Shown here piece by piece: positions 1 through 64,000 of a stretch of DNA of 64,000 nt. Location of the stretch: the IMG/VR virus record IMGVR_UViG_3300031784_000002. One strand, given 5' to 3'. Every line of letters begins with the position of its first letter. Within the stretch, counting starts at the first letter, position 1. Made by a program: the position numbers and the translations under genes. The notes below the pieces were generated by a model. It had not been told where the DNA came from, did not search any database, and saw only the letters and a list, made by a program, of their open reading frames with translations. This stretch comes from a virus. Its lineage: Duplodnaviria > Caudoviricetes.

Positions 1-32
1 ATGGATGAATGGAATGAAACTGGAGACGGCGT

Positions 33-290
33 ATGACCACACGAATTGAACTCAAACCAGTCTGTATTACCTACAGAAAACATGTCATATTCACTCCTAC
101 AGCAGAAATGTTTGAGGATTGGGATGTAGAACCCACACAGGAAGGATTTGAGGAGTATGTAATTCAAGAGTTTCTAGATGAGATGTGGTGGGAGTTGAGT
201 AACAAGAGTGCTAACACTCCTATGGACTATGTTGATCTTGATACTCTAGACGAGAACATTGAGTTTGATTGGGGTGAATATGATGAGTGA
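33..290 (+). CDS. hypothetical phage protein (acidic)
   Basis: ORF; overlaps next ORF in a same-strand operon. Confidence 0.7.
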   Translation: MTTRIELKPVCITYRKHVIFTPTAEMFEDWDVEPTQEGFEEYVIQEFLDEMWWELSNKSANTPMDYVDLDTLDENIEFDWGEYDE

Positions 291-582
291 AGATATGCCT
301 TGGGTGATTGGATTGTCTGATGAGGAAGTCCAAGAACTTCGTAAGAATAAACAAGAACTCACAGAATACGGAAAGAATAAGATCCGAAAACTTTTGGATG
401 AATATTCTAAACAAAACAAGAAACCAACTCTATGGGAAATTATGAGAGACCAACTTGGTTTCTCTATAGATATGTGTGATGAAATTGTAGATGCAGTTGA
501 AGGATGGCTTCCCCCTCAACACGAAACTAACGACTATCAATGGAATAAATGTATTGACTTAATGAAGGAGAAGTTGAGATGA
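280..582 (+). CDS. hypothetical protein
   Basis: ORF, ATG at 280/283 preferred over track start 259. Confidence 0.7.
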   Translation: MMSEDMPWVIGLSDEEVQELRKNKQELTEYGKNKIRKLLDEYSKQNKKPTLWEIMRDQLGFSIDMCDEIVDAVEGWLPPQHETNDYQWNKCIDLMKEKLR

Positions 583-1154
583 CGAATCAAGAAACAATCG
601 AAGAGAATAGAATAACAGCTGCTCAAAGATACTTTAAAAAAGTAGAAGAGTCTTTGCAACGCAGACGAATTCAAACTGAAATTGAAGAAATTGGTGAATA
701 CTCCAACTTACTTGCAAAGACTAATGGAGTAAAGTCTATTGCTAAGTTGAAAGAAAAACATAGAGAAAACCTTTCTTCAGTGGGTAAAGTTTATATTGAA
801 GAATATGAAAAAGAATATGGAAAAATTCCAGAATACGAACGTTGGGTATTCATGGAATCTTCTTATTTTATTCCGGGTGAAGGACACTCGACTTGCCTAT
901 TAGTGACACAAGCTTTACCATGTGATGAAGATTCCCTTGAAGGGACTAATGAAGTGATCACAACGCAAATTGATCGTGCGGTAAGGGAGTTTTTCAAAGA
1001 GTTCGGTACTATGTCTTTGTATAATCTTGGATTTCATGATCGAGAGGGATTTTTTGAAAAATATTCGATTATGATTCCACATGCAGTAATAAAATTCAAA
1101 GACAAGCCGTGCGATTTCACATTCAAACTAAAGTTTCATTATAATTTTCCCTAA
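579..1154 (+). CDS. hypothetical protein
   Basis: 191-aa ORF, ATGA overlap. Confidence 0.75.
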   Translation: MTNQETIEENRITAAQRYFKKVEESLQRRRIQTEIEEIGEYSNLLAKTNGVKSIAKLKEKHRENLSSVGKVYIEEYEKEYGKIPEYERWVFMESSYFIPGEGHSTCLLVTQALPCDEDSLEGTNEVITTQIDRAVREFFKEFGTMSLYNLGFHDREGFFEKYSIMIPHAVIKFKDKPCDFTFKLKFHYNFP

Positions 1155-1460
1155 ATGACCTACAAACTTGATGAAAATGTCAAAGCATTCTCTTACACCC
1201 GTGAAGAGTTGTTTGATTGTATCATGCGAATCGTAGCACATCCACACACCGCTATCACTCAACACGATAAGGCTCGTGCCATGGCAATCTTCCTCACCTT
1301 TGCTGATTATCTTGGCAATTACACTGAGAGTGACAACAACTTTGGTCATGTCATTTATGAGTCTGACTCTACAGATTTCGAGGGGCATGTATTACAGTTG
1401 TTAGGTAAAAATAAGCCAATGGATTTTTATCGCACTGACGCCGATGAGTTACTGAAATGA
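1155..1460 (+). CDS. hypothetical protein
   Basis: ORF abutting upstream stop. Confidence 0.75.
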   Translation: MTYKLDENVKAFSYTREELFDCIMRIVAHPHTAITQHDKARAMAIFLTFADYLGNYTESDNNFGHVIYESDSTDFEGHVLQLLGKNKPMDFYRTDADELLK

Positions 1461-1657
1461 AAGAATGGATTGAAGATGCTTGGTGGTCTTGGGTCAATTG
1501 CATCAACTTTCGATTTGTGAAGTATGGTGATGATATAGATCGTTTTGCCTTCTTCGAAGAACTAAACAACGGTTGGTATCAGATGTATATCTACCCTTAC
1601 GATGATTGGTATCATCCGACTATCTCAGAAGAACGAAAAAAGTTTCTAGGGCCATGA
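1457..1657 (+). CDS. hypothetical protein (Trp-rich)
   Basis: ATGA overlap. Confidence 0.65.
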   Translation: MKEWIEDAWWSWVNCINFRFVKYGDDIDRFAFFEELNNGWYQMYIYPYDDWYHPTISEERKKFLGP

Positions 1658-1706
1658 TTCAAACTGGCACACAAGGGGCGCTGATGCTCTCGATAGGTTG
1701 TATAAT
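1648..1706 (+). promoter_or_regulatory. dyad promoter cassette 1 (degenerate)
   Basis: agggccat-N8-ctggcaca, 29 bp, TATAAT at 1701. Confidence 0.6.
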
Positions 1707-1736
1707 GAAAACAATGAAGGACTGAAACGACTTGCT

Positions 1737-1922
1737 ATGGTTGAAAAAGTAAAGTTTGTAAGTGTCACCCGTGTGATTGATGACCGCAAAGGTATTCATT
1801 ACCTTGATGCTATTGATGAGAATGGGTATCACTGGACTGCTGAAATGGATAACAAACAAGAGAAATGGTTAGTGTATACGAAAGTGTGGACTAAAGACCC
1901 TCAAATGCCGTATGATATATGA
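1737..1922 (+). CDS. hypothetical protein
   Basis: ATG 1737 downstream of cassette 1. Confidence 0.65.
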   Translation: MVEKVKFVSVTRVIDDRKGIHYLDAIDENGYHWTAEMDNKQEKWLVYTKVWTKDPQMPYDI

Positions 1923-2140
1923 AAAACTACCGCATCAAAAAAGTCACAGACGGACACTCAACCAGATACTACCCACAACACAAAAGATTTGGATTGTTCT
2001 GGTATAATCTATTTGTAGACGAATATAGGGATGGTGATTATTCTACATTTGAAGAAGCACAGTGGCACCTTTGTAACTATTTGAGGGAACCTGTGGTAGA
2101 ATACCTTGACTTTGATTGTGATTGTGGAGAACCTCTGTGA
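1919..2140 (+). CDS. hypothetical protein
   Basis: ATGA overlap. Confidence 0.7.
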   Translation: MKNYRIKKVTDGHSTRYYPQHKRFGLFWYNLFVDEYRDGDYSTFEEAQWHLCNYLREPVVEYLDFDCDCGEPL

Positions 2141-2352
2141 CTGAACCTATCAAACTCTGTAAGGATTGTAAGCACTACAAAAGAGATTGGAATGCTCGTT
2201 TTACTGGATTTGGAGATACTTTTGATTTGTGTCTCCATCCTGCTTTGACTGGAAATCTTGTGACTGCAAAAAATAATGGTCGTTATTGTGATAGTATGAG
2301 AAAGTATCACGAATGTGGGATGGACGGAAAACTTTTTGAGGCACGTAAATGA
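2137..2352 (+). CDS. hypothetical Cys-rich protein (CxxC, possible Zn-binding)
   Basis: GTGA overlap; CKDCKHY, CLHP, C..C motifs. Confidence 0.65.
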   Translation: MTEPIKLCKDCKHYKRDWNARFTGFGDTFDLCLHPALTGNLVTAKNNGRYCDSMRKYHECGMDGKLFEARK

Positions 2353-2552
2353 CTGAAGAATTGTATAAAACACAATACCCAGCACTTCAAATCAACAATC
2401 CAAAGCTATCTAACTGGAATTGTTATATGTTCGGCAATCGTCCTGGTGGTGTTGGAATAATGTATACTCCAGAAGAAGGAAGAGTGCCTAATAGGTTTGT
2501 GAGGTTCATGATGAAGATTTGTTTTGATTGCACTTGGGTGGAGAAGAAGTGA
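2349..2552 (+). CDS. hypothetical protein
   Basis: ATGA overlap. Confidence 0.7.
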   Translation: MTEELYKTQYPALQINNPKLSNWNCYMFGNRPGGVGIMYTPEEGRVPNRFVRFMMKICFDCTWVEKK

Positions 2553-2776
2553 ATAAAGAAGAATACTATAAACACATAGAAGAAAACGACACTTACCCAG
2601 AACATTCTCATAAGTGGATTGTGAGAACTTATACTGGTGAGTTGTTCTATCGCAACTTCGGCACATTTGAGACTAAAGAAGAAACAAAAGAGTTTATTGA
2701 GAATTATAAGGTAAAATATACAACCAAAGGATTTATTACAAGATATAGTATTCAAGGAGTTTGTGAGGTATTATGA
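2549..2776 (+). CDS. hypothetical protein
   Basis: GTGA overlap with upstream stop. Confidence 0.65.
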   Translation: MNKEEYYKHIEENDTYPEHSHKWIVRTYTGELFYRNFGTFETKEETKEFIENYKVKYTTKGFITRYSIQGVCEVL

Positions 2777-2834
2777 GGGACACTTGAAGAACTGTCACAG
2801 GGACACTCCAAAGCCCCCTGTGATGCCTTATAAT
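2776..2834 (+). promoter_or_regulatory. dyad promoter cassette 2
   Basis: agggacac-ttgaagaa-ctgtcaca, 29 bp, TATAAT at 2829. Confidence 0.75.
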
Positions 2835-2856
2835 ACACTCATAATCAACCAAACCG

Positions 2857-3048
2857 ATGCCTACTCCCAAAGAAACCTACGAATACGTTGAACAACTGAT
2901 TGATGAAGAACTCAACACTTTGATTGATACAGCATATCTCAACAAAGAAGGTGAAGCACTCGTAAGGTTCAAACAAGACTTCAAAGACCTTTACAAACAT
3001 TTGGAGAACATTCAACAAATGAAAAAATCTTATCTTTCAGGACGATGA
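2857..3048 (+). CDS. hypothetical protein
   Basis: first ORF after cassette 2. Confidence 0.7.
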   Translation: MPTPKETYEYVEQLIDEELNTLIDTAYLNKEGEALVRFKQDFKDLYKHLENIQQMKKSYLSGR

Positions 3049-3290
3049 AACTCTACCAGCACTCCAAACAAACTTATCAGGATGGTGAAGTAGATCACAC
3101 TTGGCAGTTTGGTATCATCAAAAACCGAGCACTACTCTGGGTGAATTTTGAAAGCCCTGGTGGTGTCATTCATTCTTCTGGTGGTATCAACCTCTTGTTT
3201 TCTTTCTTTGGTAATTCTCTTATGAGTGTAGATTTTCAACAACGCAAATTTTGTTTAGCAGTTGCTTTTATTACTGAATACGATGACTGA
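3045..3290 (+). CDS. hypothetical protein
   Basis: ATGA overlap. Confidence 0.7.
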   Translation: MKLYQHSKQTYQDGEVDHTWQFGIIKNRALLWVNFESPGGVIHSSGGINLLFSFFGNSLMSVDFQQRKFCLAVAFITEYDD

Positions 3291-3489
3291 ACGCAATTTC
3301 AAACAAGAACTTGTACACTCCTGTTATTATGACATGGAAGATGGACATGACAGCGAAACAATTGATTATGATTGTTTGATTGGTGTTATCACTGAATTGT
3401 GTGATAGAATAGAACAACTTGAATCTGAAGTCAAGATTCTAAACCGAAAACTTACGGAAGACACATTTGAAGTGATTAAAAATGACTGA
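3283..3489 (+). CDS. hypothetical coiled-coil protein
   Basis: ATG 3283; heptad-like C-terminus. Confidence 0.7.
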   Translation: MTERNFKQELVHSCYYDMEDGHDSETIDYDCLIGVITELCDRIEQLESEVKILNRKLTEDTFEVIKND

Positions 3490-3775
3490 CCCAACCCACG
3501 AAGAAATGCTTGAAGAAGCAGAACGAAGAGAAGCAGCAAACAAAGCAGCATTAGAATCACTTGGAATTGACTACGAATCTTTCGGACAGAAACCTTGGAA
3601 TGAAGGTCATTTGGATTATGAAGCACCGAATGGTGATTACATCAAAAACTATCCACTCATCAATCGGGTGGAGGTAATTGGACCGAATGGACGAGAGTAT
3701 GTTAATTACGAATGCTCTAACATCCAAGTATCAGAACAAGACAACGGACGCACACTTAAGGTATTTCTATCATGA
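3482..3775 (+). CDS. hypothetical protein
   Basis: ORF in operon. Confidence 0.7.
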   Translation: MTDPTHEEMLEEAERREAANKAALESLGIDYESFGQKPWNEGHLDYEAPNGDYIKNYPLINRVEVIGPNGREYVNYECSNIQVSEQDNGRTLKVFLS

Positions 3776-3960
3776 CACGATTTACAGAAAACCCAGACGA
3801 AATCGTGCTGGAAGAAGTGAAGATGTTTCACCTGGAAAGTATGAATGAACGCACCTTATGGGTCGGGGTTTATACTCAAAATGGTAAAACCTATCACTTG
3901 AATATTTCTGCGGATGGTGATAAACTGCGTTATTATTGGAGTGATGAAACCTGTGACTAG
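3772..3960 (+). CDS. hypothetical protein
   Basis: ATGA overlap. Confidence 0.7.
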   Translation: MTRFTENPDEIVLEEVKMFHLESMNERTLWVGVYTQNGKTYHLNISADGDKLRYYWSDETCD

Positions 3961-4144
3961 GCGTGCTCAATATCTTCTAGATGCTTCAATGGAACTCACA
4001 CTTCGTCCACAGAAAGGTGATCGTCAGAGACTGATTGCGTTTATTCTTCGTGAAGTTGCTGATCGATTTTGTACTGATTGGGGAGAACTTGAACATCCTT
4101 ATGATGTGTTGAATAATATAGCTAATGAAGTAGAGTCACTCTAA
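3944..4144 (+). CDS. hypothetical protein
   Basis: ORF; start uncertain (3944/3953). Confidence 0.6.
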   Translation: MKPVTRRAQYLLDASMELTLRPQKGDRQRLIAFILREVADRFCTDWGELEHPYDVLNNIANEVESL

Positions 4145-4374
4145 TGTTTGAAACTGAAAAAACTTGGTATCACGAAAGGGATTGGGATTCGTGTGAAAAA
4201 CTTCGCCACATCCAAGATGCGGAGTATAATACTCTTGTCGCAAAGTCAGAACAGATGCGTGATATTGAAGAGATGAAAAGAGATCTTCGTGATCTTTATG
4301 AACTTGTGAGATATTTGGAAAATAAGTGTGACTTTCTTGAGAGTCAAGTTGAAGAAAACTATTACGACAGATAA
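4144..4374 (+). CDS. hypothetical coiled-coil protein
   Basis: TAATG overlap. Confidence 0.7.
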   Translation: MFETEKTWYHERDWDSCEKLRHIQDAEYNTLVAKSEQMRDIEEMKRDLRDLYELVRYLENKCDFLESQVEENYYDR

Positions 4375-4376
4375 TC

Positions 4377-4541
4377 ATGATTGATGTAAAAGAAAACAAA
4401 GATGGATCACTTGACATCTCATGGGATGAAAATGATCCTCAAGAAAGTATTTTGAACACTTGGACAGAACAAGACTTTATTAAGGCTATCACTGATCGTT
4501 TAGAGGAATTGAAAGTTGGACTTACCGATGTGGATGAATAA
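4377..4541 (+). CDS. small hypothetical protein (MIDVKENKDGSLDISWD...)
   Basis: 54-aa ORF read manually, fills gap. Confidence 0.65.
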   Translation: MIDVKENKDGSLDISWDENDPQESILNTWTEQDFIKAITDRLEELKVGLTDVDE

Positions 4542-4860
4542 GTGGATCATCGGATTTAAACCGATTAAATATACACCATTCTGGTGGTGGTATCGTCTGA
4601 TATCTCATCAAGGATTTCGCTTTGATGATTATCATATGTGGGGGTCTTTCTGGCATTCACTTAATCATGGATGGGAACATATGGAATATGTTTATAAGTT
4701 TGAAGAGTATTGGGGCAAGGGTTCTTATCCACCAGAACGCATTTTCTTAAAAGAAGGAGATTTTGATGCTCTAGTGGAAAGATTATCACTTCCGAGTGAA
4801 TCAACAATGGAAAGTATTAAGAGAATTATGGACCGTAAAGCACCTTGGGATGAAGAATGA
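4534..4860 (+). CDS. hypothetical protein with DUF1778/TacA-like C-terminal segment
   Basis: IFLKEGDFDALVERLSLP...RIMDRKAPWD resembles the DUF1778 C-terminus (by eye). Confidence 0.5.
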   Translation: MNKWIIGFKPIKYTPFWWWYRLISHQGFRFDDYHMWGSFWHSLNHGWEHMEYVYKFEEYWGKGSYPPERIFLKEGDFDALVERLSLPSESTMESIKRIMDRKAPWDEE

Positions 4861-5027
4861 AACGCAACCGTTCTCAAATACCTGAGTTTTACAAAGTCGG
4901 TTATATTTTAGATTATGAACAGAAATGGGCCTGTTACTTTGACTTTAATTGTGCTCAGGAAGCCATGATGAAGATGATTCAACGTGGTATAAATGTCACT
5001 GGAATGGAAACACAAATGATGGTGTGA
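4857..5027 (+). CDS. small hypothetical protein
   Basis: 56-aa ORF read manually; its TGA lies inside the cassette-3 half-site. Confidence 0.6.
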   Translation: MKRNRSQIPEFYKVGYILDYEQKWACYFDFNCAQEAMMKMIQRGINVTGMETQMMV

Positions 5028-5094
5028 CAGTCTTTTGGCTGTCCACTGATCTCGCCGAAGGGGCTCTGATCTTGGTATCTTAGCCATGTTGAGA
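5023..5094 (+). promoter_or_regulatory. dyad promoter cassette 3
   Basis: tgtgacag-N8-ctgtccac, 29 bp, TATCTT(5076)AGCCATGTTGAGA. Confidence 0.85.
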
Positions 5095-5148
5095 CACGGA
5101 TGTGGTCTTGACGCAACACAAACCCCTCTCAAGTAACTTCAAGACAAC

Positions 5149-5532
5149 ATGGCGACTCGTTCTCGCATCGGTGTTCAACTTAAGAATGGCTCTGTCCTTT
5201 CGGTGTATTGTCACTGGGACGGCTATCCTGAGTGGAATGGTAAGAAACTGAAAGAACACTTCAACACTCGTCAGAAAGCTGCAGAGTTGGTTGATGGTGG
5301 TGACATCAGTTCTCTGTGGACTGATAAAGATTGGGACGGTAAAGAACAGGAGTTTGGTACTCTTTACTACGAAGGCCGTGGTGATGTAGATACCGAACCT
5401 AATCTGGACAACTCTTTCCAAGCTTTCATTGGTTCTGTGAACGATTCTTGGTGTGACTACGCTTACCTGTTTACAAATGGTGAGTGGAAGTGTTATACTA
5501 CTAAAGGTAATGAAGAACAAATCCCTGCGTGA
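5149..5532 (+). CDS. conserved phage hypothetical protein (YCHWDGYP motif)
   Basis: MATRSRIG...SVYCHWDGYPEWNG is a pattern widespread in phages. Confidence 0.8.
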   Translation: MATRSRIGVQLKNGSVLSVYCHWDGYPEWNGKKLKEHFNTRQKAAELVDGGDISSLWTDKDWDGKEQEFGTLYYEGRGDVDTEPNLDNSFQAFIGSVNDSWCDYAYLFTNGEWKCYTTKGNEEQIPA

Positions 5533-5533
5533 T

Positions 5534-5674
5534 ATGAAAGACCTCATTCAAGTGAAGTATTACTTCAAAGAACATCCGAACACTACTCTTTCCGTCTTTC
5601 TTAAGACTGTAGAACAAGTGGAGGCTTTCAAAGCCAAACATCCTGACTATGTTTATGTTGGAGAAACTAAATGA
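5534..5674 (+). CDS. small hypothetical protein
   Basis: ATG 5534 preferred. Confidence 0.6.
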   Translation: MKDLIQVKYYFKEHPNTTLSVFLKTVEQVEAFKAKHPDYVYVGETK

Positions 5675-6075
5675 CTCAAGACAACACTATGCGTAACGCC
5701 AGTATCATCGGCGTTTCTTTTCTTCTGTCTCTGTTGATTATCAATGCAGTTGTTGGTCCTCTCTATAATGTGTGGGCCCAATCACTACAAGGTAAAGCAG
5801 AACTGCAAAAGGCAGAGTATACTCGTCAGGTAGCAGTGCTGGAAGCACAAGCAAAGAAAGATTCGGCACAACAACTTGCTGATGCTGAAGTGATCCGTGC
5901 TACTGGTGTCGCTAAGGCAAACCAAATTATTGGTGATAGCCTGAAGGACAACCGTGAGTATCTCCAATACCTGTACATCACTGGTCTTGAAGATGGTAGC
6001 AAGAATGGTAATGTGACCATCTATGTGCCCACCGAAGGTGGAATGCCCGTCCCTACTCTCCAAATGAACAAGTGA
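5671..6075 (+). CDS. membrane-anchored SPFH/prohibitin-like coiled-coil protein
   Basis: N-terminal TM helix; AEA/AK-rich coil; YL.YLYI and IYVPTE tail. Confidence 0.6.
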   Translation: MTQDNTMRNASIIGVSFLLSLLIINAVVGPLYNVWAQSLQGKAELQKAEYTRQVAVLEAQAKKDSAQQLADAEVIRATGVAKANQIIGDSLKDNREYLQYLYITGLEDGSKNGNVTIYVPTEGGMPVPTLQMNK

Positions 6076-6458
6076 TTAAATCTCTGTTGATTTTGACTTC
6101 GCTGGTGTTCACTGCACCAGTATTTGCACAGACCACACCACCAAAACCAAAGGTGTATCGTCCATTTGTGTATGAAACTCCATGTGTACTTGAGGCAGGA
6201 CTTCAAACCTATCCAGATACATGTAAAGTTGTAGAAACTCGTGAGACTGGCGGTGCTCTGCGTACTCGTAACATCTTTTCTAACAAGTTTGGCCTTACTA
6301 TTAAGGGTAGATTTGACAAAGAGAAGGGTTATATGACTTGGGATAGTCATAACAAGTATGAGTATAAGTGGGAGTACAAGGTTGGCGGTAATCAAGAGTC
6401 TGGTTCATGGACTTATGTGATGCCTGGCTTCCTTCTACAAAACGTATCTTGGGACTAA
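6072..6458 (+). CDS. secreted/periplasmic hypothetical protein
   Basis: signal-peptide-like N-terminus (...VFA-QT). Confidence 0.7.
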   Translation: MIKSLLILTSLVFTAPVFAQTTPPKPKVYRPFVYETPCVLEAGLQTYPDTCKVVETRETGGALRTRNIFSNKFGLTIKGRFDKEKGYMTWDSHNKYEYKWEYKVGGNQESGSWTYVMPGFLLQNVSWD

Positions 6459-6461
6459 ATA
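6454..6461 (+). promoter_or_regulatory. T4-like late promoter
   Basis: ACTAAATA 19 bp upstream of the acetyltransferase ATG. Confidence 0.55.
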
Positions 6462-6480
6462 CTGAATTTCGGGGACTCAA

Positions 6481-7101
6481 ATGTTCATCAAAAATAATAA
6501 ACCAGTTAAAATAATTGGATTTCCCGAATCTTCAATCACTCAACAATACTTTGAAGTTTTCAATAAGGAAGGATTGAAAGATATTTCTATAATCACTCCC
6601 AAAGACTTCAAAGCTTTAATTTCAAAAGATAACTATCAATACATTATTGCTTTCTATCTTGACATGGATCTTAGAAAAGAGGTCTGTGATTTATTAGATA
6701 ATCTTAATCTAGATTGTTTAACATACATAGATGATTCGGTTTACATGTTCTCCTCTTCCAAAATTGGAAGGGGATCTTTTATTGGTCATTTGTGTGAGAT
6801 TTGTTGGAATGCTTCAGTAGGCGATCATTGTTATTTTGATAACCAATCTGGTATTGGTCATGATGTTATCCTAGGTAGAAATAGTATCATTAGTTCAAGA
6901 GTTTATGTTGGTGGGAGAACAAAAATAGGAGAAAACTGTAAGTTCTTTTTGAATGGAACAGTTATGAATAACTTAAACATTTGTGATAATGTAATTTTAT
7001 GCACACACAGTAACATAACAAAAGACATCACAATTCCTGGGAAGTATGTTGGTAGAAATGCAAGACTTATGAAATCTGAAGAGTCCGATAAGGATCTCTG
7101 A
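6481..7101 (+). CDS. NeuD/PglD-family sugar O/N-acetyltransferase (hexapeptide repeat)
   Basis: N-terminal Rossmann-like part, left-handed beta-helix repeats, IGHD catalytic motif. Confidence 0.8.
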   Translation: MFIKNNKPVKIIGFPESSITQQYFEVFNKEGLKDISIITPKDFKALISKDNYQYIIAFYLDMDLRKEVCDLLDNLNLDCLTYIDDSVYMFSSSKIGRGSFIGHLCEICWNASVGDHCYFDNQSGIGHDVILGRNSIISSRVYVGGRTKIGENCKFFLNGTVMNNLNICDNVILCTHSNITKDITIPGKYVGRNARLMKSEESDKDL

Positions 7102-7103
7102 TC
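7088..7103 (+). repeat. 16-bp direct repeat ATAAGGATCTCTGATC (copy 1)
   Basis: identical copy at 9001-9016. Confidence 0.85.
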
Positions 7104-7113
7104 GGTCAGCCCC

Positions 7114-7142
7114 TTGACTCTCCCCCGAATCCACAGTATTTT
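7114..7142 (+). promoter_or_regulatory. host-like sigma70 promoter
   Basis: TTGACT-17-TATTTT. Confidence 0.7.
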
Positions 7143-7165
7143 GGCCTTGTTCAACTGATTCACCC

Positions 7166-7312
7166 ATGAACGACGATTTCAACTACGATTCCTTTGATGA
7201 GAACGATCTTTATCAATCCATGATGGAAACTGGTCCTGAAGATTGGCTTCCTGATTCTGGTATTCGAGAGGAGTTTGATCGTGAAACTCTTGCACTTCTA
7301 AAGAACTTCTGA
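7166..7312 (+). CDS. small acidic hypothetical protein
   Basis: 48-aa ORF read manually. Confidence 0.6.
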   Translation: MNDDFNYDSFDENDLYQSMMETGPEDWLPDSGIREEFDRETLALLKNF

Positions 7313-7818
7313 TGAAAGAAGTTGTAAGACATTCTTACAAAGATGGAGAAATCTCTGAGACTCGTACTCTGAGGTTTCTCCCGTTTTATTATAACCAAGA
7401 GATTGCGGAGTCAATGATGATGATTATTCGCAATCATCTGACTCCAGATCTTCTCACTAAAAAATATCGGGAAGAAAATGTAAAGAACCCGATGTATGGT
7501 CATTGTTACCATTCAACTCAGGCCCTATTCTATCTCTTGGATCCTCATGATTTGATTCCAATGAGCGGGATAGATTACAGAGGTGATACACATTGGTGGT
7601 TGTATGATGACCGAGGAGTTACCTACGACACCACAGCTGATCAGTATTACTCTGTGGGTCAAGTTCCGCCCTACGATGTAGGTAAGAGAACACAATGGTA
7701 TGGTTGGAAACAACGACCACACCAAAGATCACTGGACTTAATTATGCGAGTCCTTTATGCTTGTAACATTGAGTATTGTTACGAAACCCTCAAACCTCAG
7801 ACAGGGCCCTTGACATAG
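7312..7818 (+). CDS. YunG/transglutaminase-like Cys-His-Asp fold protein (putative)
   Basis: GHCYHST...THWWL...YDTTADQY motif spacing. Confidence 0.5.
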   Translation: MKEVVRHSYKDGEISETRTLRFLPFYYNQEIAESMMMIIRNHLTPDLLTKKYREENVKNPMYGHCYHSTQALFYLLDPHDLIPMSGIDYRGDTHWWLYDDRGVTYDTTADQYYSVGQVPPYDVGKRTQWYGWKQRPHQRSLDLIMRVLYACNIEYCYETLKPQTGPLT

Positions 7819-7838
7819 TTCTTTGTCTGATGTATTCT
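7810..7838 (+). promoter_or_regulatory. host-like sigma70 promoter
   Basis: TTGACA-17-TATTCT. Confidence 0.8.
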
Positions 7839-7908
7839 GGCCTCATGAGATAAATGCCTCTGGCAAACAAAATCTCATCACCAACTGCTCTTAGCAAAAA
7901 CAAACACT

Positions 7909-8997
7909 ATGAAAAAACGCATTATTTTTGGCAAGGAAATTGACCTTGCTGAGTACGAAAAGAATTGGTCTAAAGAAGAGATTGAATCCAAGTTTAATGG
8001 AGAGTTTGTAGACTTCAGCTTCATTAACTTGGCTAAGAAAAACCCAGATGATCCTGAGTTTGCCAATGCTGGTGTTAGGTGTGAACAGAACTCTAACAAT
8101 AGTGTTCTTGACATGCAAGTTTCATACCAACTCCGAGGTTGGGACACTAAGGATCTCCCCCCAGTTGTCCGAGTTACTGACAACGAGTTTGAGGATGGCC
8201 GTACTCGGGCTCTTGCAGCTATGGCTGAGAACGAACCTTTCCTTCCTGTTGTTCGTATCCGACCAAAAGAGAACACCAAAGCTTGCTCTTTTGCTAACGG
8301 ACTTCTGCTGAACAACTTTCCTCCCCGTCGCAAAGTAGTCCAAGAAGACTTCATTGTTGCTGGTGCTGAATTGGTTCGGATTGGTGAACTTCAACGAGAC
8401 ATCACTGCGATTGAAGACTGGCTCATCAAGATGTGCAAAATTGATGAGGTTTATCCTAACAATGCTGGTGGTGCATTTACGAAGATTGTCAACGCAATCT
8501 ATAACCGCACCGAGAATGGTGGTGATCCTATTGTTCGCAAGATGGATCGTGAAGAATGGTTGAAGTGGTTGTCTACTTCTCCCGACATGAAAGATGAGTC
8601 GGGCAATCGTATTGATCCCTTTGTGCAACTGGATCATGACCCAGATTTTGTTCTCTATGATGCTCCGAGTTCCACCAACGAAGCACGACTTCTGAGGAAA
8701 CTTCTTGAGAATGGTTCTAAGGGTCGTCACACTTACATTGTGTTGTATTCTGCAAAAGAAAACACTCATGAGGTTCTGAAACTGGGCTTTAAGTCTTTTG
8801 TTACCACTACCGAAACCCAACATTCTTCTATCATTCGGTATTCTCAGGCATCCATTGGTCTTGATGGTATTGATCTGACTAAGATGCCTAATGAAAAGAT
8901 GTTCACTTTCTTGGGTGTTGTTCCTATCCTGTTTGATGGGAATGGTCACGAAGCTGCTTTTAAAGCTCATCGTATCCTTCCTATTGATAAGTTCTGA
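7909..8997 (+). CDS. ParB/Srx-like N-terminal domain protein
   Basis: PPVVRV...EDGRTRALA (GxxRxxA)...LPVVRI. Confidence 0.6.
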   Translation: MKKRIIFGKEIDLAEYEKNWSKEEIESKFNGEFVDFSFINLAKKNPDDPEFANAGVRCEQNSNNSVLDMQVSYQLRGWDTKDLPPVVRVTDNEFEDGRTRALAAMAENEPFLPVVRIRPKENTKACSFANGLLLNNFPPRRKVVQEDFIVAGAELVRIGELQRDITAIEDWLIKMCKIDEVYPNNAGGAFTKIVNAIYNRTENGGDPIVRKMDREEWLKWLSTSPDMKDESGNRIDPFVQLDHDPDFVLYDAPSSTNEARLLRKLLENGSKGRHTYIVLYSAKENTHEVLKLGFKSFVTTTETQHSSIIRYSQASIGLDGIDLTKMPNEKMFTFLGVVPILFDGNGHEAAFKAHRILPIDKF

Positions 8998-9000
8998 CCC

Positions 9001-9016
9001 ATAAGGATCTCTGATC
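9001..9016 (+). repeat. 16-bp direct repeat ATAAGGATCTCTGATC (copy 2)
   Basis: identical to 7088-7103. Confidence 0.85.
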
Positions 9017-9026
9017 AATGGCCCCA

Positions 9027-9055
9027 TTGCCCTGCGCCGGGTGATGGGGTATTCT
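9027..9055 (+). promoter_or_regulatory. sigma70-like promoter embedded in an inverted repeat
   Basis: TTGCCC-17-TATTCT; ccccattgccc/gggtgatgggg stem. Confidence 0.6.
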
Positions 9056-9077
9056 AGCTGTATTGAAACGCAATTTG

Positions 9078-10301
9078 ATGATTCTTCGTCCCCACCAACA
9101 ACGCGCAGTTGAGTTAATGCAACTGCATAAACTTGGTCAAATGGTGATGCCTACTGGTGCCGGTAAAACACCTACAATGAGTTTTGATTGTATGCGTCAG
9201 TTTGAGTCTGAAACTCCTCAAACGATTGTTATTGTTGCACCTCGCATTTTGCTTGCAGAACAACTCTGTTCCGAGTTTCTGGAGTTTATCACCAATGCAA
9301 GTGTGATGCACGTTCACAGTGGTGAAACTCATCACTTTTCGACTACCAAACCTCAAGAGATTGTTGACTGGTGGGTGAACACTCGTGGCCATAAACTGAT
9401 CTTCACGACCTACAATTCTCTGGAGCGACTACAACAATCTCGCATCAAGGTTGATACCATTTATTTTGACGAAGCTCACAACTCCGTCAAACGTAACTTC
9501 TTCCCTGCAACTGAATACTTCAGTCAAGAAGCCGACCGTTGTTACTTCTTCACTGCGACTCCCAAACATTCTCTCGCAGTCGGTAAGCCTGGGATGAATG
9601 ATGTAGATGTTTATGGTCAGGTCATTTGTAATGTTCCTGCACCTGAACTTGTGCAAGGTGGTTACATTCTCCCTCCGAAAGTGATTGCAAAACAACTTCC
9701 AATGGTGAAGTCTGGTAAGATTCCTGCGGATCGTGATTGTGAGAATCTGATTGAGACTCTGGATGAATGTGGTAAGGGCAAAGTGTTGATCTGTGCGAAA
9801 GCTACTAAACAGATCTCTGCACTGATGTCTGAGACTGATTTCATCCAACAGTTGCAAGATCGTGGATTCTCTTACCTCTACATCACCGCAAAGACTGGTG
9901 CAATTATTGATGGTAAGAAGGTGAATCGTGAGGTGTTCTTTGAGACCCTAAGTGCATGGGGTAAGGATGACTCTAAGAAGTTCGTTGTGTTGCATCACTC
10001 CATCCTCTCTGAGGGTATCAACGTCTCTGGACTTGAGGGTGTCATCTTTATGCGTTCGATGGACTACATTGGTATCTCCCAAACCATCGGCCGTGTGATT
10101 CGGATGCACCACAATGATGCAGCTCGCATCCGTAGTGGTGAACTGGTTCCTGGTGATGTCAACAACTACACCAAATCTTTCGGTCTAGTTGTTGTTCCCG
10201 TCTTCAACAAAGTTGGGATCTCTACTCACCAGAAGATCCAAGCTGTGGTCGATACTATCTTCCAACAAGGTCAACCTGCAATCTCGGTGGTACGCAAGTG
10301 A
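9078..10301 (+). CDS. superfamily 2 (DEAD/DEAH, ResIII-like) helicase
   Basis: LRPHQ Q-motif, PTGAGKT Walker A, FDEAH, TATP, SEGINV, QTIGRVIR. Confidence 0.9.
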   Translation: MILRPHQQRAVELMQLHKLGQMVMPTGAGKTPTMSFDCMRQFESETPQTIVIVAPRILLAEQLCSEFLEFITNASVMHVHSGETHHFSTTKPQEIVDWWVNTRGHKLIFTTYNSLERLQQSRIKVDTIYFDEAHNSVKRNFFPATEYFSQEADRCYFFTATPKHSLAVGKPGMNDVDVYGQVICNVPAPELVQGGYILPPKVIAKQLPMVKSGKIPADRDCENLIETLDECGKGKVLICAKATKQISALMSETDFIQQLQDRGFSYLYITAKTGAIIDGKKVNREVFFETLSAWGKDDSKKFVVLHHSILSEGINVSGLEGVIFMRSMDYIGISQTIGRVIRMHHNDAARIRSGELVPGDVNNYTKSFGLVVVPVFNKVGISTHQKIQAVVDTIFQQGQPAISVVRK

Positions 10302-10852
10302 TGGAAAAGTGGGAAGTCTACGCTGAAGGCACCTTCAACAACATGAGGGCCAATGCACACAACTGGGCCCGATCTTTTGATGACAAACGAAAGATCTCCC
10401 GTGATTTTTACTACGGGGTTTTTGATGCAGGTAATCCAAATCCTACGAACCTGATTAGTGAGAAAGCTCTGGAGAATCAACTCTCCAAACAGTACAGGCT
10501 AAATACTCTGGATCACTACCATTCCCCGCAATTTGTGGGTCGGATGATTATGTCGAACCAGGAAAAGTATCTAGGGGATTACGAGGAGTTCAAGAAGATC
10601 TTTTTGGTCTGCACACAACAAATTGTTGTGACCAAGAAAGAGAATGAATCTCTGTCATTCTTGACTGCACCTGATAAGGAAGATTACAAGGTTCTTGTAC
10701 CTACCAACCTCAAGTACAACCATCTTGGTATCAATTTGTATCAGAGGCAAGAGGGTAAAGTTAGGTGGAAAAACTCTGATCCGATTGACTCTAACATCTT
10801 GGAAGTTCCTGAAGATCTGTTAGAATACGAGAAAAGATATTTGATCGGCTAA
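10301..10852 (+). CDS. hypothetical protein, possible His-Me/HNH-like nuclease
   Basis: LDHYHSP...VVTKKENESL pattern; translationally coupled to the helicase. Confidence 0.45.
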   Translation: MEKWEVYAEGTFNNMRANAHNWARSFDDKRKISRDFYYGVFDAGNPNPTNLISEKALENQLSKQYRLNTLDHYHSPQFVGRMIMSNQEKYLGDYEEFKKIFLVCTQQIVVTKKENESLSFLTAPDKEDYKVLVPTNLKYNHLGINLYQRQEGKVRWKNSDPIDSNILEVPEDLLEYEKRYLIG

Positions 10853-10880
10853 CTACATACTGTATCTGGATAAATCTTAA

Positions 10881-11924
10881 ATGAAAACAAAATCACTAGA
10901 AAATTATAACTCAAGTGTTGGACTTGAAGTTTATGACATTGATTGGAATTGTGAAGAAGAACTATTGGAACTCGGTAGGCTATGTGCATCTGAGTGTGTT
11001 GTTTTCCTGAATGAAAATATCTCCACTGAGAATCTATTTGATGTGATGAGTAAGTGGGGAGATCCAAGTCGAGCTTTCACCCATGAGTATATCTGTGACA
11101 AGAAACTCACAGGTCGTCACTGGAGAGAGATCCTTGCTAACCTAGGTTACATTAGTAATGCAGCTGGTAACTATTTGAGTCAAGCAGTTGCCTATGTCAG
11201 TTACAAACAGGAAGACAAAGGCCGTCCAGCTGGAATGTTCCAGAATGGGGAACTAAATTGGCACAGCGATCAGTGTGCATTTGAGGATGCACAGAGAGTT
11301 ATTGGTCTTAAGAGTGTCAGTGATTCTGAGAACAGTCAAACGCAGTTCCTATGTACTCATGACGCTTATGAATCTCTGAGTTCAGAGATGAAAAGTATGA
11401 TCAAAGAACTTGTGGTAAAACATAAGTGGATTGACAATGAAATGGCTCCTGTTCTCAACGATGTTCAGTCATCTTTGCTCCGTTACAACATGGTTCCCCT
11501 TGACGGAATGGAGACCTCCCTTTACACTGAGACTGCATCTGGCCTATCTGGAATGAAGATTCCAAGTTGTTCTTTTGATGGATTTGTTGGACTCTCCAGA
11601 GAAGAAAGTAATAAGATCCTGAATGAAATTAAAAAGGTAGTCTTTCAGGACAAATATGTGTACACACAAAACTGGAAAGATGGCCAAGTAGTTTTCATGG
11701 ATCAGGAGATTACTCTACACAAGAGACCAACAAACATCCAAGCCGGAAATAAACGAACAATGGCTAGATCAATCTTTTATGTCAACAAACTGTTCGACAC
11801 AGAAAAAGCTCAAAGGGTTACAACAGTCAAACACAACGGTTCTGTCTACAGTATAGAAGATTTTGTGAAACTTGTTGATGAAGACCGAAAGAAAAACTAC
11901 GAGAAAAAGTATCAACCTGCATGA
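10881..11924 (+). CDS. TauD/TfdA-family Fe(II)/2-oxoglutarate dioxygenase
   Basis: WHSD (HxD) and WKDGQVVFMDQEITLHKR distal His/Arg. Confidence 0.85.
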   Translation: MKTKSLENYNSSVGLEVYDIDWNCEEELLELGRLCASECVVFLNENISTENLFDVMSKWGDPSRAFTHEYICDKKLTGRHWREILANLGYISNAAGNYLSQAVAYVSYKQEDKGRPAGMFQNGELNWHSDQCAFEDAQRVIGLKSVSDSENSQTQFLCTHDAYESLSSEMKSMIKELVVKHKWIDNEMAPVLNDVQSSLLRYNMVPLDGMETSLYTETASGLSGMKIPSCSFDGFVGLSREESNKILNEIKKVVFQDKYVYTQNWKDGQVVFMDQEITLHKRPTNIQAGNKRTMARSIFYVNKLFDTEKAQRVTTVKHNGSVYSIEDFVKLVDEDRKKNYEKKYQPA

Positions 11925-12310
11925 TGTTTCCCAACACAAGTATCCTGGATCCAGACAATGGCCCAACAGGATTTGCTACTGATGACTTCCAATTTGCTGC
12001 TATCCCGTTCGGCAAAAAGTATATGATCATTGCAAATGGTCAACAACTTGAAGTAGTCAAGACCCGACAACTTGCTGAGATTCGGCTTGAACAATTAAAA
12101 AACTCGCATCGGAAACTCAAGAAGGGTACTAAGACTCCTGTGCAACCAAAATCGCAAAAAAAGGCGAAAACGCCTAGTGGCCAACAGGGATCTCAGGGGA
12201 CAAAACCCAAGGCCACCAAGGGTTCCCCCACAAAACCAAAATCCAAGAGTGTGACAGTCAAGAAACCGTACACTCTTCATCCAAATCCGCTCCTTGACGC
12301 ATTAAGTTAG
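11921..12310 (+). CDS. hypothetical protein with Lys/Pro-rich tail
   Basis: ORF; its 3' end reads through cassette 4. Confidence 0.65.
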   Translation: MMFPNTSILDPDNGPTGFATDDFQFAAIPFGKKYMIIANGQQLEVVKTRQLAEIRLEQLKNSHRKLKKGTKTPVQPKSQKKAKTPSGQQGSQGTKPKATKGSPTKPKSKSVTVKKPYTLHPNPLLDALS

Positions 12311-12319
12311 CCATGTTGG
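12250..12319 (+). promoter_or_regulatory. dyad promoter cassette 4 (inside a CDS 3' end)
   Basis: tgtgacag-N8-ccgtacac, 29 bp, TAAGTT(12303)AGCCATGTTGG. Confidence 0.75.
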
Positions 12320-12327
12320 TAAAGACT

Positions 12328-12540
12328 ATGACTACGAAAACAAAACGGGTTTCCGTTGTACCACTGTCCAGTAAAGCTAAGAACCGATTCCATAATGTTA
12401 TGGATCAGTTCCACATGTGTACTGTAGAACAGGAAAAGACGATTGATGGTGTACCTCACTTGTTCCTAGTTTCTATGAACAAAATGTACTGTTTCTGGGT
12501 TCCTGTCAAGGGTAACGAACACTGGAAAATTGAACGGTGA
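12328..12540 (+). CDS. conserved cyanophage hypothetical protein
   Basis: MTTKTKRVSVVPLSSKAKNRF; ATG downstream of cassette 4. Confidence 0.7.
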   Translation: MTTKTKRVSVVPLSSKAKNRFHNVMDQFHMCTVEQEKTIDGVPHLFLVSMNKMYCFWVPVKGNEHWKIER

Positions 12541-12821
12541 CGGTAGAACTATTCCATAAAGCCCCAGAGGGTTATCATTATGAACAACAAAAGGATTTCA
12601 AGAGGAACACTACTGCTATTTGGTTGCATCACCATCAGCGGTACGACTATAATCTTGGGAAACCAGTTAAAACCATCTGGGGATTCTACAACACCAAAAC
12701 CAGGCAATTCCACGCCCCAGTTAATAGCCAGACAGTGGGTAATGTAGTTGACATTGAAGAGACAACACCTTATACTGCAATGCCTATCAAACAAACTCCC
12801 CTTGAGGCTGCATTTGGATGA
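12537..12821 (+). CDS. conserved cyanophage hypothetical protein
   Basis: HKAPEGYHYE...IWGFYNTK...PYTAM pattern. Confidence 0.75.
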   Translation: MTVELFHKAPEGYHYEQQKDFKRNTTAIWLHHHQRYDYNLGKPVKTIWGFYNTKTRQFHAPVNSQTVGNVVDIEETTPYTAMPIKQTPLEAAFG

Positions 12822-12994
12822 TTAAAAATCAAAGAGAACTTATCAAGTATTTGGAAAACTACCACGAGTCAAGGTGTTCTGACCTTGCAGAAGCTGGCAG
12901 GAAAAAAGATGCACAATCCATCTACTATGAGATCGTAGTAGATGAACAAGACCCCAAAGATTACCTATTTGTTTCACTCCACCGCGCACGATGA
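12818..12994 (+). CDS. small hypothetical protein
   Basis: 58-aa ORF read manually, ATGA overlaps at both ends. Confidence 0.65.
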   Translation: MIKNQRELIKYLENYHESRCSDLAEAGRKKDAQSIYYEIVVDEQDPKDYLFVSLHRAR

Positions 12995-13374
12995 AGTATA
13001 AAGTAGACTGGACTTCTCCCCGTCAGGGCATCCAATCAACCACTGTTGATGCTCTTGGTCCTATGCAGGCTGAAGAACAAGTCAACTCCATGTATGCACA
13101 TGTTGAGGGATTTAGGTCATTCTGTGTTAGTCCTGTTTTCGATAAAAAAGAATACTCAGAACCACAACAATCTTATAGTTCTAGTTCTGAAAGTTCTGGA
13201 GGATCTGATGACTTTAGCACTATAGTTGGTGGAGGAGCTGTTGCTGCGGGATTCTTCATTGCACTTTTTGGATTGTTCACACTTCCCACTGGTATTGTTG
13301 CTATGGTGATCGGTGGAGCTGTGGGTTGGATTGGTTGGAAAGTGGCCTGCTGGTTGAGTGATCGAGGCTGGTGA
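12991..13374 (+). CDS. membrane protein (two Gly-rich TM helices)
   Basis: hydrophobic C-terminal hairpin. Confidence 0.7.
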   Translation: MKYKVDWTSPRQGIQSTTVDALGPMQAEEQVNSMYAHVEGFRSFCVSPVFDKKEYSEPQQSYSSSSESSGGSDDFSTIVGGGAVAAGFFIALFGLFTLPTGIVAMVIGGAVGWIGWKVACWLSDRGW

Positions 13375-13754
13375 TGGATTATTTGACTCCAACTCATCAA
13401 GAGATTCTCGATGTGTTGAATCAATCTGGTGTTACGGTAATTGTCAACAATCACAAGGTCTGTGAGAGTAGAAAATACGATGGCATGGTGTTGACAAGAA
13501 AAGATCCCAACAATCGGTCGGGTAGGACACAATTAGTCTTGTGTGAGGATGTTGTCCAACAAAACTATCCTGATTGGCAAGGTGAAATGAGTCGTACCAT
13601 AGCTCATGAGTCAGTTCATGTAGCACAAGTCTGCAAAGTTCCCAATGGGTATTTCTATCCATTAGGATTCAAAAATGATGTTGAGAAAGAGGCTTTTGCA
13701 ATTCAGGATCAACCGAGAGAGGTTCTTCGTATTCTGAAAAAGTATTGTCTCTGA
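13374..13754 (+). CDS. putative Zn-metallopeptidase-like protein
   Basis: IAHESVHVAQ (HExxH) plus downstream EKEA. Confidence 0.6.
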   Translation: MDYLTPTHQEILDVLNQSGVTVIVNNHKVCESRKYDGMVLTRKDPNNRSGRTQLVLCEDVVQQNYPDWQGEMSRTIAHESVHVAQVCKVPNGYFYPLGFKNDVEKEAFAIQDQPREVLRILKKYCL

Positions 13755-13755
13755 C

Positions 13756-13784
13756 TTGACAAATTCAAACAAAACATCTACACT
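13756..13784 (+). promoter_or_regulatory. host-like sigma70 promoter
   Basis: TTGACA-17-TACACT. Confidence 0.75.
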
Positions 13785-13807
13785 AAAAGAGTAATTTACA
13801 AACAACA

Positions 13808-14041
13808 ATGAAGTATCTTTATCTGGTTGATTATTGGGTTCCTTTTCCTTCTTCTGAGTATGGTGGCGTTGTAAGTGTCATCGCAGAAAATGACAATGAG
13901 TGTCACGATGTTCTCCTAGATTGGCGGGATGAGTATGAGAATACTCACGATTCTCGAATCATGGAACGTGTGGTAAATGCACACAAGTTTGCTCTTGTTG
14001 ATGAGGAAACATCTCGTGTCGTTGATAGTTTTACAACCTGA
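13808..14041 (+). CDS. conserved cyanophage hypothetical protein
   Basis: YLVDYWVPFPSSEYGG motif. Confidence 0.75.
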   Translation: MKYLYLVDYWVPFPSSEYGGVVSVIAENDNECHDVLLDWRDEYENTHDSRIMERVVNAHKFALVDEETSRVVDSFTT

Positions 14042-14233
14042 TGAACTTCAGCGGTCACGAGTGTAGTCTGCTTCATAAAGCTCTGAGGTACTACCAAATT
14101 AACAAAACAATTACAGATAGTAAAGAATACTGGGAATGTGACTTTATCTTGAGAAAGTTGCAACCACATGTTGAGATCAATGGAATAGAACCGATGTTCA
14201 GAACCGATACATAAATTAGAGTTTAATGATACA

Positions 14234-14413
14234 ATGATTGATCCTAACTTTAATGATCCAGAGAAACTTCATAGACTTCATGCACAAAAATTAGAAGCAA
14301 TGAAAACTCTGATGAATGAAATTGTAGCTAATCCTGAAAGTGTAAAAGTAAGTGATATGCAAAAAGTAATAAACTTTTTAGATCAATCTTCAGACAGTGT
14401 GACAGATCAATAA
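14234..14413 (+). CDS. small hypothetical protein
   Basis: 59-aa ORF read manually. Confidence 0.55.
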   Translation: MIDPNFNDPEKLHRLHAQKLEAMKTLMNEIVANPESVKVSDMQKVINFLDQSSDSVTDQ

Positions 14414-14456
14414 CTGTCACAGGGGCTCTTCACAGGGCCCTTTTTTCGTGTATTAT
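14398..14456 (+). promoter_or_regulatory. dyad promoter cassette 5 (perfect palindrome)
   Basis: TGTGACAG-atcaataa-CTGTCACA, 29 bp, TATTAT at 14451. Confidence 0.85.
14421..14446 (+). terminator. intrinsic terminator inside the cassette-5 spacer
   Basis: aggggctc-ttcaca-gggccc followed by T6. Confidence 0.65.
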
Positions 14457-14462
14457 GGCTAT

Positions 14463-15377
14463 ATGAAGAACACACATCTCGAACATCCCGAAGATTCTGC
14501 ACTTCTCGGTAAGAAAGCCGTGCAGGATACTATCAATTACCTGCGTAACTGCAAAGGTGATTGTAGTGTGAAATATGATGGTGCTCCTGCTATTGTTTTT
14601 GGGACTAATCCCGAGAATGGTAAGAAGTTTGTAGGTACAAAAAGTGTATTCAATAAGGTCAAAGTTAAGATCAATTATACACACTCCGACATCGAAAAGA
14701 ATCACGGCACGAATCCTAAAGTTGCAGCGATTCTTCATACCTGCCTTTCTCACTTCCCGCAGTTTGATGGGATTTATCAGTGCGATTGGATTGGTTATGG
14801 TGGTGAAACAACTTTTACGCCTAATACTATTACCTACAATTTTGATTCCGTTCCAGGTATTCTGGACGTTGATCTTATTGTCGCTGCTCATACACATTAC
14901 ACTGGAGATTCCATCAAGGAACTGGAGGCACATTTTGGTGTCCCTAACTATCTTTCTGGTCGTTTTCTTGGTATTCATTTTGTAGATGGAAATGCACAAT
15001 TTACCTCCCGTCGTCGTAGGATTGATTACATTCTTGGTCTTGCAAGTGTGGTTAGCAATTTTGTTAGATACCCTGATGAAAAAGAAGTAGCGAACCTTAA
15101 AATTGCAATCAATAAGTGTATCCGAGAGAATCGACCTGTTGATTGTATTGATGGCAATCTCCTCCTGTTGTTCAACCTGTTGACCAAAGCTAAAGAATTG
15201 ATCATGGAAGGAATCTCCGTGACTGGTGATCAGGTTGATGCACGGATTGATATGGGCATTGATTACATTCCTTCTGGCCATGAGGGTTATGTTCACTCCA
15301 ACGATTACGGGACTTTCAAGTTAGTTAATCGTCGTATGTTCTCTTACTACAACTTCACCAAACCTAAAGGTTGGTGA
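14463..15377 (+). CDS. ligase-like nucleotidyltransferase (DUF6267-like)
   Basis: MKNTHLEH start; VKYDG (motif I KxDG), EGYV (IV), FKLVNR (V). Confidence 0.65.
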   Translation: MKNTHLEHPEDSALLGKKAVQDTINYLRNCKGDCSVKYDGAPAIVFGTNPENGKKFVGTKSVFNKVKVKINYTHSDIEKNHGTNPKVAAILHTCLSHFPQFDGIYQCDWIGYGGETTFTPNTITYNFDSVPGILDVDLIVAAHTHYTGDSIKELEAHFGVPNYLSGRFLGIHFVDGNAQFTSRRRRIDYILGLASVVSNFVRYPDEKEVANLKIAINKCIRENRPVDCIDGNLLLLFNLLTKAKELIMEGISVTGDQVDARIDMGIDYIPSGHEGYVHSNDYGTFKLVNRRMFSYYNFTKPKGW

Positions 15378-15449
15378 GGACAGTTACGGAACCGTCCACT
15401 AGAGGCGCCAGGCGACTCCCTGGCGATGTATCTTAGCCATGTTGAGAGG
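15376..15449 (+). promoter_or_regulatory. dyad promoter cassette 6
   Basis: gaggacag-N8-ccgtccac, 29 bp, TATCTT(15429)AGCCATGTTGAGAGG. Confidence 0.85.
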
Positions 15450-15456
15450 TTCACCC

Positions 15457-15630
15457 ATGAATCGCATTGAGATCCAACGGGCACTGTATGATGCCCGCAA
15501 CAACTACCTCAAAGCGAAAGCTTCGGTAGAGTTCTATCGTAAGGAGATCATGTTCCTCAAGGAATGTGAAGCAAACCTCGACAAACCTGAAAACTGGTTG
15601 TATCAGGAAATGTTCGGAGTTGAAGCATGA
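15457..15630 (+). CDS. hypothetical protein
   Basis: GAGAGG SD 7 nt before ATG. Confidence 0.7.
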   Translation: MNRIEIQRALYDARNNYLKAKASVEFYRKEIMFLKECEANLDKPENWLYQEMFGVEA

Positions 15631-15782
15631 AAGTTGATCTTACTGACTATCAAATCAATCTGATTCTCTATTGCCTTGAACAACAGGCTTCTGAGTTCAC
15701 TTGGGATGAAAACCTTGACTATAAAGGCATTCTAAGGGCTGTTGAGTCTGCTGCTAACTTTGAATACGATTTTGGTTACTAA
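15627..15782 (+). CDS. small hypothetical protein
   Basis: 51-aa ORF read manually. Confidence 0.6.
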   Translation: MKVDLTDYQINLILYCLEQQASEFTWDENLDYKGILRAVESAANFEYDFGY

Positions 15783-16031
15783 ATGACCCGCACTCTTGCT
15801 GAACTCCGTCAAGCTATCAATCAACTGATTGTCCGACAGGGTGAACATGCACCTGTAGCTGCATGGATCTACACTAAAGATGATGTTCTCGATTATCCCG
15901 ATGATGAAGTAACTGTAACCGAAGAAGTTGCAAACAAAGTGATTGAAAATCTAGATCAGTATGATCACATTTACACCGAAATCTTTGATTGTATTGATGA
16001 AGAACTCCGTCAAGTTGAGGTACTAAAATGA
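15783..16031 (+). CDS. hypothetical protein
   Basis: ORF abutting upstream stop. Confidence 0.7.
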   Translation: MTRTLAELRQAINQLIVRQGEHAPVAAWIYTKDDVLDYPDDEVTVTEEVANKVIENLDQYDHIYTEIFDCIDEELRQVEVLK

Positions 16032-16177
16032 CTGAGTTTATGCCTTGGAATGAAATGAAAAAGCAGATGACGATTGAAGCCGTTGAATACTACATCTATC
16101 GGATGAAGAAAGACAACGCCAATCAAGCTGCGATTGATGTCTACACTAAGTTTCTGGAGGAACTTGAAGCGGAATGA
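16028..16177 (+). CDS. small hypothetical protein
   Basis: 49-aa ORF, ATGA overlaps. Confidence 0.6.
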   Translation: MTEFMPWNEMKKQMTIEAVEYYIYRMKKDNANQAAIDVYTKFLEELEAE

Positions 16178-16347
16178 ACTACCTTTGTCTCGTTGATGGT
16201 GTTGTTGAGTACGGCAGCACAAGTCTCTCCGACTTTGCACACTATCAATTAGTGTATGCTGAAGAGCATAGAAATGCTGATGTTCAGTATCTTACTCTAA
16301 CTGACGAAGAATACGACGAAATGTTCCCTTACGAGGAGGATGAATGA
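16174..16347 (+). CDS. small acidic hypothetical protein
   Basis: 57-aa ORF, ATGA overlaps. Confidence 0.65.
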   Translation: MNYLCLVDGVVEYGSTSLSDFAHYQLVYAEEHRNADVQYLTLTDEEYDEMFPYEEDE

Positions 16348-16529
16348 CTTACACTATTACCAAACACATCAAAATTGAGCACGAAGAAGATGGTTGGAGT
16401 TTTGATTTTACTGCTGATGAGTGTGGAACTGTGAGTGTGGAAGATGGTAATGGACCAGGATTTCAAACCATTCATATTCCTAAAGATTGTATTCAACACT
16501 TCATTGATGTCCTGGGACAATACAAATGA
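16344..16529 (+). CDS. hypothetical protein
   Basis: ATGA overlap. Confidence 0.65.
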   Translation: MTYTITKHIKIEHEEDGWSFDFTADECGTVSVEDGNGPGFQTIHIPKDCIQHFIDVLGQYK

Positions 16530-16789
16530 CTTACTCTAACCTCTCCAAGATTCGTCCCAAACTGAGAACAACTGGGCGTGTGTCAGGAAACTTCGGACGC
16601 AACAAAGTTGTTAGTGGATCTCCCCTAAATGATGTAGGTATGAGTAACGCAGAAGTCGTAAAGTGTATGAAACAGGATGAATACCTTGCACGGCTTTGGT
16701 ACGCATTTGATAACACTGATGATGACAAACTAAAACAATTCGTTTATACTGAAATTAAAAAGATTCACATTCAACGAGGTACATGGTGA
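16526..16789 (+). CDS. conserved cyanophage hypothetical protein
   Basis: SNLSKIRPKLRTTGRVSGNFGRNKV motif. Confidence 0.75.
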   Translation: MTYSNLSKIRPKLRTTGRVSGNFGRNKVVSGSPLNDVGMSNAEVVKCMKQDEYLARLWYAFDNTDDDKLKQFVYTEIKKIHIQRGTW

Positions 16790-17001
16790 TGAGCTACAAC
16801 CGATTCGGTGACAAATCTCTTGCATGGCTTCTTGGAGCCGCTACAGGTATTATTGCAGTTTCATTTCTGTTTCTTTGTTTTGAAGCTTGGTTACTTGGAT
16901 TGATCCTATCCTGGTTCGCAGTTCAACTTACATTCTGGCAATGTTTCGCTATTATCTTCCTCATTCAGGCCCTTCTAGGTGCCGCAAAGAGCAACAAATG
17001 A
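16789..17001 (+). CDS. small membrane protein
   Basis: two hydrophobic helices. Confidence 0.65.
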   Translation: MSYNRFGDKSLAWLLGAATGIIAVSFLFLCFEAWLLGLILSWFAVQLTFWQCFAIIFLIQALLGAAKSNK

Positions 17002-17006
17002 TCTAG

Positions 17007-17078
17007 TGTGACAGTTGGCGGGCTGGACACCAAACCCGCCAAACCCAGCCAGATCCTGTATCTTGGCCATGTTGAGAG
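17007..17078 (+). promoter_or_regulatory. dyad promoter cassette 7
   Basis: tgtgacag-ttggcggg-ctggacac, 28 bp, TATCTT(17059)GGCCATGTTGAGAG. Confidence 0.85.
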
Positions 17079-17087
17079 ATGAATCAA

Positions 17088-17252
17088 ATGCGAATCGACA
17101 TCCGTTGCCCTGCAGCTCCTTGGGAGAATCACACCACTGATCATGACAAAGCTTATGACATTGCATTTAATTTGAGTGAAGAGTATCAGTGCGATGTTGA
17201 CCTCTTTTACAACTCCACTGGTGGACTTTACTCTGTTGTTTCTGCATACTGA
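17088..17252 (+). CDS. small hypothetical protein (MRIDIRCPAAPWEN...)
   Basis: 54-aa ORF read manually after cassette 7. Confidence 0.7.
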   Translation: MRIDIRCPAAPWENHTTDHDKAYDIAFNLSEEYQCDVDLFYNSTGGLYSVVSAY

Positions 17253-17449
17253 TGGACACCAAATACGCACAAGATCGCATCAATTATGTGATCACATCAC
17301 TTGAAGATGCACTTCTAAAGTGTATCTCAGTGGATTTCACTGATGATGCAAAGATGGACCAATCACCCGCTTATGTGATTGGTTACACAAGTTCAATGAT
17401 TAAAAATGCACTGGCAGATCTTAAGGGTGTTGCCAACGATCTAAACTAA
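17252..17449 (+). CDS. hypothetical protein
   Basis: TGATG overlap. Confidence 0.65.
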   Translation: MDTKYAQDRINYVITSLEDALLKCISVDFTDDAKMDQSPAYVIGYTSSMIKNALADLKGVANDLN

Positions 17450-17693
17450 TGTCTTAAGTTATCGGAGAAAAATTATGTTCACTGCACTGACTGTTGCTGC
17501 TGCATGGTTTTCATTTGGCTATTGCGTTACTGACATTGTATTGAATCGACGTAGTGCTAAACGACTGGATGAGATGTTGAAAGATATTGTAGAAGCTGAA
17601 ACGGACAGATGATTTATTTTGTCATCTATTTGGCCGCAGTTGCCATAGCAGTTGCGATCAATTATGCTCTTTGTTCCGTAAATCCGAGAGACA

Positions 17694-17999
17694 ATGATCC
17701 TAGCTAGTTTGATGTGTGGAATCGCCACATTCTATGGCGTTGGTGATGGATTCCATGGCCAAGTTACTGCAAGTGGCAAGACCTTTAATGCCTACGAATT
17801 AACTGCTGCTCACCCTTATCTTCCAATGGGTAGCAAACTACGCATCACCAATCAAGATAACATGAAGCAGGTGATTGTGCGAGTGAATGATAGAGGTCCG
17901 TACAGCCATGCAGATATTGATTTATCTTATGGGGCTTTCAGAAAGATTGCTCCACCTTCCAATGGTAATGCAACTGTATGTTTTAGGGTGATTGGTTAA
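17694..17999 (+). CDS. rlpA: RlpA-like double-psi beta-barrel (lytic transglycosylase-like) protein
   Basis: ATFYG...TASG...TAAHPYLPMGS...VRVNDRGPY...IDLSYGAF. Confidence 0.85.
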   Translation: MILASLMCGIATFYGVGDGFHGQVTASGKTFNAYELTAAHPYLPMGSKLRITNQDNMKQVIVRVNDRGPYSHADIDLSYGAFRKIAPPSNGNATVCFRVIG

Positions 18000-18181
18000 T
18001 TAACAACAATTGATTTTTGATGAATCTGATTGCAGGGGATGACCTAATCCCCTACTGGGGTAAAATTGCAGAAAAATCATTGTTTGCTCAAACTCAAATC
18101 CCTTGCCACGACAGGGATCTTAAAGTGAGAACCATGCGACGATTTGAGGGTTGGACGGATCAGAGACAAACCGAGCCAGAG

Positions 18182-18253
18182 TGTGACAATCCGCAAACCG
18201 CACACCAATTCAACCAAAGGTGGCCATGAGGATGTATCTTAGCTATGTTGAGA
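18182..18253 (+). promoter_or_regulatory. dyad promoter cassette 8
   Basis: tgtgacaa-N8-ccgcacac, 29 bp, TATCTT(18235)AGCTATGTTGAGA. Confidence 0.8.
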
Positions 18254-18269
18254 CAAACACACAAACCCC

Positions 18270-18491
18270 ATGACTTTCGTTGACGCACTGATCGCATCTG
18301 GTTATGTCTTTGATGATGAGAATTATGATGGTTGTTATGTGAAACAAGACTCAGAGGGTTTCATTCACTGTTATCAGGAAAATGTGGATGATGACACTGA
18401 CACTCTCTGGAATTATGTCAAAATGACTGAGGATTTTGATGTGATTCATGAGGTTACTTTTGATCCCAATGTTGATACTATTGTTGAGTGA
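18270..18491 (+). CDS. hypothetical protein (acidic)
   Basis: first ORF after cassette 8. Confidence 0.7.
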   Translation: MTFVDALIASGYVFDDENYDGCYVKQDSEGFIHCYQENVDDDTDTLWNYVKMTEDFDVIHEVTFDPNVDTIVE

Positions 18492-18495
18492 ATCA

Positions 18496-18738
18496 ATGAA
18501 CTTCACTCATAAAGTTAGAAGTTGGTCTGTAACTCTTCCAAGAGAGTTAGAAGAAGAGAAGAAATGGTGGAGGAGAAAACCAGGAAAACCCAGAAAGATG
18601 GGTGATCCGTTACCACCACCAAAGGGTAAATTACCCAAGAAAAATAGTGACAAACGCATGTTGCAAGGTTACTATTTGTTGAAGAGAAGTGGTCAACCTG
18701 TTGATGCACTTGAATCTCTGATTGCACACCTTCTGTGA
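18496..18738 (+). CDS. basic hypothetical protein
   Basis: ATG 18496 preferred. Confidence 0.6.
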   Translation: MNFTHKVRSWSVTLPRELEEEKKWWRRKPGKPRKMGDPLPPPKGKLPKKNSDKRMLQGYYLLKRSGQPVDALESLIAHLL

Positions 18739-18746
18739 CACAAATC

Positions 18747-18929
18747 ATGAACGACAAAACTAAACTCATTTTCGCATTGATGCAGATTGATAACATCACC
18801 AACCTGATGAAAGAGAATGAGTATGAGCACTTTATGGTGTCACACTTAATTCCACTTCAGGTAGAGATTCAACGACAACTGAGCAACATAAACCATAGGG
18901 AGTGTGCCAGTCTGCAGACCGTCCACTAA
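18747..18929 (+). CDS. conserved cyanophage hypothetical protein
   Basis: KTKLIFALMQIDNITNL...ELQRQL-like. Confidence 0.65.
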   Translation: MNDKTKLIFALMQIDNITNLMKENEYEHFMVSHLIPLQVEIQRQLSNINHRECASLQTVH

Positions 18930-18976
18930 ACCTGCCGAAGGGGGCCGTGGCCTTGTATCTTAGCCATGTTGAGAGG
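18903..18976 (+). promoter_or_regulatory. dyad promoter cassette 9
   Basis: tgtgccag-N8-ccgtccac, 29 bp, TATCTT(18956)AGCCATGTTGAGAGG. Confidence 0.85.
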
Positions 18977-18983
18977 AACGCAA

Positions 18984-19226
18984 ATGACCCGCAAGTTTCA
19001 CACCATGAGCATCGAAGATCGTGAAATGTTTGCTTACAATTCTGCCTACCAAAAGCAACAGGCCGAGATGAAGCGTATTCTTGCACAACCCGAGCAACGC
19101 ATTAAGTATGCCTTTGAGTTTCTGAAAGGTTATGTTGCTGATGGTGATCAAATGATGGCAGCAAAGTGTTACAATGCCATCGCAAAGTACAGTGAAATGC
19201 TTGACACTTCTGAGGCCCACTTCTGA
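18984..19226 (+). CDS. hypothetical protein
   Basis: SD GAGAGG then ATG. Confidence 0.7.
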   Translation: MTRKFHTMSIEDREMFAYNSAYQKQQAEMKRILAQPEQRIKYAFEFLKGYVADGDQMMAAKCYNAIAKYSEMLDTSEAHF

Positions 19227-19390
19227 TGAAAACTAACTACATTCCCAAACAACATTGGGACGATTTATATGATCGTCTCCATGATGCTTATGTTGAGTGC
19301 ATGAAGTATCACAATCCAACTTATGAGCAGAAACTTGCTCAAATCTTGGATCATATGATTATCAACAAACCCCATCTGGCTATCAAATGA
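19226..19390 (+). CDS. small hypothetical protein
   Basis: 54-aa ORF read manually. Confidence 0.6.
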   Translation: MKTNYIPKQHWDDLYDRLHDAYVECMKYHNPTYEQKLAQILDHMIINKPHLAIK

Positions 19391-19563
19391 CTTACAAAGA
19401 ACTCCTGCAACAGCTTCAACAACTCGACGAAGATCAGCTCAATTCTGATGTTGTTATCTATGATGAAGGCATCAATGAGTATTATCAACTCAAAGTTGAG
19501 TTAGTGTTTGCAACTGAGCGATGTCAGGTACTTAATCTAGACCACCCTATCATTCGTTTCTGA
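19387..19563 (+). CDS. small hypothetical protein
   Basis: 58-aa ORF read manually. Confidence 0.65.
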   Translation: MTYKELLQQLQQLDEDQLNSDVVIYDEGINEYYQLKVELVFATERCQVLNLDHPIIRF

Positions 19564-19787
19564 TGATGTACGCAACCCTAGCTGAGTTTCATAGTTACGT
19601 CTTCAAGTTCTATGGCCGTGGTGGTGTGTATCCTATGGGTGCAACTTTGAAGGAGATTGCATCAGCAACTGAGATTCTGTTGGAGCAACTTACTGCAACA
19701 GATGGTGAGTTTCATGGTGATAGTATGGATCGTGAGCTTGTGCGGGACATTCTCATTTCAGAATACGGCTTAGAGTTTCCCGATTAA
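19563..19787 (+). CDS. hypothetical protein
   Basis: FYGRGGVYPMG...FHGDSMDRELVRD motif. Confidence 0.7.
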   Translation: MMYATLAEFHSYVFKFYGRGGVYPMGATLKEIASATEILLEQLTATDGEFHGDSMDRELVRDILISEYGLEFPD

Positions 19788-19790
19788 GCT

Positions 19791-19862
19791 TGTGACAGTT
19801 GGCGGGCCGTCCACCAAACCCGCCAAAGGGGCCCAGGGCCCTGTATCTTAGCCATGTTGAGA
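19791..19862 (+). promoter_or_regulatory. dyad promoter cassette 10
   Basis: tgtgacag-ttggcggg-ccgtccac, 29 bp, TATCTT(19844)AGCCATGTTGAGA. Confidence 0.85.
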
Positions 19863-19874
19863 CAAACAAACGCA

Positions 19875-20156
19875 ATGCGCTACATCACTATCACCTTCGG
19901 CCCTCGCAACGATGATCCTAGCCAGTTCTACAACGAGCGTACTTGGTGGGATCGTCAGAGTCAAGCTGAGAAGTGGGGGCTTCAGTCTCTCTCAATCGCA
20001 GGTTGTTTCGGTTATGTTGTGATTGAAGAGGGAGAGGATTCGTGGAAGATTGTGGATGAACTTGGTGCTCCTTCTAATGCTGTGAGTGTGTCTGCTGAGT
20101 ATAAAGGTGGAGTCACCTATTCTGTTCAACCTGCACCTAAACTTGTTCTGGTTTGA
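19875..20156 (+). CDS. hypothetical protein
   Basis: ATG after A/C-rich leader. Confidence 0.7.
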   Translation: MRYITITFGPRNDDPSQFYNERTWWDRQSQAEKWGLQSLSIAGCFGYVVIEEGEDSWKIVDELGAPSNAVSVSAEYKGGVTYSVQPAPKLVLV

Positions 20157-20292
20157 TGAACTACCGAATGAGAATTATGTTGTCTCCAATTATCTCCTGG
20201 CACCGACATGTTACAGGATACTGGGAGAAGAAACTCCCACACATTCCTGGAGCAAACTCTAAACAATTCTGGAACATTATCAACGGAAACTG

Positions 20293-20487
20293 ATGCACAC
20301 TGGTTACACTTTCAACCGAGTTGAGTTCACTCAAGATGAGGAAACTTGTCTCTTGCGTTTGATGTTCCAAGCACGAGATTGTGGGAACTGTAATGTTGAT
20401 GAAGAATGGCTGCCTTTGTGTAATGATCTGATCACAAAGTATTACAACAGCCACATCAAAGAAGCTCAACCTTTCCAAACTCTCTGA
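20293..20487 (+). CDS. hypothetical protein
   Basis: TGATG overlap with small ORF 20156-20293. Confidence 0.65.
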   Translation: MHTGYTFNRVEFTQDEETCLLRLMFQARDCGNCNVDEEWLPLCNDLITKYYNSHIKEAQPFQTL

Positions 20488-20494
20488 AATTATC

Positions 20495-20650
20495 ATGGTC
20501 GTTCACTTCTACGAAGGTCAATCCTACTCCTGGAATTATGCCAACCGCAGCTACGATGATAGTGGTTGCTGGGAAGATTATCTGTCTGGGGATGAGTATG
20601 AAGAGGCTCTAGATCGTAAGCGGTTTGAGCAATCAAATCGGGACTGGTAG
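20495..20650 (+). CDS. small hypothetical protein
   Basis: 51-aa ORF; its TAG is the first 3 nt of cassette 11. Confidence 0.6.
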   Translation: MVVHFYEGQSYSWNYANRSYDDSGCWEDYLSGDEYEEALDRKRFEQSNRDW

Positions 20651-20720
20651 GCCAATTTACTGGCTGCACACTAAATCCGCCGAGTGCAGCCAGAACCTGT
20701 ATCTTAGCCATGTTGAGAGG
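20648..20720 (+). promoter_or_regulatory. dyad promoter cassette 11
   Basis: taggccaa-N8-ctgcacac, 28 bp, TATCTT(20700)AGCCATGTTGAGAGG. Confidence 0.8.
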
Positions 20721-20727
20721 AATCGCA

Positions 20728-20937
20728 ATGACCGAGTTCCAAACTATCATCAACGATCTGACTCCCGAAGAGCGTAAAGCTCTAAAAGAAGCAACTGCTC
20801 CCGAATGGGTCAAAGCTATCCGTGAGACTGTCAATGATCCAAACTTTTGGAATGACATGGCTATTGCTTTTGCTCAAGGAGTTATCAACGGATTGAATGA
20901 TGCTCTGGATGACAACAACAATCGCCGTCACCGCTGA
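20728..20937 (+). CDS. hypothetical protein
   Basis: SD then ATG. Confidence 0.7.
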   Translation: MTEFQTIINDLTPEERKALKEATAPEWVKAIRETVNDPNFWNDMAIAFAQGVINGLNDALDDNNNRRHR

Positions 20938-21131
20938 TGACTGACGCACAAAAGCTTGAGGCACTGACTGACCTTCTCTCCAATGTCATTCACTCTCTGG
21001 AGATGACAAAGTATGAGATTGAAGATGTATCAGAGGCAGCAAATGTGGTTCGTGAGGCAGACCACTATCACCAACAAATGCTAGACATTCTTCATGGTGG
21101 CCCAGTTGAAGAACCTGCACAAGCCCCCTAG
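20937..21131 (+). CDS. hypothetical protein
   Basis: TGATG overlap. Confidence 0.65.
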   Translation: MTDAQKLEALTDLLSNVIHSLEMTKYEIEDVSEAANVVREADHYHQQMLDILHGGPVEEPAQAP

Positions 21132-21172
21132 ACTTCTCCAGCCAGATCCTGTATCTTAGCCATGTTGAGAGG
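21098..21172 (+). promoter_or_regulatory. dyad promoter cassette 12 (also has a -35-like TAGACT)
   Basis: tggcccag-ttgaagaa-cctgcaca, 30 bp, TATCTT(21152)AGCCATGTTGAGAGG. Confidence 0.8.
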
Positions 21173-21184
21173 AATCGCTCCCCA

Positions 21185-21328
21185 ATGTTTGACGAACTCT
21201 GGTCCGAGATTGCTGACATGCCTGGTGAAATCTTTGACACCACGATGACAGCAGAAGAACGAGCTGAGTTTCAGCGAGTTTGTGAAATGTCTGAAGAAGA
21301 GTATTACTACTACATGGAAGCTGCCTGA
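21185..21328 (+). CDS. small hypothetical protein (MFDELWSEIADMPGEIFD...)
   Basis: 47-aa ORF read manually. Confidence 0.7.
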   Translation: MFDELWSEIADMPGEIFDTTMTAEERAEFQRVCEMSEEEYYYYMEAA

Positions 21329-21329
21329 A

Positions 21330-21509
21330 ATGATGAACGATCTCCGTCAACGTTGCATGGATCTCGCCGATGAAATGTCGGCCGAGGTGAATGGAAACCT
21401 GTTCTATGTTCCCGATGAAGACATAGAGGATTGTCTGAAAGCTTTGACTGAGGATAACATCCAAGATGTCGCAGCTGAACTTGCAAACTTAGCTCACTGG
21501 TTTAACTGA
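21330..21509 (+). CDS. hypothetical protein
   Basis: ATG 21330 preferred. Confidence 0.65.
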   Translation: MMNDLRQRCMDLADEMSAEVNGNLFYVPDEDIEDCLKALTEDNIQDVAAELANLAHWFN

Positions 21510-21511
21510 TC

Positions 21512-21709
21512 ATGAACCTGAACACTCTTGAATTGCTCATTGCTGACTGCTTTGAGTACATTTATGACCGCGACGCCAAAGCTGGTGCGTATTGGTGTGA
21601 ACAACTCTTCACCAAGCAAGGTGACATCAAGCGTCACATGATCACTGAGATGACGCTACAACGGCTTGAGAACATCGCCGCTGACCTTTATGATCATCAG
21701 GAAGCCTGA
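21512..21709 (+). CDS. hypothetical protein
   Basis: ORF in operon. Confidence 0.65.
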   Translation: MNLNTLELLIADCFEYIYDRDAKAGAYWCEQLFTKQGDIKRHMITEMTLQRLENIAADLYDHQEA

Positions 21710-21710
21710 A

Positions 21711-21905
21711 ATGACGAATCAAGAATGGGTTGATGGCTTCAAGATTGTGCTGATCATCCTATTTGTGATTGGTGTGATCATTCTTTATGTTCACAACATC
21801 AAAGTTGAGCATGCTGATTGTATCGCACACGGCGGCCAATGGGTGCATGGACTCAGCTCAGATGGTGGGGCTCAATTCTACTGCATTGAGCCCCCTGGAA
21901 TCTAA
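21711..21905 (+). CDS. small membrane-anchored protein with CxxxGG-W...C
   Basis: TM helix then CIAHGGQW...FYC. Confidence 0.65.
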   Translation: MTNQEWVDGFKIVLIILFVIGVIILYVHNIKVEHADCIAHGGQWVHGLSSDGGAQFYCIEPPGI

Positions 21906-21927
21906 CACAAACACAACACACAAAACA

Positions 21928-22254
21928 ATGCAAACCACCAAAGCTTTCCCTCCCGCTGACGATCTGATTATGAAACTGCAAGAGATTGACTACATCAAAC
22001 AACTGAACAAATACATGGACATTGTTGAAACTATTGTGGTATGGATTGCCGCAATCGCTACTATCATCTTTGAGAAGTTTCAAACTCTAAAGATCACAAC
22101 TCCTCAAGCTATCTCCGATTACTTCTACTTTAGCTTTAACATGCGCTATGCTCCTGGTGATGAGATTATGGCTCTGAGTGTAGGTAATCTTTACCTCGGT
22201 TTGTATAGCGATTCGCTGAACTGGGGTGTGCTTGACGAGAACGGCTGCCTCTGA
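21928..22254 (+). CDS. hypothetical protein
   Basis: ATG after ACAC/AAAC-rich leader. Confidence 0.65.
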   Translation: MQTTKAFPPADDLIMKLQEIDYIKQLNKYMDIVETIVVWIAAIATIIFEKFQTLKITTPQAISDYFYFSFNMRYAPGDEIMALSVGNLYLGLYSDSLNWGVLDENGCL

Positions 22255-22427
22255 TTTGATCAAACATCTAATTTGATGCAATTCTGGCTGCATGGGATGA
22301 TCCAATCTACCTGTCAGCCAGTTTTAACGCTTTTTTCGGTTTCTGTCCTAGTGGTGGCCACGAGTCTCACCGCTTCCAACCTGAGACCAGCAGGGGGCTT
22401 CTGCGATCCTGACCAAACCTGGGGGCT

Positions 22428-22498
22428 TGTGACAATTGGCTCCCTGGGCCAGATTCTCGCCAAAGGGCCCCTCGGCCCCATATATTGGCCACATGAGG
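22428..22498 (+). promoter_or_regulatory. dyad promoter cassette 13
   Basis: tgtgacaa-N8-ctgggcca, 29 bp, TATATT(22481)GGCCACATGAGG. Confidence 0.75.
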
Positions 22499-22545
22499 GA
22501 GAGGGAACGACCCCGACCCCGACCAAACCATTCTCTGCTCAAACC

Positions 22546-22860
22546 ATGCGTAAGATCGAAACCCTGATGAACAAAGCTATCCAGCAAGAAATTGACTGGA
22601 AGCTGGACAACACCGAAGTCATCAGCTGCTCCAACGTTTCTGATGTCTACCTGCATGGCAATCTGATTGCTCGCATCGGTGAAACTTGGCTGGAACTGTT
22701 CGACGGTGGTTGGCAGACTGCTACCACGAAGTCCCGTCTGAATGCTATTCTCGCTGCACACGGCTGCCCTGGTGAGCGTGTCTTCCAACAGAAAGGCCAG
22801 TGGTTCATCACTATCAACGGAGCTAAGGTTCCTTTCTTCTCCGGTATGCGCCTGAACTGA
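22546..22860 (+). CDS. conserved phage hypothetical protein (MRKIE...LHGNLIA...TTKSRLNA)
   Basis: real start 22546; recognisable phage family pattern. Confidence 0.8.
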   Translation: MRKIETLMNKAIQQEIDWKLDNTEVISCSNVSDVYLHGNLIARIGETWLELFDGGWQTATTKSRLNAILAAHGCPGERVFQQKGQWFITINGAKVPFFSGMRLN

Positions 22861-23512
22861 TGGCTAGAACCAAGACGCTAACATTCAAGTCACCCGACAA
22901 AATGAAAACAATTGGCCTGATCTTTGTGATAGCGTTCTTGTTTTTCCCATCAGTTCGTTACACCACGGGGAGCATGATGCACTCTGCCGCTGATTTCATC
23001 CAATCCACAGCTAACTGATCATGATGACACTTACCGCTCTTAATTTTCAAGAACTCGATACACTTTTGGCTGTTCTTGAGTCTAGCGATTGGTGCTACTT
23101 GACTGAACTTACAGAGACAGACATTCCGGCTCTGTATGATAAACTTTCTGAAATGCGGGACGAAGTGTAATGAAACACACCAACACAGTTCGCATCATCG
23201 ACCGACTTGGCTTGTTCCCTGAGACTAGAGGAAAAGCCCGCTACATCTCGGTCAAAACTTATGCTCATGCAATGGAGATTGTGGATGAGCAGAACAAACT
23301 CGGCAACACAGCTACCCTGATTAACTGGTAACAAATTATGGGACATCATCGCACAATGGTTGAAACTGAACACTACGAGCTTCCGCTTGACTTTTATCTC
23401 AAGTGTGAGTTCATTGCTGCTCAATTAGAGGTCACAGTTGATTACCTTCTCGATGAGTTTTACGATGACGGGGAGCTCATTGTGCCAGACTTTGTGCAAG
23501 AATGAGCAGCGA

Positions 23513-23586
23513 TGTGACAGTCTTCGGACTGTCCACTAAATCCGCCAAACCCCAGCCAGTCTTGGTATCTTAGCCATGTTGAGAGG
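23513..23586 (+). promoter_or_regulatory. dyad promoter cassette 14
   Basis: tgtgacag-tcttcgga-ctgtccac, 29 bp, TATCTT(23566)AGCCATGTTGAGAGG. Confidence 0.88.
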
Positions 23587-23593
23587 TTCACGA

Positions 23594-23764
23594 ATGACCA
23601 ACGCAACCAACTTCATTCCCTGCACTGACATCGAAACCCGTCAAGCTATGTGGGTTGGTATGAAATACGATGAGCAACTTGGTATCTTCAATGCTGTTCA
23701 AGTTGCATCGGCTTTCGCAGATCGTTATGCGGAAGATTACAAGCCTGTGACCTTCTGTGACTGA
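23594..23764 (+). CDS. hypothetical protein
   Basis: SD then ATG. Confidence 0.7.
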   Translation: MTNATNFIPCTDIETRQAMWVGMKYDEQLGIFNAVQVASAFADRYAEDYKPVTFCD

Positions 23765-23789
23765 ATCCAACTCTACATCTTCCAAACAA

Positions 23790-23921
23790 ATGTTCACAAT
23801 CACCTATCAAGTTCCTTACAACAACTGTGAGTGGAGGACTCAAAGCTTCAAGACTCTTGAAGAAGCACAACGGATGATAGATTTCTACCGTTCTTGTGGT
23901 TCACCTTGCAAACTTGTTTGA
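23790..23921 (+). CDS. small hypothetical protein
   Basis: 43-aa ORF read manually. Confidence 0.55.
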   Translation: MFTITYQVPYNNCEWRTQSFKTLEEAQRMIDFYRSCGSPCKLV

Positions 23922-23932
23922 GTAATTTAATC

Positions 23933-24079
23933 ATGCGAATCGCTCTTCTGATTGCTACTCTTGCTCTTGGACTGAAGACTGGTCTTGCTGCTCATGCTAC
24001 GGTGAATGCCTATCAAGAAGCACAAGCCGAACGGCTGTGCCAGATTGATCCAAGCTACTGCGGACTGAAGCAAAAGTAG
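23933..24079 (+). CDS. small exported/membrane protein
   Basis: hydrophobic N-terminus; CQIDPSYC; its TAG begins cassette 15. Confidence 0.65.
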   Translation: MRIALLIATLALGLKTGLAAHATVNAYQEAQAERLCQIDPSYCGLKQK

Positions 24080-24141
24080 GACAGTCTGATGGCTGTCCAC
24101 CAAATCCGCCGAACCGACCCGTTTGGCCCTATATTGGCCAC
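24077..24141 (+). promoter_or_regulatory. dyad promoter cassette 15
   Basis: taggacag-N8-ctgtccac, 29 bp, TATATT(24130)GGCCAC. Confidence 0.85.
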
Positions 24142-24465
24142 ATGAAGAACAACACCACTCAAATGTCACTTTTCTCCCAAGGCTGGAAAGCTGAAGAATA
24201 CTTCGGTAGCGAGCTGACTGCTCATCACATGAACACTCGTTCGGTGTATCGTTTCAAGGAGAATGCCAATGTGAGCATCACTCACTCCGGAAAGTATGCT
24301 GAAGATGGAACTGTTGATGTGTTCACAGTTTCTGTTCGTGAGGAGATCAATCCTCGCCACTCGGTTACTCAAACTGTTGAGACCTTTGCTAACTTTTTGG
24401 ACGCATACTACTGCGGTGTGCAGTGTGTCAACAATCTGAATCTTGATCTCATCACTATTAACTGA
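24142..24465 (+). CDS. hypothetical protein
   Basis: ATG at predicted +1 (or internal ATG 24163). Confidence 0.7.
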   Translation: MKNNTTQMSLFSQGWKAEEYFGSELTAHHMNTRSVYRFKENANVSITHSGKYAEDGTVDVFTVSVREEINPRHSVTQTVETFANFLDAYYCGVQCVNNLNLDLITIN

Positions 24466-24487
24466 ATCAATTTACTGAGCAACTATC

Positions 24488-24937
24488 ATGAACATTTTTG
24501 ACCTGCAACGTGATCTCCAGAAGGAAAAGCTTTCTCTGGAAGAATTGCTGACTGAAGTGAAGGCTTCACTGGTGACGATCAACGAAAACCTAGAAGCTGT
24601 TGATCGAGTTGCCAAGATGTTTGGTGGAAAAGCCACATCGCCCGAACACAATCAAGAGTTCATGGCTAAACTACGTTCGCTGCTCTCTCAGAAGTTCAGC
24701 CAGAGGGAAGTTGATGAACTCATTGAAATTATTGAGCAAGATGATGTGCGGAGGCTGAACGGCAAACTGAATAAGAACCCTGCAAGCTACACTCACCAAG
24801 TTCTCGCATTGTGCTATCAGATGCGAATTGTGAATGGTAACATTCAAGATCACATGAAGGATGCGATTAAGCGTCTGCGTGAAGCTGGCCACATTTCAGT
24901 GGAGCAATCTAAGTGGTTTGTTTCACAAGGTTTCTAA
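24488..24937 (+). CDS. hypothetical coiled-coil protein
   Basis: 149-aa ORF. Confidence 0.7.
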   Translation: MNIFDLQRDLQKEKLSLEELLTEVKASLVTINENLEAVDRVAKMFGGKATSPEHNQEFMAKLRSLLSQKFSQREVDELIEIIEQDDVRRLNGKLNKNPASYTHQVLALCYQMRIVNGNIQDHMKDAIKRLREAGHISVEQSKWFVSQGF

Positions 24938-24940
24938 TCA

Positions 24941-25013
24941 TGTGACAGCCATGCGGCTGTCCACCAAATCCGCCGAGACCCGCCATCTGATGTATTCTAG
25001 CCATGTTGAGAGG
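24941..25013 (+). promoter_or_regulatory. dyad promoter cassette 16
   Basis: tgtgacag-N8-ctgtccac, 28 bp, TATTCT(24993)AGCCATGTTGAGAGG. Confidence 0.85.
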
Positions 25014-25026
25014 AATCGGAACCCAA

Positions 25027-25203
25027 ATGAAAGTCTACGCTGTGATCGGTGGTTGGGATTATGAAGGCGAAGACTTTCAATCCCTGCGCCTGTTTGATTG
25101 TTTCTCTGCTGCTGATGCGTACCTGAAGCAACTTGATGAAGAATACGATTATGCTAAGATGGACACCCGCGAGGTGTGCATGGAATCTGCAATCGCTGCT
25201 TGA
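25027..25203 (+). CDS. hypothetical protein (MKVYAVIGGWDYEGE)
   Basis: first ORF after cassette 16. Confidence 0.7.
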   Translation: MKVYAVIGGWDYEGEDFQSLRLFDCFSAADAYLKQLDEEYDYAKMDTREVCMESAIAA

Positions 25204-25205
25204 TC

Positions 25206-25367
25206 ATGAAAAACTATCGCGTTCGTGTTGAAACTAACGATGGCTGTGTCACGATTTGGTATGAGAAATCAAACGCAAAACGTGCTTGTGATCTTATCAA
25301 CAATCGGGTCTACAATCAGCTCTGTGGGTTGAACATCAAGGAAGTTGAAGTAACTCCTTCCGTCTGA
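25206..25367 (+). CDS. hypothetical protein
   Basis: ATG 25206. Confidence 0.65.
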   Translation: MKNYRVRVETNDGCVTIWYEKSNAKRACDLINNRVYNQLCGLNIKEVEVTPSV

Positions 25368-25400
25368 ACTTTTCTTCTTAATTAACACAAACACAAACTC

Positions 25401-25586
25401 ATGACTAACACTTTCGACCGCGCACAACTCGTTGAAGATTACATTCAACAACTGATTGAGGGAATGGACTATAAAACAATGGAGTGCTTTGTTTATGATA
25501 CTATGAAAGAGAATCTTTCTAGTTATACTGATGAAGAATTGATTACAGAGGTTCAAGACTACTATCCTGAGCTGATTGAAGGCTGA
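25401..25586 (+). CDS. conserved cyanophage hypothetical protein
   Basis: DRAQLVEDYIQQLIEGMDYK...ELI.EV..YYPELI. Confidence 0.7.
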   Translation: MTNTFDRAQLVEDYIQQLIEGMDYKTMECFVYDTMKENLSSYTDEELITEVQDYYPELIEG

Positions 25587-25657
25587 TTCGCCATTTGCGA
25601 ATAGAGAATGAGATGCGCTCTAAAGACACTCACATTCCCAAACACTTTGCTACTCTC

Positions 25658-25783
25658 ATGATTCAAACTCGTAAAGACTTCTTCATTCAAGTTCTCGATC
25701 AGTTTGCTACTAATGGTAACGAACTTCTGCAGATTCTGGATGACATCGAATCTGGCGAATGTGAATGCTTTCTCGAAGATTGA
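25658..25783 (+). CDS. small hypothetical protein
   Basis: ATG 25658 after SD-less leader. Confidence 0.55.
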   Translation: MIQTRKDFFIQVLDQFATNGNELLQILDDIESGECECFLED

Positions 25784-25829
25784 GCTCTAATTCTTTACAC
25801 TTTTCCCAAACACTTTTCTTCTTTTTCTC

Positions 25830-25988
25830 ATGACTCTTCAAACTGCAATCTCCATGCTTCAGAGTGCTCGCAACGGCGCCGAAATGCTTGAGGTTCTTGA
25901 TAGTCTCGCAGGTGGCTATGAGTACATCGAGTCCCCCATGATTGCTCAGGTGCTCGGAGTGCCCACGCTTGAACCAATGGAGTTCTGA
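25830..25988 (+). CDS. small hypothetical protein
   Basis: 52-aa ORF read manually. Confidence 0.6.
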   Translation: MTLQTAISMLQSARNGAEMLEVLDSLAGGYEYIESPMIAQVLGVPTLEPMEF

Positions 25989-25999
25989 TGATAGAATAG

Positions 26000-26024
26000 A
26001 GGGGGCTGAATAAGTCCCCTTTTG
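26000..26024 (+). terminator. intrinsic terminator
   Basis: agggggct-gaata-agtcccct followed by TTT. Confidence 0.65.
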
Positions 26025-26388
26025 TGTCAACTTAACCCCGTAAATTGACTTCAATTCGTCACAACTTACGACATGAAGAAACGCTACCTGATTGCTGCAT
26101 CAATTCTGCCATTGACTCTGCTTGTGTTCGCAACAGTTCGGGACAGTTGTGCTAATCCCAGCTATGCCCAATACTTTACAGAATCATGCCAGACAAAATG
26201 ACACAATCAAATTGGGCTGAGAATCTAACACCTGAAGAGCAACAACAAACTTACAACGAGATCGTCAATTATCTCAAAGAAGAAGTGCTTTCACAGGTGT
26301 CAGAAAAGTATGACAAACCCATTGCCTATAAGTACAGAAACGTATAAAATAGTAACGTACCTTCAACCACATTCAAGGACACACACTC

Positions 26389-26574
26389 ATGCAAACCATC
26401 AACAACAAAGTTACACGCTATCGAGTTACGTTAGACTTTACAGTTGATACATCTAACTGTGTAAGTCCTAAGGAATGGAACTGGGCTCAACTTCTCGAAC
26501 TTGGTAACAGCGAATCAGTCAATGAGGTTTATGTAGAGAATCTCGGAGAATATAACATTCGTAGGAGCAAGTGA
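26389..26574 (+). CDS. hypothetical protein
   Basis: 61-aa ORF. Confidence 0.65.
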   Translation: MQTINNKVTRYRVTLDFTVDTSNCVSPKEWNWAQLLELGNSESVNEVYVENLGEYNIRRSK

Positions 26575-26784
26575 AGATGGGAGAAGATCAAGAGTTTTTT
26601 TACAACGAAATGATCGAACAAAGTTACTACGAAGAGGGAACGATTGACTGGGATGATTGCTCTCAAGGTGCGACTGAAGTAGAGTCTTATGATCCATAAG
26701 CTTTCAACGGAGACAACAGCAAAGGAGGAGTGGAGTTACATTGCTTTAGTCCTCAAAGAGTTGTTATCAATGAGTTATGAAAGC

Positions 26785-27113
26785 TTTTCCACAAGGCTGT
26801 TGAAAAAGCTGTGGAAAAATGGCTTTAAAATAAATGGCTAAAAAAACATGGCTTGTGTGAAAGCTTTCTCGTTTATGTTCTCTCTGTGGCCCCTCTGATG
26901 GCTTATAAAAAAGCCTCTGAGCCTTATGCTTATGTCCTCTAGAAAGCCTCTGAGACCTTGTGATCTAAGCGTGCAGGCTATCACACGACCGCATAAATGT
27001 CAAGAGGCACCTCACATAAGTCTCCGGGACCACACAATTTGAGCAACTTACCCCCCTCACAGTTCTTATAGTTTTCCACAGCACTTGTGGAAAAAGTCTA
27101 TAAGTTTTCCACA
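26785..27113. repeat. cluster of five TTTTCCACA (cyanobacterial DnaA-box consensus) 9-mers
   Basis: + copies at 26785, 27072, 27105; - copies at 26810, 27086; one-mismatch copy at 26798 (-). Confidence 0.8.
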
Positions 27114-27150
27114 GCCTTATGAGCACTCTAAGTCCCCCACATCTCGGAGC

Positions 27151-27180
27151 TTGACATAAGCCCTCTGAAAGCCTTATAAT
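27151..27180 (+). promoter_or_regulatory. perfect-consensus sigma70 promoter with no downstream ORF
   Basis: TTGACA-18-TATAAT. Confidence 0.75.
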
Positions 27181-27298
27181 AACTCTGTGGGAGTGCATAA
27201 AGGGGCTGAGTGCTTAAGCCTAAGCTAAAGGACTTATGTAAAGCTCAAGCCACAGAGACTTATGAGCCTACCATAGATTGCTGAGATCCAGAGACACA

Positions 27299-27371
27299 AT
27301 GGACACTTATCTAACTGGCCACAGAATGTGCCAGAGGGAGCCAGATCCCGTATATTAGCCATGTTGAGAGG
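27299..27371 (+). promoter_or_regulatory. dyad promoter cassette 17
   Basis: atggacac-N8-ctggccac, 28 bp, TATATT(27351)AGCCATGTTGAGAGG. Confidence 0.8.
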
Positions 27372-27378
27372 AACACAC

Positions 27379-27624
27379 ATGAGCACCACCCAAACCACTC
27401 AAGCTACCTACAACGGTTACGCTAACTACGAGACCTGGAATGCTGCTCTGTGGATTGGTAATGATTACGGTCTGTATAAGCTTGCTCTTCAGTGTCGTGA
27501 TTATGCCGAGTTCCAAGAGCTTATGATTGACGACCTCGGTATGAGCTGCACTCCTGATGGTGTACTCTGGAACGACTCTGAGCTGAACCACGATGAGCTT
27601 GATGAGGTGATCAAAGAACTCTGA
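27379..27624 (+). CDS. conserved phage hypothetical protein (YNGYANYETWNAALWIGND)
   Basis: SD then ATG; recognisable phage family pattern. Confidence 0.8.
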   Translation: MSTTQTTQATYNGYANYETWNAALWIGNDYGLYKLALQCRDYAEFQELMIDDLGMSCTPDGVLWNDSELNHDELDEVIKEL

Positions 27625-27655
27625 GCTTCATTAACACTTTTCTCACTTAAGATTC

Positions 27656-27844
27656 ATGATGATCACTAACACTGAGACCCGTCCATTCTTCGTTCAACAA
27701 GCAAAGTCTGGCAGGTGGAATGTATGGGTCTTTCAGAGAGAAACTGAGGACGGTTACAAGTATGCCGTCAAGCAAACATTCAAAGATCCTGATGTTGCTC
27801 ATGACTGGGGCTTGAACTACATCAACCACGTCATTCGTTACTGA
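27656..27844 (+). CDS. hypothetical protein
   Basis: 62-aa ORF. Confidence 0.65.
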   Translation: MMITNTETRPFFVQQAKSGRWNVWVFQRETEDGYKYAVKQTFKDPDVAHDWGLNYINHVIRY

Positions 27845-27881
27845 TTCGTTTACTCTAACTCACCCACACACACTAACACTC

Positions 27882-28124
27882 ATGACTCTGAACATCGCCA
27901 CCGCAACTAAGCTCGACCTGTTGATTGCTGATATCCAAGGAGAGATTAAGTACACTGTGCTCCCCACCCGTAAGGCTCGGAAATCTGAACTGCTCATGAG
28001 CCGCACGAATGGCCCTCGGACTAACACTAACCGTCGTGGTCAAGCATACAGCGGACATGCCACACATGCACAGAATGCTGTGATTCAGGGCAATGATGCT
28101 GCATACTTCAAGACCAGCGGCTGA
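27882..28124 (+). CDS. basic hypothetical protein
   Basis: last ORF of the early region. Confidence 0.7.
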   Translation: MTLNIATATKLDLLIADIQGEIKYTVLPTRKARKSELLMSRTNGPRTNTNRRGQAYSGHATHAQNAVIQGNDAAYFKTSG

Positions 28125-28362
28125 TGGGTTGAGTGTATGTCCCCTCTGAAGGCTTATGAGCACTTGGAGGGGACACGAATACGACTAGGAGGAGCAGCAG
28201 TCTTCGTGTACTTATGACAGTTTGAGCAGTTGTTTGTGCGCCCGTTGTTGTTAGCGCGGGGCGCGGTGGCCCCCGTATATAAAAACGCTAAACTACCCTA
28301 ATCTATAACGACCCCAAAAAGCGCTCGAAAAGCCTTCCGCATTCAAAAAATTTTTTGGTGGC

Positions 28363-28370
28363 TATAAATA
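28363..28370 (+). promoter_or_regulatory. T4-type late promoter
   Basis: TATAAATA. Confidence 0.75.
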
Positions 28371-28394
28371 CTCAAAAGACGTTTTAAAATATTC

Positions 28395-29519
28395 ATGGAA
28401 GTCAAAACACTATCTTTTTATCCTGGAGTACCTTTCAATGATGCGATTGAAAGTTTCTTGGATGCATATGAGCTCGGAGAAGATATCGAGTGTTATCAAT
28501 TAATTTTTTGTCCTTATGGGCGTCATACATCCTTTGGTGACTTATATAATATTGAATTTAAGAGTAGAGTTGTAATTTTAAATGTCATTGATTTTATCAT
28601 TGATGGATTGGATAATATTGCAACTGAAGAAATTAAACAATTCTGCGAGGATCACCCTGAACAAAATTTTATTATATTCAATTACAACATAGGTCTCGGA
28701 GACAAACTGAATGTTCCGAACTTACATTGGGATACAATTTTTTCAGGAACTTTAACAGAGAGATTAACTCACTGTGAAAAGAAAAATCTAACCAATAAAT
28801 GGTTATCATTGAATGCAGATACAAAGTTACACAGAGTCATGGCGGTGTGTTACTTGTTATCAAAAGACTATCATGAGAATGGTTATATTACTTTCAACAT
28901 GAACGCTGGTCCACTTGCAAGTCATGATAGTTATCGTAATTTTACCAAGATCTCATCGTATCAATTAAAAAGTAGTTTTGCGAAGGGATACGTCAAGTTT
29001 AAGTCAAAAGATTTTAGACGATTGAAAATAAAAAATTTCAGTTCAATTGAAGATAGAGTATCAACTAATTACAATAATAATTTAATGCCAATCTACGAAA
29101 GAATTGGTGTAGAGATTATTACTGGAACAATGTTCTTTGAGAATGTTCCAAGTTTAAGTGAGAAAGAAGTTCAATCTGTATATGCCAAAAATTTTCCAAT
29201 TTATATTAATGGAATTGGAATGGCAAGAGAAATTAAAAAGCTTTTTGATATTGATATCTTTGAAGATATTGTAGATCATAGTTATGATGAAATTGAAGAT
29301 CATTTTGAGAGACTTGCAGCAGCAATTGATAGGAATCAACATTTGTTAGATGGCTCTACCAATATCCATGAATTGTGGTATGATAATCAAAAGAGATTTG
29401 AGGATAACTGTGAAAAGATGGATCAAATTATTTTTGATTCAAAGTATCAACAGAGCATAAACTATAAAAAGATAGAAAATGCTTTGTCTAAGTTTGGAGT
29501 CTCTTTTTCAAAAAAATAA
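28395..29519 (+). CDS. hypothetical protein, probable glycan-related (glycosyltransferase-like) family
   Basis: EIITGTMF...LSEK...FPIYI...DIFEDIVDHSYDEIED...R C-terminal pattern; AT-rich. Confidence 0.5.
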   Translation: MEVKTLSFYPGVPFNDAIESFLDAYELGEDIECYQLIFCPYGRHTSFGDLYNIEFKSRVVILNVIDFIIDGLDNIATEEIKQFCEDHPEQNFIIFNYNIGLGDKLNVPNLHWDTIFSGTLTERLTHCEKKNLTNKWLSLNADTKLHRVMAVCYLLSKDYHENGYITFNMNAGPLASHDSYRNFTKISSYQLKSSFAKGYVKFKSKDFRRLKIKNFSSIEDRVSTNYNNNLMPIYERIGVEIITGTMFFENVPSLSEKEVQSVYAKNFPIYINGIGMAREIKKLFDIDIFEDIVDHSYDEIEDHFERLAAAIDRNQHLLDGSTNIHELWYDNQKRFEDNCEKMDQIIFDSKYQQSINYKKIENALSKFGVSFSKK

Positions 29520-29557
29520 AATCATATATAATGTTTGAAATGAACTTAAAGGAATAT

Positions 29558-29707
29558 ATGGAACTTAAGTTGGATTACCAGGAAAAAGATCTACTCATTG
29601 ATTGCATTCAACATCGATTAGATACGGATAAAATTTTAGTCATCAATGATTCTCTCAAGAATGAAATTGAAGATTTATTGGTCAAAATTGAAGAAGAATG
29701 TGTTTGA
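29558..29707 (+). CDS. small hypothetical protein
   Basis: 49-aa ORF with AAGGA SD. Confidence 0.6.
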   Translation: MELKLDYQEKDLLIDCIQHRLDTDKILVINDSLKNEIEDLLVKIEEECV

Positions 29708-29735
29708 TTTGACATTCTAAATAAACCAGAAACCA

Positions 29736-29764
29736 TTGCATGAATTGACTTGTGGTGGTAGAAT
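29736..29764 (+). promoter_or_regulatory. host-like sigma70 promoter (extended -10)
   Basis: TTGCAT-17-TAGAAT with TGn. Confidence 0.55.
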
Positions 29765-29787
29765 GATAACGTTGCAATTCTAATTTT

Positions 29788-30540
29788 ATGTCTAAAGGAT
29801 TTACAATTAAAGCTACAGCACCAACTCCAAAAAAGAATGAGGATGATTTTGATATCGATGCTGCAAAAGAAGCGATTCGTGGTAAATCAATTATCTTCTG
29901 TCTCCCTGGTCGTGGATGTTCCTATATCTTCCTGAAGAATTTTGTTCAACTTTGTTTTGATCTAGTCCAGAATGGTGCATCCATTCAAATTTCTCAGGAC
30001 TATTCTTCCATGGTTAACTTTGCACGTTGCAAGGTTCTTGGTGCAAACGTTCTGCGTGGACCAAAACAGATTCCCTGGGATGGTAAACTGAAGTATGATT
30101 ACCAACTCTGGATCGATAACGATATTGTGTTTGATACTGAGAAGTTCTATCGTCTCGTTGCAATGGATCGTGACATTGCGGCTGGTTGGTATATGACCGA
30201 AGATGGTCAAACGACTTCTGTTGCTCATTGGCTTGAAGAAGATGACTTTAAGAACAATGGTGGAGTCATGAACCATGAGACCGGAGAGACCATGAGTAAG
30301 CGCCGGAAACCCTTTACGGTGGACTATACTGGGTTTGGATGGGTTCTTATCAAGCATGGTGTCTTCGAGTCTCTAGAGTACCCCTGGTTCGCTCCTAAGA
30401 TGCAAGTATTCGACTCTGGAGAAGTTCAAGATATGTGTGGAGAAGACGTTTCGTTCTGTCTCGATGCAATTAAAGCGGGCTTTGAGATCTGGTGTGATCC
30501 GAAGATCCGTGTGGGTCACGAAAAGACTCGTATTATCTGA
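29788..30540 (+). CDS. conserved cyanophage GT-A fold glycosyltransferase-like protein
   Basis: LWIDNDIVF (DxD), TGFGWVLI, GEDVSFC, VGHEK. Confidence 0.7.
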   Translation: MSKGFTIKATAPTPKKNEDDFDIDAAKEAIRGKSIIFCLPGRGCSYIFLKNFVQLCFDLVQNGASIQISQDYSSMVNFARCKVLGANVLRGPKQIPWDGKLKYDYQLWIDNDIVFDTEKFYRLVAMDRDIAAGWYMTEDGQTTSVAHWLEEDDFKNNGGVMNHETGETMSKRRKPFTVDYTGFGWVLIKHGVFESLEYPWFAPKMQVFDSGEVQDMCGEDVSFCLDAIKAGFEIWCDPKIRVGHEKTRII

Positions 30541-30601
30541 TTTCTGGCGCGTTTGAATTGAATTTCGGCGCGCAAATAAACCAACTTTGAGGTATTAAAA
30601 A

Positions 30602-30754
30602 ATGGCAGTAAAAGCAAAAGGTGGATTGAATAAGAATACTGGTTATATGCCAGGAAAACCCAAACTGACCCTTCAAGGAAGGGGAAAGGGAACTAAATAT
30701 GCTGCAACTAGTCGTAATAAGGCTAGGAAACCATATCGCGGCCAGGGTAAATGA
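30602..30754 (+). CDS. small basic protein (...KPYRGQGK)
   Basis: 50-aa ORF read manually; motif typical of T4-like cyanophages. Confidence 0.7.
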   Translation: MAVKAKGGLNKNTGYMPGKPKLTLQGRGKGTKYAATSRNKARKPYRGQGK

Positions 30755-30858
30755 CTCGTTGGATTCATAAAGAAGGTTATTCTAGACCAGATAAACGTTG
30801 CAAAGGGATTAAGACCCAAGCAAAAGCAAATAAAAGTAAAGGAAAAAAGTCTAAATAA
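30751..30858 (+). CDS. small basic protein
   Basis: 35-aa ORF, ATGA overlap. Confidence 0.45.
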   Translation: MTRWIHKEGYSRPDKRCKGIKTQAKANKSKGKKSK

Positions 30859-30879
30859 TTTAAAATAGTAATTAAACAG

Positions 30880-31035
30880 ATGTCCGATACAACACCAAAA
30901 GTAGGTCCAACTGAAGCAGATGCTCCAGCACCAACACCAGAAACTGCAAAAGTTTTTGACTATAATGTAGCTGCAAATGCAGGAACAGTTGCACCTTCCA
31001 GACCAAATCCTGCTTCACCACTCGCTGCAGGATGA
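30880..31035 (+). CDS. small Pro/Ala-rich protein
   Basis: 51-aa ORF read manually. Confidence 0.55.
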   Translation: MSDTTPKVGPTEADAPAPTPETAKVFDYNVAANAGTVAPSRPNPASPLAAG

Positions 31036-31036
31036 T

Positions 31037-31504
31037 ATGTCTGAAAAAGAAGCATATATTCGCAAATGGATTGGAGAAGTCTCCGAGAATAGACCTGAAT
31101 TAGGTGGATTTGCGGTTTGTCCATATGCTCAAAATTCAAAAACTTTAATTGTAGAGACTACTATTGATGACATTGTGCCTGAACCAGGTCATGATGTCAT
31201 CATTTTTATTATTGAAGACTTCTGGAGACCAGATCAGGTCATGAAATGGGTATCACACTACAATGAAAAGTTCCAATATTACAAATTTTTTGAAGATTTA
31301 TCCTCCAGAGATACTTTTATAGGAGGAGTAAAGACGAATAATGAGAAATATAACCTAATTTTGTGTCAATCTAAGAAAAAATTGAGTACTATTCGTAAAA
31401 AATTGTTGCAAACCGACTATTATACCTACTGGACAGAAGATTATCTCAAAGAAATCCTTGGGGATGACTTCCAATACGCAGAAAAAATCACTGACGAAGA
31501 ATAA
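31037..31504 (+). CDS. hypothetical protein (ELGGFAVCPYA motif)
   Basis: ATG 31037 preferred over 30977. Confidence 0.7.
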   Translation: MSEKEAYIRKWIGEVSENRPELGGFAVCPYAQNSKTLIVETTIDDIVPEPGHDVIIFIIEDFWRPDQVMKWVSHYNEKFQYYKFFEDLSSRDTFIGGVKTNNEKYNLILCQSKKKLSTIRKKLLQTDYYTYWTEDYLKEILGDDFQYAEKITDEE

Positions 31505-31576
31505 AATCAATAATCTTTGACATTTCGGGATAGCAACCCCGTAAAAAGTTCTGATTTTTTCAAATCAGGAGCTAAA

Positions 31577-31816
31577 ATGTCAAACTTATTCGTAGATAGA
31601 GACCCAAATTACATGCGTGAAAAGTGGGGAACCACAAAGTTGGTTACAGATTATGGTGCAAGTCCTCAAAAAAGAGTAATTCAAGAGGTTATGCACGACT
31701 CAGCACCTCACCATGATTTAAAGAAACAAACCGACCTTCATGAGAAGATTCGTAATGATGAAGATTACGATGATTGGGAGTATGGCACTGAGCCAACCTA
31801 TGGTAAAAAGTGGTAA
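31577..31816 (+). CDS. conserved cyanophage hypothetical protein
   Basis: AGGAG SD; VDRDPNYMREKWGTTKLVTDY...DDWEYGTEP. Confidence 0.75.
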   Translation: MSNLFVDRDPNYMREKWGTTKLVTDYGASPQKRVIQEVMHDSAPHHDLKKQTDLHEKIRNDEDYDDWEYGTEPTYGKKW

Positions 31817-31833
31817 AAATGTCTTATACATAT

Positions 31834-31841
31834 AATAAATA
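31834..31841 (+). promoter_or_regulatory. T4-like late promoter
   Basis: AATAAATA upstream of gp25. Confidence 0.65.
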
Positions 31842-31856
31842 CCCTTAGTTTGAGTA

Positions 31857-32255
31857 ATGACTACGATTTCTCGCAGATTTAAAGACATAAGTCTCTCGTT
31901 TGTGAGAAATCCTGTAACTAATGATATTTTACCTATTAACAATGAGGATGCGATTAAAAAATCTGTTATCAATCTAGTGAGAACTAGAATGGGTGAAAGA
32001 GTTTTTAATTCGCTTTTGGGATCTAGTGTTGAAGATTCTATGTTCCAATTACAAACTCCAGAGATGTCTTATTCTCTGGAGTTGAACATTACAACTCTTT
32101 TAGAAAATTATGAACCTAGAATTTCATTATCTTCTGTTTTAGTTACATATCCGGATGATTCTAATCAAATCAATGTAAGAATAGCGTATACTATAATTGG
32201 TATACCTGTCCCGGCTCAAACTATAGACTTCATATTACAACCAACTAGAGTCTAA
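31857..32255 (+). CDS. gp25: baseplate wedge subunit gp25
   Basis: FKDISLSF..NPVTNDI...AIK.SV.NL..T..GER.F...LE.YEPRI. Confidence 0.92.
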   Translation: MTTISRRFKDISLSFVRNPVTNDILPINNEDAIKKSVINLVRTRMGERVFNSLLGSSVEDSMFQLQTPEMSYSLELNITTLLENYEPRISLSSVLVTYPDDSNQINVRIAYTIIGIPVPAQTIDFILQPTRV

Positions 32256-34129
32256 TGTCATTCAATCAATTCACAAACTTAGATTTCAGTGATCTTAAGA
32301 CTCAGATCAAAGATTATTTGCGTGCGAACGGTCAATTTACTGACTTCGATTTTGAGGGTTCAAATTTTTCGGTTTTAATTGACTTATTAGCATATAATAG
32401 CTACATAACTGCCTACAACTCAAATATGGCAGTTAATGAAATGTTTCTTGATAGTGCCACTCTTAGAGAAAATATAGTATCCCTAGCCAGAAACATTGGT
32501 TATTTACCCAGATCAAAAAGATCATCAAGAGCTTTAATAAATTTTAGCGTTGATATGAGTCAAACAAACGCTAGAAGTGTAAAGTTACTTGCAGGTCAAG
32601 TATCTCTTGGTGCAGTAGTTAATGGAAATTATATTTTTTCAATACCGGAAGATATTGTTACTCCAGTAAATACGGACGGAATTGCTATATTTGATAATTT
32701 ACAAATTTATGAGGGAATATATTTAACAACAACTTTCATAGTAGATGAATCTCAACCAAACCAAAGATTTGTTCTACCTAATATTGGAATTGATACCACC
32801 ACAATTCGAGTAAAAGTTATAAATCAAGTAACAGAAATTTATAATCAATATGATACTCTATTAAATGTTGGTAAAGATTCAAGAATTTTCTTGATTCAGG
32901 AAGTAGGAGATACTAAGTACGAAATTAGATTTGGTGATAATATTATTGGTAAAAAACCATCTAATGGAAGTAGAATAGAAATTAGTTATATTGTTACAAA
33001 TGGATCTTCTGGTAATGGAGCTTCAAACTTTACTTTTTCTGGTAGATTAATTGATAATAATTTATTTGATGTTACCACCGGAATTTCATTAGTTTTAACT
33101 CAATCTAAATCTGAAAATGGTGATAATATTGAATCGATGGATTCTATTAAATATTTCGCACCGAAAGTCTATGCATCTCAATATAGGGCAGTGACATCAA
33201 ATGATTATAAATCACTTATTCCATATGTTTATCCAAACGTAGAGTCCGTAAATTCTTATGGTGGTGATGAATTGGATCCACCGGAATATGGAAAAGTTTT
33301 TATATCAATAAAGCCAAGAAACGGAACGTTTCTTTCCGAAATTACAAAGCAGAATATTCTAAGTACAATTAAAAAGTATTCAATTGCAGGTATTAAACCG
33401 GAAATAGTTGACTTATCTTACTTGTACGTGGAATTGGATGTTTCAACTTATTATAATGTCAATCTACTAAGTAACCCAGAAATAGTAAAAACAAAAGTAA
33501 TTGACACTTTAACCGCATATTCTAACTCCAAAGATGTTAATAGTTTTGGAGGTAGATTCAAATATAGTAAAGTTGTTGGACTAATAGATGATTGTGACAA
33601 ATCAATTACATCTAACATAACAAAAGTTAAGATGAGAAGGGATTTGAATCCAGAGTTAAATACTTTTGCAACATATGAACTTTGTTTTGGTAATGAAATA
33701 CATATTAAAACTGGAGGATACTCTGTAAAGTCTACTGGATTTTTTATTAATGGTGTTTCTGATGTCATTTATATGGCAGATGCGGCATCACCTACAAATA
33801 AAACTAAAGGAATTATATTTTTCTTTAAATTGGAAAATAATCTTCCAGTAATTATAAAAAATAATGCTGGTACAATAAATTATAAACGAGGTGAAATTCT
33901 TTTAGACGTTGTTAATATAACATCGTCAGTGTTGGCAAATGGATTCATAGAAGTTCAAGCCATCCCAGAGTCAAACGATATTATAGGACTTCAAGATTTG
34001 TATTTGCAATTAGATGTTCAAAAATCTGTGGTAAATATTATAGAAGATGTTGTAAGTTCTGGTGAAAATTCTTCTGCAACCCAATATGTGGTTACATCAA
34101 GTTATCTAAACGGAAAGTATACGAGATAA
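32255..34129 (+). CDS. gp6: baseplate wedge subunit gp6
   Basis: LDF..LK..IKDYLR...FTDFDFEGS...FLDSATLRENIVSLARNIGY; RAVT..DY. Confidence 0.93.
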   Translation: MSFNQFTNLDFSDLKTQIKDYLRANGQFTDFDFEGSNFSVLIDLLAYNSYITAYNSNMAVNEMFLDSATLRENIVSLARNIGYLPRSKRSSRALINFSVDMSQTNARSVKLLAGQVSLGAVVNGNYIFSIPEDIVTPVNTDGIAIFDNLQIYEGIYLTTTFIVDESQPNQRFVLPNIGIDTTTIRVKVINQVTEIYNQYDTLLNVGKDSRIFLIQEVGDTKYEIRFGDNIIGKKPSNGSRIEISYIVTNGSSGNGASNFTFSGRLIDNNLFDVTTGISLVLTQSKSENGDNIESMDSIKYFAPKVYASQYRAVTSNDYKSLIPYVYPNVESVNSYGGDELDPPEYGKVFISIKPRNGTFLSEITKQNILSTIKKYSIAGIKPEIVDLSYLYVELDVSTYYNVNLLSNPEIVKTKVIDTLTAYSNSKDVNSFGGRFKYSKVVGLIDDCDKSITSNITKVKMRRDLNPELNTFATYELCFGNEIHIKTGGYSVKSTGFFINGVSDVIYMADAASPTNKTKGIIFFFKLENNLPVIIKNNAGTINYKRGEILLDVVNITSSVLANGFIEVQAIPESNDIIGLQDLYLQLDVQKSVVNIIEDVVSSGENSSATQYVVTSSYLNGKYTR

Positions 34130-34130
34130 A

Positions 34131-37100
34131 ATGTCAGAAATTAAAAGAGTAAAAATCAGCTCGATCATTGGAACCCAAATTCCAGAATTCTTATCCATAG
34201 AATCTCCGCTTTTTAGTGAGTTTCTTGCACAGTATTACAATTCATTAGAATATCAGTCAGGACCGATTGATATCGTTTCTAATATTGTAAACTATAAAAA
34301 TTCTAAAGCATTTAATAATGTAGAGTTAACTGAAAAAACTACTTTAACTTCTGATGTTTTATCTTTTGATGATGTTATAAATGTTGAGTCTACTAAAGGT
34401 TGGCCAGATTCTTATGGACTGTTGAAAATTAATGATGAAATTATCACTTACTTATCTAAAACTGAAACCTCCTTTCAAAATTGCATTAGGGGATTTAGTG
34501 GGATTGAGAACCTAGAATCTCTGGATAACCCAGAATTTTTGGTTTTCTCATCAACTAAGGCAGCCGAACATACGGATAATAGTGTAGTTCAAAATCTAAG
34601 TAATCTATTTTTGATCAAATTTTTTGAAAACTTTAAGTATGAGTTTTTACCTGGTTTTGAATCCAGAGATTTCTACAAAGATATTTCCATTGAAAATGTA
34701 TCTTACAAGATTAAAGACTTATACAAATCAAAAGGAACAGATTTATCATATAAACTTCTCTTCAAAATTTTATATGGCGCAGATATTGAAATTATAAAAC
34801 CACAAGATTATACCCTTTCACCATCTTCAAACTCTTATTTTATAACAAAAAATATACTAGTAGAAAAAATTTCTGGCGGTAATCCAATAGATATCAAGGG
34901 TAACTTTTTATTCCAAAACATAACTGGAATTGGTACTGTAAGTGCTTCAATTTTCAACGTTGAGTATCGACCAGTGGGAGAAAAAGAATTTTATGAAATT
35001 TCTTTGGATAGTACATCATTTAGTGGTAATTTTCAAGTTTCGGGTAAAACTAGAATACTGGAAGATGTACAAGTAAACAATAGTACTATTTTAGTTGATT
35101 CAACTGTAGGATTTGCTAATTCTGGAACTATCCTGGTAAAACCAAAAAATTCCGATTTCATTAAAGTAAGTTATACAGGAAAGAACATTAATCAATTTAC
35201 TGGAGTTACAAACGTAACTCAATTTTTAGATTTTGGACTCGATTTAATCGAAGAAAAATTTGCTTTTAGTTATGTTGGAGTAGGAAATACTTCTAAGGTA
35301 GAGTTCCGAGTAGTTAATGTAATTGATAATATTGATTTTTCAAAAACTTCAAATTTAAGAGTTGGAGATAACATATCTTTATCTGGATTTGGTAAAGATT
35401 TGTATGATACTTATGAGTTTAATAGTTGGATCTATAATATTCCAACTAATCATAACATAAGAAGTATTTCACAAATTGATGCCACAAAATACAGAATTAA
35501 TTTATTTGATAAAATTTATTTTTATCAAAATGAAATTATCTCACTTTCAGATAATCTAGGTAGTTCAATAGAAGCTAAGATTATATCCGTTGAATATTCA
35601 ACTTCAGATTCAATTAAAAAATATAGTAATAGGATACTGATTCAAGTTATAAATCCAGGAACATACAATGTTTTAACTTCGAAAGTTGTAGGGAAGAAAA
35701 TTTATAAGTCAAATCATTATAGCAATTATTTTCCAAATCTGGAAAATATTCCTGCAGGCATTCAAAATACATATATTGATTCTGAAGAAAAATATTTCTA
35801 CATTACTTCGTCCGGATTACCAAATTATACAATTTTCTCTACAGATAATAAAAAGACTATATCAACCATAGTAGGAACTTCCACTACGGATACATTTAAT
35901 GTTTTTAATCATAACCTGTTTAGTGGAGAATTAGTTTATTATTTGCCGGAAACATCTTCTGGAATATTAACAGGACTTTATTATGTCACAAAGATTGATG
36001 ATAATAGATTAAAATTATCTTATAGTAAGTCTGATATTTTTTCAAGAAAATATATCCAATCCACTTCTACGATTACTAATGATTCTCTATATAAGTTTGG
36101 ATATCAGAATAAAACTCTAAAACACCAGAAACTCTTAAAAAAATTCTATGTTGATAGTAGTAAACCGAGAGAGTCTTTTGATGATTTAAATGAAAGAACT
36201 ACTTTTAACAGAGAAGTGGGGTTATTAGTAAATGGAGTTGAGCTATTATCCCCCAACTTATTTGATGAAAACATTTATTATGGCAATATTACTTCAATTA
36301 ATGTCACTAACTCTGGACAAGATTATGATGTTATAGACGTTCCTCCATTAGAAGTTAAAGATGAGACTGGAACTGGGTTAAAAGCGCACCTAAACCTCTC
36401 AGGCAGTGTTAGAGAAATTAAAATATTAAACGCTGGATATGGATACCAAGAAAAACCAAAAATTACAATAACTGGTGGAAATGGTATCGGATGTATACTA
36501 GACTCCAACTTTGTTAAAACTAGAGTTTCTGCAGGATTTAAGGCTGATTTAAATGTAAGTACAGCAAATAACACTATACAATTTTTAAATACTATCCCAT
36601 TTGAAGATGGTGAAGAAGTTGTTTATGATTCTAACAAAAATAGTAACGTACCCGGAATTGTAAATAACTCAACCTATTTTGTAGGCATTCTTACAGATAA
36701 TAAGATTAAACTCTTTAATACTAAAACAAATGCTCTTCAAAAAGTAAATGAAATTGATATCGTTGGAGTTTCTTCCGGATTTCACTTCATAACAACATTA
36801 AAAAATAAAAATACTTTTACTAAAATTTATGTTAAAGAGTCTGGACAAGGATACTCAAATAGAAAAGTAAGAGTTCCATCAATACTTTCTGGAGATAATA
36901 GAAGTTCTGGAATTAATACTTTTGATTCGTATATCTTTGCAAAAAGCCACGGATTTAAAGATTTCGATCTTGTAAAGTATTCATATCAAGGTTCTGCAAT
37001 AAGTGGATTATCGACTTCAGTACATTATTATGTCAAAATTATTGATGTCAATAAATTTAGATTATATGAAGCTGGAATTGGAACTACTTTAAATAATGAA

Positions 37101-40100
37101 AATTATGTAAAAAATAAATTTGTAAAATTAAATTCACTTGGAGTAGGTACTCACACTATTGGATATCCTCCTATCGAAATACGTGTAGAATCAAAATTAG
37201 CGATAGGATCTACAACTATAATAAATCCAGAACTTAAGCCAATTGTATTGGGATCAATCGAAGATGTTTATCTCGAAGATGGTGGAATTGGTTTTGGATG
37301 CACAAATATTATTAACTATCATAGAAGACCTAACGTAGGAATTGCAAGTATAACAGCTGAGGCAATTTTAAAACCAATTATTATTGATGGATCAATTGTT
37401 GATGTTCAAATTATTAACAGAGGAAGGGGATTTAGAGAAAATTCGGAAATTATAATTTATGGCGATGGCAAATATGCACAAATAGAACCTATTGTTGCGG
37501 ATGGAAAGTTATCCAATGTAAACATTGTATTTGGTGGTATAGGATACAAGTCATCAAATACTATACTTGTATTGAAAAATAGAGGTCAAGATGCTAAGTT
37601 CTTAGCCAATGTAAAAGAGTGGAAAATAAATCAAGTTGCAAAAAGTAGAAATGTAATTTCCGAAGAAGATGATGGTGTGCTTTATCCAAGTAAAAACCCA
37701 AATTCGGAACTACAATTCTATAATTTCTATATTCCTAAAAAGTTAAGATATCAGTTATCTGATAATTTTACCGACGATAATAAAGAAAATAGTGGAATAT
37801 TAAATCACTCACCAATTTTAGGTTATGCATATGATGGCAATCCAATCTATGGTGCCTATTCATATGATAAAACTAGTGGTGGATTCATAAGAAGAATGAA
37901 TTCTAGCTATGTTTTAAATTTAAATTTAACTCCAGGAATAAGACCTCCATCGTTTGAAAGTGGATTTTTTATTGATGATTATGAATATGATGGATCTGGA
38001 GATCTTGATCAACATAATGGAAGATTTTGCATTACTCCAGAGTATCCTAATGGAACTTATGCATATTTTTGTACCATAGATGTTAATGCCTCTAATGAAC
38101 CTATCCCAAGATATCCCTACATTGTAGGACCATATTTTTACAATAAACCATTAACTGAAAATTTCTTACCATCGTATAATCAGGATCTTGACATCTTTAC
38201 CAAGAATTTAACTAGAAATGTAGGACCGTATTATTTAAATAGATCCAATTCATATTATGATTTGATTGATAAAGTATCGAATGAATACAAACAAGAGTTT
38301 TATGTAACCTCAATAAATTCTGGTAAAATAGAAGATGTTTCTATATTCTCCCCTGGAGATAATTATAAAATAAATGACCAAGTTGATGTTGACATAACAG
38401 ATACAGAGGGAATACAATCAAATATAGTTGTAAGTGAACTAGATGGTAGAGAAATAGAGTCTTTCAGTTTATTTGAAGATTTAATTCCAAATGTAGAATT
38501 CTTTATAAGAAATCCAAATACTGTTGTAAAGACAAGTTCTCCACATCAAATTAAAAATGGCCAACCAGTTTTAATAAGTGGAATATCAACAATTACATCA
38601 TCAAAATTTGAGGGAATAAAATATGTTGAAGTTGCGGAAAAAACTTCACAATTATTAGATAATATTGCTACAGAAGGTGTAACTGGACTATCGACATTTA
38701 TAACATTAAAAGATATCACTGGATTTAAAATTAATGACTTTATCGGTATAGGAACAGAAGTATTATTAATCACTGACATTGATTCCAAACGATCTGGATT
38801 TTATGTAAATAGACTCCAAAATACAGGAGTTCATACCGCAGGAATAGATAGTGTAGTTTTATTACCAAGAGAATTTTCAATTCCTACAGGAGATATTAAA
38901 GACCTAACTTTTGATAATTATACAACATTTTTTGACCCAAAATTTGCTGTAGGTATTGGTACAAGTGTAACGACTCGCACGGTTGTTGGACTTGGCACTA
39001 CGTCGTTTGAAACCAGATCGATACCACCAAGAAGTATATATTTACCATCACATAAGTTTTATACTGGCCAACCACTAATCTATAATTCTGGTTTTGCCGG
39101 TACATCACTATATGTTAACAATGTAGGATCTGCAACATCCATCAAATTACTTGATAATCAGATAGTTTATGCTGTAAATTTAGGAAAAGACTATGTTGGA
39201 CTATCTACGATTGGATTTACTAGTTCTACTGGAATTGGTACTAATTTAAATTCTTTAGAGTTTTGGGATCAAACTTTTGCTTATGGTGTTATTGGTGCGG
39301 CTCATTCATTAACTACTTTAAATCCAAAAATTACGGGAACAGTAGAAAAAGTATTAGGAGTAGTAACTACTAAATCAAATCATAATTTAAATAATGATGA
39401 CATTATTACTCTCAAATTAACTACAGATTATAATGAAGTTGTCAAAGTAGTTTTTGATCCAGTAAATAGAAAAGTTTTAATGAGAGAAATTTCTTTCTCG
39501 GACAGTAATGTTTCAGTTCAGGAAAGTTCTATAAATGTTTCTTCCTATAATGGTAATATAGAAACTGGTGACAAAGTTGTTTATATTGCTACATCCCCTA
39601 TTAATGGACTAGTCAACTATGGTGTTTATTATGTCCTTAAAACAGACTTCAATTCTATAAAATTATGTCAATATAGGAGTGACATAAATGAATCCAAATT
39701 TATTAATTTCTCTTCAACTGGTGGTGTCGGTTCAACTCATAAGTTATATTTTGTCAACCCACAAATTTCATGTGTGAGAACTACGAAGATAGAATTTGAT
39801 TTATCTGATACTAGTTTAATTAATCTTGATTTACAATTCTATTTTGATTCCAATTTCATTCAAAAAATTAATGAAAGAACTGGATTTTTTGTAAGTAGAC
39901 AAGGAGTTCCAGGGAATCCTAATTCCAAAGTTATTTTGGATCTTTCCGCACAGTTTTTCCCAATTTATTATAATCTTTTCCCCAAAGGTTCTTCAGATGA
40001 AAGTAAGAAACAAATATCTTCAGATGATGATGTGAAATCGCATAATAAAATTTCAATCATAAATCATCAACTTAACAGTAAATTTAAAGTATCTGTTTCT

Positions 40101-43100
40101 TCAGATAAAACATTCTCCTTCTATAACACTAAAAAGTTAACTTTTGTTGAAAGTAACATTATTATTCAAAGTGCTACTAAGTTTTCTTATAAAACAACTT
40201 CTACTAATGCATTAGGGCCAATATCTAAATTAAAAATTAATTTCCCAGGTAGAGGTTATAAGAAATTGCCAAATATTAGAGGAATAAGAAGTTCTTCTGG
40301 TAAAAATGCAGTATTGAAACTCATATCTCCAAATATTGGAAGAGTTGAAACTTTTAGTAGAATTAAGGATGGATTTGATTATCCAACAGATCCAACATTG
40401 TCACCATCCCTAAGTGTTCCTACTGTAATTGGAATAAAAGATATAAGAACCATAGATTATGTTGGAATTATTACTGGCGGTAAACGTTATAACAGCCCAC
40501 CAAAACTAGTAGTGAAAAATGATACTAGTGGAATTGAACTTAACGCTAAAATATCTGGTGGATCTGTAATTTCTGTGGATGTTATTAAAAACTCCACATC
40601 ATTATCAACACCATTAGACATTGTTCCAATATACAACTCAAATGGTTATGAAATTGATGCAATTACAGTAGGTGGTGATTTAGTAACACTCGAATTATTG
40701 AATAATTCTACCTTTAATCCTTTCATATCTTCTGGATTTGGAAGAACCGATTTTGTATATCCTTTTAAAATAGGAGATAAAATTTTTATTGAAAACTGCA
40801 GATTGACTGACGTTACATCAGACAATGCCAACTTCAATTCATCTTCATATAATTATTCCTTCTTTGACGTTGTTGGTGTAAACACTAACAATGCCACTGT
40901 AACCTATAACATGGCTGGAATTTCTACAGGATCTTTTGGTACATATAATGATGAACTTAATCTAGGCGTTGTTATTAATAAAAATGATATGCCAGAATTT
41001 ACTATGGTGTTAAAAGATGATGTTAGTTATATCTCGAATGAAAAGGTATCTTCAGAAACATTTTTTGGTACAGTAATGGAAAATGGTTGGGATAATAATC
41101 TCAATCAAATGAGATTAAAAAGTATTTCTGGAGAAATAAACGCAGGAGATAAAATTTTTGGAGAAATATCCAAGATAAATGGTACAGTTGAATATTTCGA
41201 TGTATTTAATTTATATGCTACCCTTGGAGTTTCTAGAGATAAAACATCTTCTATAGATCTTTCTTCTGGTATTTTAAACGATTCCTTACAAAAAATTTCT
41301 GATAATTTTTATTATCAAAAGTTTTCTTATTCAATCAAAGGAAGCATTCCTTACAACGTTTGGAGAGAATCCGTAAGATCGATTGTACACCCGTCCGGAT
41401 TTAAGGAATTTTCTGATTTAGAAATTTTTACAAAACCAACTTTAAATGAAGTTAATTTGGGAATTGCTAAATCTACTGGCATGAAACCAACTTTACTATC
41501 AACAGATTCATTTACTTTTATTAACATTGATCAGACAATACCATTAAATCTGCGGTCAAATTTTGCTAGAGTTTATGAAGAAGAATTGTTGCCTGATGGA
41601 TCTATACAAAATGTATATCTTGATGAAGGTGTTGACTTAACATCTTATATAATTAACAAAACAAATAAAGTCATTGAAATTGATAACATTAGTGATCAAT
41701 TTGAAGGAAGTTCCATACAATCGTTAGACCAACGTTTTTATGGAGGTGCTGATTTATTAGAGGGTAATAGAACTTTTATTCAAGAAGAAGTAGTAGGATT
41801 TATTACTACAAAATATCCAGGTATTAGTACAAATGTTGGATGGAGTAAAACTGTATTTTATGATAGTGTTGGATATGTTGTTGATGCAGTTACCCATGAT
41901 GTTAAGTATAAATCAAATAATAAATCTATTGAAGGGGGATTGAGTTATTGGGCCGGACTTGGCACTAGTTATGTTGCAGGAATACCAACCGAAACAATCG
42001 ATGCATTTAGATATGTTGTAGATTTATCAAAATACATTATTAATAATGTTGGAGTAAAGACATCTTACCAACTATTAAATTCTGTTGGAATATCTTCAGT
42101 TGTTTATAACAATATAACTGGAGTAACGACTGTTGGAACAACAACTAGCCATGGATTATCTACAACTACTACTAATTATGTTGTATTAAAGAATATATCC
42201 TTCTCATACAATCCAGGCAGTGGAATAACCACTTCAATTTTCCCAAGTTTGAGTTTAACCGGACCATTAACAGCTGAAAAATTTGTATATGAGGTTGAAG
42301 TTGTCGATTCGGTAAGATTTAGAATAAGAACAGGACCATCAACTATAAGTTATACTTATTTAAGTGGTGGTACAGCTCAAAAAGCCTTTATATCTACATC
42401 TCAATATCTAAGTTATGCAGTTCTACCTGATTTTGATTGTAATCCAAATTACAATGAAAATTGTTATGCAGACGTTCAAGCATCGGTTAGTAATTATGTT
42501 GGAATAATTACTACTATAATTGGGATTGGAACAACAGCAAGTCCTGATACAATAGTATCTCCATCTTTAGCAAAAGGTGGATCAGTAGTTGGATTGAGTA
42601 CTTTTAAATTAAAGAATAAAGGAACTTCTTTGTTTAAACATGAGTTTTCTGGTAGTAAAGTTGATATTGTTAATGACAAGTTTATAATTCCGAATCATAA
42701 TTTCCAATCTGGACAAGAGTTAATATATTCATATTCTGGTGGAAGTCCAGTTGGTATTGCAACTACTTCACATGTTACCGGCAATCTTGATACCCTACTA
42801 AATGTTCATAATTTCAGCGGAACAGCTGTTTTTGAAAATGGTTATAATGTTGGAATTACAACTGTTATTTCCGGAACAGTTCCAACTGGTCCAACTGGAA
42901 CTGTGAGTTATAATCAAGTAATTGGAGTTAACACTACTGGATTTGGAACAAATGCTGTATTTAATGTTTTAATTAATTATAATGGAGGAGGAGTTGCCAT
43001 ATCTACATCTATCATTCCAACTTATGGTGGATATGGATATAGTCTAGGACAACAAGTTTCTATTTCTGGAACTTATTTTGGTGGAACAAATCCAACTAAT

Positions 43101-46100
43101 AATTTGACATTCAATATTTCTAAGACAGGCCCTACCGTAATTCAAGCTCAAGCAAATACAAGTTATTCTTCAGTTCCTTCATCGGATGCAAGTGGAGCAA
43201 TTTTTGACGTTTCTAGAGATTCTAACGGTGCTGTTACATATGTAAAAGTACTAAACGGTGGATCCGGCTATACTAGTAACTCTGTCATTTCTATAGCAGG
43301 AACTTATATTGGAGGAATAAATTCGAGAGATGAACTGTCATTCACACCATTAGAACTTGGCACTAAAAACCTACCAACATCAGTGTTTGTCTATAAATTA
43401 AATGATAATGAATTTAAACTTTCTGGTTTATCTACAAGTGTATTCTTTGATTTAACTGGTGTAGGTACAGCAACACATTCACTTTCATATAAAGAACCAA
43501 ATGCCAGTGTAGTTATTACCATAGATGGAATAATACAAAAAGCAGTGGCTAGAAAATCACTAAATGTTTCTTTTGCCTCTAGTGTTTCTTCCGCTTCTAC
43601 AACAATAATAAGCATTTCCTCTGGAATTTCATCTTTATCCACAGGTGATATTATTAGTATTGATAGTGAATATGTTTCCATCAAAACTATTGGTATAACC
43701 TCTGCAAATCAAATAGAAGTTGCAAGAGGTTATTTTGGAACAGTTGCAACTGCACATACTGTTGGTGCTAGTGGAACAGTATTGGTAGGTGACTTTAATA
43801 TCGTTGGAGATGTAATATACTTTGATCAAGCTCCAAATGGAAAAATTGGACCAGTTGGATTAGAAACTGGATCTACATTTGGCGGTAGAGCGTTCAGTAG
43901 AAGGTTTGATCCAAATATTCCACAAGATAAAAATATATTATTTGATGATATATCACTATCATTCACTGGTATTGCAGCTACAGAATTTACTTTAAAATCT
44001 GGTGGACAAACTACTAGTACTGTTTTTAATAACGTAAACAGTTCTACTAATATTAATAACAATCCAATAGTCTTAATTAACAATGTATTCCAAAATCCAA
44101 CAAGTGATTATACAGTTGATGGAGTTGGTACAAACGTAATTAAGTTCTTATCGGGAACTCCAAATTCTGGAAAAATATCAAAAGTTTCGATTTCAACTAG
44201 TTATGGATACGCTCCAAGAATTGGAGCAGCTGCTACTGTAACTGTTTCTGCTGCTGGAACTATTAGTAATGTCATTGTTATTGGATCTGGATCTGGATAC
44301 AGAAATCCTCCTGTTGTTAGTATTGCATCCACTATTGGATTTGGTGCAAGTATTGTAGTTACAGTAAGTGCTGCAGGTACAATTTCTGGATTTACTATTG
44401 TTAACGCTGGATCTGGATATACCACTACTTCACGACCTGAAGTTGTAATTGGAATCCCAACAGGTTACAGTAACCTAGGTTTAGGTTATACTGGAGGAAC
44501 ATCTGGAGTCGGCCAAAAGGCAAAACTCACCGTTGAAGTGGGTATGGGATCTAGTATAATAACATATAAATTTGATGAACCTGGTATCGGATATAAAGTG
44601 GGTGATAAACTTACACCAATTGGAATAGTAACCAATCCAGCACTAAGTTTTCAACCTTTTGTATTAACTGTTGAGGAAGTAGAGACAGATAGTTTCTCCG
44701 GATTTTATCCCGGACAATTTATACAATTTAATGATATTTCCGAATTCTTTAATGGATTCACAAAGAAGTTCACTCTATCAACTACGTTAAATGGAGTAAA
44801 ACAAGTTTTAGGATTAAGAGTTCCTGATGGAACTGATTTGGACATTACCAATAATATTTTTATATACATAAATGACATTTTACAAGTTCCTAATATAGCA
44901 TATAAGTTCTCTGGAAGTAGAGTAATATTTACTGAAGCACCTAAGGCTGGATCTAAATGTGTTGTCCTTTACTATAGGGGATCTTCAACTGATGTTGAAT
45001 TAATTGATCCACCTAAAACTATTAAACCTGGAGATACGATAACTATACAGGAAAATCCTACAGATTTATTTGATATTTCTCAATTTGATAGAGTTGTTAA
45101 AAAAATTACATCTGCTGATCAGTTTGAAACATTTAATTATTATTCTGTTGGCATCATTACAGATCCAACAAAGATTAGACCTCTTACTTGGAAGAAACAA
45201 CTTAATGATACTGTCATTAGTGGATCATTATACTCTAAATCTAGACCAAATTTACAGAGCAGTGTTAAACCTTCTGCAACTATTATTAAAAAAGTAGATC
45301 CCAGTGATACTGTAATATATGTTGATAATGCATATCCATTATTCTCAGATTTGGATGCTCTTCCAGAAGATATAAGAGATGCACTAATATTAGAAAATAG
45401 AGTTATTCAAGAATCTTTAGGTGAATGTGTAGTTTCATCTGCGTCTACAATTTCATCAATTACCATCATAGATGGTGGAGTTGGATATGCAAATACACAG
45501 TCTCCAAAAGTAATTATTTCCGAGTCACTAATTACTAAAAAAGATCCAATTTTTAATTGGACAGGCGGCGTTGGACTATCAACTACTTATAGTCTAAAAT
45601 CTATTAAATATACAAATAAATTCATTTCAGTTGGAGATAATTCAATATATTCTACAAGTTTTGATGGAGTAAATTGGCAAGTTTCTACACTTGGTTTTGG
45701 TCAGTCTTCCAATTTTAATTCACTAGAATCGGTTGCTGTTGGATCAAGTAATTTCTTACTTTCTGCAGGAAATCTTGGACAAGTAATAAAAGCCACAGAT
45801 TATGGAAATGTGGTATCTTCATGGACGCAAATCCCATTACAAGAGGATGTTTCAATTCCAGGTTTTGGTGCAGTTAATAGAGTGAGTAGTGGTTACACGG
45901 GAACTTTTGCTGAAATTGTATACTCCAGTACCACTGATACTTGGGTTACAGTTGGTGCTGGTGGATCTATATTTGTCGGAACTGGAGTTGCTACTGATTC
46001 ATTTGTTAGTAGGTATTCGGAAACATTATCTAATTTAAATGGCTTAACTTTTGGAGCTGAGTATTTCGTTGCCGTTGGTAACGATGGAATAATTAGAACA

Positions 46101-47237
46101 TCAAACAATGGAAATATTTGGGAATTTGTAAGTTCTCCAGTTGTTACTAATTTAAATAAGGTTATTTACGTTGATGGGAAATATATTGCTGTTGGAGATT
46201 ATGGAGTAATAATTAGGTCAATAAACAGAAATTCTTATGAAATTATTCCAAATAATCTTGGTATTGTAAACATATCAAGCATTTATTATAATTATGGTTT
46301 CTATATAATTGTTACATCTTTAGGTGATTTGTACTACTCTTTCGACCTAAGTAATTGGATTTATAGATCAACATCACAAGCAAACTTCATTAATGATTTA
46401 ATATTTGTTGATAATCTTGGCTCTGATGGAAGATATGTTGCTATAGGATCTGGAGCTACTGCAATATACGCTGAACCTGTTTACAATAGAGCGGAAGGTA
46501 TTTCCAGCGTAACTGCTGGGGTTGTAACTTCTATACAAATTACTAATGGTGGATTTGGATATGATCCAAACAATTCTCCACCAGTAATAATAGAACCAGA
46601 TAGTTGCGATACTGAATTAATTAGATCATTTAAAGTTGTTGGTGATCATGGAATTATTATTGGTATTACAACATATATTACTGGAACTCCCGGAATAGGA
46701 ACAACATCTCCAAAAATTTCCTTTACATTAAAATCGGAACAATATGATAATAGTACTTTAGGAATTGGTTATTCCTCTCTTAATATTTTTGGAGTTCTTA
46801 ATAGTCAATTATCTAAAGGAGATTATTTTGTTATTACTGACAGTAATGTTGAGACTGGTGGAGATTTAGTTGGAATTACGACACTTCTTGGTGGAATGTC
46901 CAACTATCCGAATTCTAAAATTGGTATAGCGAAATCTTTCATAGATGGAGTTTACATTGTAGAAGACATAACCACTCCTTCGGTTGGTATTGTTACAGTT
47001 ACTTGTAACTTTGCTCCGATGGTTGATAACTATCTTAAAGTTTATTCTAGAGGTTCTAATAATTCGGGTGTTGGAACGAATAATTATTATGGTAGATATA
47101 GTTGGGCTAAGATTTTTGATTATCAAAATAGAATTTTGGGTAATCCAAAAACTTTTGAAGTTTTTAATGATAATGGAATTTCTGGAATTTCATCTTCGCC
47201 GAAAATTATAAGAACGAGAAGTGTAATAAGTAAGTAA
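34131..47237 (+). CDS. gp7: baseplate wedge initiator gp7 (very large, multi-domain)
   Basis: QIPEF...F..FL..YY N-terminus; YKSKGT..S.K.LF..LYG; YYQKFSY...HPSGFK; synteny between gp6 and gp8. Confidence 0.88.
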   Translation: MSEIKRVKISSIIGTQIPEFLSIESPLFSEFLAQYYNSLEYQSGPIDIVSNIVNYKNSKAFNNVELTEKTTLTSDVLSFDDVINVESTKGWPDSYGLLKINDEIITYLSKTETSFQNCIRGFSGIENLESLDNPEFLVFSSTKAAEHTDNSVVQNLSNLFLIKFFENFKYEFLPGFESRDFYKDISIENVSYKIKDLYKSKGTDLSYKLLFKILYGADIEIIKPQDYTLSPSSNSYFITKNILVEKISGGNPIDIKGNFLFQNITGIGTVSASIFNVEYRPVGEKEFYEISLDSTSFSGNFQVSGKTRILEDVQVNNSTILVDSTVGFANSGTILVKPKNSDFIKVSYTGKNINQFTGVTNVTQFLDFGLDLIEEKFAFSYVGVGNTSKVEFRVVNVIDNIDFSKTSNLRVGDNISLSGFGKDLYDTYEFNSWIYNIPTNHNIRSISQIDATKYRINLFDKIYFYQNEIISLSDNLGSSIEAKIISVEYSTSDSIKKYSNRILIQVINPGTYNVLTSKVVGKKIYKSNHYSNYFPNLENIPAGIQNTYIDSEEKYFYITSSGLPNYTIFSTDNKKTISTIVGTSTTDTFNVFNHNLFSGELVYYLPETSSGILTGLYYVTKIDDNRLKLSYSKSDIFSRKYIQSTSTITNDSLYKFGYQNKTLKHQKLLKKFYVDSSKPRESFDDLNERTTFNREVGLLVNGVELLSPNLFDENIYYGNITSINVTNSGQDYDVIDVPPLEVKDETGTGLKAHLNLSGSVREIKILNAGYGYQEKPKITITGGNGIGCILDSNFVKTRVSAGFKADLNVSTANNTIQFLNTIPFEDGEEVVYDSNKNSNVPGIVNNSTYFVGILTDNKIKLFNTKTNALQKVNEIDIVGVSSGFHFITTLKNKNTFTKIYVKESGQGYSNRKVRVPSILSGDNRSSGINTFDSYIFAKSHGFKDFDLVKYSYQGSAISGLSTSVHYYVKIIDVNKFRLYEAGIGTTLNNENYVKNKFVKLNSLGVGTHTIGYPPIEIRVESKLAIGSTTIINPELKPIVLGSIEDVYLEDGGIGFGCTNIINYHRRPNVGIASITAEAILKPIIIDGSIVDVQIINRGRGFRENSEIIIYGDGKYAQIEPIVADGKLSNVNIVFGGIGYKSSNTILVLKNRGQDAKFLANVKEWKINQVAKSRNVISEEDDGVLYPSKNPNSELQFYNFYIPKKLRYQLSDNFTDDNKENSGILNHSPILGYAYDGNPIYGAYSYDKTSGGFIRRMNSSYVLNLNLTPGIRPPSFESGFFIDDYEYDGSGDLDQHNGRFCITPEYPNGTYAYFCTIDVNASNEPIPRYPYIVGPYFYNKPLTENFLPSYNQDLDIFTKNLTRNVGPYYLNRSNSYYDLIDKVSNEYKQEFYVTSINSGKIEDVSIFSPGDNYKINDQVDVDITDTEGIQSNIVVSELDGREIESFSLFEDLIPNVEFFIRNPNTVVKTSSPHQIKNGQPVLISGISTITSSKFEGIKYVEVAEKTSQLLDNIATEGVTGLSTFITLKDITGFKINDFIGIGTEVLLITDIDSKRSGFYVNRLQNTGVHTAGIDSVVLLPREFSIPTGDIKDLTFDNYTTFFDPKFAVGIGTSVTTRTVVGLGTTSFETRSIPPRSIYLPSHKFYTGQPLIYNSGFAGTSLYVNNVGSATSIKLLDNQIVYAVNLGKDYVGLSTIGFTSSTGIGTNLNSLEFWDQTFAYGVIGAAHSLTTLNPKITGTVEKVLGVVTTKSNHNLNNDDIITLKLTTDYNEVVKVVFDPVNRKVLMREISFSDSNVSVQESSINVSSYNGNIETGDKVVYIATSPINGLVNYGVYYVLKTDFNSIKLCQYRSDINESKFINFSSTGGVGSTHKLYFVNPQISCVRTTKIEFDLSDTSLINLDLQFYFDSNFIQKINERTGFFVSRQGVPGNPNSKVILDLSAQFFPIYYNLFPKGSSDESKKQISSDDDVKSHNKISIINHQLNSKFKVSVSSDKTFSFYNTKKLTFVESNIIIQSATKFSYKTTSTNALGPISKLKINFPGRGYKKLPNIRGIRSSSGKNAVLKLISPNIGRVETFSRIKDGFDYPTDPTLSPSLSVPTVIGIKDIRTIDYVGIITGGKRYNSPPKLVVKNDTSGIELNAKISGGSVISVDVIKNSTSLSTPLDIVPIYNSNGYEIDAITVGGDLVTLELLNNSTFNPFISSGFGRTDFVYPFKIGDKIFIENCRLTDVTSDNANFNSSSYNYSFFDVVGVNTNNATVTYNMAGISTGSFGTYNDELNLGVVINKNDMPEFTMVLKDDVSYISNEKVSSETFFGTVMENGWDNNLNQMRLKSISGEINAGDKIFGEISKINGTVEYFDVFNLYATLGVSRDKTSSIDLSSGILNDSLQKISDNFYYQKFSYSIKGSIPYNVWRESVRSIVHPSGFKEFSDLEIFTKPTLNEVNLGIAKSTGMKPTLLSTDSFTFINIDQTIPLNLRSNFARVYEEELLPDGSIQNVYLDEGVDLTSYIINKTNKVIEIDNISDQFEGSSIQSLDQRFYGGADLLEGNRTFIQEEVVGFITTKYPGISTNVGWSKTVFYDSVGYVVDAVTHDVKYKSNNKSIEGGLSYWAGLGTSYVAGIPTETIDAFRYVVDLSKYIINNVGVKTSYQLLNSVGISSVVYNNITGVTTVGTTTSHGLSTTTTNYVVLKNISFSYNPGSGITTSIFPSLSLTGPLTAEKFVYEVEVVDSVRFRIRTGPSTISYTYLSGGTAQKAFISTSQYLSYAVLPDFDCNPNYNENCYADVQASVSNYVGIITTIIGIGTTASPDTIVSPSLAKGGSVVGLSTFKLKNKGTSLFKHEFSGSKVDIVNDKFIIPNHNFQSGQELIYSYSGGSPVGIATTSHVTGNLDTLLNVHNFSGTAVFENGYNVGITTVISGTVPTGPTGTVSYNQVIGVNTTGFGTNAVFNVLINYNGGGVAISTSIIPTYGGYGYSLGQQVSISGTYFGGTNPTNNLTFNISKTGPTVIQAQANTSYSSVPSSDASGAIFDVSRDSNGAVTYVKVLNGGSGYTSNSVISIAGTYIGGINSRDELSFTPLELGTKNLPTSVFVYKLNDNEFKLSGLSTSVFFDLTGVGTATHSLSYKEPNASVVITIDGIIQKAVARKSLNVSFASSVSSASTTIISISSGISSLSTGDIISIDSEYVSIKTIGITSANQIEVARGYFGTVATAHTVGASGTVLVGDFNIVGDVIYFDQAPNGKIGPVGLETGSTFGGRAFSRRFDPNIPQDKNILFDDISLSFTGIAATEFTLKSGGQTTSTVFNNVNSSTNINNNPIVLINNVFQNPTSDYTVDGVGTNVIKFLSGTPNSGKISKVSISTSYGYAPRIGAAATVTVSAAGTISNVIVIGSGSGYRNPPVVSIASTIGFGASIVVTVSAAGTISGFTIVNAGSGYTTTSRPEVVIGIPTGYSNLGLGYTGGTSGVGQKAKLTVEVGMGSSIITYKFDEPGIGYKVGDKLTPIGIVTNPALSFQPFVLTVEEVETDSFSGFYPGQFIQFNDISEFFNGFTKKFTLSTTLNGVKQVLGLRVPDGTDLDITNNIFIYINDILQVPNIAYKFSGSRVIFTEAPKAGSKCVVLYYRGSSTDVELIDPPKTIKPGDTITIQENPTDLFDISQFDRVVKKITSADQFETFNYYSVGIITDPTKIRPLTWKKQLNDTVISGSLYSKSRPNLQSSVKPSATIIKKVDPSDTVIYVDNAYPLFSDLDALPEDIRDALILENRVIQESLGECVVSSASTISSITIIDGGVGYANTQSPKVIISESLITKKDPIFNWTGGVGLSTTYSLKSIKYTNKFISVGDNSIYSTSFDGVNWQVSTLGFGQSSNFNSLESVAVGSSNFLLSAGNLGQVIKATDYGNVVSSWTQIPLQEDVSIPGFGAVNRVSSGYTGTFAEIVYSSTTDTWVTVGAGGSIFVGTGVATDSFVSRYSETLSNLNGLTFGAEYFVAVGNDGIIRTSNNGNIWEFVSSPVVTNLNKVIYVDGKYIAVGDYGVIIRSINRNSYEIIPNNLGIVNISSIYYNYGFYIIVTSLGDLYYSFDLSNWIYRSTSQANFINDLIFVDNLGSDGRYVAIGSGATAIYAEPVYNRAEGISSVTAGVVTSIQITNGGFGYDPNNSPPVIIEPDSCDTELIRSFKVVGDHGIIIGITTYITGTPGIGTTSPKISFTLKSEQYDNSTLGIGYSSLNIFGVLNSQLSKGDYFVITDSNVETGGDLVGITTLLGGMSNYPNSKIGIAKSFIDGVYIVEDITTPSVGIVTVTCNFAPMVDNYLKVYSRGSNNSGVGTNNYYGRYSWAKIFDYQNRILGNPKTFEVFNDNGISGISSSPKIIRTRSVISK

Positions 47238-47243
47238 AATCTA

Positions 47244-47251
47244 ACTAAATA
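47244..47251 (+). promoter_or_regulatory. T4-like late promoter
   Basis: ACTAAATA upstream of gp8. Confidence 0.6.
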
Positions 47252-47270
47252 AAAAAAAGTATGTTCTAAA

Positions 47271-48866
47271 ATGCCCGCCATAATATCAGACCAGTTTAGA
47301 ATTTTAAATGCAGATAACTTTGTAAAAAGTGTCTCTGGAGTAGGTGATACTTCTAACAAATACTATACTTTTATAGGACTTCCTAATAGTAATAATCCAG
47401 CTGCTGGTGGATCTGTGAATTGGGTTTCAAATACTCCATCTCCATTGGATGGATTTAGGGAAGAATATCAGGTTAAAGAAAGTATTATATCTTTAAAGCA
47501 AATTTCAAGTCAAGATGTACGAAGACTTGTTAGAAAAGTTACTTGGGTTGCAGGTAACACTTATGAAATGTATAGACACGACTATGATGTATTCAATGTC
47601 ACCTCTGTTACATCTCAAACAAGTTTATATGAAGCAAATTATTATGTAATAAACGAAGATTTGAGAGTTTATGTATGTTTGCAAAATGGAACTGATCCTG
47701 AAAATCCAAAAGGAAGACCTTCTTTTGACCAACCAACTTTTATTGATTTAGAACCTAGAGCAGCTGGTGCTAGTGGAGATGGTTATATATGGAAATATTT
47801 GTATACTATCAAACCTTCTGAAATTGTTAAGTTTGACTCTATTGAATATATCCCAGTACCAGAAAATTGGGGCAATACTGGTGAATCAATATCTACAAAA
47901 AATAATGCAATTGATGGTAAAATTGAAGTTATTCTTATTAATAATAGAGGATCAAATTATCAACCAATTTCTACATCATTTTCAAATGTTCCTATTTTAG
48001 GTGATGGTTCTGGAGGAAAAGCAACTATAACTATTGACTCTTTTGGTAAAGTATCTGAAGTTTTTGTTACAGATGGTGGAAATGGGTATACTTATGGTAC
48101 AATTCAATTCTATCCAGGAGCTCCTGGTTCCGAAATTACTGGTCCTTTGCGTCAATTAAGTAATACTGGAATCGGAACTACATCAGTGGCTTCTTTCAAT
48201 GTTATTATTCCACCAAAAGGTGGTCATGGATACGATATTTATCGAGAATTGGGTGCATATAGAGTTTTATTATACTCTAGATATGAAACTTTAGAAAGTA
48301 ACCCAGATATTATTTTGGGAAATGACTTTGCTAGAATTGGAATTTTGAAAAATCCAACAATAGTTGGAAGTAGTAACCAATTATTAGATGCATCTTTGGT
48401 TAGTGGACTAAATGCTCTAAAATTATCTGGAGTTACAACTAATACAACATATGGTGTTGATTCTGTAATCAAACAGACTGTTGGATTAGGATCTACTGCA
48501 ATTGGATTTGTATCATCTTGGGATCCAATAACAGGAGTTTTAAAGTATTATCAACCAACTGGTCTAGCTTCAAGTGAAACAGGATTCAAGATTATTCCTT
48601 TCACATCCAATCCAGATGTTGGATATGGATTGACAATTAATTGTTCATCAATTGTTGGTCCAACATTATCAATTAATTCTAATTTTAGTGGCGTAAGTAC
48701 CACAATAAATAATAGAATATATCAGTTGGGTCAAGAGTTTGTAGCGGGTATTTCCTCTGCTGAATATAATAAAAAATCGGGTGACATTATCTATTTGGAT
48801 AATAGACAACCAATTCCCAGATCTGCTAACCAAAAAGAAGACATTAAAATTGTACTGGAGTTCTAA
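47271..48866 (+). CDS. gp8: baseplate wedge subunit gp8
   Basis: MPAIISDQFRILNA.NF; W..G.TYEMYRHDY; DGYIWKYLYTI; KEDIKIVLEF. Confidence 0.92.
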   Translation: MPAIISDQFRILNADNFVKSVSGVGDTSNKYYTFIGLPNSNNPAAGGSVNWVSNTPSPLDGFREEYQVKESIISLKQISSQDVRRLVRKVTWVAGNTYEMYRHDYDVFNVTSVTSQTSLYEANYYVINEDLRVYVCLQNGTDPENPKGRPSFDQPTFIDLEPRAAGASGDGYIWKYLYTIKPSEIVKFDSIEYIPVPENWGNTGESISTKNNAIDGKIEVILINNRGSNYQPISTSFSNVPILGDGSGGKATITIDSFGKVSEVFVTDGGNGYTYGTIQFYPGAPGSEITGPLRQLSNTGIGTTSVASFNVIIPPKGGHGYDIYRELGAYRVLLYSRYETLESNPDIILGNDFARIGILKNPTIVGSSNQLLDASLVSGLNALKLSGVTTNTTYGVDSVIKQTVGLGSTAIGFVSSWDPITGVLKYYQPTGLASSETGFKIIPFTSNPDVGYGLTINCSSIVGPTLSINSNFSGVSTTINNRIYQLGQEFVAGISSAEYNKKSGDIIYLDNRQPIPRSANQKEDIKIVLEF

Positions 48867-48871
48867 TAGAA

Positions 48872-51800
48872 ATGGCACAAAACACTAATTTAAATACGTC
48901 TCCATATTTTGATGATTTTGATCCGACAAAAAATTATCAAAGAGTTTTATTTAAGCCAGGAACTCCAATTCAAGCAAGAGAATTAACAACTCTCCAATCT
49001 ATCCTACAGAATCAGGTTGAAAAATTTGGTAAACATTTTTTCAAAGAAGGATCTGTAGTAATCCCCGGAAATATCGCATATGATTCCGAATATACTTGTG
49101 TTCAGATTGATCCTACTCACTTAAGTATCCCAGTAGTAACTTATTTGTCATTTTTAATTGGAAAACAAATAAAGGGTGAGACTAGTGGAGTATTTGCTAA
49201 AATTGAAAATTATATTACTAGTGAAGAATCCGAAAATGATACATTCACTTTGTATATAAAGTATCAAAGTTCTAGTGAAACTGATTTTACTCGTAGTACT
49301 TTTGTTGATGGAGAAAATTTAATCGTTCTGGAAAATATTGATTATGGGCTAGGTGTAATTAGATTAGAATCGTCATTTGCAACTACCATTATATCAAATT
49401 CTACTGCAACCGGATCTGCAGCAAAAATAGAATCTGGTGTTTATTTCATAAGGGGATTTTTTGTAGATGTTTTCCCACAAACAGTAATATTAGATCAATA
49501 TTCAAATTTACCATCTTATAGAATTGGTCTATCTATTTTTGAAGATATAGCCGTACCTTCTCAAGAAAATTTAGATTTGTTTGACAATGCTAGGGGATTT
49601 TCAAACTTTGCTGCTCCTGGTGCAGATAGACTCAGAATCGTAACAACTCTAATAAAAAAATCTTTAGATGATTTTAATGATGAAAATTTTATTGAATTGT
49701 TGAGAATTGAAAATGGAAATATTAAGAGAATTCTCAGAAAGGAAGACATTCCATCACTAATAACGGATGAGTTAGCGAGAAGAACAACTGATGAATCTGG
49801 AGACTATTATGTAACTCCATTTAGAGTTGTTCCTAAAGAATCATTAAACGACAAAATAGGAAACAATGGTGTTTATAATCTAGGTCAATTAACCAAACAA
49901 GGAAGTATCCCTTCAGATGATTTATTGACATTACAAATTTCTCCAGGAAAAGCATATGTCAAAGGGTATGAAGTAGAAACTCTTGTAACTGTAAATGCGG
50001 ATCTAGAAAAACCAAGAACTACAACAACTGTTAATGATATAACTGTTCCTTTTAGTTTAGGCAACCAAGTAGAACTTAATAATGTTTATGGATCAATTCC
50101 TGTTGGATTTGGTTCAACTAGTCAAGTAACTTTATATTCAAGAAGAACTGCAACTCCAGGTCTTCCTTCTGGTATTCCAGTAGGAGTTGCTAGAGTTTAT
50201 GATTTAAAACTAAAAAATACTGCGTATGCCAATTCTTCAACTCCTTTTGAAGCGTCAGTTTACGATGTACAAACTTACACATATTTGACATTAAATACAA
50301 CCGTAACTCTCACTAAACCATCATTCGTTGAAGGTAAAAATAGTTCAGCTTCTGGATATTTAACATCAGCTGTCACAAATAGTAACCAAGTAGTATTATA
50401 TCAAACTTCTGGCGAATTTATCGTAGGTGAACAATTAAAAATAGATGGTCAAGATATTTCTAGAACAATAGTTAGTGTTAGGGATTATGATCTAGGAGAT
50501 ATAAAACAACTTGTCGGATATGTTGGAACTACAACGTCTTTCACTGCTGATACTGTATTATCTGTAGGAGTTCCTATTGCACCACAGGGTACTACATTTA
50601 CTATTTCTGCAGGTTCTGGAGGAATAAGTACTGTAACAACATCAACTTCTACTTTTGGAGTGGGAATTAACACTGGAGATATTTTTGTTTATACTAAGTC
50701 CGGAGAAACAGTACCTACTTATAATAGAGTTACTTCTGTAAATGCTTCTGCAAAATCTATAAGTATTGAAGCAACTACAAGTGTTTCTGGTATCAATAGT
50801 GGAGGACTACCTACAAGTATAACAAATACGAGTGGATTGTTTAAAGGAGTATCTACACTATTAAACAATAAACAATCATTTTTATTCGCCGAGTTACAGA
50901 ATCAAAATGTTGCAAGCGTTGATGTTTCTGATGCTGAAATAGTTTATAGAAAATCCTATTCTGTAACCGTTGCATCTAACGGTTTGACAGCAACTTTAGA
51001 AAGTGACACTAGTATCACTTTGGAACCATTTGATGAGGAAGACTATTATTTAGTTTTTTCTGATGGTACTGTTGAAACATTAACTTCCAGTCAGTTTACA
51101 ATTACCTCAGGAAGAACTTTAACTTTAGTTAATTTAAGTAAAAATGGTTCTGCAACCTTAACCGCTACTTTAAGAAAAAGAAGACTAAAATCTAGAAAGA
51201 AAGTTTTTAATAGATGTGCAGTTTTAGATATTAGAAATTCTAGTAGTCGTTCATCTGGAATAGGTAGTACCACCCTTAATGACGGTCTAACATATAGTTC
51301 ATATTATGGTACAAGAGTACAAGACTCCAGAATATCATTAAATGTACCTGATGTAATCTTTGTTGCAGGTGTTTTTGAATCTTCTGATTCAAATGATGCT
51401 GAATTACCCAGATTGGAAGTTGTTGATTTAAATGCTAATATTTTAAATGCAATTAAAGGTGAAATAATTTATGGACAATCGAGCAATGCAATAGCAAAGT
51501 TTGTTGCAACTAATGGAACAAATCAACTAGAATTTGTATACATTAACGAAAATGCTTTCATTAAAGGTGAAAAAATTCTGTTTGGAGAATCAAACGTCAG
51601 TGCAAGAATAAGCTCTTTAATTGAAGGCGATAGAAATATCATGACTGATTTTCTTTTTGATAATGGTCAAACTTTAGAAATAGCTGACTATTCTTCGCTT
51701 AGAAGAAAATCGGGTGTAACTGCACCAACAAAGAGGTTAAAAATAATTTACGATTATTACTATATTGATCCTAACGATACGGGAGATTTTGTAACGGTTA

Positions 51801-54800
51801 GTTCATACGAACGTGAAAGATATTCTCAAGACATGCCAAGAATTTCTTACTATAGATCGAGTGATATTATAGACCTAAGACCTAGAGTTAGTCCATATAA
51901 TAGTGCTTTAACTCCATTTTCTCCGTTTGAATTTGATTCAAGAAAGTTTTTAGCTTCAACAAATTCTAGTCCATATAATTTTGCTAAAGATAGAGATCTA
52001 TTTTTATCATATTCTTATTATCTTGGTAGAATCGATAAATTATATCTCAATAGATATGGAGAATTTTTCGTTACAAAAGGAGTAGCATCACAGACTCCAA
52101 TTGCTCCAAATAATATTGAAAATGCTATGGAAGTAGCTACCATTACTATGAGTCCATATGTTTATAATGTCAAAGATGTAATTGTCAAGTTATCATCGCA
52201 TAAACGTTATAGAATGCAAGATATTGCAAGACTAGAAGATAGAATAAGAAATATTGAATATTATACTTCGTTGTCTCTCTTAGAAACTGATACTAAGAAC
52301 CTATCTTTAAGAGACTCTCAAACTCAATTAGATAGATTTAAATGTGGTTTTCTTGTAGATAATTTCAAATCAATACGTTCAGGATCCTTAGGTGATTCTC
52401 AGCATAAGTGCAGTGTTGACACTGAAGAAGGAGTACTTAGACCTCAACACTATACCACTTCCATAGATCTTCTTTTAGGATCGGAATCTGTAACCGGAAT
52501 ATCTAATATTTCAAATCCAGACGCTGACTTAAGATTTGTAAAAGACTTAGGAAATCCAAATACAGTCAAAGTTGGAGATGTTGTTTGTTTGAAATATAGT
52601 GATGAAGTATTTTTAAAGAATACTTTTGCAACTAGAGTTGAAAATGTTAACCCATTCAATGTTGTTAACTGGATTGGATCTATCGAATTAAATCCATCAA
52701 CAGATACTTGGATTGAGACCAGAGGATCGAAGAGAACAATCGACCAGGAAGGAAATTATGAAGCTACACTGAGAGCTCTTGGTGCTGATAGTAATACTGG
52801 ATTATCTCCAATTGATTGGGGTTCTTGGGAAACTACTTGGACTGGTAGACAAGAAATTGCCAGACAAAATGTACATACTATATTCCAAGGATCCACCTTT
52901 GTGGGTTCTACCGGTACTTGGTGGAGAGAAGAACAAACTTTCAGAGATCAATATTTAACATTTGCAAATGTTACTACTCTTAATACTACAAGACAATCTA
53001 GACAAGGTGTTCAATATAAAGTTGGTGAAAGAATAGATTCTGTTAACTTGGGAACTTCTGTTGTATCTACAGAAATTATTCATGTAATGAGATCTAGAAA
53101 TATTGAGTTCATAGCAAAAAGATTAAAACCAAAAACAAAAGTTTATGCGTTTTTTGATAATGTTGATATGAACAAATATGTTGTTCCAAAACTCATTGAA
53201 ATTCAAATGGAAAGTGGTACTTTCACTGTTGGAGAAACAGTCGTTGGTACAGTAGGAACTACATCAATTAAATTTAGATTAGCAACTGCTAACCATAAGT
53301 ATGGTCCATACAATCAACCTGAACAAGTTTTTACAGATAATCCATATTCTCCCACACAATTAATACCAATATCTTATTCAACGACATCAACTATATTAAA
53401 TGTTGATACAGCTTCTCTAGAGTTACAATCTGCTTCTGGATTCTATGGACACGTCATTCCGAACATGCAACTAAGAGGCGAAACTTCTAAGGCAGTTGCA
53501 AAAATAATGGATGTTAGATTAGTTACTGATGTTTCCGGTACTGTAATTGGATCACTGTTTATTCCTGATTCAAGACTACAATCTACTCCATCATTTGAAA
53601 CAGGAACAAAAACTTTCGTCCTTACAACTAGCTCCACAAACACCCCAATTGTTGGTGCTACAGATAGTATAGCTGATGTTAAATTTAGATCCTCCGGAAC
53701 TATAAACAATACAGAAGAAGTTACTCTAAGAACAAGGAATGCAAATGTTGAGAGAACTAGTAGAACCGAAGAAAGAACTTTAACTTCTCAAGAGACAGAG
53801 TTAACAGCAGGAACTACTTTCATAAACCGTACTGTAGTTCAAACTAGATGGGTTGACCCAATTGCACAATCTTTTGAAGTTCCTGAAGAAACTGGAATTT
53901 TCATTACAAAATGTGATCTATTCTTTAGGACTAAAGATACTAATAATTTGCCGATTACAATGCAAATCAGAACTATGCAAACTGGTTTGCCTACAACAAC
54001 AATCATTCCATTTGGTGAGGTTGTTTTAGATCCAAGTCAGGTAAATGTATCGGAAGATGGTAGAACTCCAACAACATTTACTTTCTCATCTCCAGTTTAT
54101 CTTGAGAGTGGAAATGATTACTGTGTAGTATTACTTTCTGTATCTAATGAATACACTGTATGGATTTCTAGAATGGGTGAGGAAGATATAACAACATTGA
54201 ATTTACCAGAGTCACAAAAAATAGTTGTGTCACAACAACCTTTATTAGGATCTCTATTTAAATCCCAGAATGGTGCTACATGGGATCCTAGTCAATTAGA
54301 AGATCTAAAACTAACTCTTTATAGAGCGAAGTTTGTTACCGGATCTTCTACAGTTAGATTCTATAATCCAAAATTAGACATCGGTAACAATCAAATCGTA
54401 ACTTTAAGACCTAATCCATTAGATTGTATTTCTAAATCAACTTTGATTGGATTAGGAAAAAGTTTGACTTCTACAGAAGTTACTGGATTAACTCCAGGAA
54501 GTCCAATACTACAAAACAACAATCAAACTTTTAGATCGAATTTAAAGAGTATAGTTGGTTCTGTAGGAATTGGAAGTACGTTAGTGGTAACTTCAGCAGG
54601 AGCTGCATTTACATCTACATTTAAAACTTATTCTAATGTAGATTTAGTTTCCTTAACTGGTTTTGGTTTTGGTGCTAAAGTAAATCTAAGTGTTCAAAAT
54701 GGAGTTGCTATTGCAGCTACAGTTTCTATTGGAGGTACTGGATATGCTTATGGAGATTCACTGAGAGTCAATTATACACAAACAGATGGACTTGGTAGTA

Positions 54801-56356
54801 ATTTAATTCTTACTATTCCAAACAATGTAGGAATAATTTCTTCTTTCAATTCTTTATTAGTAGATAGAGTACAGGGAACTTTAAATCAAAATACTGTAGA
54901 CAGTCTATACTATGTGGGTTCTTCTGGAACTTCACTTCTTGCTAATGCAACGGTAAATACAATAACTGATTTGACTGATGGATTGCATTTCAAAGTCAGT
55001 CATAATAATCATGGAATGTATTCTTTGGCTGATAAAGTCACACTTTCTGGAATTCAACCAGATCAAAAACCAGAAACATTGAAGGCTTTATATGATTCTA
55101 CCTCTACAAGTGATATTTCGGTAAGTTCTGTTGGAATATTCACTAGTTTTGAAAACGTTCCTGTATCTTCAGTAAACCCTGGATATATTTTAATTGATAA
55201 TGAAGTTATCAGATATACTGGAATAGTTACATCAACAAGTAGTCTAATTGGAATAACTAGAAATATTGATGATACTATTTCTGGATCATATGATATTGAC
55301 TTCCCCATCTTTAAATATGAATTAAACGGAGTATCTCTAAGAAGAATCAACAAAACTCATAATTTATCTGATACAAACTTAGTAACTTATCCAACTGATT
55401 TGGATTACTATTATGTTAAGGTTGGAATGAGTAGTAGGGGTATTGATAGAACACCAGGAAATGGTCTTGGATATCCTGCTCTATACTTTAACGATGATAA
55501 GTCTTGTGGATCATATGATATTGTTCCTCTACTTGGATCACCAAGAGGACCTAAAGCGACTCAGAATATACCATTTAATGTTATTAGACCAAATATTCAA
55601 ACATTATTACCACAAAAAACTTCTATATCTGCAAAGGTAAGAACTTTCAGCGGATCTACACCAGATAGCAATTTAACTCCATTTTTAGATCAAGGATTTG
55701 TTGATGTATCTCTAAACTCAAATAATGAATTTAATTCACCAAGAATTATCTCTTCTCAAGTTAATGAAGAAACATATCTATCAAGTTTTCCTGGTAAAAA
55801 ATCTCTCACTATGGAGTTGACATTATCAACTCAAAATGAAAAAGTTTCTCCAATGATTGATTTGGATAGAGTTAATTTAGTTACTATTGCTAATAGAATT
55901 AATTCTAAAGTCGTAGACTATTCTACTGATCCAAGAGTTAATTCTCTGAAAGATGATCCAACCGCAGCAACATACTTAAGTAACATCGTTATTTTGGATA
56001 AGGCTGCTGATAATTTGAAAGTTTTCTTTGATGCTTTCCGTCATTCTACAAATGACATTAGAGTATGTTATAGAATCTTTAGATCGGATTCTCCTTCAGA
56101 ACCTCAACTTTGGCAGTTATTCCCAGGATATGATAACTTGGATGCAAATCTACAAGTCATTAATTCGGCTAAAAACAATGGAAGACCTGATAAAAATGTA
56201 GCAAGTTCTACATCCGAAGATAACTTCAATTCTTATGAATTTACTGCTGCTAATTTACCACAGTTTAATGGATTCCAGATAAAGATCTTAATGTCGGGAA
56301 CTAATTCAGCATTTGTTCCAAAAATTAGAGACTTTAGAGTTATTGCAACGATTTAA
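48872..56356 (+). CDS. large virion structural protein (VrlC/DUF4815-like)
   Basis: TNLN.SPYFDDFD..KNY.RVLFKPG..QARELT.LQS.LQNQ; LFKSQN..TW...Q.EDLK. Confidence 0.85.
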   Translation: MAQNTNLNTSPYFDDFDPTKNYQRVLFKPGTPIQARELTTLQSILQNQVEKFGKHFFKEGSVVIPGNIAYDSEYTCVQIDPTHLSIPVVTYLSFLIGKQIKGETSGVFAKIENYITSEESENDTFTLYIKYQSSSETDFTRSTFVDGENLIVLENIDYGLGVIRLESSFATTIISNSTATGSAAKIESGVYFIRGFFVDVFPQTVILDQYSNLPSYRIGLSIFEDIAVPSQENLDLFDNARGFSNFAAPGADRLRIVTTLIKKSLDDFNDENFIELLRIENGNIKRILRKEDIPSLITDELARRTTDESGDYYVTPFRVVPKESLNDKIGNNGVYNLGQLTKQGSIPSDDLLTLQISPGKAYVKGYEVETLVTVNADLEKPRTTTTVNDITVPFSLGNQVELNNVYGSIPVGFGSTSQVTLYSRRTATPGLPSGIPVGVARVYDLKLKNTAYANSSTPFEASVYDVQTYTYLTLNTTVTLTKPSFVEGKNSSASGYLTSAVTNSNQVVLYQTSGEFIVGEQLKIDGQDISRTIVSVRDYDLGDIKQLVGYVGTTTSFTADTVLSVGVPIAPQGTTFTISAGSGGISTVTTSTSTFGVGINTGDIFVYTKSGETVPTYNRVTSVNASAKSISIEATTSVSGINSGGLPTSITNTSGLFKGVSTLLNNKQSFLFAELQNQNVASVDVSDAEIVYRKSYSVTVASNGLTATLESDTSITLEPFDEEDYYLVFSDGTVETLTSSQFTITSGRTLTLVNLSKNGSATLTATLRKRRLKSRKKVFNRCAVLDIRNSSSRSSGIGSTTLNDGLTYSSYYGTRVQDSRISLNVPDVIFVAGVFESSDSNDAELPRLEVVDLNANILNAIKGEIIYGQSSNAIAKFVATNGTNQLEFVYINENAFIKGEKILFGESNVSARISSLIEGDRNIMTDFLFDNGQTLEIADYSSLRRKSGVTAPTKRLKIIYDYYYIDPNDTGDFVTVSSYERERYSQDMPRISYYRSSDIIDLRPRVSPYNSALTPFSPFEFDSRKFLASTNSSPYNFAKDRDLFLSYSYYLGRIDKLYLNRYGEFFVTKGVASQTPIAPNNIENAMEVATITMSPYVYNVKDVIVKLSSHKRYRMQDIARLEDRIRNIEYYTSLSLLETDTKNLSLRDSQTQLDRFKCGFLVDNFKSIRSGSLGDSQHKCSVDTEEGVLRPQHYTTSIDLLLGSESVTGISNISNPDADLRFVKDLGNPNTVKVGDVVCLKYSDEVFLKNTFATRVENVNPFNVVNWIGSIELNPSTDTWIETRGSKRTIDQEGNYEATLRALGADSNTGLSPIDWGSWETTWTGRQEIARQNVHTIFQGSTFVGSTGTWWREEQTFRDQYLTFANVTTLNTTRQSRQGVQYKVGERIDSVNLGTSVVSTEIIHVMRSRNIEFIAKRLKPKTKVYAFFDNVDMNKYVVPKLIEIQMESGTFTVGETVVGTVGTTSIKFRLATANHKYGPYNQPEQVFTDNPYSPTQLIPISYSTTSTILNVDTASLELQSASGFYGHVIPNMQLRGETSKAVAKIMDVRLVTDVSGTVIGSLFIPDSRLQSTPSFETGTKTFVLTTSSTNTPIVGATDSIADVKFRSSGTINNTEEVTLRTRNANVERTSRTEERTLTSQETELTAGTTFINRTVVQTRWVDPIAQSFEVPEETGIFITKCDLFFRTKDTNNLPITMQIRTMQTGLPTTTIIPFGEVVLDPSQVNVSEDGRTPTTFTFSSPVYLESGNDYCVVLLSVSNEYTVWISRMGEEDITTLNLPESQKIVVSQQPLLGSLFKSQNGATWDPSQLEDLKLTLYRAKFVTGSSTVRFYNPKLDIGNNQIVTLRPNPLDCISKSTLIGLGKSLTSTEVTGLTPGSPILQNNNQTFRSNLKSIVGSVGIGSTLVVTSAGAAFTSTFKTYSNVDLVSLTGFGFGAKVNLSVQNGVAIAATVSIGGTGYAYGDSLRVNYTQTDGLGSNLILTIPNNVGIISSFNSLLVDRVQGTLNQNTVDSLYYVGSSGTSLLANATVNTITDLTDGLHFKVSHNNHGMYSLADKVTLSGIQPDQKPETLKALYDSTSTSDISVSSVGIFTSFENVPVSSVNPGYILIDNEVIRYTGIVTSTSSLIGITRNIDDTISGSYDIDFPIFKYELNGVSLRRINKTHNLSDTNLVTYPTDLDYYYVKVGMSSRGIDRTPGNGLGYPALYFNDDKSCGSYDIVPLLGSPRGPKATQNIPFNVIRPNIQTLLPQKTSISAKVRTFSGSTPDSNLTPFLDQGFVDVSLNSNNEFNSPRIISSQVNEETYLSSFPGKKSLTMELTLSTQNEKVSPMIDLDRVNLVTIANRINSKVVDYSTDPRVNSLKDDPTAATYLSNIVILDKAADNLKVFFDAFRHSTNDIRVCYRIFRSDSPSEPQLWQLFPGYDNLDANLQVINSAKNNGRPDKNVASSTSEDNFNSYEFTAANLPQFNGFQIKILMSGTNSAFVPKIRDFRVIATI

Positions 56357-56361
56357 AAATT

Positions 56362-56604
56362 ATGTTAGTACCTGTAGAAGGAAACATGGGGTTGTTTCGA
56401 GATGAGAACTCCAACGCTATTCTAAACTGTTCAGATTCTGAGTATAAAAAATATTTGGAATTAAAAACAGAAAAAATAAATGAAGTTGATAGATTGAATC
56501 AAATTGATAATAAAGTGAATGAAATAGATCAACTGAAGTCTGATGTGAATGAAATGAAGGATATGATGAAGTTAATTTTATCTAAATTGGACTCTGGATC
56601 ATAA
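56362..56604 (+). CDS. conserved small coiled-coil protein downstream of the VrlC-like gene
   Basis: VEG...LFRD..SNAILN; LKSDVNEMK. Confidence 0.8.
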   Translation: MLVPVEGNMGLFRDENSNAILNCSDSEYKKYLELKTEKINEVDRLNQIDNKVNEIDQLKSDVNEMKDMMKLILSKLDSGS

Positions 56605-56607
56605 ATA
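56600..56607 (+). promoter_or_regulatory. T4-like late promoter
   Basis: CATAAATA. Confidence 0.65.
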
Positions 56608-56627
56608 CTTAAAAACGGATTCTAATA

Positions 56628-56960
56628 ATGGCGGCAAGGAATGTAAACTTAGTTCTTGAACAAGGGGTTGACTTTCAAGCCACCTTTACAATCAGGAATA
56701 CTAATAACGCACCATTAAATTTAACTGGGTATACGGGAATTTCCTCAATTAGGAAACATCCAACATCTTCCACGACATATCCATTAACACTAACTTTTCC
56801 CGATAGGATCAATGGAAAAATTGCAGTTTCTATGGGATATACTGCAACTGACGCGATTGAAGGTGGTCGTTATGTTTATGATGTTATTCTTATTTCTCCT
56901 AATTCTTACAGAACCCGAGCTGTTCAAGGAAATGTTCTGGTAACTCCAGGAGTATCATAA
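56628..56960 (+). CDS. virion structural protein (baseplate-associated Ig-like)
   Basis: NL..EQG.DF..TF...LNLTGYT...IRKH...GRYVYDV. Confidence 0.75.
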   Translation: MAARNVNLVLEQGVDFQATFTIRNTNNAPLNLTGYTGISSIRKHPTSSTTYPLTLTFPDRINGKIAVSMGYTATDAIEGGRYVYDVILISPNSYRTRAVQGNVLVTPGVS

Positions 56961-57637
56961 TGACAGATTACTTAGTAACGTTAAATGAACCAGGTCCTTA
57001 TAGAATTGGTGTTGACTATGAAATTCCCACCAAATCTATTCAGTATGGGAATATCATTCTTGACAATATAAACTCTCAGTTTACTGGAACTGCACATACT
57101 TTTGGATTAGCTGCGACTGGGACATCTTATGTTCCAATCAATGATCAACAACTGATTGTTGTAAAAAACAATCTTGTAATGGAACCAATTGAAGATTATA
57201 CAACATCCACAAATAATATAATATTTACTGTTGCTCCTAATCCTGGAGATGATGTTTTTATTATTGCTCTTGCAACAACAGCGGATTTAACCAGAACAAT
57301 CAACTATGTTATAGATAGTGGTTCATTTGCAATGATTCCTGGAAATAAGGGTTCAGTTACTTTGGATGTAAGTGGGGTCATAGAATCTTTAGTAATTTTG
57401 TCAGACCAACAAGGGGATCTGACTTTAGATATTAAAAAATCAACATACTCGACATTTCCAACCTTTACTTCTATAGTTGGTGGAGTATATCCACAAATGA
57501 CAAATGCTAGAAAAGTTAGAGATGATAACCTAGTTAATTGGGACACAACTTTGGTTGCTGGTAATATTTTGACCTTTGATGTGGTATCTGTGAACAATAT
57601 AAATCGTTTTCTAGTTTCTTTAAAATTAAAATTATAA
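56960..57637 (+). CDS. virion structural protein
   Basis: LDNI..QF.G....F.L...QQL.V..N domain, also seen inside gp7. Confidence 0.7.
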   Translation: MTDYLVTLNEPGPYRIGVDYEIPTKSIQYGNIILDNINSQFTGTAHTFGLAATGTSYVPINDQQLIVVKNNLVMEPIEDYTTSTNNIIFTVAPNPGDDVFIIALATTADLTRTINYVIDSGSFAMIPGNKGSVTLDVSGVIESLVILSDQQGDLTLDIKKSTYSTFPTFTSIVGGVYPQMTNARKVRDDNLVNWDTTLVAGNILTFDVVSVNNINRFLVSLKLKL

Positions 57638-57640
57638 ATA
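57633..57640 (+). promoter_or_regulatory. T4-type late promoter
   Basis: TATAAATA. Confidence 0.75.
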
Positions 57641-57683
57641 AAGATAGTTATTACAAATCATAACCTGTAGGGGAGTTGTTTAA

Positions 57684-58691
57684 ATGGCGCTATTAGTTCC
57701 AAATATTGGAGAACTTGAGTCACTCAGATACTTGGTTGCACAGAACAACCACACCGCAAGTCTTGCTGACCAGTCTCCCAGAAACCTAGTTTTAAAACTT
57801 TTTACAAGTAACACGACTCCAGCTGAGTCTGATGTTCCTTCTGCAACCAGATACTTTGAACCATATGGAATTGGTAATACCAATGCTTATGGATTTGCTC
57901 CAACCACAGGTTATCCATATTGTGTTAATAATAGATCAGATCAAACATATACTTCACAAACTGGTATTCTACTAAACGGATCTCGTTGGAGAATTAACCA
58001 GGTCGGTTCTGGTACAACCGCAACATACCCAGAACAAACATTCACCTTTACTGGAGATGCAGGTGATGTCTACGGTTACTATGTAACTCGTGCAAACAAC
58101 ATGCCTGTGGCTGTACAAGGCGTTGTTCATGCGGCTTCTGTAGGAATTGGAACCACAGTTTCCAAGGGTGATAACACTGATCCAGTTATCGGAGTTATTG
58201 GCAATCAATATATTACTATTGACCCAGATCAAAGCGTTGATGATCTAACCTTAGGAATGGTTGTTGGTGGTAATGCTGGAATCCAAACCGGAACTCAAGT
58301 CATTGGTATTGATAGGGCTCTAAAAGTTGTTTATCTAGATAAATCACTCATTGATAACATTCAGGTTGCAACTGACCCAAGTGTAACTTTTAGTTATGGT
58401 AAGATTGTATCAAATGGCCACCAACTTGTTGCTGGTGATATTCTCTATGTTGCTGCTGGTACAGGAAACACAACTTTAACATCTTCCACGTATACCGTAT
58501 TCAGTGTTCCAAACGCTAACGAGTTCTATACAACCCCTGCACTTACTCCAACACCAAACGCAACTTCTGGACTAAGCAGTGCAACTCTTTATAGTTCTAT
58601 CATGTATGCTGAGAGATTTACGAATGGTCCTTATACCATTCAAAATAACGGCGACCAAATTAAGATCACTCTTAACGTCGCTCTAGACTGA
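57684..58691 (+). CDS. virion structural protein
   Basis: MALLVPNIGE...LKLF.SN.TP...YGYYV...YAERF..GPY...GDQIKIT. Confidence 0.75.
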   Translation: MALLVPNIGELESLRYLVAQNNHTASLADQSPRNLVLKLFTSNTTPAESDVPSATRYFEPYGIGNTNAYGFAPTTGYPYCVNNRSDQTYTSQTGILLNGSRWRINQVGSGTTATYPEQTFTFTGDAGDVYGYYVTRANNMPVAVQGVVHAASVGIGTTVSKGDNTDPVIGVIGNQYITIDPDQSVDDLTLGMVVGGNAGIQTGTQVIGIDRALKVVYLDKSLIDNIQVATDPSVTFSYGKIVSNGHQLVAGDILYVAAGTGNTTLTSSTYTVFSVPNANEFYTTPALTPTPNATSGLSSATLYSSIMYAERFTNGPYTIQNNGDQIKITLNVALD

Positions 58692-58720
58692 TATCTAAAT
58701 AAATATATCATTGGATTTTT

Positions 58721-58749
58721 GGGGATTGTTGAACACAGTCCCCTTTTTT
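58721..58749 (+). terminator. intrinsic terminator
   Basis: ggggattg-ttgaaca-cagtcccc followed by T6. Confidence 0.75.
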
Positions 58750-58775
58750 ATTCTAACTCCCCCTTCCAGGTGAAG

Positions 58776-59150
58776 ATGAATATTTACGTCTACGATTCAT
58801 CTACTATCAATGAATATTTGTCGGACGATTGTGGACTCATTTCATCGTCGCCGATAGAGGTTTTGGATTGTGGTGGAATAGTTGAAACATATAATTATAC
58901 TGAAGACTGTTATGCAATTAATTGTTCCGAAACTTTGTATCCTTTTGGAAGTATAAAAATATCCAATTCTAAACAAACTTGTTATAAGAAAGTTTCTTCT
59001 GAATTTGTACGATTTGAAAATTTAAATAAGAAATCTATAATACTAACAGGTATTATTATCACATGGTACGGCTATGGAACTTTATTTGAAATTAATGATG
59101 GACTAATAAGACAAGTTGTACCTGATGTTTCCGGTGGAGGCATAGTATAA
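58776..59150 (+). CDS. hypothetical (probably structural) protein
   Basis: ATG 58776 after terminator; resembles repeat units of the next gene. Confidence 0.65.
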   Translation: MNIYVYDSSTINEYLSDDCGLISSSPIEVLDCGGIVETYNYTEDCYAINCSETLYPFGSIKISNSKQTCYKKVSSEFVRFENLNKKSIILTGIIITWYGYGTLFEINDGLIRQVVPDVSGGGIV

Positions 59151-62100
59151 TGACATTATACCAATATTCCGGATCAGGTTCTTTAAGCCAATTTTCAAGT
59201 AGTAGTAATAATAAAACGGTTTCATATAACCTATCTTCTGTTTATCTCTACACAACGGAAGATTTCGGTAACGTATTTGAATTGCAACCTAATGGTTTTA
59301 GTAATAATACTATAGATTTTAGTCAAACAACACATACATTTGATGAGATTAATGTAGGTCTTGAAGGACTTATATTCAATGATTATGGAGATCTTTTAGC
59401 TGCAAGTGAAACTGAAGATTATGGACCAATAACAGGGTTTGGCGCTACAGAAACCCTCTATCCATTTGGAACTATAACTTTAAGTGGATCTGCAATAACA
59501 CAGTCCAACTATAGATTATACTTTACTGGATCTGCAATAGAGAAATTTGTCCATAGTCCAGATAATTTATCTGGTTCTCTATTCGGTTTTGGCGAAAAAA
59601 TTGAAAATAGATCTTATGATTATAATTTGGAATCAGTATTTAATGATTCTGATGATTATGGATCCATTACAAATATTTCTGGATTTATAGATGATTATGA
59701 GACAATAACTGAACCTGGACTTCTTCTAGAATATGGATTAATAACCGAGCCTATAACCGGCGGCATAGTATTACCATTTGGAACTATAACTTTAAGTGGA
59801 TCTGCAATAACTCAACCAAATTATAGGTTGTATTTCTCTGGATCTGCAATAGAGAAATTTGTACATAGTCCCGACAATCTTTCTGGAACTTTATTTGGAT
59901 TTGGTCAAAAGATAGAGTCTATTACTTTTGATTATAATGAAACATCTATTTCTGAAAATATTCTTGATTATGGATTAATATCTAATGAGTTTAGTGGAGT
60001 TGGAGATTATGGTAATCTTAGTGAATATTCTGGAAGCTCTGCATTCGATAATTATGGATTGATTTCTGATCCAACTCCAACAGAAACATTTACGTATCCA
60101 TTTGGTACTTTATCATTCTCTGGTTCTTCATCACAATTATTCGTAAAAGGACCATATTCTCCATCAGGATCTATATTTGTATTTTCTGGATCTGCTTATG
60201 CAGAATCATTTACTGCAGATACTCCAGACAATACTCAACTATTCCAGATCTCTGGATCAGCTTTACCCTCTGATGTAGACGTTTATGTTGGTATAGGAAC
60301 TTTATTCTCTGTTGGGGAAAAGGTTGAAAGTGTTACGTATGATTACAACATAGATTCGATAACTACAAATTCTCTAGAAGATTTTGGATTAGTATCTATT
60401 GCATCTACGGAATCATCTGATTGGGGATTAATTACCTTATCAGTAGATGATGGTATTGATAATCTTGGATCGTTGATAGGAAATCCATTTGCATCTACAC
60501 CATTCGGAACAATTACATTATCCGGCGATTCATTATTAAGTTTCCAGAAAGGTCCATTTATACCATCAGGATCTATTGTATTCTCTGGATTTGGTGGTGT
60601 ACAATCATTCACCGCAAATACCCCAGACAATACTCAACTATTCCAAATTTCTGGATCCGCTCTAACATCAGATGTAGACATTTATGTTGGCATAGGAACT
60701 CTATTCAAGTTTGGTGAGAAGATTGAGAGTGTCACTTATGATTATAATGAATCTTCAATAAGTGATAATGAAGATGATTTTGGATTAATAACAAACCTTG
60801 ATACTCAGTTCAGTGATTATGGATTTATTAGTGAATCTGGTGGCGGTCAGGTTGATGATGATTATGGCCTAATATCACAAGTTGTAACTGCAATATCTGG
60901 ATATCCATTTGGATCTCTAGTTATTTCTGGAACAGCTTCAGACATCAAAGAAACCGATTCTTATATTGGTCTTGGAACTATATTCTTATCTAGTCAGAGT
61001 GAACTTGTTGAAGTTGAATCTTATGATGGATCTGGAACAATCTTTGTTTCTGGAACTGCAGTTGAAAAAGATATAGATTCCTATGTAGGTGTTGGAACAC
61101 TTACACTTTCAACATCTGCATTTGAATCAGAAATTGAGATATATGCTGGATCAGGAACTCTTACTCTCTCCGGAATTGCAACTGAAAGAGTAACATTTAA
61201 TCCCCCAGAAACTACCCAACTCTTCCAGATTTCTGGGACCGCAGTTGAGAAAGATGTTGATTCTTATGTGGGCTTTGGAACAATCTTTATTAGTGGAGAA
61301 CTCGTACATCCAAATATTGATTATACCCCACATTATGGTATTGAGAAAAACATTGGAATCGGTACTACAGGAATTCAACTTTCTGGATCTGCAACAGATG
61401 TATATTCTGCACAAACTCCAGAAAATACTCAACTATTCCAGATTTCTGGTATTGCAACCGAAAGAGTAACATTCAATCCTCCAGAAAATAATCAACTCTT
61501 CCAGATTTCTGGTGGATATGTAGACCTAAAGGCTACAAATTCTTATGTTGGTACTGGTGGTACTATAACACTTTCTTCCACATTAGTAGAGAAGAATACA
61601 GAATCCTATGTTGGAGTTGGCACTGTCACATTCTCTGGAACTGCTCTAGAGTCTCTCTCTGCTCAAACTCCAGAGAATATAATTCTCTATACATTCTCTG
61701 GAACTGGTTTAGAAAGTGAAACTGAAGTTTATACTGGTCTTGGAACTGCGTTTATTGATGTTTCTTCTAGAAACTACTCTCCAGTATATCCACGAAATGC
61801 TCTACCTACTGATCCAAGTTCCGGTATTGGCACTATCAGAATTAATGATGATGATGGTCTTACAATTACAAGAGCTGTATTACCTTACTTCGCCAAAGGT
61901 GGAATTGTTCTTTCCAATACAGGTAATGAGAGCTTCACAAGAACAAATTATGATGGCAGTGGTTTAATTACGGTATCTGGAGTTTCTTCTACAAGAGAAA
62001 TTGCAGTTTATACTGCAGTTGGATTTGGTACAATTACATTTGCTACCGAAACATTAATTGAAACTGATGTTGATGCTTATTCTGGATCTGGTTCTATTAT

Positions 62101-63184
62101 AGTTTCTGGTGCATCTATTGATAGAAGAATTGATAATTACAACGGAGCTGGTTCGATTGCATTCCTTTCCGGAGCTTCGGAATCACTCGTAGCGCAGACT
62201 CCAGAAAATACTCAACTCTTTACAATTTCTGGATCTGCAGCCGATGCATATTCTGCACAAACTCCAGAAACTGAAGTTCTTTATCAATTTAGTGGCAATA
62301 TCAGTGAGTCTAGAACTTATGGATACGAAGGTTCTGGCCAGGCAACCTTTAGTTCTGCTGCAGTACCAATTTTCGAACCAAGAGTATTTGGTACTGGATT
62401 ACTAAGGTTTGCAACTTATCTAAGTGATAGTCTATACGATACTTGTGATTCCACTGATCTTACTTCAGATTATCAGATTTCTGCGTTTGTTAAGTTTGTT
62501 TCTAATCCTCCAGAAAATACTGTTCTTTATAATTTCAACGGATCTGCATCTACAACAGAAATTCAAGTTTACACATACTCTGGATTTGGTTCTGTTGGAA
62601 TATCTGGATCACATATTAGTAGTAAAACTAAGTCAGTTGTTGGAATTGGAACTCTCAGTATTACTTCAACGGCAGTTAAGAAAGATATTGATTCTTATGT
62701 TGGTTCTGGATCTATTGCAATTCTTTCTGGTTCTGCAGAATCCAAAGTTTCTGTTATTCCACGATCTACTGTTCTATTCAGTATTTCTGGAGTTTCTTCG
62801 ACCAGAACATTCAAGATCAAGACTTATTCTGGAGTCGGAACTGCATATTTCAGTGGATCTGCATCTACCAAAGTATTATCAAGACGTTCTTACTCTGGAG
62901 TCGGTACAATTTATCTCTCCGGAGAACTTGTACATCCAAATATTAAATTCATACCAGCATCTAAAGGTGCCGGTCTCATCAACATTAATGGTTCTGGACT
63001 TGAAAAAATTGGATATAAGTATATACCAATACCACAAACTCTATTCGCATTCTCTGGTGGATTTGAATCATTTACAAAAACCGGATATATTGGCGTCGGA
63101 ACAATTTATATTCAACCTACTTCTTCTTCTTCAACTATCAATAATCCTTACCAAATCCCAAGAGTTTATGTCACAATCATTTAA
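59150..63184 (+). CDS. large repeat-containing structural protein (Ser/Gly-rich)
   Basis: 1344 aa with YPFGT.TLSGS, DYG.I and TP(E/D)NTQLF.ISG repeats. Confidence 0.75.
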   Translation: MTLYQYSGSGSLSQFSSSSNNKTVSYNLSSVYLYTTEDFGNVFELQPNGFSNNTIDFSQTTHTFDEINVGLEGLIFNDYGDLLAASETEDYGPITGFGATETLYPFGTITLSGSAITQSNYRLYFTGSAIEKFVHSPDNLSGSLFGFGEKIENRSYDYNLESVFNDSDDYGSITNISGFIDDYETITEPGLLLEYGLITEPITGGIVLPFGTITLSGSAITQPNYRLYFSGSAIEKFVHSPDNLSGTLFGFGQKIESITFDYNETSISENILDYGLISNEFSGVGDYGNLSEYSGSSAFDNYGLISDPTPTETFTYPFGTLSFSGSSSQLFVKGPYSPSGSIFVFSGSAYAESFTADTPDNTQLFQISGSALPSDVDVYVGIGTLFSVGEKVESVTYDYNIDSITTNSLEDFGLVSIASTESSDWGLITLSVDDGIDNLGSLIGNPFASTPFGTITLSGDSLLSFQKGPFIPSGSIVFSGFGGVQSFTANTPDNTQLFQISGSALTSDVDIYVGIGTLFKFGEKIESVTYDYNESSISDNEDDFGLITNLDTQFSDYGFISESGGGQVDDDYGLISQVVTAISGYPFGSLVISGTASDIKETDSYIGLGTIFLSSQSELVEVESYDGSGTIFVSGTAVEKDIDSYVGVGTLTLSTSAFESEIEIYAGSGTLTLSGIATERVTFNPPETTQLFQISGTAVEKDVDSYVGFGTIFISGELVHPNIDYTPHYGIEKNIGIGTTGIQLSGSATDVYSAQTPENTQLFQISGIATERVTFNPPENNQLFQISGGYVDLKATNSYVGTGGTITLSSTLVEKNTESYVGVGTVTFSGTALESLSAQTPENIILYTFSGTGLESETEVYTGLGTAFIDVSSRNYSPVYPRNALPTDPSSGIGTIRINDDDGLTITRAVLPYFAKGGIVLSNTGNESFTRTNYDGSGLITVSGVSSTREIAVYTAVGFGTITFATETLIETDVDAYSGSGSIIVSGASIDRRIDNYNGAGSIAFLSGASESLVAQTPENTQLFTISGSAADAYSAQTPETEVLYQFSGNISESRTYGYEGSGQATFSSAAVPIFEPRVFGTGLLRFATYLSDSLYDTCDSTDLTSDYQISAFVKFVSNPPENTVLYNFNGSASTTEIQVYTYSGFGSVGISGSHISSKTKSVVGIGTLSITSTAVKKDIDSYVGSGSIAILSGSAESKVSVIPRSTVLFSISGVSSTRTFKIKTYSGVGTAYFSGSASTKVLSRRSYSGVGTIYLSGELVHPNIKFIPASKGAGLININGSGLEKIGYKYIPIPQTLFAFSGGFESFTKTGYIGVGTIYIQPTSSSSTINNPYQIPRVYVTII

Positions 63185-63194
63185 TTAATTTAAT

Positions 63195-63202
63195 GATAAA
63201 TA
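63195..63202 (+). promoter_or_regulatory. T4-like late promoter
   Basis: GATAAATA. Confidence 0.6.
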
Positions 63203-63238
63203 TATCAGAAGAAAGAGTAGTTTGGGTTACGTCGTACT

Positions 63239-64000
63239 ATGACTAAGCAGGTACAGCTCAGAAGAGGAACAACAGCTGAACACGCAACATTTACAGGAGC
63301 AGTAGGTGAATTAACCATTGATACTAGTAAAGACATCGCCGTTGTTCATGATGGAGTCACTACCGGTGGTCATGAACTTGTAGGTGTTGCTGCTACTGGA
63401 CAAACAATTGTTAATAAAGATGGACTTGCAATTGGTTCTAGTATAGCTAGTTCTCCATTGACAGTTATAGGAAACTCATATATTTCTGGAATTGGTACTT
63501 TTGGCGACGATGTTAATGTTGGATCTGACCTAACAGTTTCCGGGGATGCAACATTTGCTGGAATAACAACTACATTAGGCGTAACTATTGGGGTAGGAAA
63601 TACCGATTTAATAGTAAATGGTACTGCAAGGATAACCAATACTTTGTCAATTGGTACTAGTACTATAACTTTAAATGGAAATACTAATACGATAAGTGCT
63701 GAGACTGCTTCTTTTACTAGATTATCAGTCAGTGGTGAGAATGTAACTGTTGCAACTTTTGGTAAAACAGTTACAAATACAGTTTCTTCGGGATCTACAT
63801 CAATTCCAGTAAATAATACAACTTCTTTATTGGTGGGAGATTTAGTTAACGTTACTGGTATACTTACACATGTCCCAATTGTTGGATTAGGAACTACTTC
63901 AGTAACTTCTTTTTATGAAACTGGATCAACGACCTCAATTTCAACAACAGTAAGTGCAGGATCCACTGTTATTGGTGTATCCACAGATGTTGGCATTTCA
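63239..64000 (+). CDS. tail-fibre-like protein, N-terminal part (truncated by window end)
   Basis: manually translated open frame MTKQVQLRRGTTAEHATFTGAVGELTIDT...VVHDGVT.GG (Mtd_N-like); no stop to 64000. Confidence 0.8.
   Translation, partial: MTKQVQLRRGTTAEHATFTGAVGELTIDTSKDIAVVHDGVTTGGHELVGVAATGQTIVNKDGLAIGSSIASSPLTVIGNSYISGIGTFGDDVNVGSDLTVSGDATFAGITTTLGVTIGVGNTDLIVNGTARITNTLSIGTSTITLNGNTNTISAETASFTRLSVSGENVTVATFGKTVTNTVSSGSTSIPVNNTTSLLVGDLVNVTGILTHVPIVGLGTTSVTSFYETGSTTSISTTVSAGSTVIGVSTDVGIS

Follow-up and report, generated by a model that had tools for sequence, protein, structure and literature searches.

Architecture of the cassette array

The window, a 64,000-nucleotide stretch of viral DNA (IMG/VR record IMGVR_UViG_3300031784_000002), comes from an uncultured T4-like cyanophage of fresh water (Kyanoviridae) and spans its early region of small ORFs. 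The family context is marked by Kyano_Gp96, by a helicase, and, downstream, by baseplate wedge genes. A candidate promoter cassette of about 90 bp recurs, always on the + strand, from 1.6 to 27.4 kb, with 14 copies that are strong and 3 that are weak. These tandem, coding-strand cassettes sit between the small ORFs of a hyperplastic region, beginning at the preceding small gene's stop codon or close to it and running in the order dyad (TGTGACAG-N8-CTGTCCAC), CCGCC at the -35 position, TATCTT, leader with a Shine-Dalgarno sequence, and small ORF. An ATG-started ORF follows every cassette and encodes 47 to 107 amino acids, except at 14463, where it encodes 304.

A first-pass annotation had counted at least 17 cassettes. 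A dyad-like 24-mer does occur at all 17 of the starts it gave, each with a TAnnnT hexamer 28 to 30 bp downstream, but only 14 of the copies are near-identical. A profile made from the copies returned 14 strong matches in the window (E values of 1e-12 to 1e-23), at 5019, 12246, 15377, 17004, 18179, 18900, 19787, 20645, 21094, 22426, 23511, 24075, 24937, and 27301, and none between 28 and 64 kb. Cassettes 2776 (E value of 0.04) and 14396 were matched weakly, and cassette 1648 was missed, yet it keeps the geometry. Within the window, a relaxed dyad pattern had 11 matches versus 1.3 expected and the -10/leader core had 11 versus 0.05 expected; a dyad weight matrix gave 12 high-scoring + strand matches, versus 0 to 1 in shuffled sequences.

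The three divergent copies have TATAAT or TATTAT as the -10 box and degenerate left arms. Those at 1648 to 1736 (degenerate dyad) and 2776 to 2856 (degenerate left arm) place TATAAT 29 bp from the dyad and precede ORFs at 1737 to 1922 and 2857 to 3048, respectively; the weak profile match at 14398 to 14462 combines a perfectly palindromic dyad with TATTAT, again at 29 bp, and leaves nearly no gap before the ATG at 14463, which opens the ORF of a DUF6267 protein. A consensus dyad and an extended -10 box, TGG-TATCTT, are found in the cassettes at 5023 to 5101, which also has the conserved leader, and at 23513 to 23593 (ORF at 23594 to 23764). Others vary at the -10 box, with TAAGTT at 12250 to 12327 (ORF at 12328 to 12540) and TATTCT at 24941 to 25026 (ORF at 25027 to 25203), or fall into subtypes: TGTGACAA, which pairs poorly, at 18182 to 18269 (ORF at 18270 to 18491), and TATATTGGCCACATG at 22428 to 22545, with a long leader and a Kyano_Gp96 homologue downstream, and at 24077 to 24141 (ORF at 24142 to 24465). 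Further copies lie at 15376 to 15456 (ORF at 15457 to 15630), 17007 to 17078 (ORF at 17079 to 17252), 18903 to 18983 (ORF at 18984 to 19226), 19791 to 19874 (ORF at 19875 to 20156), 20648 to 20727, and 21098 to 21184. The last, at 27299 to 27378, follows a gene-free interval of DnaA boxes and precedes a DUF7249 ORF at 27379 to 27624. Some upstream genes extend into the cassettes: the ORF before cassette 5023 has its stop codon within the dyad, the ORF at 11921 to 12310 overlaps cassette 12250, and the ORF before cassette 18903 crosses the dyad to end at 18929.

The dyad has the core GACAGTY-N4-RRCTGTC with nonsymmetric flanks, TGT and CAC, and is centered near -53. Of 95 unique cassettes, 92 place the -10 box 28 or 29 bp from the dyad. 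The -35 position was annotated as GC rich with one exception, and it does carry a conserved CCGCC(R)A block instead of TTGACA, the exception being the TAGACT-N17 of cassette 21098. A TGn extended -10 element (TGG directly 5' of TATCTT) is present in 43 of the 95 family members; in the window it is correctly placed in only 2 of 17 copies, with TG one base too close in most. The discriminator is GC rich, and the conserved leader of about 20 nt contains a Shine-Dalgarno sequence, GAGAGG or GAGG, followed by ATG 22 to 35 nt past the -10 box. The separate class of TTGAC-N17 promoters lacking the dyad, annotated at 7114, 7810, and 13756, was found at those positions and also at 27151. The repeats and the spacing support the view of the cassette as a fixed-geometry, weak -35, class-specific unit of the small-ORF region, and from them we infer promoter activity.

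Conservation among cyanophages

The phage collection contains no near-identical isolate, the similarities being short patches to S-PM2, S-SRM01, DSL-LC02, and S-CREM1, and a search of it with the cassette gave one weak match, in S-8S53. The exact dyad is present in at least 118 IMG/VR stretches. Among 113 unique exact copies, a TAnnnT hexamer lies at +28 to +31 in 84, versus a background of about 2 per offset, and the remaining sequence is diverse. In 32 contigs that carry the orthologous Kyano_Gp96 gene, nothing upstream of it is conserved except the dyad and the -10 box. In three longer relatives the -10/leader core recurs 11 to 14 times on one strand of a 16- to 22-kb segment, with zero control matches. 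In many marine copies a perfect dyad is accompanied by a TTGAC box and a TATAAT-like box.

When up to two mismatches were allowed, a setting that gave zero control matches, the isolate phages P-SSM4 and DSL-LC02 had five dyad copies each, Syn9 had four, P-SSM2 and S-8S53 had one each, and S-PM2 and S-CRM01 had none. The dyad-plus-(-10) units of Syn9 lie at 43113, 44774, 47204, and 49078 (and 48558), before small ORFs and the helicase gene. The annotation had raised a link to Syn9 and proposed a comparison of Kyanoviridae genomes. The link is borne out by these four to five copies at 43 to 49 kb, which have the same spacing, and the comparison shows dyad and spacing preserved in Syn9, P-SSM4, DSL-LC02, and S-8S53 while the sequence between the two elements diverges. 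Doron and colleagues reportedly described, in 2016, an early-gene regulatory element in cyanophage Syn9; the window dyad is probably identical to it.

A probable double-stranded site rather than an RNA hairpin

Promoter-early stem-loop (PeSL) cassettes have been described in T4-like phages (Arbiol et al. 2010, PMC2839356; Comeau et al. 2014, PMC4122927), and a classical PeSL would make the dyad an RNA stem-loop that terminates or stabilizes the upstream transcript, ahead of an ordinary early promoter. The order of parts in PeSLs is identical (PMC4122927), and upstream ORFs have the dyad at their 3' end. The consensus sequence could pair into a stem of 7 bp closed by a 4-nt loop, which leaves some chance of a structural role; six window dyads fold well, with z scores of -2.8 to -4.8, one of them with a UUCG loop. 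An RNA-library contig ends at 19816, just past a dyad, but it is a single contig, at a repeat, and contig ends are uninformative about transcript ends because contigs assembled from DNA are likewise interrupted at these repeats. The expression data as a whole comprise three small metatranscriptome runs that cover small parts of the region in low-depth Logan contigs without 5' ends.

The sequence record argues against an RNA stem. Pairs are broken and not compensated: 77.5% of cells pair, versus 79.3% in shuffles, the covariation score is 0.143 versus 0.181, and the A:U pair is lost in 45 of 83 sequences. Against shuffles, only 5 to 6 of the 17 window dyads fold better and 11 do not, the flanks TGT and CAC are conserved though unable to pair, and what Syn9 and P-SSM4 have in common with freshwater phages is the sequence itself, beyond pairing potential, whereas each phage group has PeSL stems of its own. 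On the strength of mutual information, pair counts, and folding, a conserved hairpin was rejected; the dyad is an inverted repeat, but one without the covariation, the folding, and the U-tract of a PeSL stem-loop. An intrinsic terminator, with a GC-rich stable stem and a U-tract, was likewise rejected, the dyad being followed by CAC-YAAAYCCGCC. As for an ordinary sigma70-like promoter, the -10-like TATCTT is present, and CCGCCA at -35 scores a 3/6 match in most copies. We consider a classical PeSL improbable; because compensatory change is absent, we read the dyad as a double-stranded site, and it looks like a sequence-specific protein site phased with RNA polymerase.

Recombination at the cassettes

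In L017, a hybrid cassette joins the left part of cassette 20648 to the right part of cassette 21098; the intervening module is absent, and the crossover falls in the shared promoter/leader part. Endpoints of BLAST homology fall inside cassettes 69 times, versus 25 expected, and variants in the DNA runs have their joints at cassette edges, one replacing 23591 to 23786 (cassette 23513) and another lacking 24441 to 24943, with its end at the dyad of cassette 24941. By these footprints the cassettes resemble PeSLs in recombination, the L017 hybrid marking a module indel. Because they are near-identical tandem repeats, they probably act as patches of homology through which small gene modules are inserted, deleted, and swapped in a PeSL-like manner.

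The hybrid cassette and the homology breakpoints could also mean that the dyad works chiefly in recombination, or as a DnaA-box-like pair, to drive module shuffling or replication without acting directly on transcription; its right arm, TGTCCAC, is similar to the DnaA box of the host, TTTTCCACA, of which five copies lie at 26785 to 27113. This seems very improbable to us. The position of the L017 crossover is as expected from plain homologous recombination, the strict phasing of dyad and -10 box would be left unexplained, only 17 of 95 copies have the last A of a DnaA box, and no recombinase is evident. The likeness of the dyad arms to a DnaA box was judged too weak, and an integron attC-like reading was dropped, there being no integrase and each unit having its own promoter.

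Candidate binders and sign of regulation

A host regulator had been suggested as one candidate binder. The exact dyad turned up at 101 bacterial loci, which are scattered and no more numerous than expected by chance, and its palindromic core was not enriched in 121 Cyanobiaceae genomes (8 genomes versus 7 control matches); a host regulator with a regulon is therefore unsupported. Two of the 101 loci, L102 and L129, are mis-binned phage contigs. One host copy of the dyad is conserved, in an intergenic block of about 200 bp in Cyanobiaceae genomes; it has no -10 box at +28/29 and no adjacent transcription factor, and the block, taken from four host loci, had no Rfam match at gathering score. In generalist T4-like cyanophages, Syn9 included, early genes are expressed even when the Prochlorococcus or Synechococcus host is resistant (PMC6708340), as would suit a factor that is universal or brought in by the phage.

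The reading that we favor, and hold to be fairly probable, is that of a class-specific early promoter cassette of a T4-like cyanophage whose dyad is bound by a dimeric protein phased with the polymerase. Such a protein would read the dyad as double-stranded DNA, on one helix face relative to RNA polymerase, and its role would most likely be activation or recruitment of host RNA polymerase with the primary sigma factor. The putative binder would be common to Prochlorococcus and Synechococcus or delivered with the virion, and the cassettes would then be promoters active early in infection.

The annotation had argued from the missing -35 element to an activator. The -35 element is indeed weak, but the TGn elements in 43 of 95 cassettes and the marine dyads with TTGAC/TATAAT-like boxes weaken the argument, so that the promoters need not strictly depend on an activator, and the dyad may instead serve in repression or timing. 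Phages usually switch off early genes through a class-wide operator, and the dyad could be the operator of a phage-encoded repressor that shuts off or times promoters self-sufficient with host RNA polymerase. Perfect dyads stand beside a TTGAC -35 box and a TATAAT-like -10 box in many contigs and in Syn9, TGn elements are able to replace a -35 element, and no host regulon was found. However, the dyad lies outside the core promoter, at about -65 to -42, and is held within 1 to 2 bp of a fixed distance from the -10 box, so that polymerase contact fits better than occlusion, and a Pfam search of 16 cassette-driven ORFs found no DNA-binding domain. We regard such a repressor as unlikely.

We offer more tentatively than the favored reading the possibility that the dyad is the operator of a factor licensing immediate-early transcription across the Kyanoviridae, the phage sites copying the single conserved host operator. 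That factor would be either a protein that Prochlorococcus and Synechococcus share or one that enters the cell along with the phage DNA. If so, its identity would be the missing first step of the cyanomyovirus program, and the factor would be a possible determinant of intracellular host range.

Significance and relation to known systems

A large part of the picocyanobacteria in the sea and in lakes is killed by T4-like cyanophages, which to our knowledge are without the T4 proteins Alt, Mod, MotA, and AsiA. The window shows their putative early promoter unit in an exceptionally clean form with many repeats, and the cassette is a clear new example of an already-known kind of element. Comparison across more than 100 contigs separates what is constrained (the dyad, the 28- to 31-bp phasing, and the -10 box) from what is not (the -35 region and the leader). 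It also indicates that the dyad acts as DNA sequence and not as an RNA stem, which narrows the search for the binder and provides a precise pull-down bait. The cassettes also explain the reshuffling of the ORFan-rich early region.

Activator-dependent promoters of class I and class II, as known for CRP and NtcA, similarly have an upstream dyad, a weak -35 element, and a fixed helical phase with the -10 box. Their spacing is 11 bp in both TGTGA-N6-TCACA and GTA-N8-TAC, whereas in the cassettes the GACAG cores are 13 bp apart from center to center and TGTGA/TCCAC are 19 bp apart, and the dyad is centered near -53 rather than at -41.5 or -61.5; column statistics of the 95 cassettes confirm the annotated mismatch. 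Extended -10 promoters share the TGG before TATCTT, which can make a -35 element dispensable, but its rare correct placement in the window copies sets these apart. The Syn9 early element reportedly likewise belongs to early genes of a T4-like cyanophage, works without MotA/AsiA logic, and includes a nonstandard upstream element; Syn9 leaders and -35 regions differ from those of the window, and two Syn9 copies have TTGAC.

A close likeness is that to PeSLs, which are also composite intergenic units of hyperplastic small-ORF regions (PMC2839356, PMC4122927), with an upstream inverted repeat, early promoter, Shine-Dalgarno sequence, and start codon in that order, and whose tandem copies flank ORFans and are associated with indels and module exchange through recombination between copies. 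Unlike the PeSL repeat, the window-type inverted repeat is conserved in sequence across genera, shows no compensatory change, is often unfoldable, and is fixed 28 to 29 bp from a -10 box, with a mostly non-sigma70-like -35 region and a conserved leader. The first-pass description of this program as unlike that of T4 was thus half right, the architecture and recombination behavior being close to those of T4-type PeSLs (PMC2839356, PMC4122927).

A repeated promoter-like cassette

The unit repeated at each of the 17 positions where the first-pass annotation had placed a 24-bp dyad proved far larger than the dyad itself, extending over ~90 bp. It consists of the dyad TGTGACAG-N8-CTGTCCAC, followed by the block CAC-YAAAYCCGCCRAA, a GC-rich spacer, the hexamer TATCTT, the segment AGCCATGTTGAGAGG, and, at the 3' end, an ATG. 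When a profile made from these copies was searched against the window, it returned 14 strong matches, all on the + strand between 5.0 and 27.4 kb, two weak matches at 2776 and 14396, and none between 28 and 64 kb. The copy at 1648 was too divergent for the profile and keeps the dyad-29 bp-TATAAT geometry. The earlier count of at least 17 cassettes takes in 14 strong copies and three divergent ones. Chance is excluded as the source of the repeat: in the window a relaxed dyad pattern matched 11 times against 1.3 expected, the -10/leader core 11 times against 0.05 expected, and a dyad weight matrix gave 12 high scorers against 0 to 1 in shuffles.

The first-pass annotation had also described a separate, dyad-less TTGAC class at 7114, 7810, and 13756. 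This candidate second promoter class, TTGAC-N17/18-TAnnnT, was recovered at 7114-7142, 7810-7838, and 13756-13784, with an additional member at 27151-27180; the copies at 7114 and 7810 have a -10 box plus GGCC discriminator in common with the cassettes.

Genomic setting

After every cassette an ATG-initiated ORF of 47 to 107 aa, in most cases an ORFan, starts 22 to 35 nt past the -10 box; the exception in size is the 304-aa DUF6267 protein preceded by the cassette at 14398. One ORF downstream of a cassette matches the Pfam family Kyano_Gp96, and in 9 of 14 cases the upstream ORF stops within a few bases of the dyad. Among the large ORFs of the window, a helicase and a TauD-like dioxygenase come first, followed by baseplate wedge and giant structural proteins. 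The cyanophage Syn9 has a matching arrangement, with small ORFs on both sides of the helicase and then the baseplate genes. The window phage is uncultured, and a search of the phage collection found no close isolate. Some 20 sequencing runs, drawn from 15 studies and mostly of lake and other freshwater metagenomes, contain more than 89% of the region. Three long relatives, including a 249-kb genome rated as complete, each have 11 to 14 copies of the -10/leader core, all on one strand within a single 16- to 22-kb segment, and a control pattern matched 0 times.

Several other features of these genomes were observed. GC content steps sharply, from 38 to 47% in the small-ORF region (1-28000, peaking at 20-24 kb) to 28 to 37% in the structural region (28000-64000). 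Five perfect copies of TTTTCCACA, a host-type DnaA box, lie on both strands at 26785-27113, all in the gene-free interval directly 5' of the last cassette, and the window contains no others. The Kyano_Gp96 leader (22481-22545) contains a purine-rich/pyrimidine-rich self-complementary stretch, GAGGGAGAGGGAAC...CCCC, that is conserved among freshwater relatives and not marine ones. On the minus strand of one related record (G124, 134434-135575), AATATTAGCTACATTAG occurs three times about 500 to 650 bp apart, outside the early region, and may be a different repeated promoter-like unit.

The dyad as a probable double-stranded site

On paper, the consensus dyad could pair as seven base pairs with a 4-nt loop, and copy 23513 has a UUCG loop. 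In an alignment of 89 dyads, however, 77.5% of cells were paired and column shuffles gave 79.3%; the covariation scores were 0.143 and 0.181, respectively. No compensatory variation was found, and separate pair tables concur. The central A:U pair is disrupted in 45 of 83 distinct sequences and the G:C pairs in 21 to 24. Folding was better than in dinucleotide shuffles for only 5 to 6 of the window's 17 dyads, and 11 had z values from -1.1 to +1.7. No U-tract lies downstream of the dyad, and the TGT and CAC flanks are conserved despite being unable to pair. The lack of compensation, poor folding, missing U-tract, and conserved unpaired flanks speak against an RNA stem, and from the pairing, covariation, and folding tests we conclude, by inference, that the dyad would serve as a double-stranded recognition site. 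The symmetric T-Y ... R-R preference around a free N4 centre would fit a dimer reading two half-sites.

Conserved anatomy and spread among phages

Ninety-five unique cassettes, from the window and 45 IMG/VR loci, were compared. The most conserved columns are G-A/C-C-A-G-T in the left arm, C-T-G-x-C/A-C-A-C in the right arm, G-C-C at -35, T-A-T-x-T-T, and G-C-C-A-T-G-T-T-G-A-G-A. The distance from the dyad end to the -10 box is 28 bp in 38 copies and 29 bp in 54, and the invariant C and invariant G of the two arms lie 13 bp apart in 89. TGG, a canonical TGn extended -10, directly precedes TATCTT in 43 of the 95 (only two in the window).

The first-pass annotation had called for a search of other Kyanoviridae genomes, and the dyad was present in several of them. 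The marine phage S-8S53 has the entire cassette, leader included. In Syn9, four clear copies and a weaker fifth lie at 43.1-49.1 kb (43113, 44774, 47204, 48558, and 49078), each on the + strand, with -10 boxes (TATAGT, TATATT, TACTAT, TATACT, and TATTCT) 28 to 31 bp past the dyad and TTGAC at -35 in two of them. Genome scans allowing up to 2 mismatches, with zero control matches, found five dyads in P-SSM4 (three clustered at 47-49.5 kb), five in DSL-LC02 (three perfect), one in P-SSM2, and none in S-PM2 or S-CRM01.

At least 118 IMG/VR stretches contain the exact 16-base dyad. Among the matches listed, a TAnnnT starts at +28 to +31 in 84 of 113 unique viral copies, against a background of ~2 per offset, and in 66 of the 95 that have no window-type core. 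In the sequence preceding orthologous Kyano_Gp96 genes, compared across 32 contigs, conservation is limited to the dyad and -10 box. Constraint is therefore assigned to the dyad, the -10 box, and the phasing of the two, which persist across divergent viral copies; on this comparison, the ATGTTGAGAGG leader and CCGCC block are clade-specific. Four viral contigs (L205, L207, L212, and L252) share an exact dyad inside apparent, unannotated coding sequence with no -10 box at the usual distance, which would be a coding-sequence coincidence or a conserved peptide.

Host copies and the candidate binder

Half-site spacing rules out CRP-like and NtcA-like sites, in agreement with the earlier reading of the dyad. 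Resistance of Prochlorococcus and Synechococcus does not stop generalist T4-like cyanophages, of which Syn9 was one of those studied, from transcribing their early genes (PMC6708340); a factor would therefore have to be common to these hosts, carried in the virion, or unnecessary.

The proposed host scan yielded no regulon of dyad sites in either 596 Gb of bacterial genomes, where the exact 16-base dyad occurs in 101 stretches, or 121 Cyanobiaceae genomes. At least 20 of the 121 do have one orthologous site in common that matches both arms (e.g., GTGACAGTC-GCAC-AACCGTCCAC), at ~2001-2023 of each oriented locus (L152-L167), between two ORFs without Pfam families. It is embedded in a conserved intergenic block of ~200 bp without an Rfam match, and no -10 box stands at +28/29, the phage geometry. 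Exact dyads with a phage-like TT....AA inner pattern also occur in filamentous cyanobacteria (L081, L088, L112, L118, and L151). We treat the Cyanobiaceae site and the filamentous copies as a lead only: the chance of one such match is ~0.05 per genome before inner agreement is counted. The Moorena dyad (L112) lies ~115 bp 5' of a 606-aa RtcB-like ORF, and one Coleofasciculaceae genome has three related sites. Two contigs, one binned in an Acetobacteraceae MAG (L102) with a single cassette match and the other in a Microbacteriaceae MAG (L129) with four, probably represent cyanophage DNA placed in the wrong bin.

Recombination at cassettes

The cassette at 5503 of a related locus, L017, is a hybrid: its left part and the gene upstream of it correspond to window cassette 20648, its leader and the gene downstream to cassette 21098. 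L017 is without the intervening module (ORFs 20728-20937 and 20937-21131). Across 45 related loci compared with the window, which are not independent of each other, 69 internal BLAST homology endpoints fell inside cassettes against 25 expected, and variants in a lake DNA run had joints at 23590 and 24944, both cassette edges. Shuffling of this kind has been described for the promoter-early stem-loop (PeSL) cassettes of T4-like phages, which the copies resemble in this behaviour (PMC2839356, PMC4122927). Two short window patches have counterparts in other cyanophages: 16344-16534 at 89% identity in the S-PM2 "ORFanage" region (6306-6496), and 20935-21094 at 95% identity in S-SRM01. This fits a putative swapping of small early modules among freshwater and coastal phages.

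Proposed mechanism and comparison with known systems

We propose that a dimeric protein occupying roughly -65 to -42 would touch host RNA polymerase at a promoter set mainly by the -10 box, plus TGn in part of the family. The outcome would be a strong immediate-early class, for which we infer promoter activity, early timing, and binding alike. If the dyad is a protein site, activation by the bound protein seems to us somewhat more likely than not, and it is favoured because the dyad lies upstream and its phase is held to within 1 to 2 bp. As the main alternative, the dyad would be an operator for class-wide shut-off, for which the many copies with good core elements speak. The cassette resembles PeSL units in where it lies, how its parts are ordered, and how it is shuffled; it differs in showing no conserved stem-loop and in a -35 region that is mostly unlike the sigma70 sequence. 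A study of Syn9 early genes reportedly described a "novel regulatory element". Judged indirectly, through the dyads in the Syn9 genome, the cassette is most likely the same element. The present analysis adds a comparative definition of its constrained parts, evidence that the dyad is not an RNA stem, a recombination footprint, and the lead offered by the host copies.

What the first reader, a model, noticed from the sequence alone, without database searches (positions are those of the whole stretch)
26700..27150. Cluster of host-type DnaA boxes in the largest non-coding gap
Seen in sequence: five perfect TTTTCCACA 9-mers within 330 bp (26785+, 26810-, 27072+, 27086-, 27105+), plus TTTTCAACA at 26798(-). 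Two form inverted pairs (spacers 16 and 5 bp). TATA(A)GTTTTCCACAGC occurs twice, and CTTATG/CATAAG and AAAGCCTCTGAG repeats are interspersed. A uniform-composition estimate gives about 0.5 such 9-mers per 64 kb on both strands. Established: TTTTCCACA is the DnaA-box consensus of Synechococcus oriC, and T4-like phages are not known to need host DnaA. Inference: this is (a) an oriC-mimic replication origin, (b) a datA-like DnaA sink that blocks host initiation, or (c) a membrane/injection signal.
Basis: partly seen in the sequence, partly recalled or inferred. Interest (0 to 1): 0.75.

Follow-up and report, generated by a model that had tools for sequence, protein, structure and literature searches.

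The report
Host DnaA boxes in cyanophage control region
A gene-poor stretch of this freshwater T4-like cyanophage carries a conserved, precisely spaced cluster of binding sites for DnaA, the host protein that starts DNA copying, beside a perfect early promoter. The same layout occurs in lab phages S-PM2 and Syn9, so it is a testable candidate for how these abundant viruses tie replication or early transcription to the host.

Summary
The window's only five perfect TTTTCCACA 9-mers lie within 330 bp, plus one 1-mismatch copy.

They are not chance. At least 17 IMG/VR relatives, with 11 distinct sequences aligned, keep box clusters at the same site. Two boxes are invariant while flanking DNA is only 47-62% identical. 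Each long relative contig has one such cluster.

The boxes belong to a module found widely in T4-like cyanophages (Kyanoviridae):
- boxes,
- an A-rich motif,
- a conserved ~45-bp element,
- a strong sigma-70 promoter.

Six of 11 cultured phages tested have boxes at this position, including S-PM2 and Syn9.

Phage boxes share the flanking-base preference and bimodal spacing of chromosomal cyanobacterial DnaA boxes. No DnaA-type DNA-binding domain was found in three relative contigs or in S-SCSM2R. Host DnaA is therefore the likely ligand, though binding is untested.

Function is unresolved. The module lacks the DnaA-trio/unwinding layout of oriC, so "oriC mimic" in the strict sense fails. Cluster I resembles the E. 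coli DARS1 core. Several relatives keep the module without boxes.

My best reading is an origin-type early-promoter module modulated by host DnaA.

I found no paper describing this. The same scan noted the phenomenon in at least four other cyanophage genomes.

The parts
26689..26841 (+). Possible small gene (50 aa). Its ATG overlaps the stop of the preceding 42-aa ORF, and its 3' third contains box cluster I.
   Evidence: The frame is open and the peptide is conserved (..EEWSYILLVLKELLSMS..LWKKLWK) in 8-9 of 11 relatives. Differences by codon position are 0.21/0.17/0.30. L002 and L018 lack the ORF body but keep the tandem boxes.
26785..26818 (.). Box cluster I: TTTTCCACA (26785+), 4 bp, TGTTGAAAA (26798-, 1 mismatch), AGC, TGTGGAAAA (26810-). 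One box faces two tandem boxes.
   Evidence: Box 26810-26818 is 100% identical in 11 distinct relatives, and the 1-mismatch box is 91% identical. S-PM2 has the same layout with three perfect boxes. The geometry is close to the E. coli DARS1 core.
26819..26850 (.). A-rich tract with ATGGCT repeats (consensus AAATGGCTAAAAAAACAT), directly 3' of the tandem boxes.
   Evidence: It is 75% A+T and 80% identical across relatives. A similar motif follows the tandem boxes in about 20 of 56 distinct phage tandem pairs, and in S-PM2 and S-SCSM2R. It is not a melting extreme in this window.
26910..26954 (+). Two direct copies of AAAGCCTCTGAG (26910-26921 and 26943-26954). Relatives have one to three copies of AAAGCCTCTGAGACCTTGTG.
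   Evidence: (family D11) and the alignment.
26957..27005 (.). The most conserved element of the module: CCTTGTGATCTAAGCG..GCTATCACA..TGTCAA. On the minus strand it reads TTGACA, 17 nt, TAGCCT, which could be a weak leftward promoter.
   Evidence: It is 89% identical across relatives. It is recognisable in S-SCSM2R, S-PM2, Syn9 and S-RIM2. The -10 hexamer matches only 3 of 6, below the scan tool's threshold. The promoter reading is inference.
27072..27113 (.). Box cluster II: TTTTCCACA (27072+), 5 bp, TGTGGAAAA (27086-), 10 bp, TTTTCCACA (27105+).
   Evidence: Identity across 11 relatives is 83%, 100% and 89% for the three boxes, against 61-62% for the DNA on either side of the box-motif block, 27006-27071 and 27133-27150.
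27114..27132 (.). Conserved motif (G)CCTTATGAGCACTCTAAG between cluster II and the promoter. Its function is unknown.
   Evidence: It is 94% identical across relatives.
27151..27180 (+). Perfect host-type sigma-70 promoter, TTGACA-18 nt-TATAAT. Its -35 hexamer lies 37 bp downstream of the last box.
   Evidence: It matches 12 of 12 consensus positions. It is conserved in most relatives, S-SCSM2R and Syn9. RNA-library contigs of two samples start at 27196 and 27218, and none covers 27115-27195. This is a weak hint only.
27187..27378 (+). Conserved leader of about 190 nt with no conserved ORF, running up to the DUF7249 gene.
   Evidence: It is 74-80% identical across relatives. The consensus fold is weak: -8.2 kcal/mol with one compensatory pair. 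It is 53% A+T, so it is not an unwinding element.
27379..27624 (+). First gene after the promoter: an 81-aa DUF7249 protein.
   Evidence: Pfam PF23907 E 2.7e-17 and phrog_871 E 1.5e-23. The first downstream gene differs in Syn9 and S-RIM2.

Best explanation
This is a conserved cis-acting control module of T4-like cyanophages that recruits the host replication initiator DnaA. Two phased clusters of consensus DnaA boxes flank a conserved element and sit just upstream of a perfect host sigma-70 early promoter. I propose that host DnaA oligomers assemble on the boxes soon after injection and change how the module fires. They could do this by bending or opening the adjacent DNA, or by activating or blocking early transcription through it. 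In T4-type phages early origin firing is itself a transcription event at promoter-type origins. The module would therefore work as an origin-type early promoter (closest to T4 oriE and to plasmid origins that combine DnaA boxes with iterons), with firing coupled to the state of the host initiator.

Shown: the boxes, their conservation, their host-like flanks and spacing, the promoter, and the wide distribution of the module.

Inferred: DnaA binding, and any effect on replication or transcription.
For: - Clustering: all 5 perfect boxes lie within 330 bp.
- One cluster per genome in long relatives: 6 of 14, 6 of 8, 6 of 7 and 7 of 9 of all copies lie in it.
- Synteny and footprint: at least 17 IMG/VR relatives have clusters at the same site. 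Two boxes are invariant while flanks are 47-62% identical.
- Turnover: box number (2-8) and placement vary while the 9-mer stays perfect.
- Breadth: 47 of the first 118 IMG/VR contigs with tandem boxes are T4-like cyanophages, with the cluster between the Kyano_Gp96 gene and the DUF7249/phrog_1574/gp6 genes.
- Cultured phages: S-PM2, Syn9, S-RIM2, S-SZBM1, S-CAM1 and ACG-2014d have boxes there.
- Host identity: TTTTCCACA is the cyanobacterial consensus and binds DnaA domain IV in vitro (PMC4674748). A 66% G+C Cyanobium-like genome has 8 such boxes (4 perfect) directly upstream of dnaN.
- Shared details: position -1 is G/T and +1 is G/A in both phage and chromosomal boxes. Spacings are bimodal about one helical turn apart, as in chromosomal pairs.
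- No DnaA C-terminal domain was found in three relative contigs (one complete) or in S-SCSM2R.
- The 12/12 promoter is conserved.
- T4 oriE is likewise repeats plus an early host-type promoter (PMC3016281).
Against: - No binding or replication data exist.
- S-SCSM2R (the closest named phage match), S-RSM4, S-SSM7 and both Prochlorococcus phages tested have no box cluster. S-SCSM2R still keeps the A-rich motif, the element and the promoter. DnaA therefore cannot be essential to the module.
- There are no DnaA-trios. The A-rich tract lies 3' of the TGTGGAAAA reading, opposite to chromosomal unwinding modules, and is only at the 14th-27th percentile of melting ease in the window.
- The DNA downstream of the rightward promoter is 53% A+T, so the T4 oriF/oriG layout is not met for that promoter.
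- Cumulative GC skew of a complete relative is monotonic.
- The leftward promoter that would put the A-rich tract downstream is weak by consensus.
- T4 itself needs no DnaA (PMC3016281 never mentions it).
Confidence: 0.4

Rival explanations
1. The module is purely transcriptional. Host DnaA acts as an activator or repressor of the perfect early promoter, and perhaps of a leftward one. Expression of the downstream early genes would then follow the host's DnaA level or growth state, with no role in replication.
For: - The boxes always lie upstream of a strong sigma-70 promoter. In this clade cluster II ends 37 bp before the -35 hexamer.
- Number and presence of boxes vary among relatives, as expected for regulatory tuning.
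- Two clusters about 290 bp apart could loop.
- DnaA is an established transcription factor (textbook knowledge).
- RNA-library contigs stop before the promoter and restart after it.
Against: - The distance from boxes to promoter varies from about 40 to about 170 bp or more between phages, and the downstream gene differs.
- This reading gives no reason for the conserved A-rich motif directly beside the tandem boxes.
- No expression data exist.
Confidence: 0.25
2. The module is a host-takeover element acting on DnaA itself. As phage DNA multiplies, the boxes either titrate DnaA (datA-like sink) or, through the facing-box geometry, strip its nucleotide (DARS-like). Either way host chromosome initiation would be altered.
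For: - Cluster I (one box, 4 bp, a facing box, 3 bp, a tandem box) and the 5-bp facing pair of cluster II nearly match the E. coli DARS1 core. That core, read directly from MG1655, is TTATCCACT-5 bp-TGTGGATAA-3 bp-TGTGTATTA (PMC6868365).
- S-PM2 has the same triple with perfect boxes.
- High phage copy number would multiply the sites (inference).
Against: - Only 5 of 56 distinct tandem pairs have the facing box at 4-5 bp.
- S. elongatus DnaA unwinds its origin with ADP as well as ATP (PMC8287927), so nucleotide-state control may matter little in cyanobacteria.
- No DARS or datA is known in cyanobacteria (my knowledge).
- Titration would come late in infection.
- It does not explain the fixed link to a promoter.
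Confidence: 0.13
3. The repeats are bound by a phage-encoded or other host protein, and the identity to the DnaA box is coincidental.
For: Facing 9-mers with short spacers also suit dimeric repressors. Many small phage ORFs of unknown function lie nearby.
Against: - The match to the 9-bp host consensus is exact, and the flanking preferences are the same as in chromosomal boxes.
- The tandem 21-mer TTTTCCACAGCTTTTTCCACA also occurs in more than 120 bacterial genomes of many phyla.
- No DnaA-like DNA-binding domain was found in the phage genomes searched.
Confidence: 0.15

Closest known systems
Bacteriophage T4 oriE (Kreuzer and Brister 2010, PMC3016281)
   Same: Both are gene-poor cassettes in a T4-type genome with evenly spaced short repeats and a host-type early promoter that needs no viral factor. 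In both, the repeats are conserved at the syntenic site in relatives. From memory, T4 oriE also lies near the baseplate genes; here gp6 starts about 5 kb downstream.
   Different: The T4 iterons are 12-nt direct repeats of unknown ligand, not DnaA boxes, and T4 replication is not known to use DnaA. There is no sequence similarity, and origin activity has not been shown here.
Plasmid and phage origins that combine host DnaA boxes with an A+T-rich tract and repeats (P1 oriR, pSC101, F oriS, RK2 oriV; from my own knowledge, see also review PMC4980987)
   Same: The order of parts is the same: DnaA boxes, an A-rich tract, repeated or conserved element(s), and a promoter reading into a downstream gene. 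Host DnaA acts there as a helper, not the sole initiator.
   Different: No Rep-type initiator gene was identified. The first downstream gene is a small DUF7249 protein and differs between phages. The A-rich tract is not unusually easy to melt.
E. coli DARS1/DARS2 core (PMC6868365; MG1655 sequence read)
   Same: Both have three boxes: box I faces box II across 4-5 bp, and box III follows box II in tandem after 3 bp.
   Different: This geometry is present in only a minority of the phage loci. The IHF/Fis regulatory part was not examined. No equivalent is known in cyanobacteria.
Cyanobacterial oriC / basal unwinding system (PMC8287927)
   Same: The 9-mer is the same, boxes occur in tandem with 2-3 bp spacers, and the flanking-base preference is the same.
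   Different: There is no GC spacer plus DnaA-trio array, the A-rich tract is on the opposite side of the boxes, and the cluster is not next to dnaN or dnaA. The host-type genome G218 shows the full TAGTAGTAG-GGGG-TGTGGAAAATGTGGATAA arrangement; the phage does not.
Phage lambda pR region with DnaA boxes (my own knowledge)
   Same: Host DnaA boxes lie near an early promoter whose transcription activates the origin.
   Different: Lambda has its own initiator O with iterons. Positions and sequences are unrelated.

Membership tests
Cyanobacterial DnaA box (DnaA domain IV binding site) | 9-mer TTTTCCACA | tested here: met
   There are five perfect copies and one 1-mismatch copy. The consensus and in vitro binding are documented in PMC4674748.
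Cyanobacterial DnaA box (DnaA domain IV binding site) | Flanking-base preference like chromosomal boxes | tested here: met
   Position -1 is G/T in 82% of phage and 85% of host boxes. Position +1 is G/A in 98% of phage and 92% of host boxes. Boxes of pattern-selected tandem pairs were excluded. Phage loci are related to each other, so the counts are not independent.
Cyanobacterial DnaA box (DnaA domain IV binding site) | Arrays with helically phased spacing | tested here: met
   In the phage loci, tandem spacers are 2-3 and 12-13 bp, and facing spacers are 4-5 and 13-16 bp. In cyanobacterial chromosomes, tandem spacers are 0, 2-3 and 11-12 bp, and facing spacers are 3-4 and 12-17 bp.
Cyanobacterial DnaA box (DnaA domain IV binding site) | Bound by DnaA | not testable with these tools
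   This needs EMSA, footprinting or ChIP.
Bacterial oriC basal unwinding system (BUS) | Tandem DnaA boxes with 0-3 bp between them | tested here: met
   TGTTGAAAA-AGC-TGTGGAAAA in the window, with both boxes perfect in most relatives.
Bacterial oriC basal unwinding system (BUS) | Short GC-rich spacer and at least 3 DnaA-trios (NAN) 5' of the TGTGGAAAA reading | tested here: not met
   In the window that position holds the facing box, with at most 2 NAN triplets in phase (rule from PMC8287927). Some relatives have TAT-GAT-AAC there, but this is not conserved. The host-type oriC shows the full motif.
Bacterial oriC basal unwinding system (BUS) | A+T-rich unwinding region on the trio side that is unusually easy to melt | tested here: not met
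   The A-rich tract is on the other side of the boxes. It ranks at the 14th-27th percentile of the window for 30-40 bp stability.
T4 oriF/oriG-type origin | Promoter with a sigma-70-type -10 hexamer | tested here: met
   TTGACA-18-TATAAT at 27151-27180.
T4 oriF/oriG-type origin | A+T-rich unwinding element downstream of that promoter | tested here: not met
   27187-27300 is 54% A+T, below the window mean of 63%. The feature would be met only for a hypothetical leftward promoter in the conserved element, which is weak by consensus.
T4 oriE-type origin | Cluster of evenly spaced short repeats plus an early-mode promoter, conserved at the syntenic site | tested here: met
   description in PMC3016281. 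Origin activity itself was not testable.
DARS core | Boxes I and II facing across 5 bp; boxes II and III in tandem (3 bp in DARS1) | tested here: inconclusive
   Cluster I has spacers of 4 and 3 bp with a 1-mismatch middle box. Cluster II has the 5-bp facing pair, but its third box is reversed. Only 5 of 56 phage tandem pairs show the triple.
DARS core | Promotes ADP release from DnaA | not testable with these tools
   This needs a biochemical assay.
datA-type DnaA sink | Cluster of DnaA boxes with an IHF site that promotes DnaA-ATP hydrolysis | tested here: inconclusive
   The box cluster is present. I did not search for an IHF/HU site, and the activity is not testable here.

The most novel reading that the evidence does not exclude
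The facing-plus-tandem box triple is a phage-borne DARS-like (or datA-like) DNA element. It would be a non-coding 'DNA effector' that, multiplied by phage replication, strips nucleotide from the host initiator DnaA or sequesters it, and so reprogrammes host chromosome initiation during infection.
Probability: 0.1. Interest if true: 0.9.

Novelty: new variant of a known kind. Interest (0 to 1): 0.68.

Why it matters
T4-like cyanophages kill a large share of marine and freshwater picocyanobacteria. As far as I know, no replication origin has been mapped in any of them, and T4-type phages are regarded as independent of the host initiator.

A conserved, single-locus array of host DnaA boxes beside an early promoter gives a concrete, mutable site to test in the culturable phages S-PM2, Syn9, S-RIM2 and S-CAM1. 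The tests are whether these viruses use, sense or disable host DnaA.

- If it is an origin, it would be, as far as I know, the first T4-type phage known to employ DnaA.
- If it is a sensor, it would link phage early development to host growth state.
- If it is a sink or DARS mimic, it would be a new kind of host takeover by non-coding DNA.

Five of 11 cultured relatives tested lack the boxes, which offers natural controls.

Tried and rejected
- Rfam search of 26000-28000 at E up to 1 found nothing.
- The consensus fold of the leader 27187-27300 in 9 sequences is weak: -8.2 kcal/mol, positive covariation term, one compensatory pair. There is no support for a structured RNA.
- GC skew of the window and of a complete 249-kb relative is monotonic and gene-strand driven, with no origin-like turn.
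- The A-rich tract is not a melting extreme in this A+T-rich window. An earlier scan note called this DNA the easiest to melt in another phage; that does not hold here.
- No terminator-like site lies in 25500-28500.
- I considered a leftward sigma-70 promoter inside the conserved element (TTGACA-17-TAGCCT) and one back-to-back with the rightward promoter (TAGAGT with a poor -35). Both fall below the consensus threshold and could not be confirmed.
- RNA-library contigs cover 26717-27114 and 27196-27445 but carry no strand or end information, and depth is only 3-11. Uncovered parts are no finding.
- The S-PM2d spontaneous deletion (5,799-15,339) does not include the S-PM2 boxes at 19,231, so it says nothing on essentiality (PMC4503421).
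- The S-PM2 transcription paper PMC10976474 has no start-site or non-coding RNA data.
- My first sample of small 'cyanobacterial phylum' genomes lacked psbA and proved to be non-photosynthetic relatives. I replaced it with class-level genomes.
- The exact tandem 21-mer occurs in many bacterial phyla, so it gives no hint of a specific donor of the phage boxes.
- Literature searches for DnaA boxes in cyanophages found nothing relevant. Doron et al. 2016 on Syn9 transcription is not in the library.

Full report
**What is there**

The window comes from a large T4-like cyanophage (Kyanoviridae).
- It encodes Kyano_Gp96, a gp6 baseplate wedge protein and giant structural proteins.
- Its closest named phage match in the searches is Synechococcus phage S-SCSM2R, 244 kb.
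- Near-identical DNA occurs in freshwater and lake metagenomes of 13 studies.

TTTTCCACA occurs five times in 64 kb, all between 26785 and 27113. A 1-mismatch copy lies at 26798.
- The count alone is not remarkable: shuffles give 1.59 copies.
- The clustering is: the probability is about 3.5e-9 for five random sites.
- The gap is the largest ORF-free stretch on the coding strand.
- Cluster I lies in the 3' end of a plausibly real 50-aa ORF.

**Anatomy**

From left to right the region contains:
- Cluster I, 26785-26818: one box facing two tandem boxes, with spacers of 4 and 3 bp.
- An A-rich tract with ATGGCT repeats, 26819-26850.
- Two copies of AAAGCCTCTGAG.
- A ~45-bp element, CCTTGTGATCTAAGCG..GCTATCACA..TGTCAA, at 26957-27005.
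- Cluster II, 27072-27113: a facing pair 5 bp apart, then a third box after 10 bp.
- An invariant CTTATGAGCACTCTAAG motif.
- A 12/12 sigma-70 promoter at 27151-27180.
- A leader of about 190 nt.
- A DUF7249 gene starting at 27379.

**Conservation**

I used the upstream 61-aa ORF to fetch 44 IMG/VR loci.
- At least 17 carry clusters of perfect boxes at the same site.
- Most have the two-cluster layout, with a perfect promoter about 45 bp after the last box.

In an alignment of 11 distinct sequences:
- boxes 26810 and 27086 are invariant;
- the other boxes are 74-91% identical;
- the DNA outside the conserved blocks is 47-62% identical;
- the element is 89% identical and the -10 hexamer 97%.

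L002 and L018 lack the small ORF but keep the tandem boxes, so the constraint acts on the DNA itself.

In long contigs the cluster holds 6 of 14, 6 of 8, 6 of 7 and 7 of 9 of all copies. Each genome therefore has one cluster.

**Breadth**

I scanned IMG/VR for two boxes 2-3 bp apart.
- 47 of them are T4-like cyanophages.
- They carry 2-8 boxes in the same neighbourhood, between the Gp96 gene and the DUF7249, phrog_1574 and gp6 genes.

Among 11 cultured Kyanoviridae:
- Six have boxes there: S-PM2 (19231+, 19244-, 19256-), Syn9 (52565+, 52589-, plus a 1-mismatch copy), S-RIM2, S-SZBM1, S-CAM1 and ACG-2014d.
- Five do not: S-RSM4, S-SCSM2R, S-SSM7 and the Prochlorococcus phages P-RSM6 and P-RSM1.

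S-PM2, Syn9 and S-RIM2 show the same order of parts, though the promoter is not evident in S-PM2:
- boxes;
- an A-rich motif;
- the TTGT..CTTAGC.CG..CTA.CGA..TGTCAA element;
- a strong promoter;
- a leader beginning AAC.CTG..GGGTT.ATAAGGG.

S-SCSM2R keeps everything except the boxes. The boxes are therefore a frequent but dispensable part of a wider module.

**Are they DnaA boxes?**

- TTTTCCACA is the cyanobacterial consensus, with in vitro binding shown (PMC4674748). S. elongatus oriC has 11 boxes with this consensus (PMC3480399).
- I checked genomes of the host type directly. A 2.4-Mb, 66% G+C member of class Cyanobacteriia has eight boxes, four of them perfect, directly upstream of dnaN. 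They include TAGTAGTAG-GGGG-TGTGGAAAATGTGGATAA, a textbook unwinding module.
- Phage and chromosomal boxes share flanking preferences: G/T before the box and G/A after it.
- Both show bimodal spacing about one helical turn apart.
- The tandem 21-mer occurs in more than 120 bacterial genomes of many phyla.
- No DnaA C-terminal domain was found in three relative contigs or in S-SCSM2R.

I put the chance that host DnaA binds these sites at about 0.75-0.8.

**What does it do?**

*Strict oriC mimicry fails.* There is no DnaA-trio array. The A-rich tract is on the wrong side of the boxes and is not a melting extreme. There is no GC-skew signal.

*The T4 oriF/oriG layout is not met for the rightward promoter.* That layout needs a promoter with a downstream A+T-rich element, but the leader is 53% A+T (PMC3016281). 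It would fit a leftward promoter in the conserved element, but that promoter is weak by consensus.

*The design does resemble T4 oriE and plasmid origins.* T4 oriE combines repeats with an early host-type promoter. Plasmid origins combine DnaA boxes, an A-rich tract and repeats.

*Cluster I nearly matches the E. coli DARS1 core,* which I read from MG1655 (PMC6868365). Only 5 of 56 phage tandem pairs share that geometry. S. elongatus DnaA also works with ADP, which weakens models based on nucleotide switching.

*RNA evidence is thin.* RNA-library contigs cover 26717-27114 and restart at 27196 and 27218, leaving the promoter itself uncovered. They give no strand information.

I commit to an origin-type early-promoter module modulated by host DnaA, at confidence 0.4. 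The rivals are:
- pure transcriptional control, 0.25;
- a DnaA sink or DARS mimic, 0.13;
- a ligand other than DnaA, 0.15.

**Novelty**

Full-text searches found no paper on DnaA boxes in cyanophages. The T4 replication review never mentions DnaA.

This scan's earlier notes report the same phenomenon in at least four other cyanophage genomes. The module is therefore a recurrent finding of the scan and not unique to this window.

DnaA boxes in phage and plasmid replication regions are a known kind of element. Their conserved presence in a T4-type lineage is a new variant.

Noticed in passing
window 26689-26841 (+): A small ORF (50 aa) starts inside the stop region of the preceding 42-aa ORF. 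Its peptide (..EEWSYILLVLKELLSMS..) is conserved in most relatives. Its variable C-terminus LWKKLWK.. is encoded by the tandem DnaA boxes themselves.
   Followed up: partly
window 26957-27005; S-PM2 about 19310-19350; Syn9 about 52680-52720: A bipartite element, TTGT..(15 nt containing CTTAGC.CG)..TA.C.., usually followed by TGTCAA. It is conserved from this freshwater phage to S-PM2, Syn9 and S-RIM2, and also in S-SCSM2R, which has no boxes. Ligand and function are unknown. It may be a leftward promoter.
   Followed up: partly
L298 5970-6014 and L299 2820-2842 (Cyanobium-like genomes G218 and G200); also L304 and L305 about 1470-1590: Outside oriC, two Cyanobium-like genomes share extra facing DnaA-box pairs. 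One has a 5-bp spacer (the partner box carries one mismatch) and lies about 2.7 kb from oriC, upstream of a methyltransferase-like gene. These could be chromosomal DnaA-control sites in picocyanobacteria, DARS-like or regulatory.
   Followed up: no
Syn9 record DQ149023.2, 52477-52797: The annotated small genes gp86 and gp87 of Syn9 overlap the boxes, the A-rich tract, the conserved element and the promoter. They may be spurious gene calls over a non-coding control region.
   Followed up: no
window 18000-28000 versus 32000-60000: The block of small early genes around the module has 43-47% G+C, against 29-35% in the structural gene block downstream. The GC skew is slightly negative only in 22-28 kb.
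   Followed up: no
window 34131-47237 and 48872-56356 (+): Two giant ORFs (4368 and 2494 aa) follow the gp6 baseplate gene. They are presumably structural or fibre proteins. I did not examine them.
   Followed up: no
L010 about 330-1000: In one relative the space between the small ORFs and the module holds an inserted reverse-strand gene of about 650 bp. Only a single box is left, so the site tolerates insertions.
   Followed up: no
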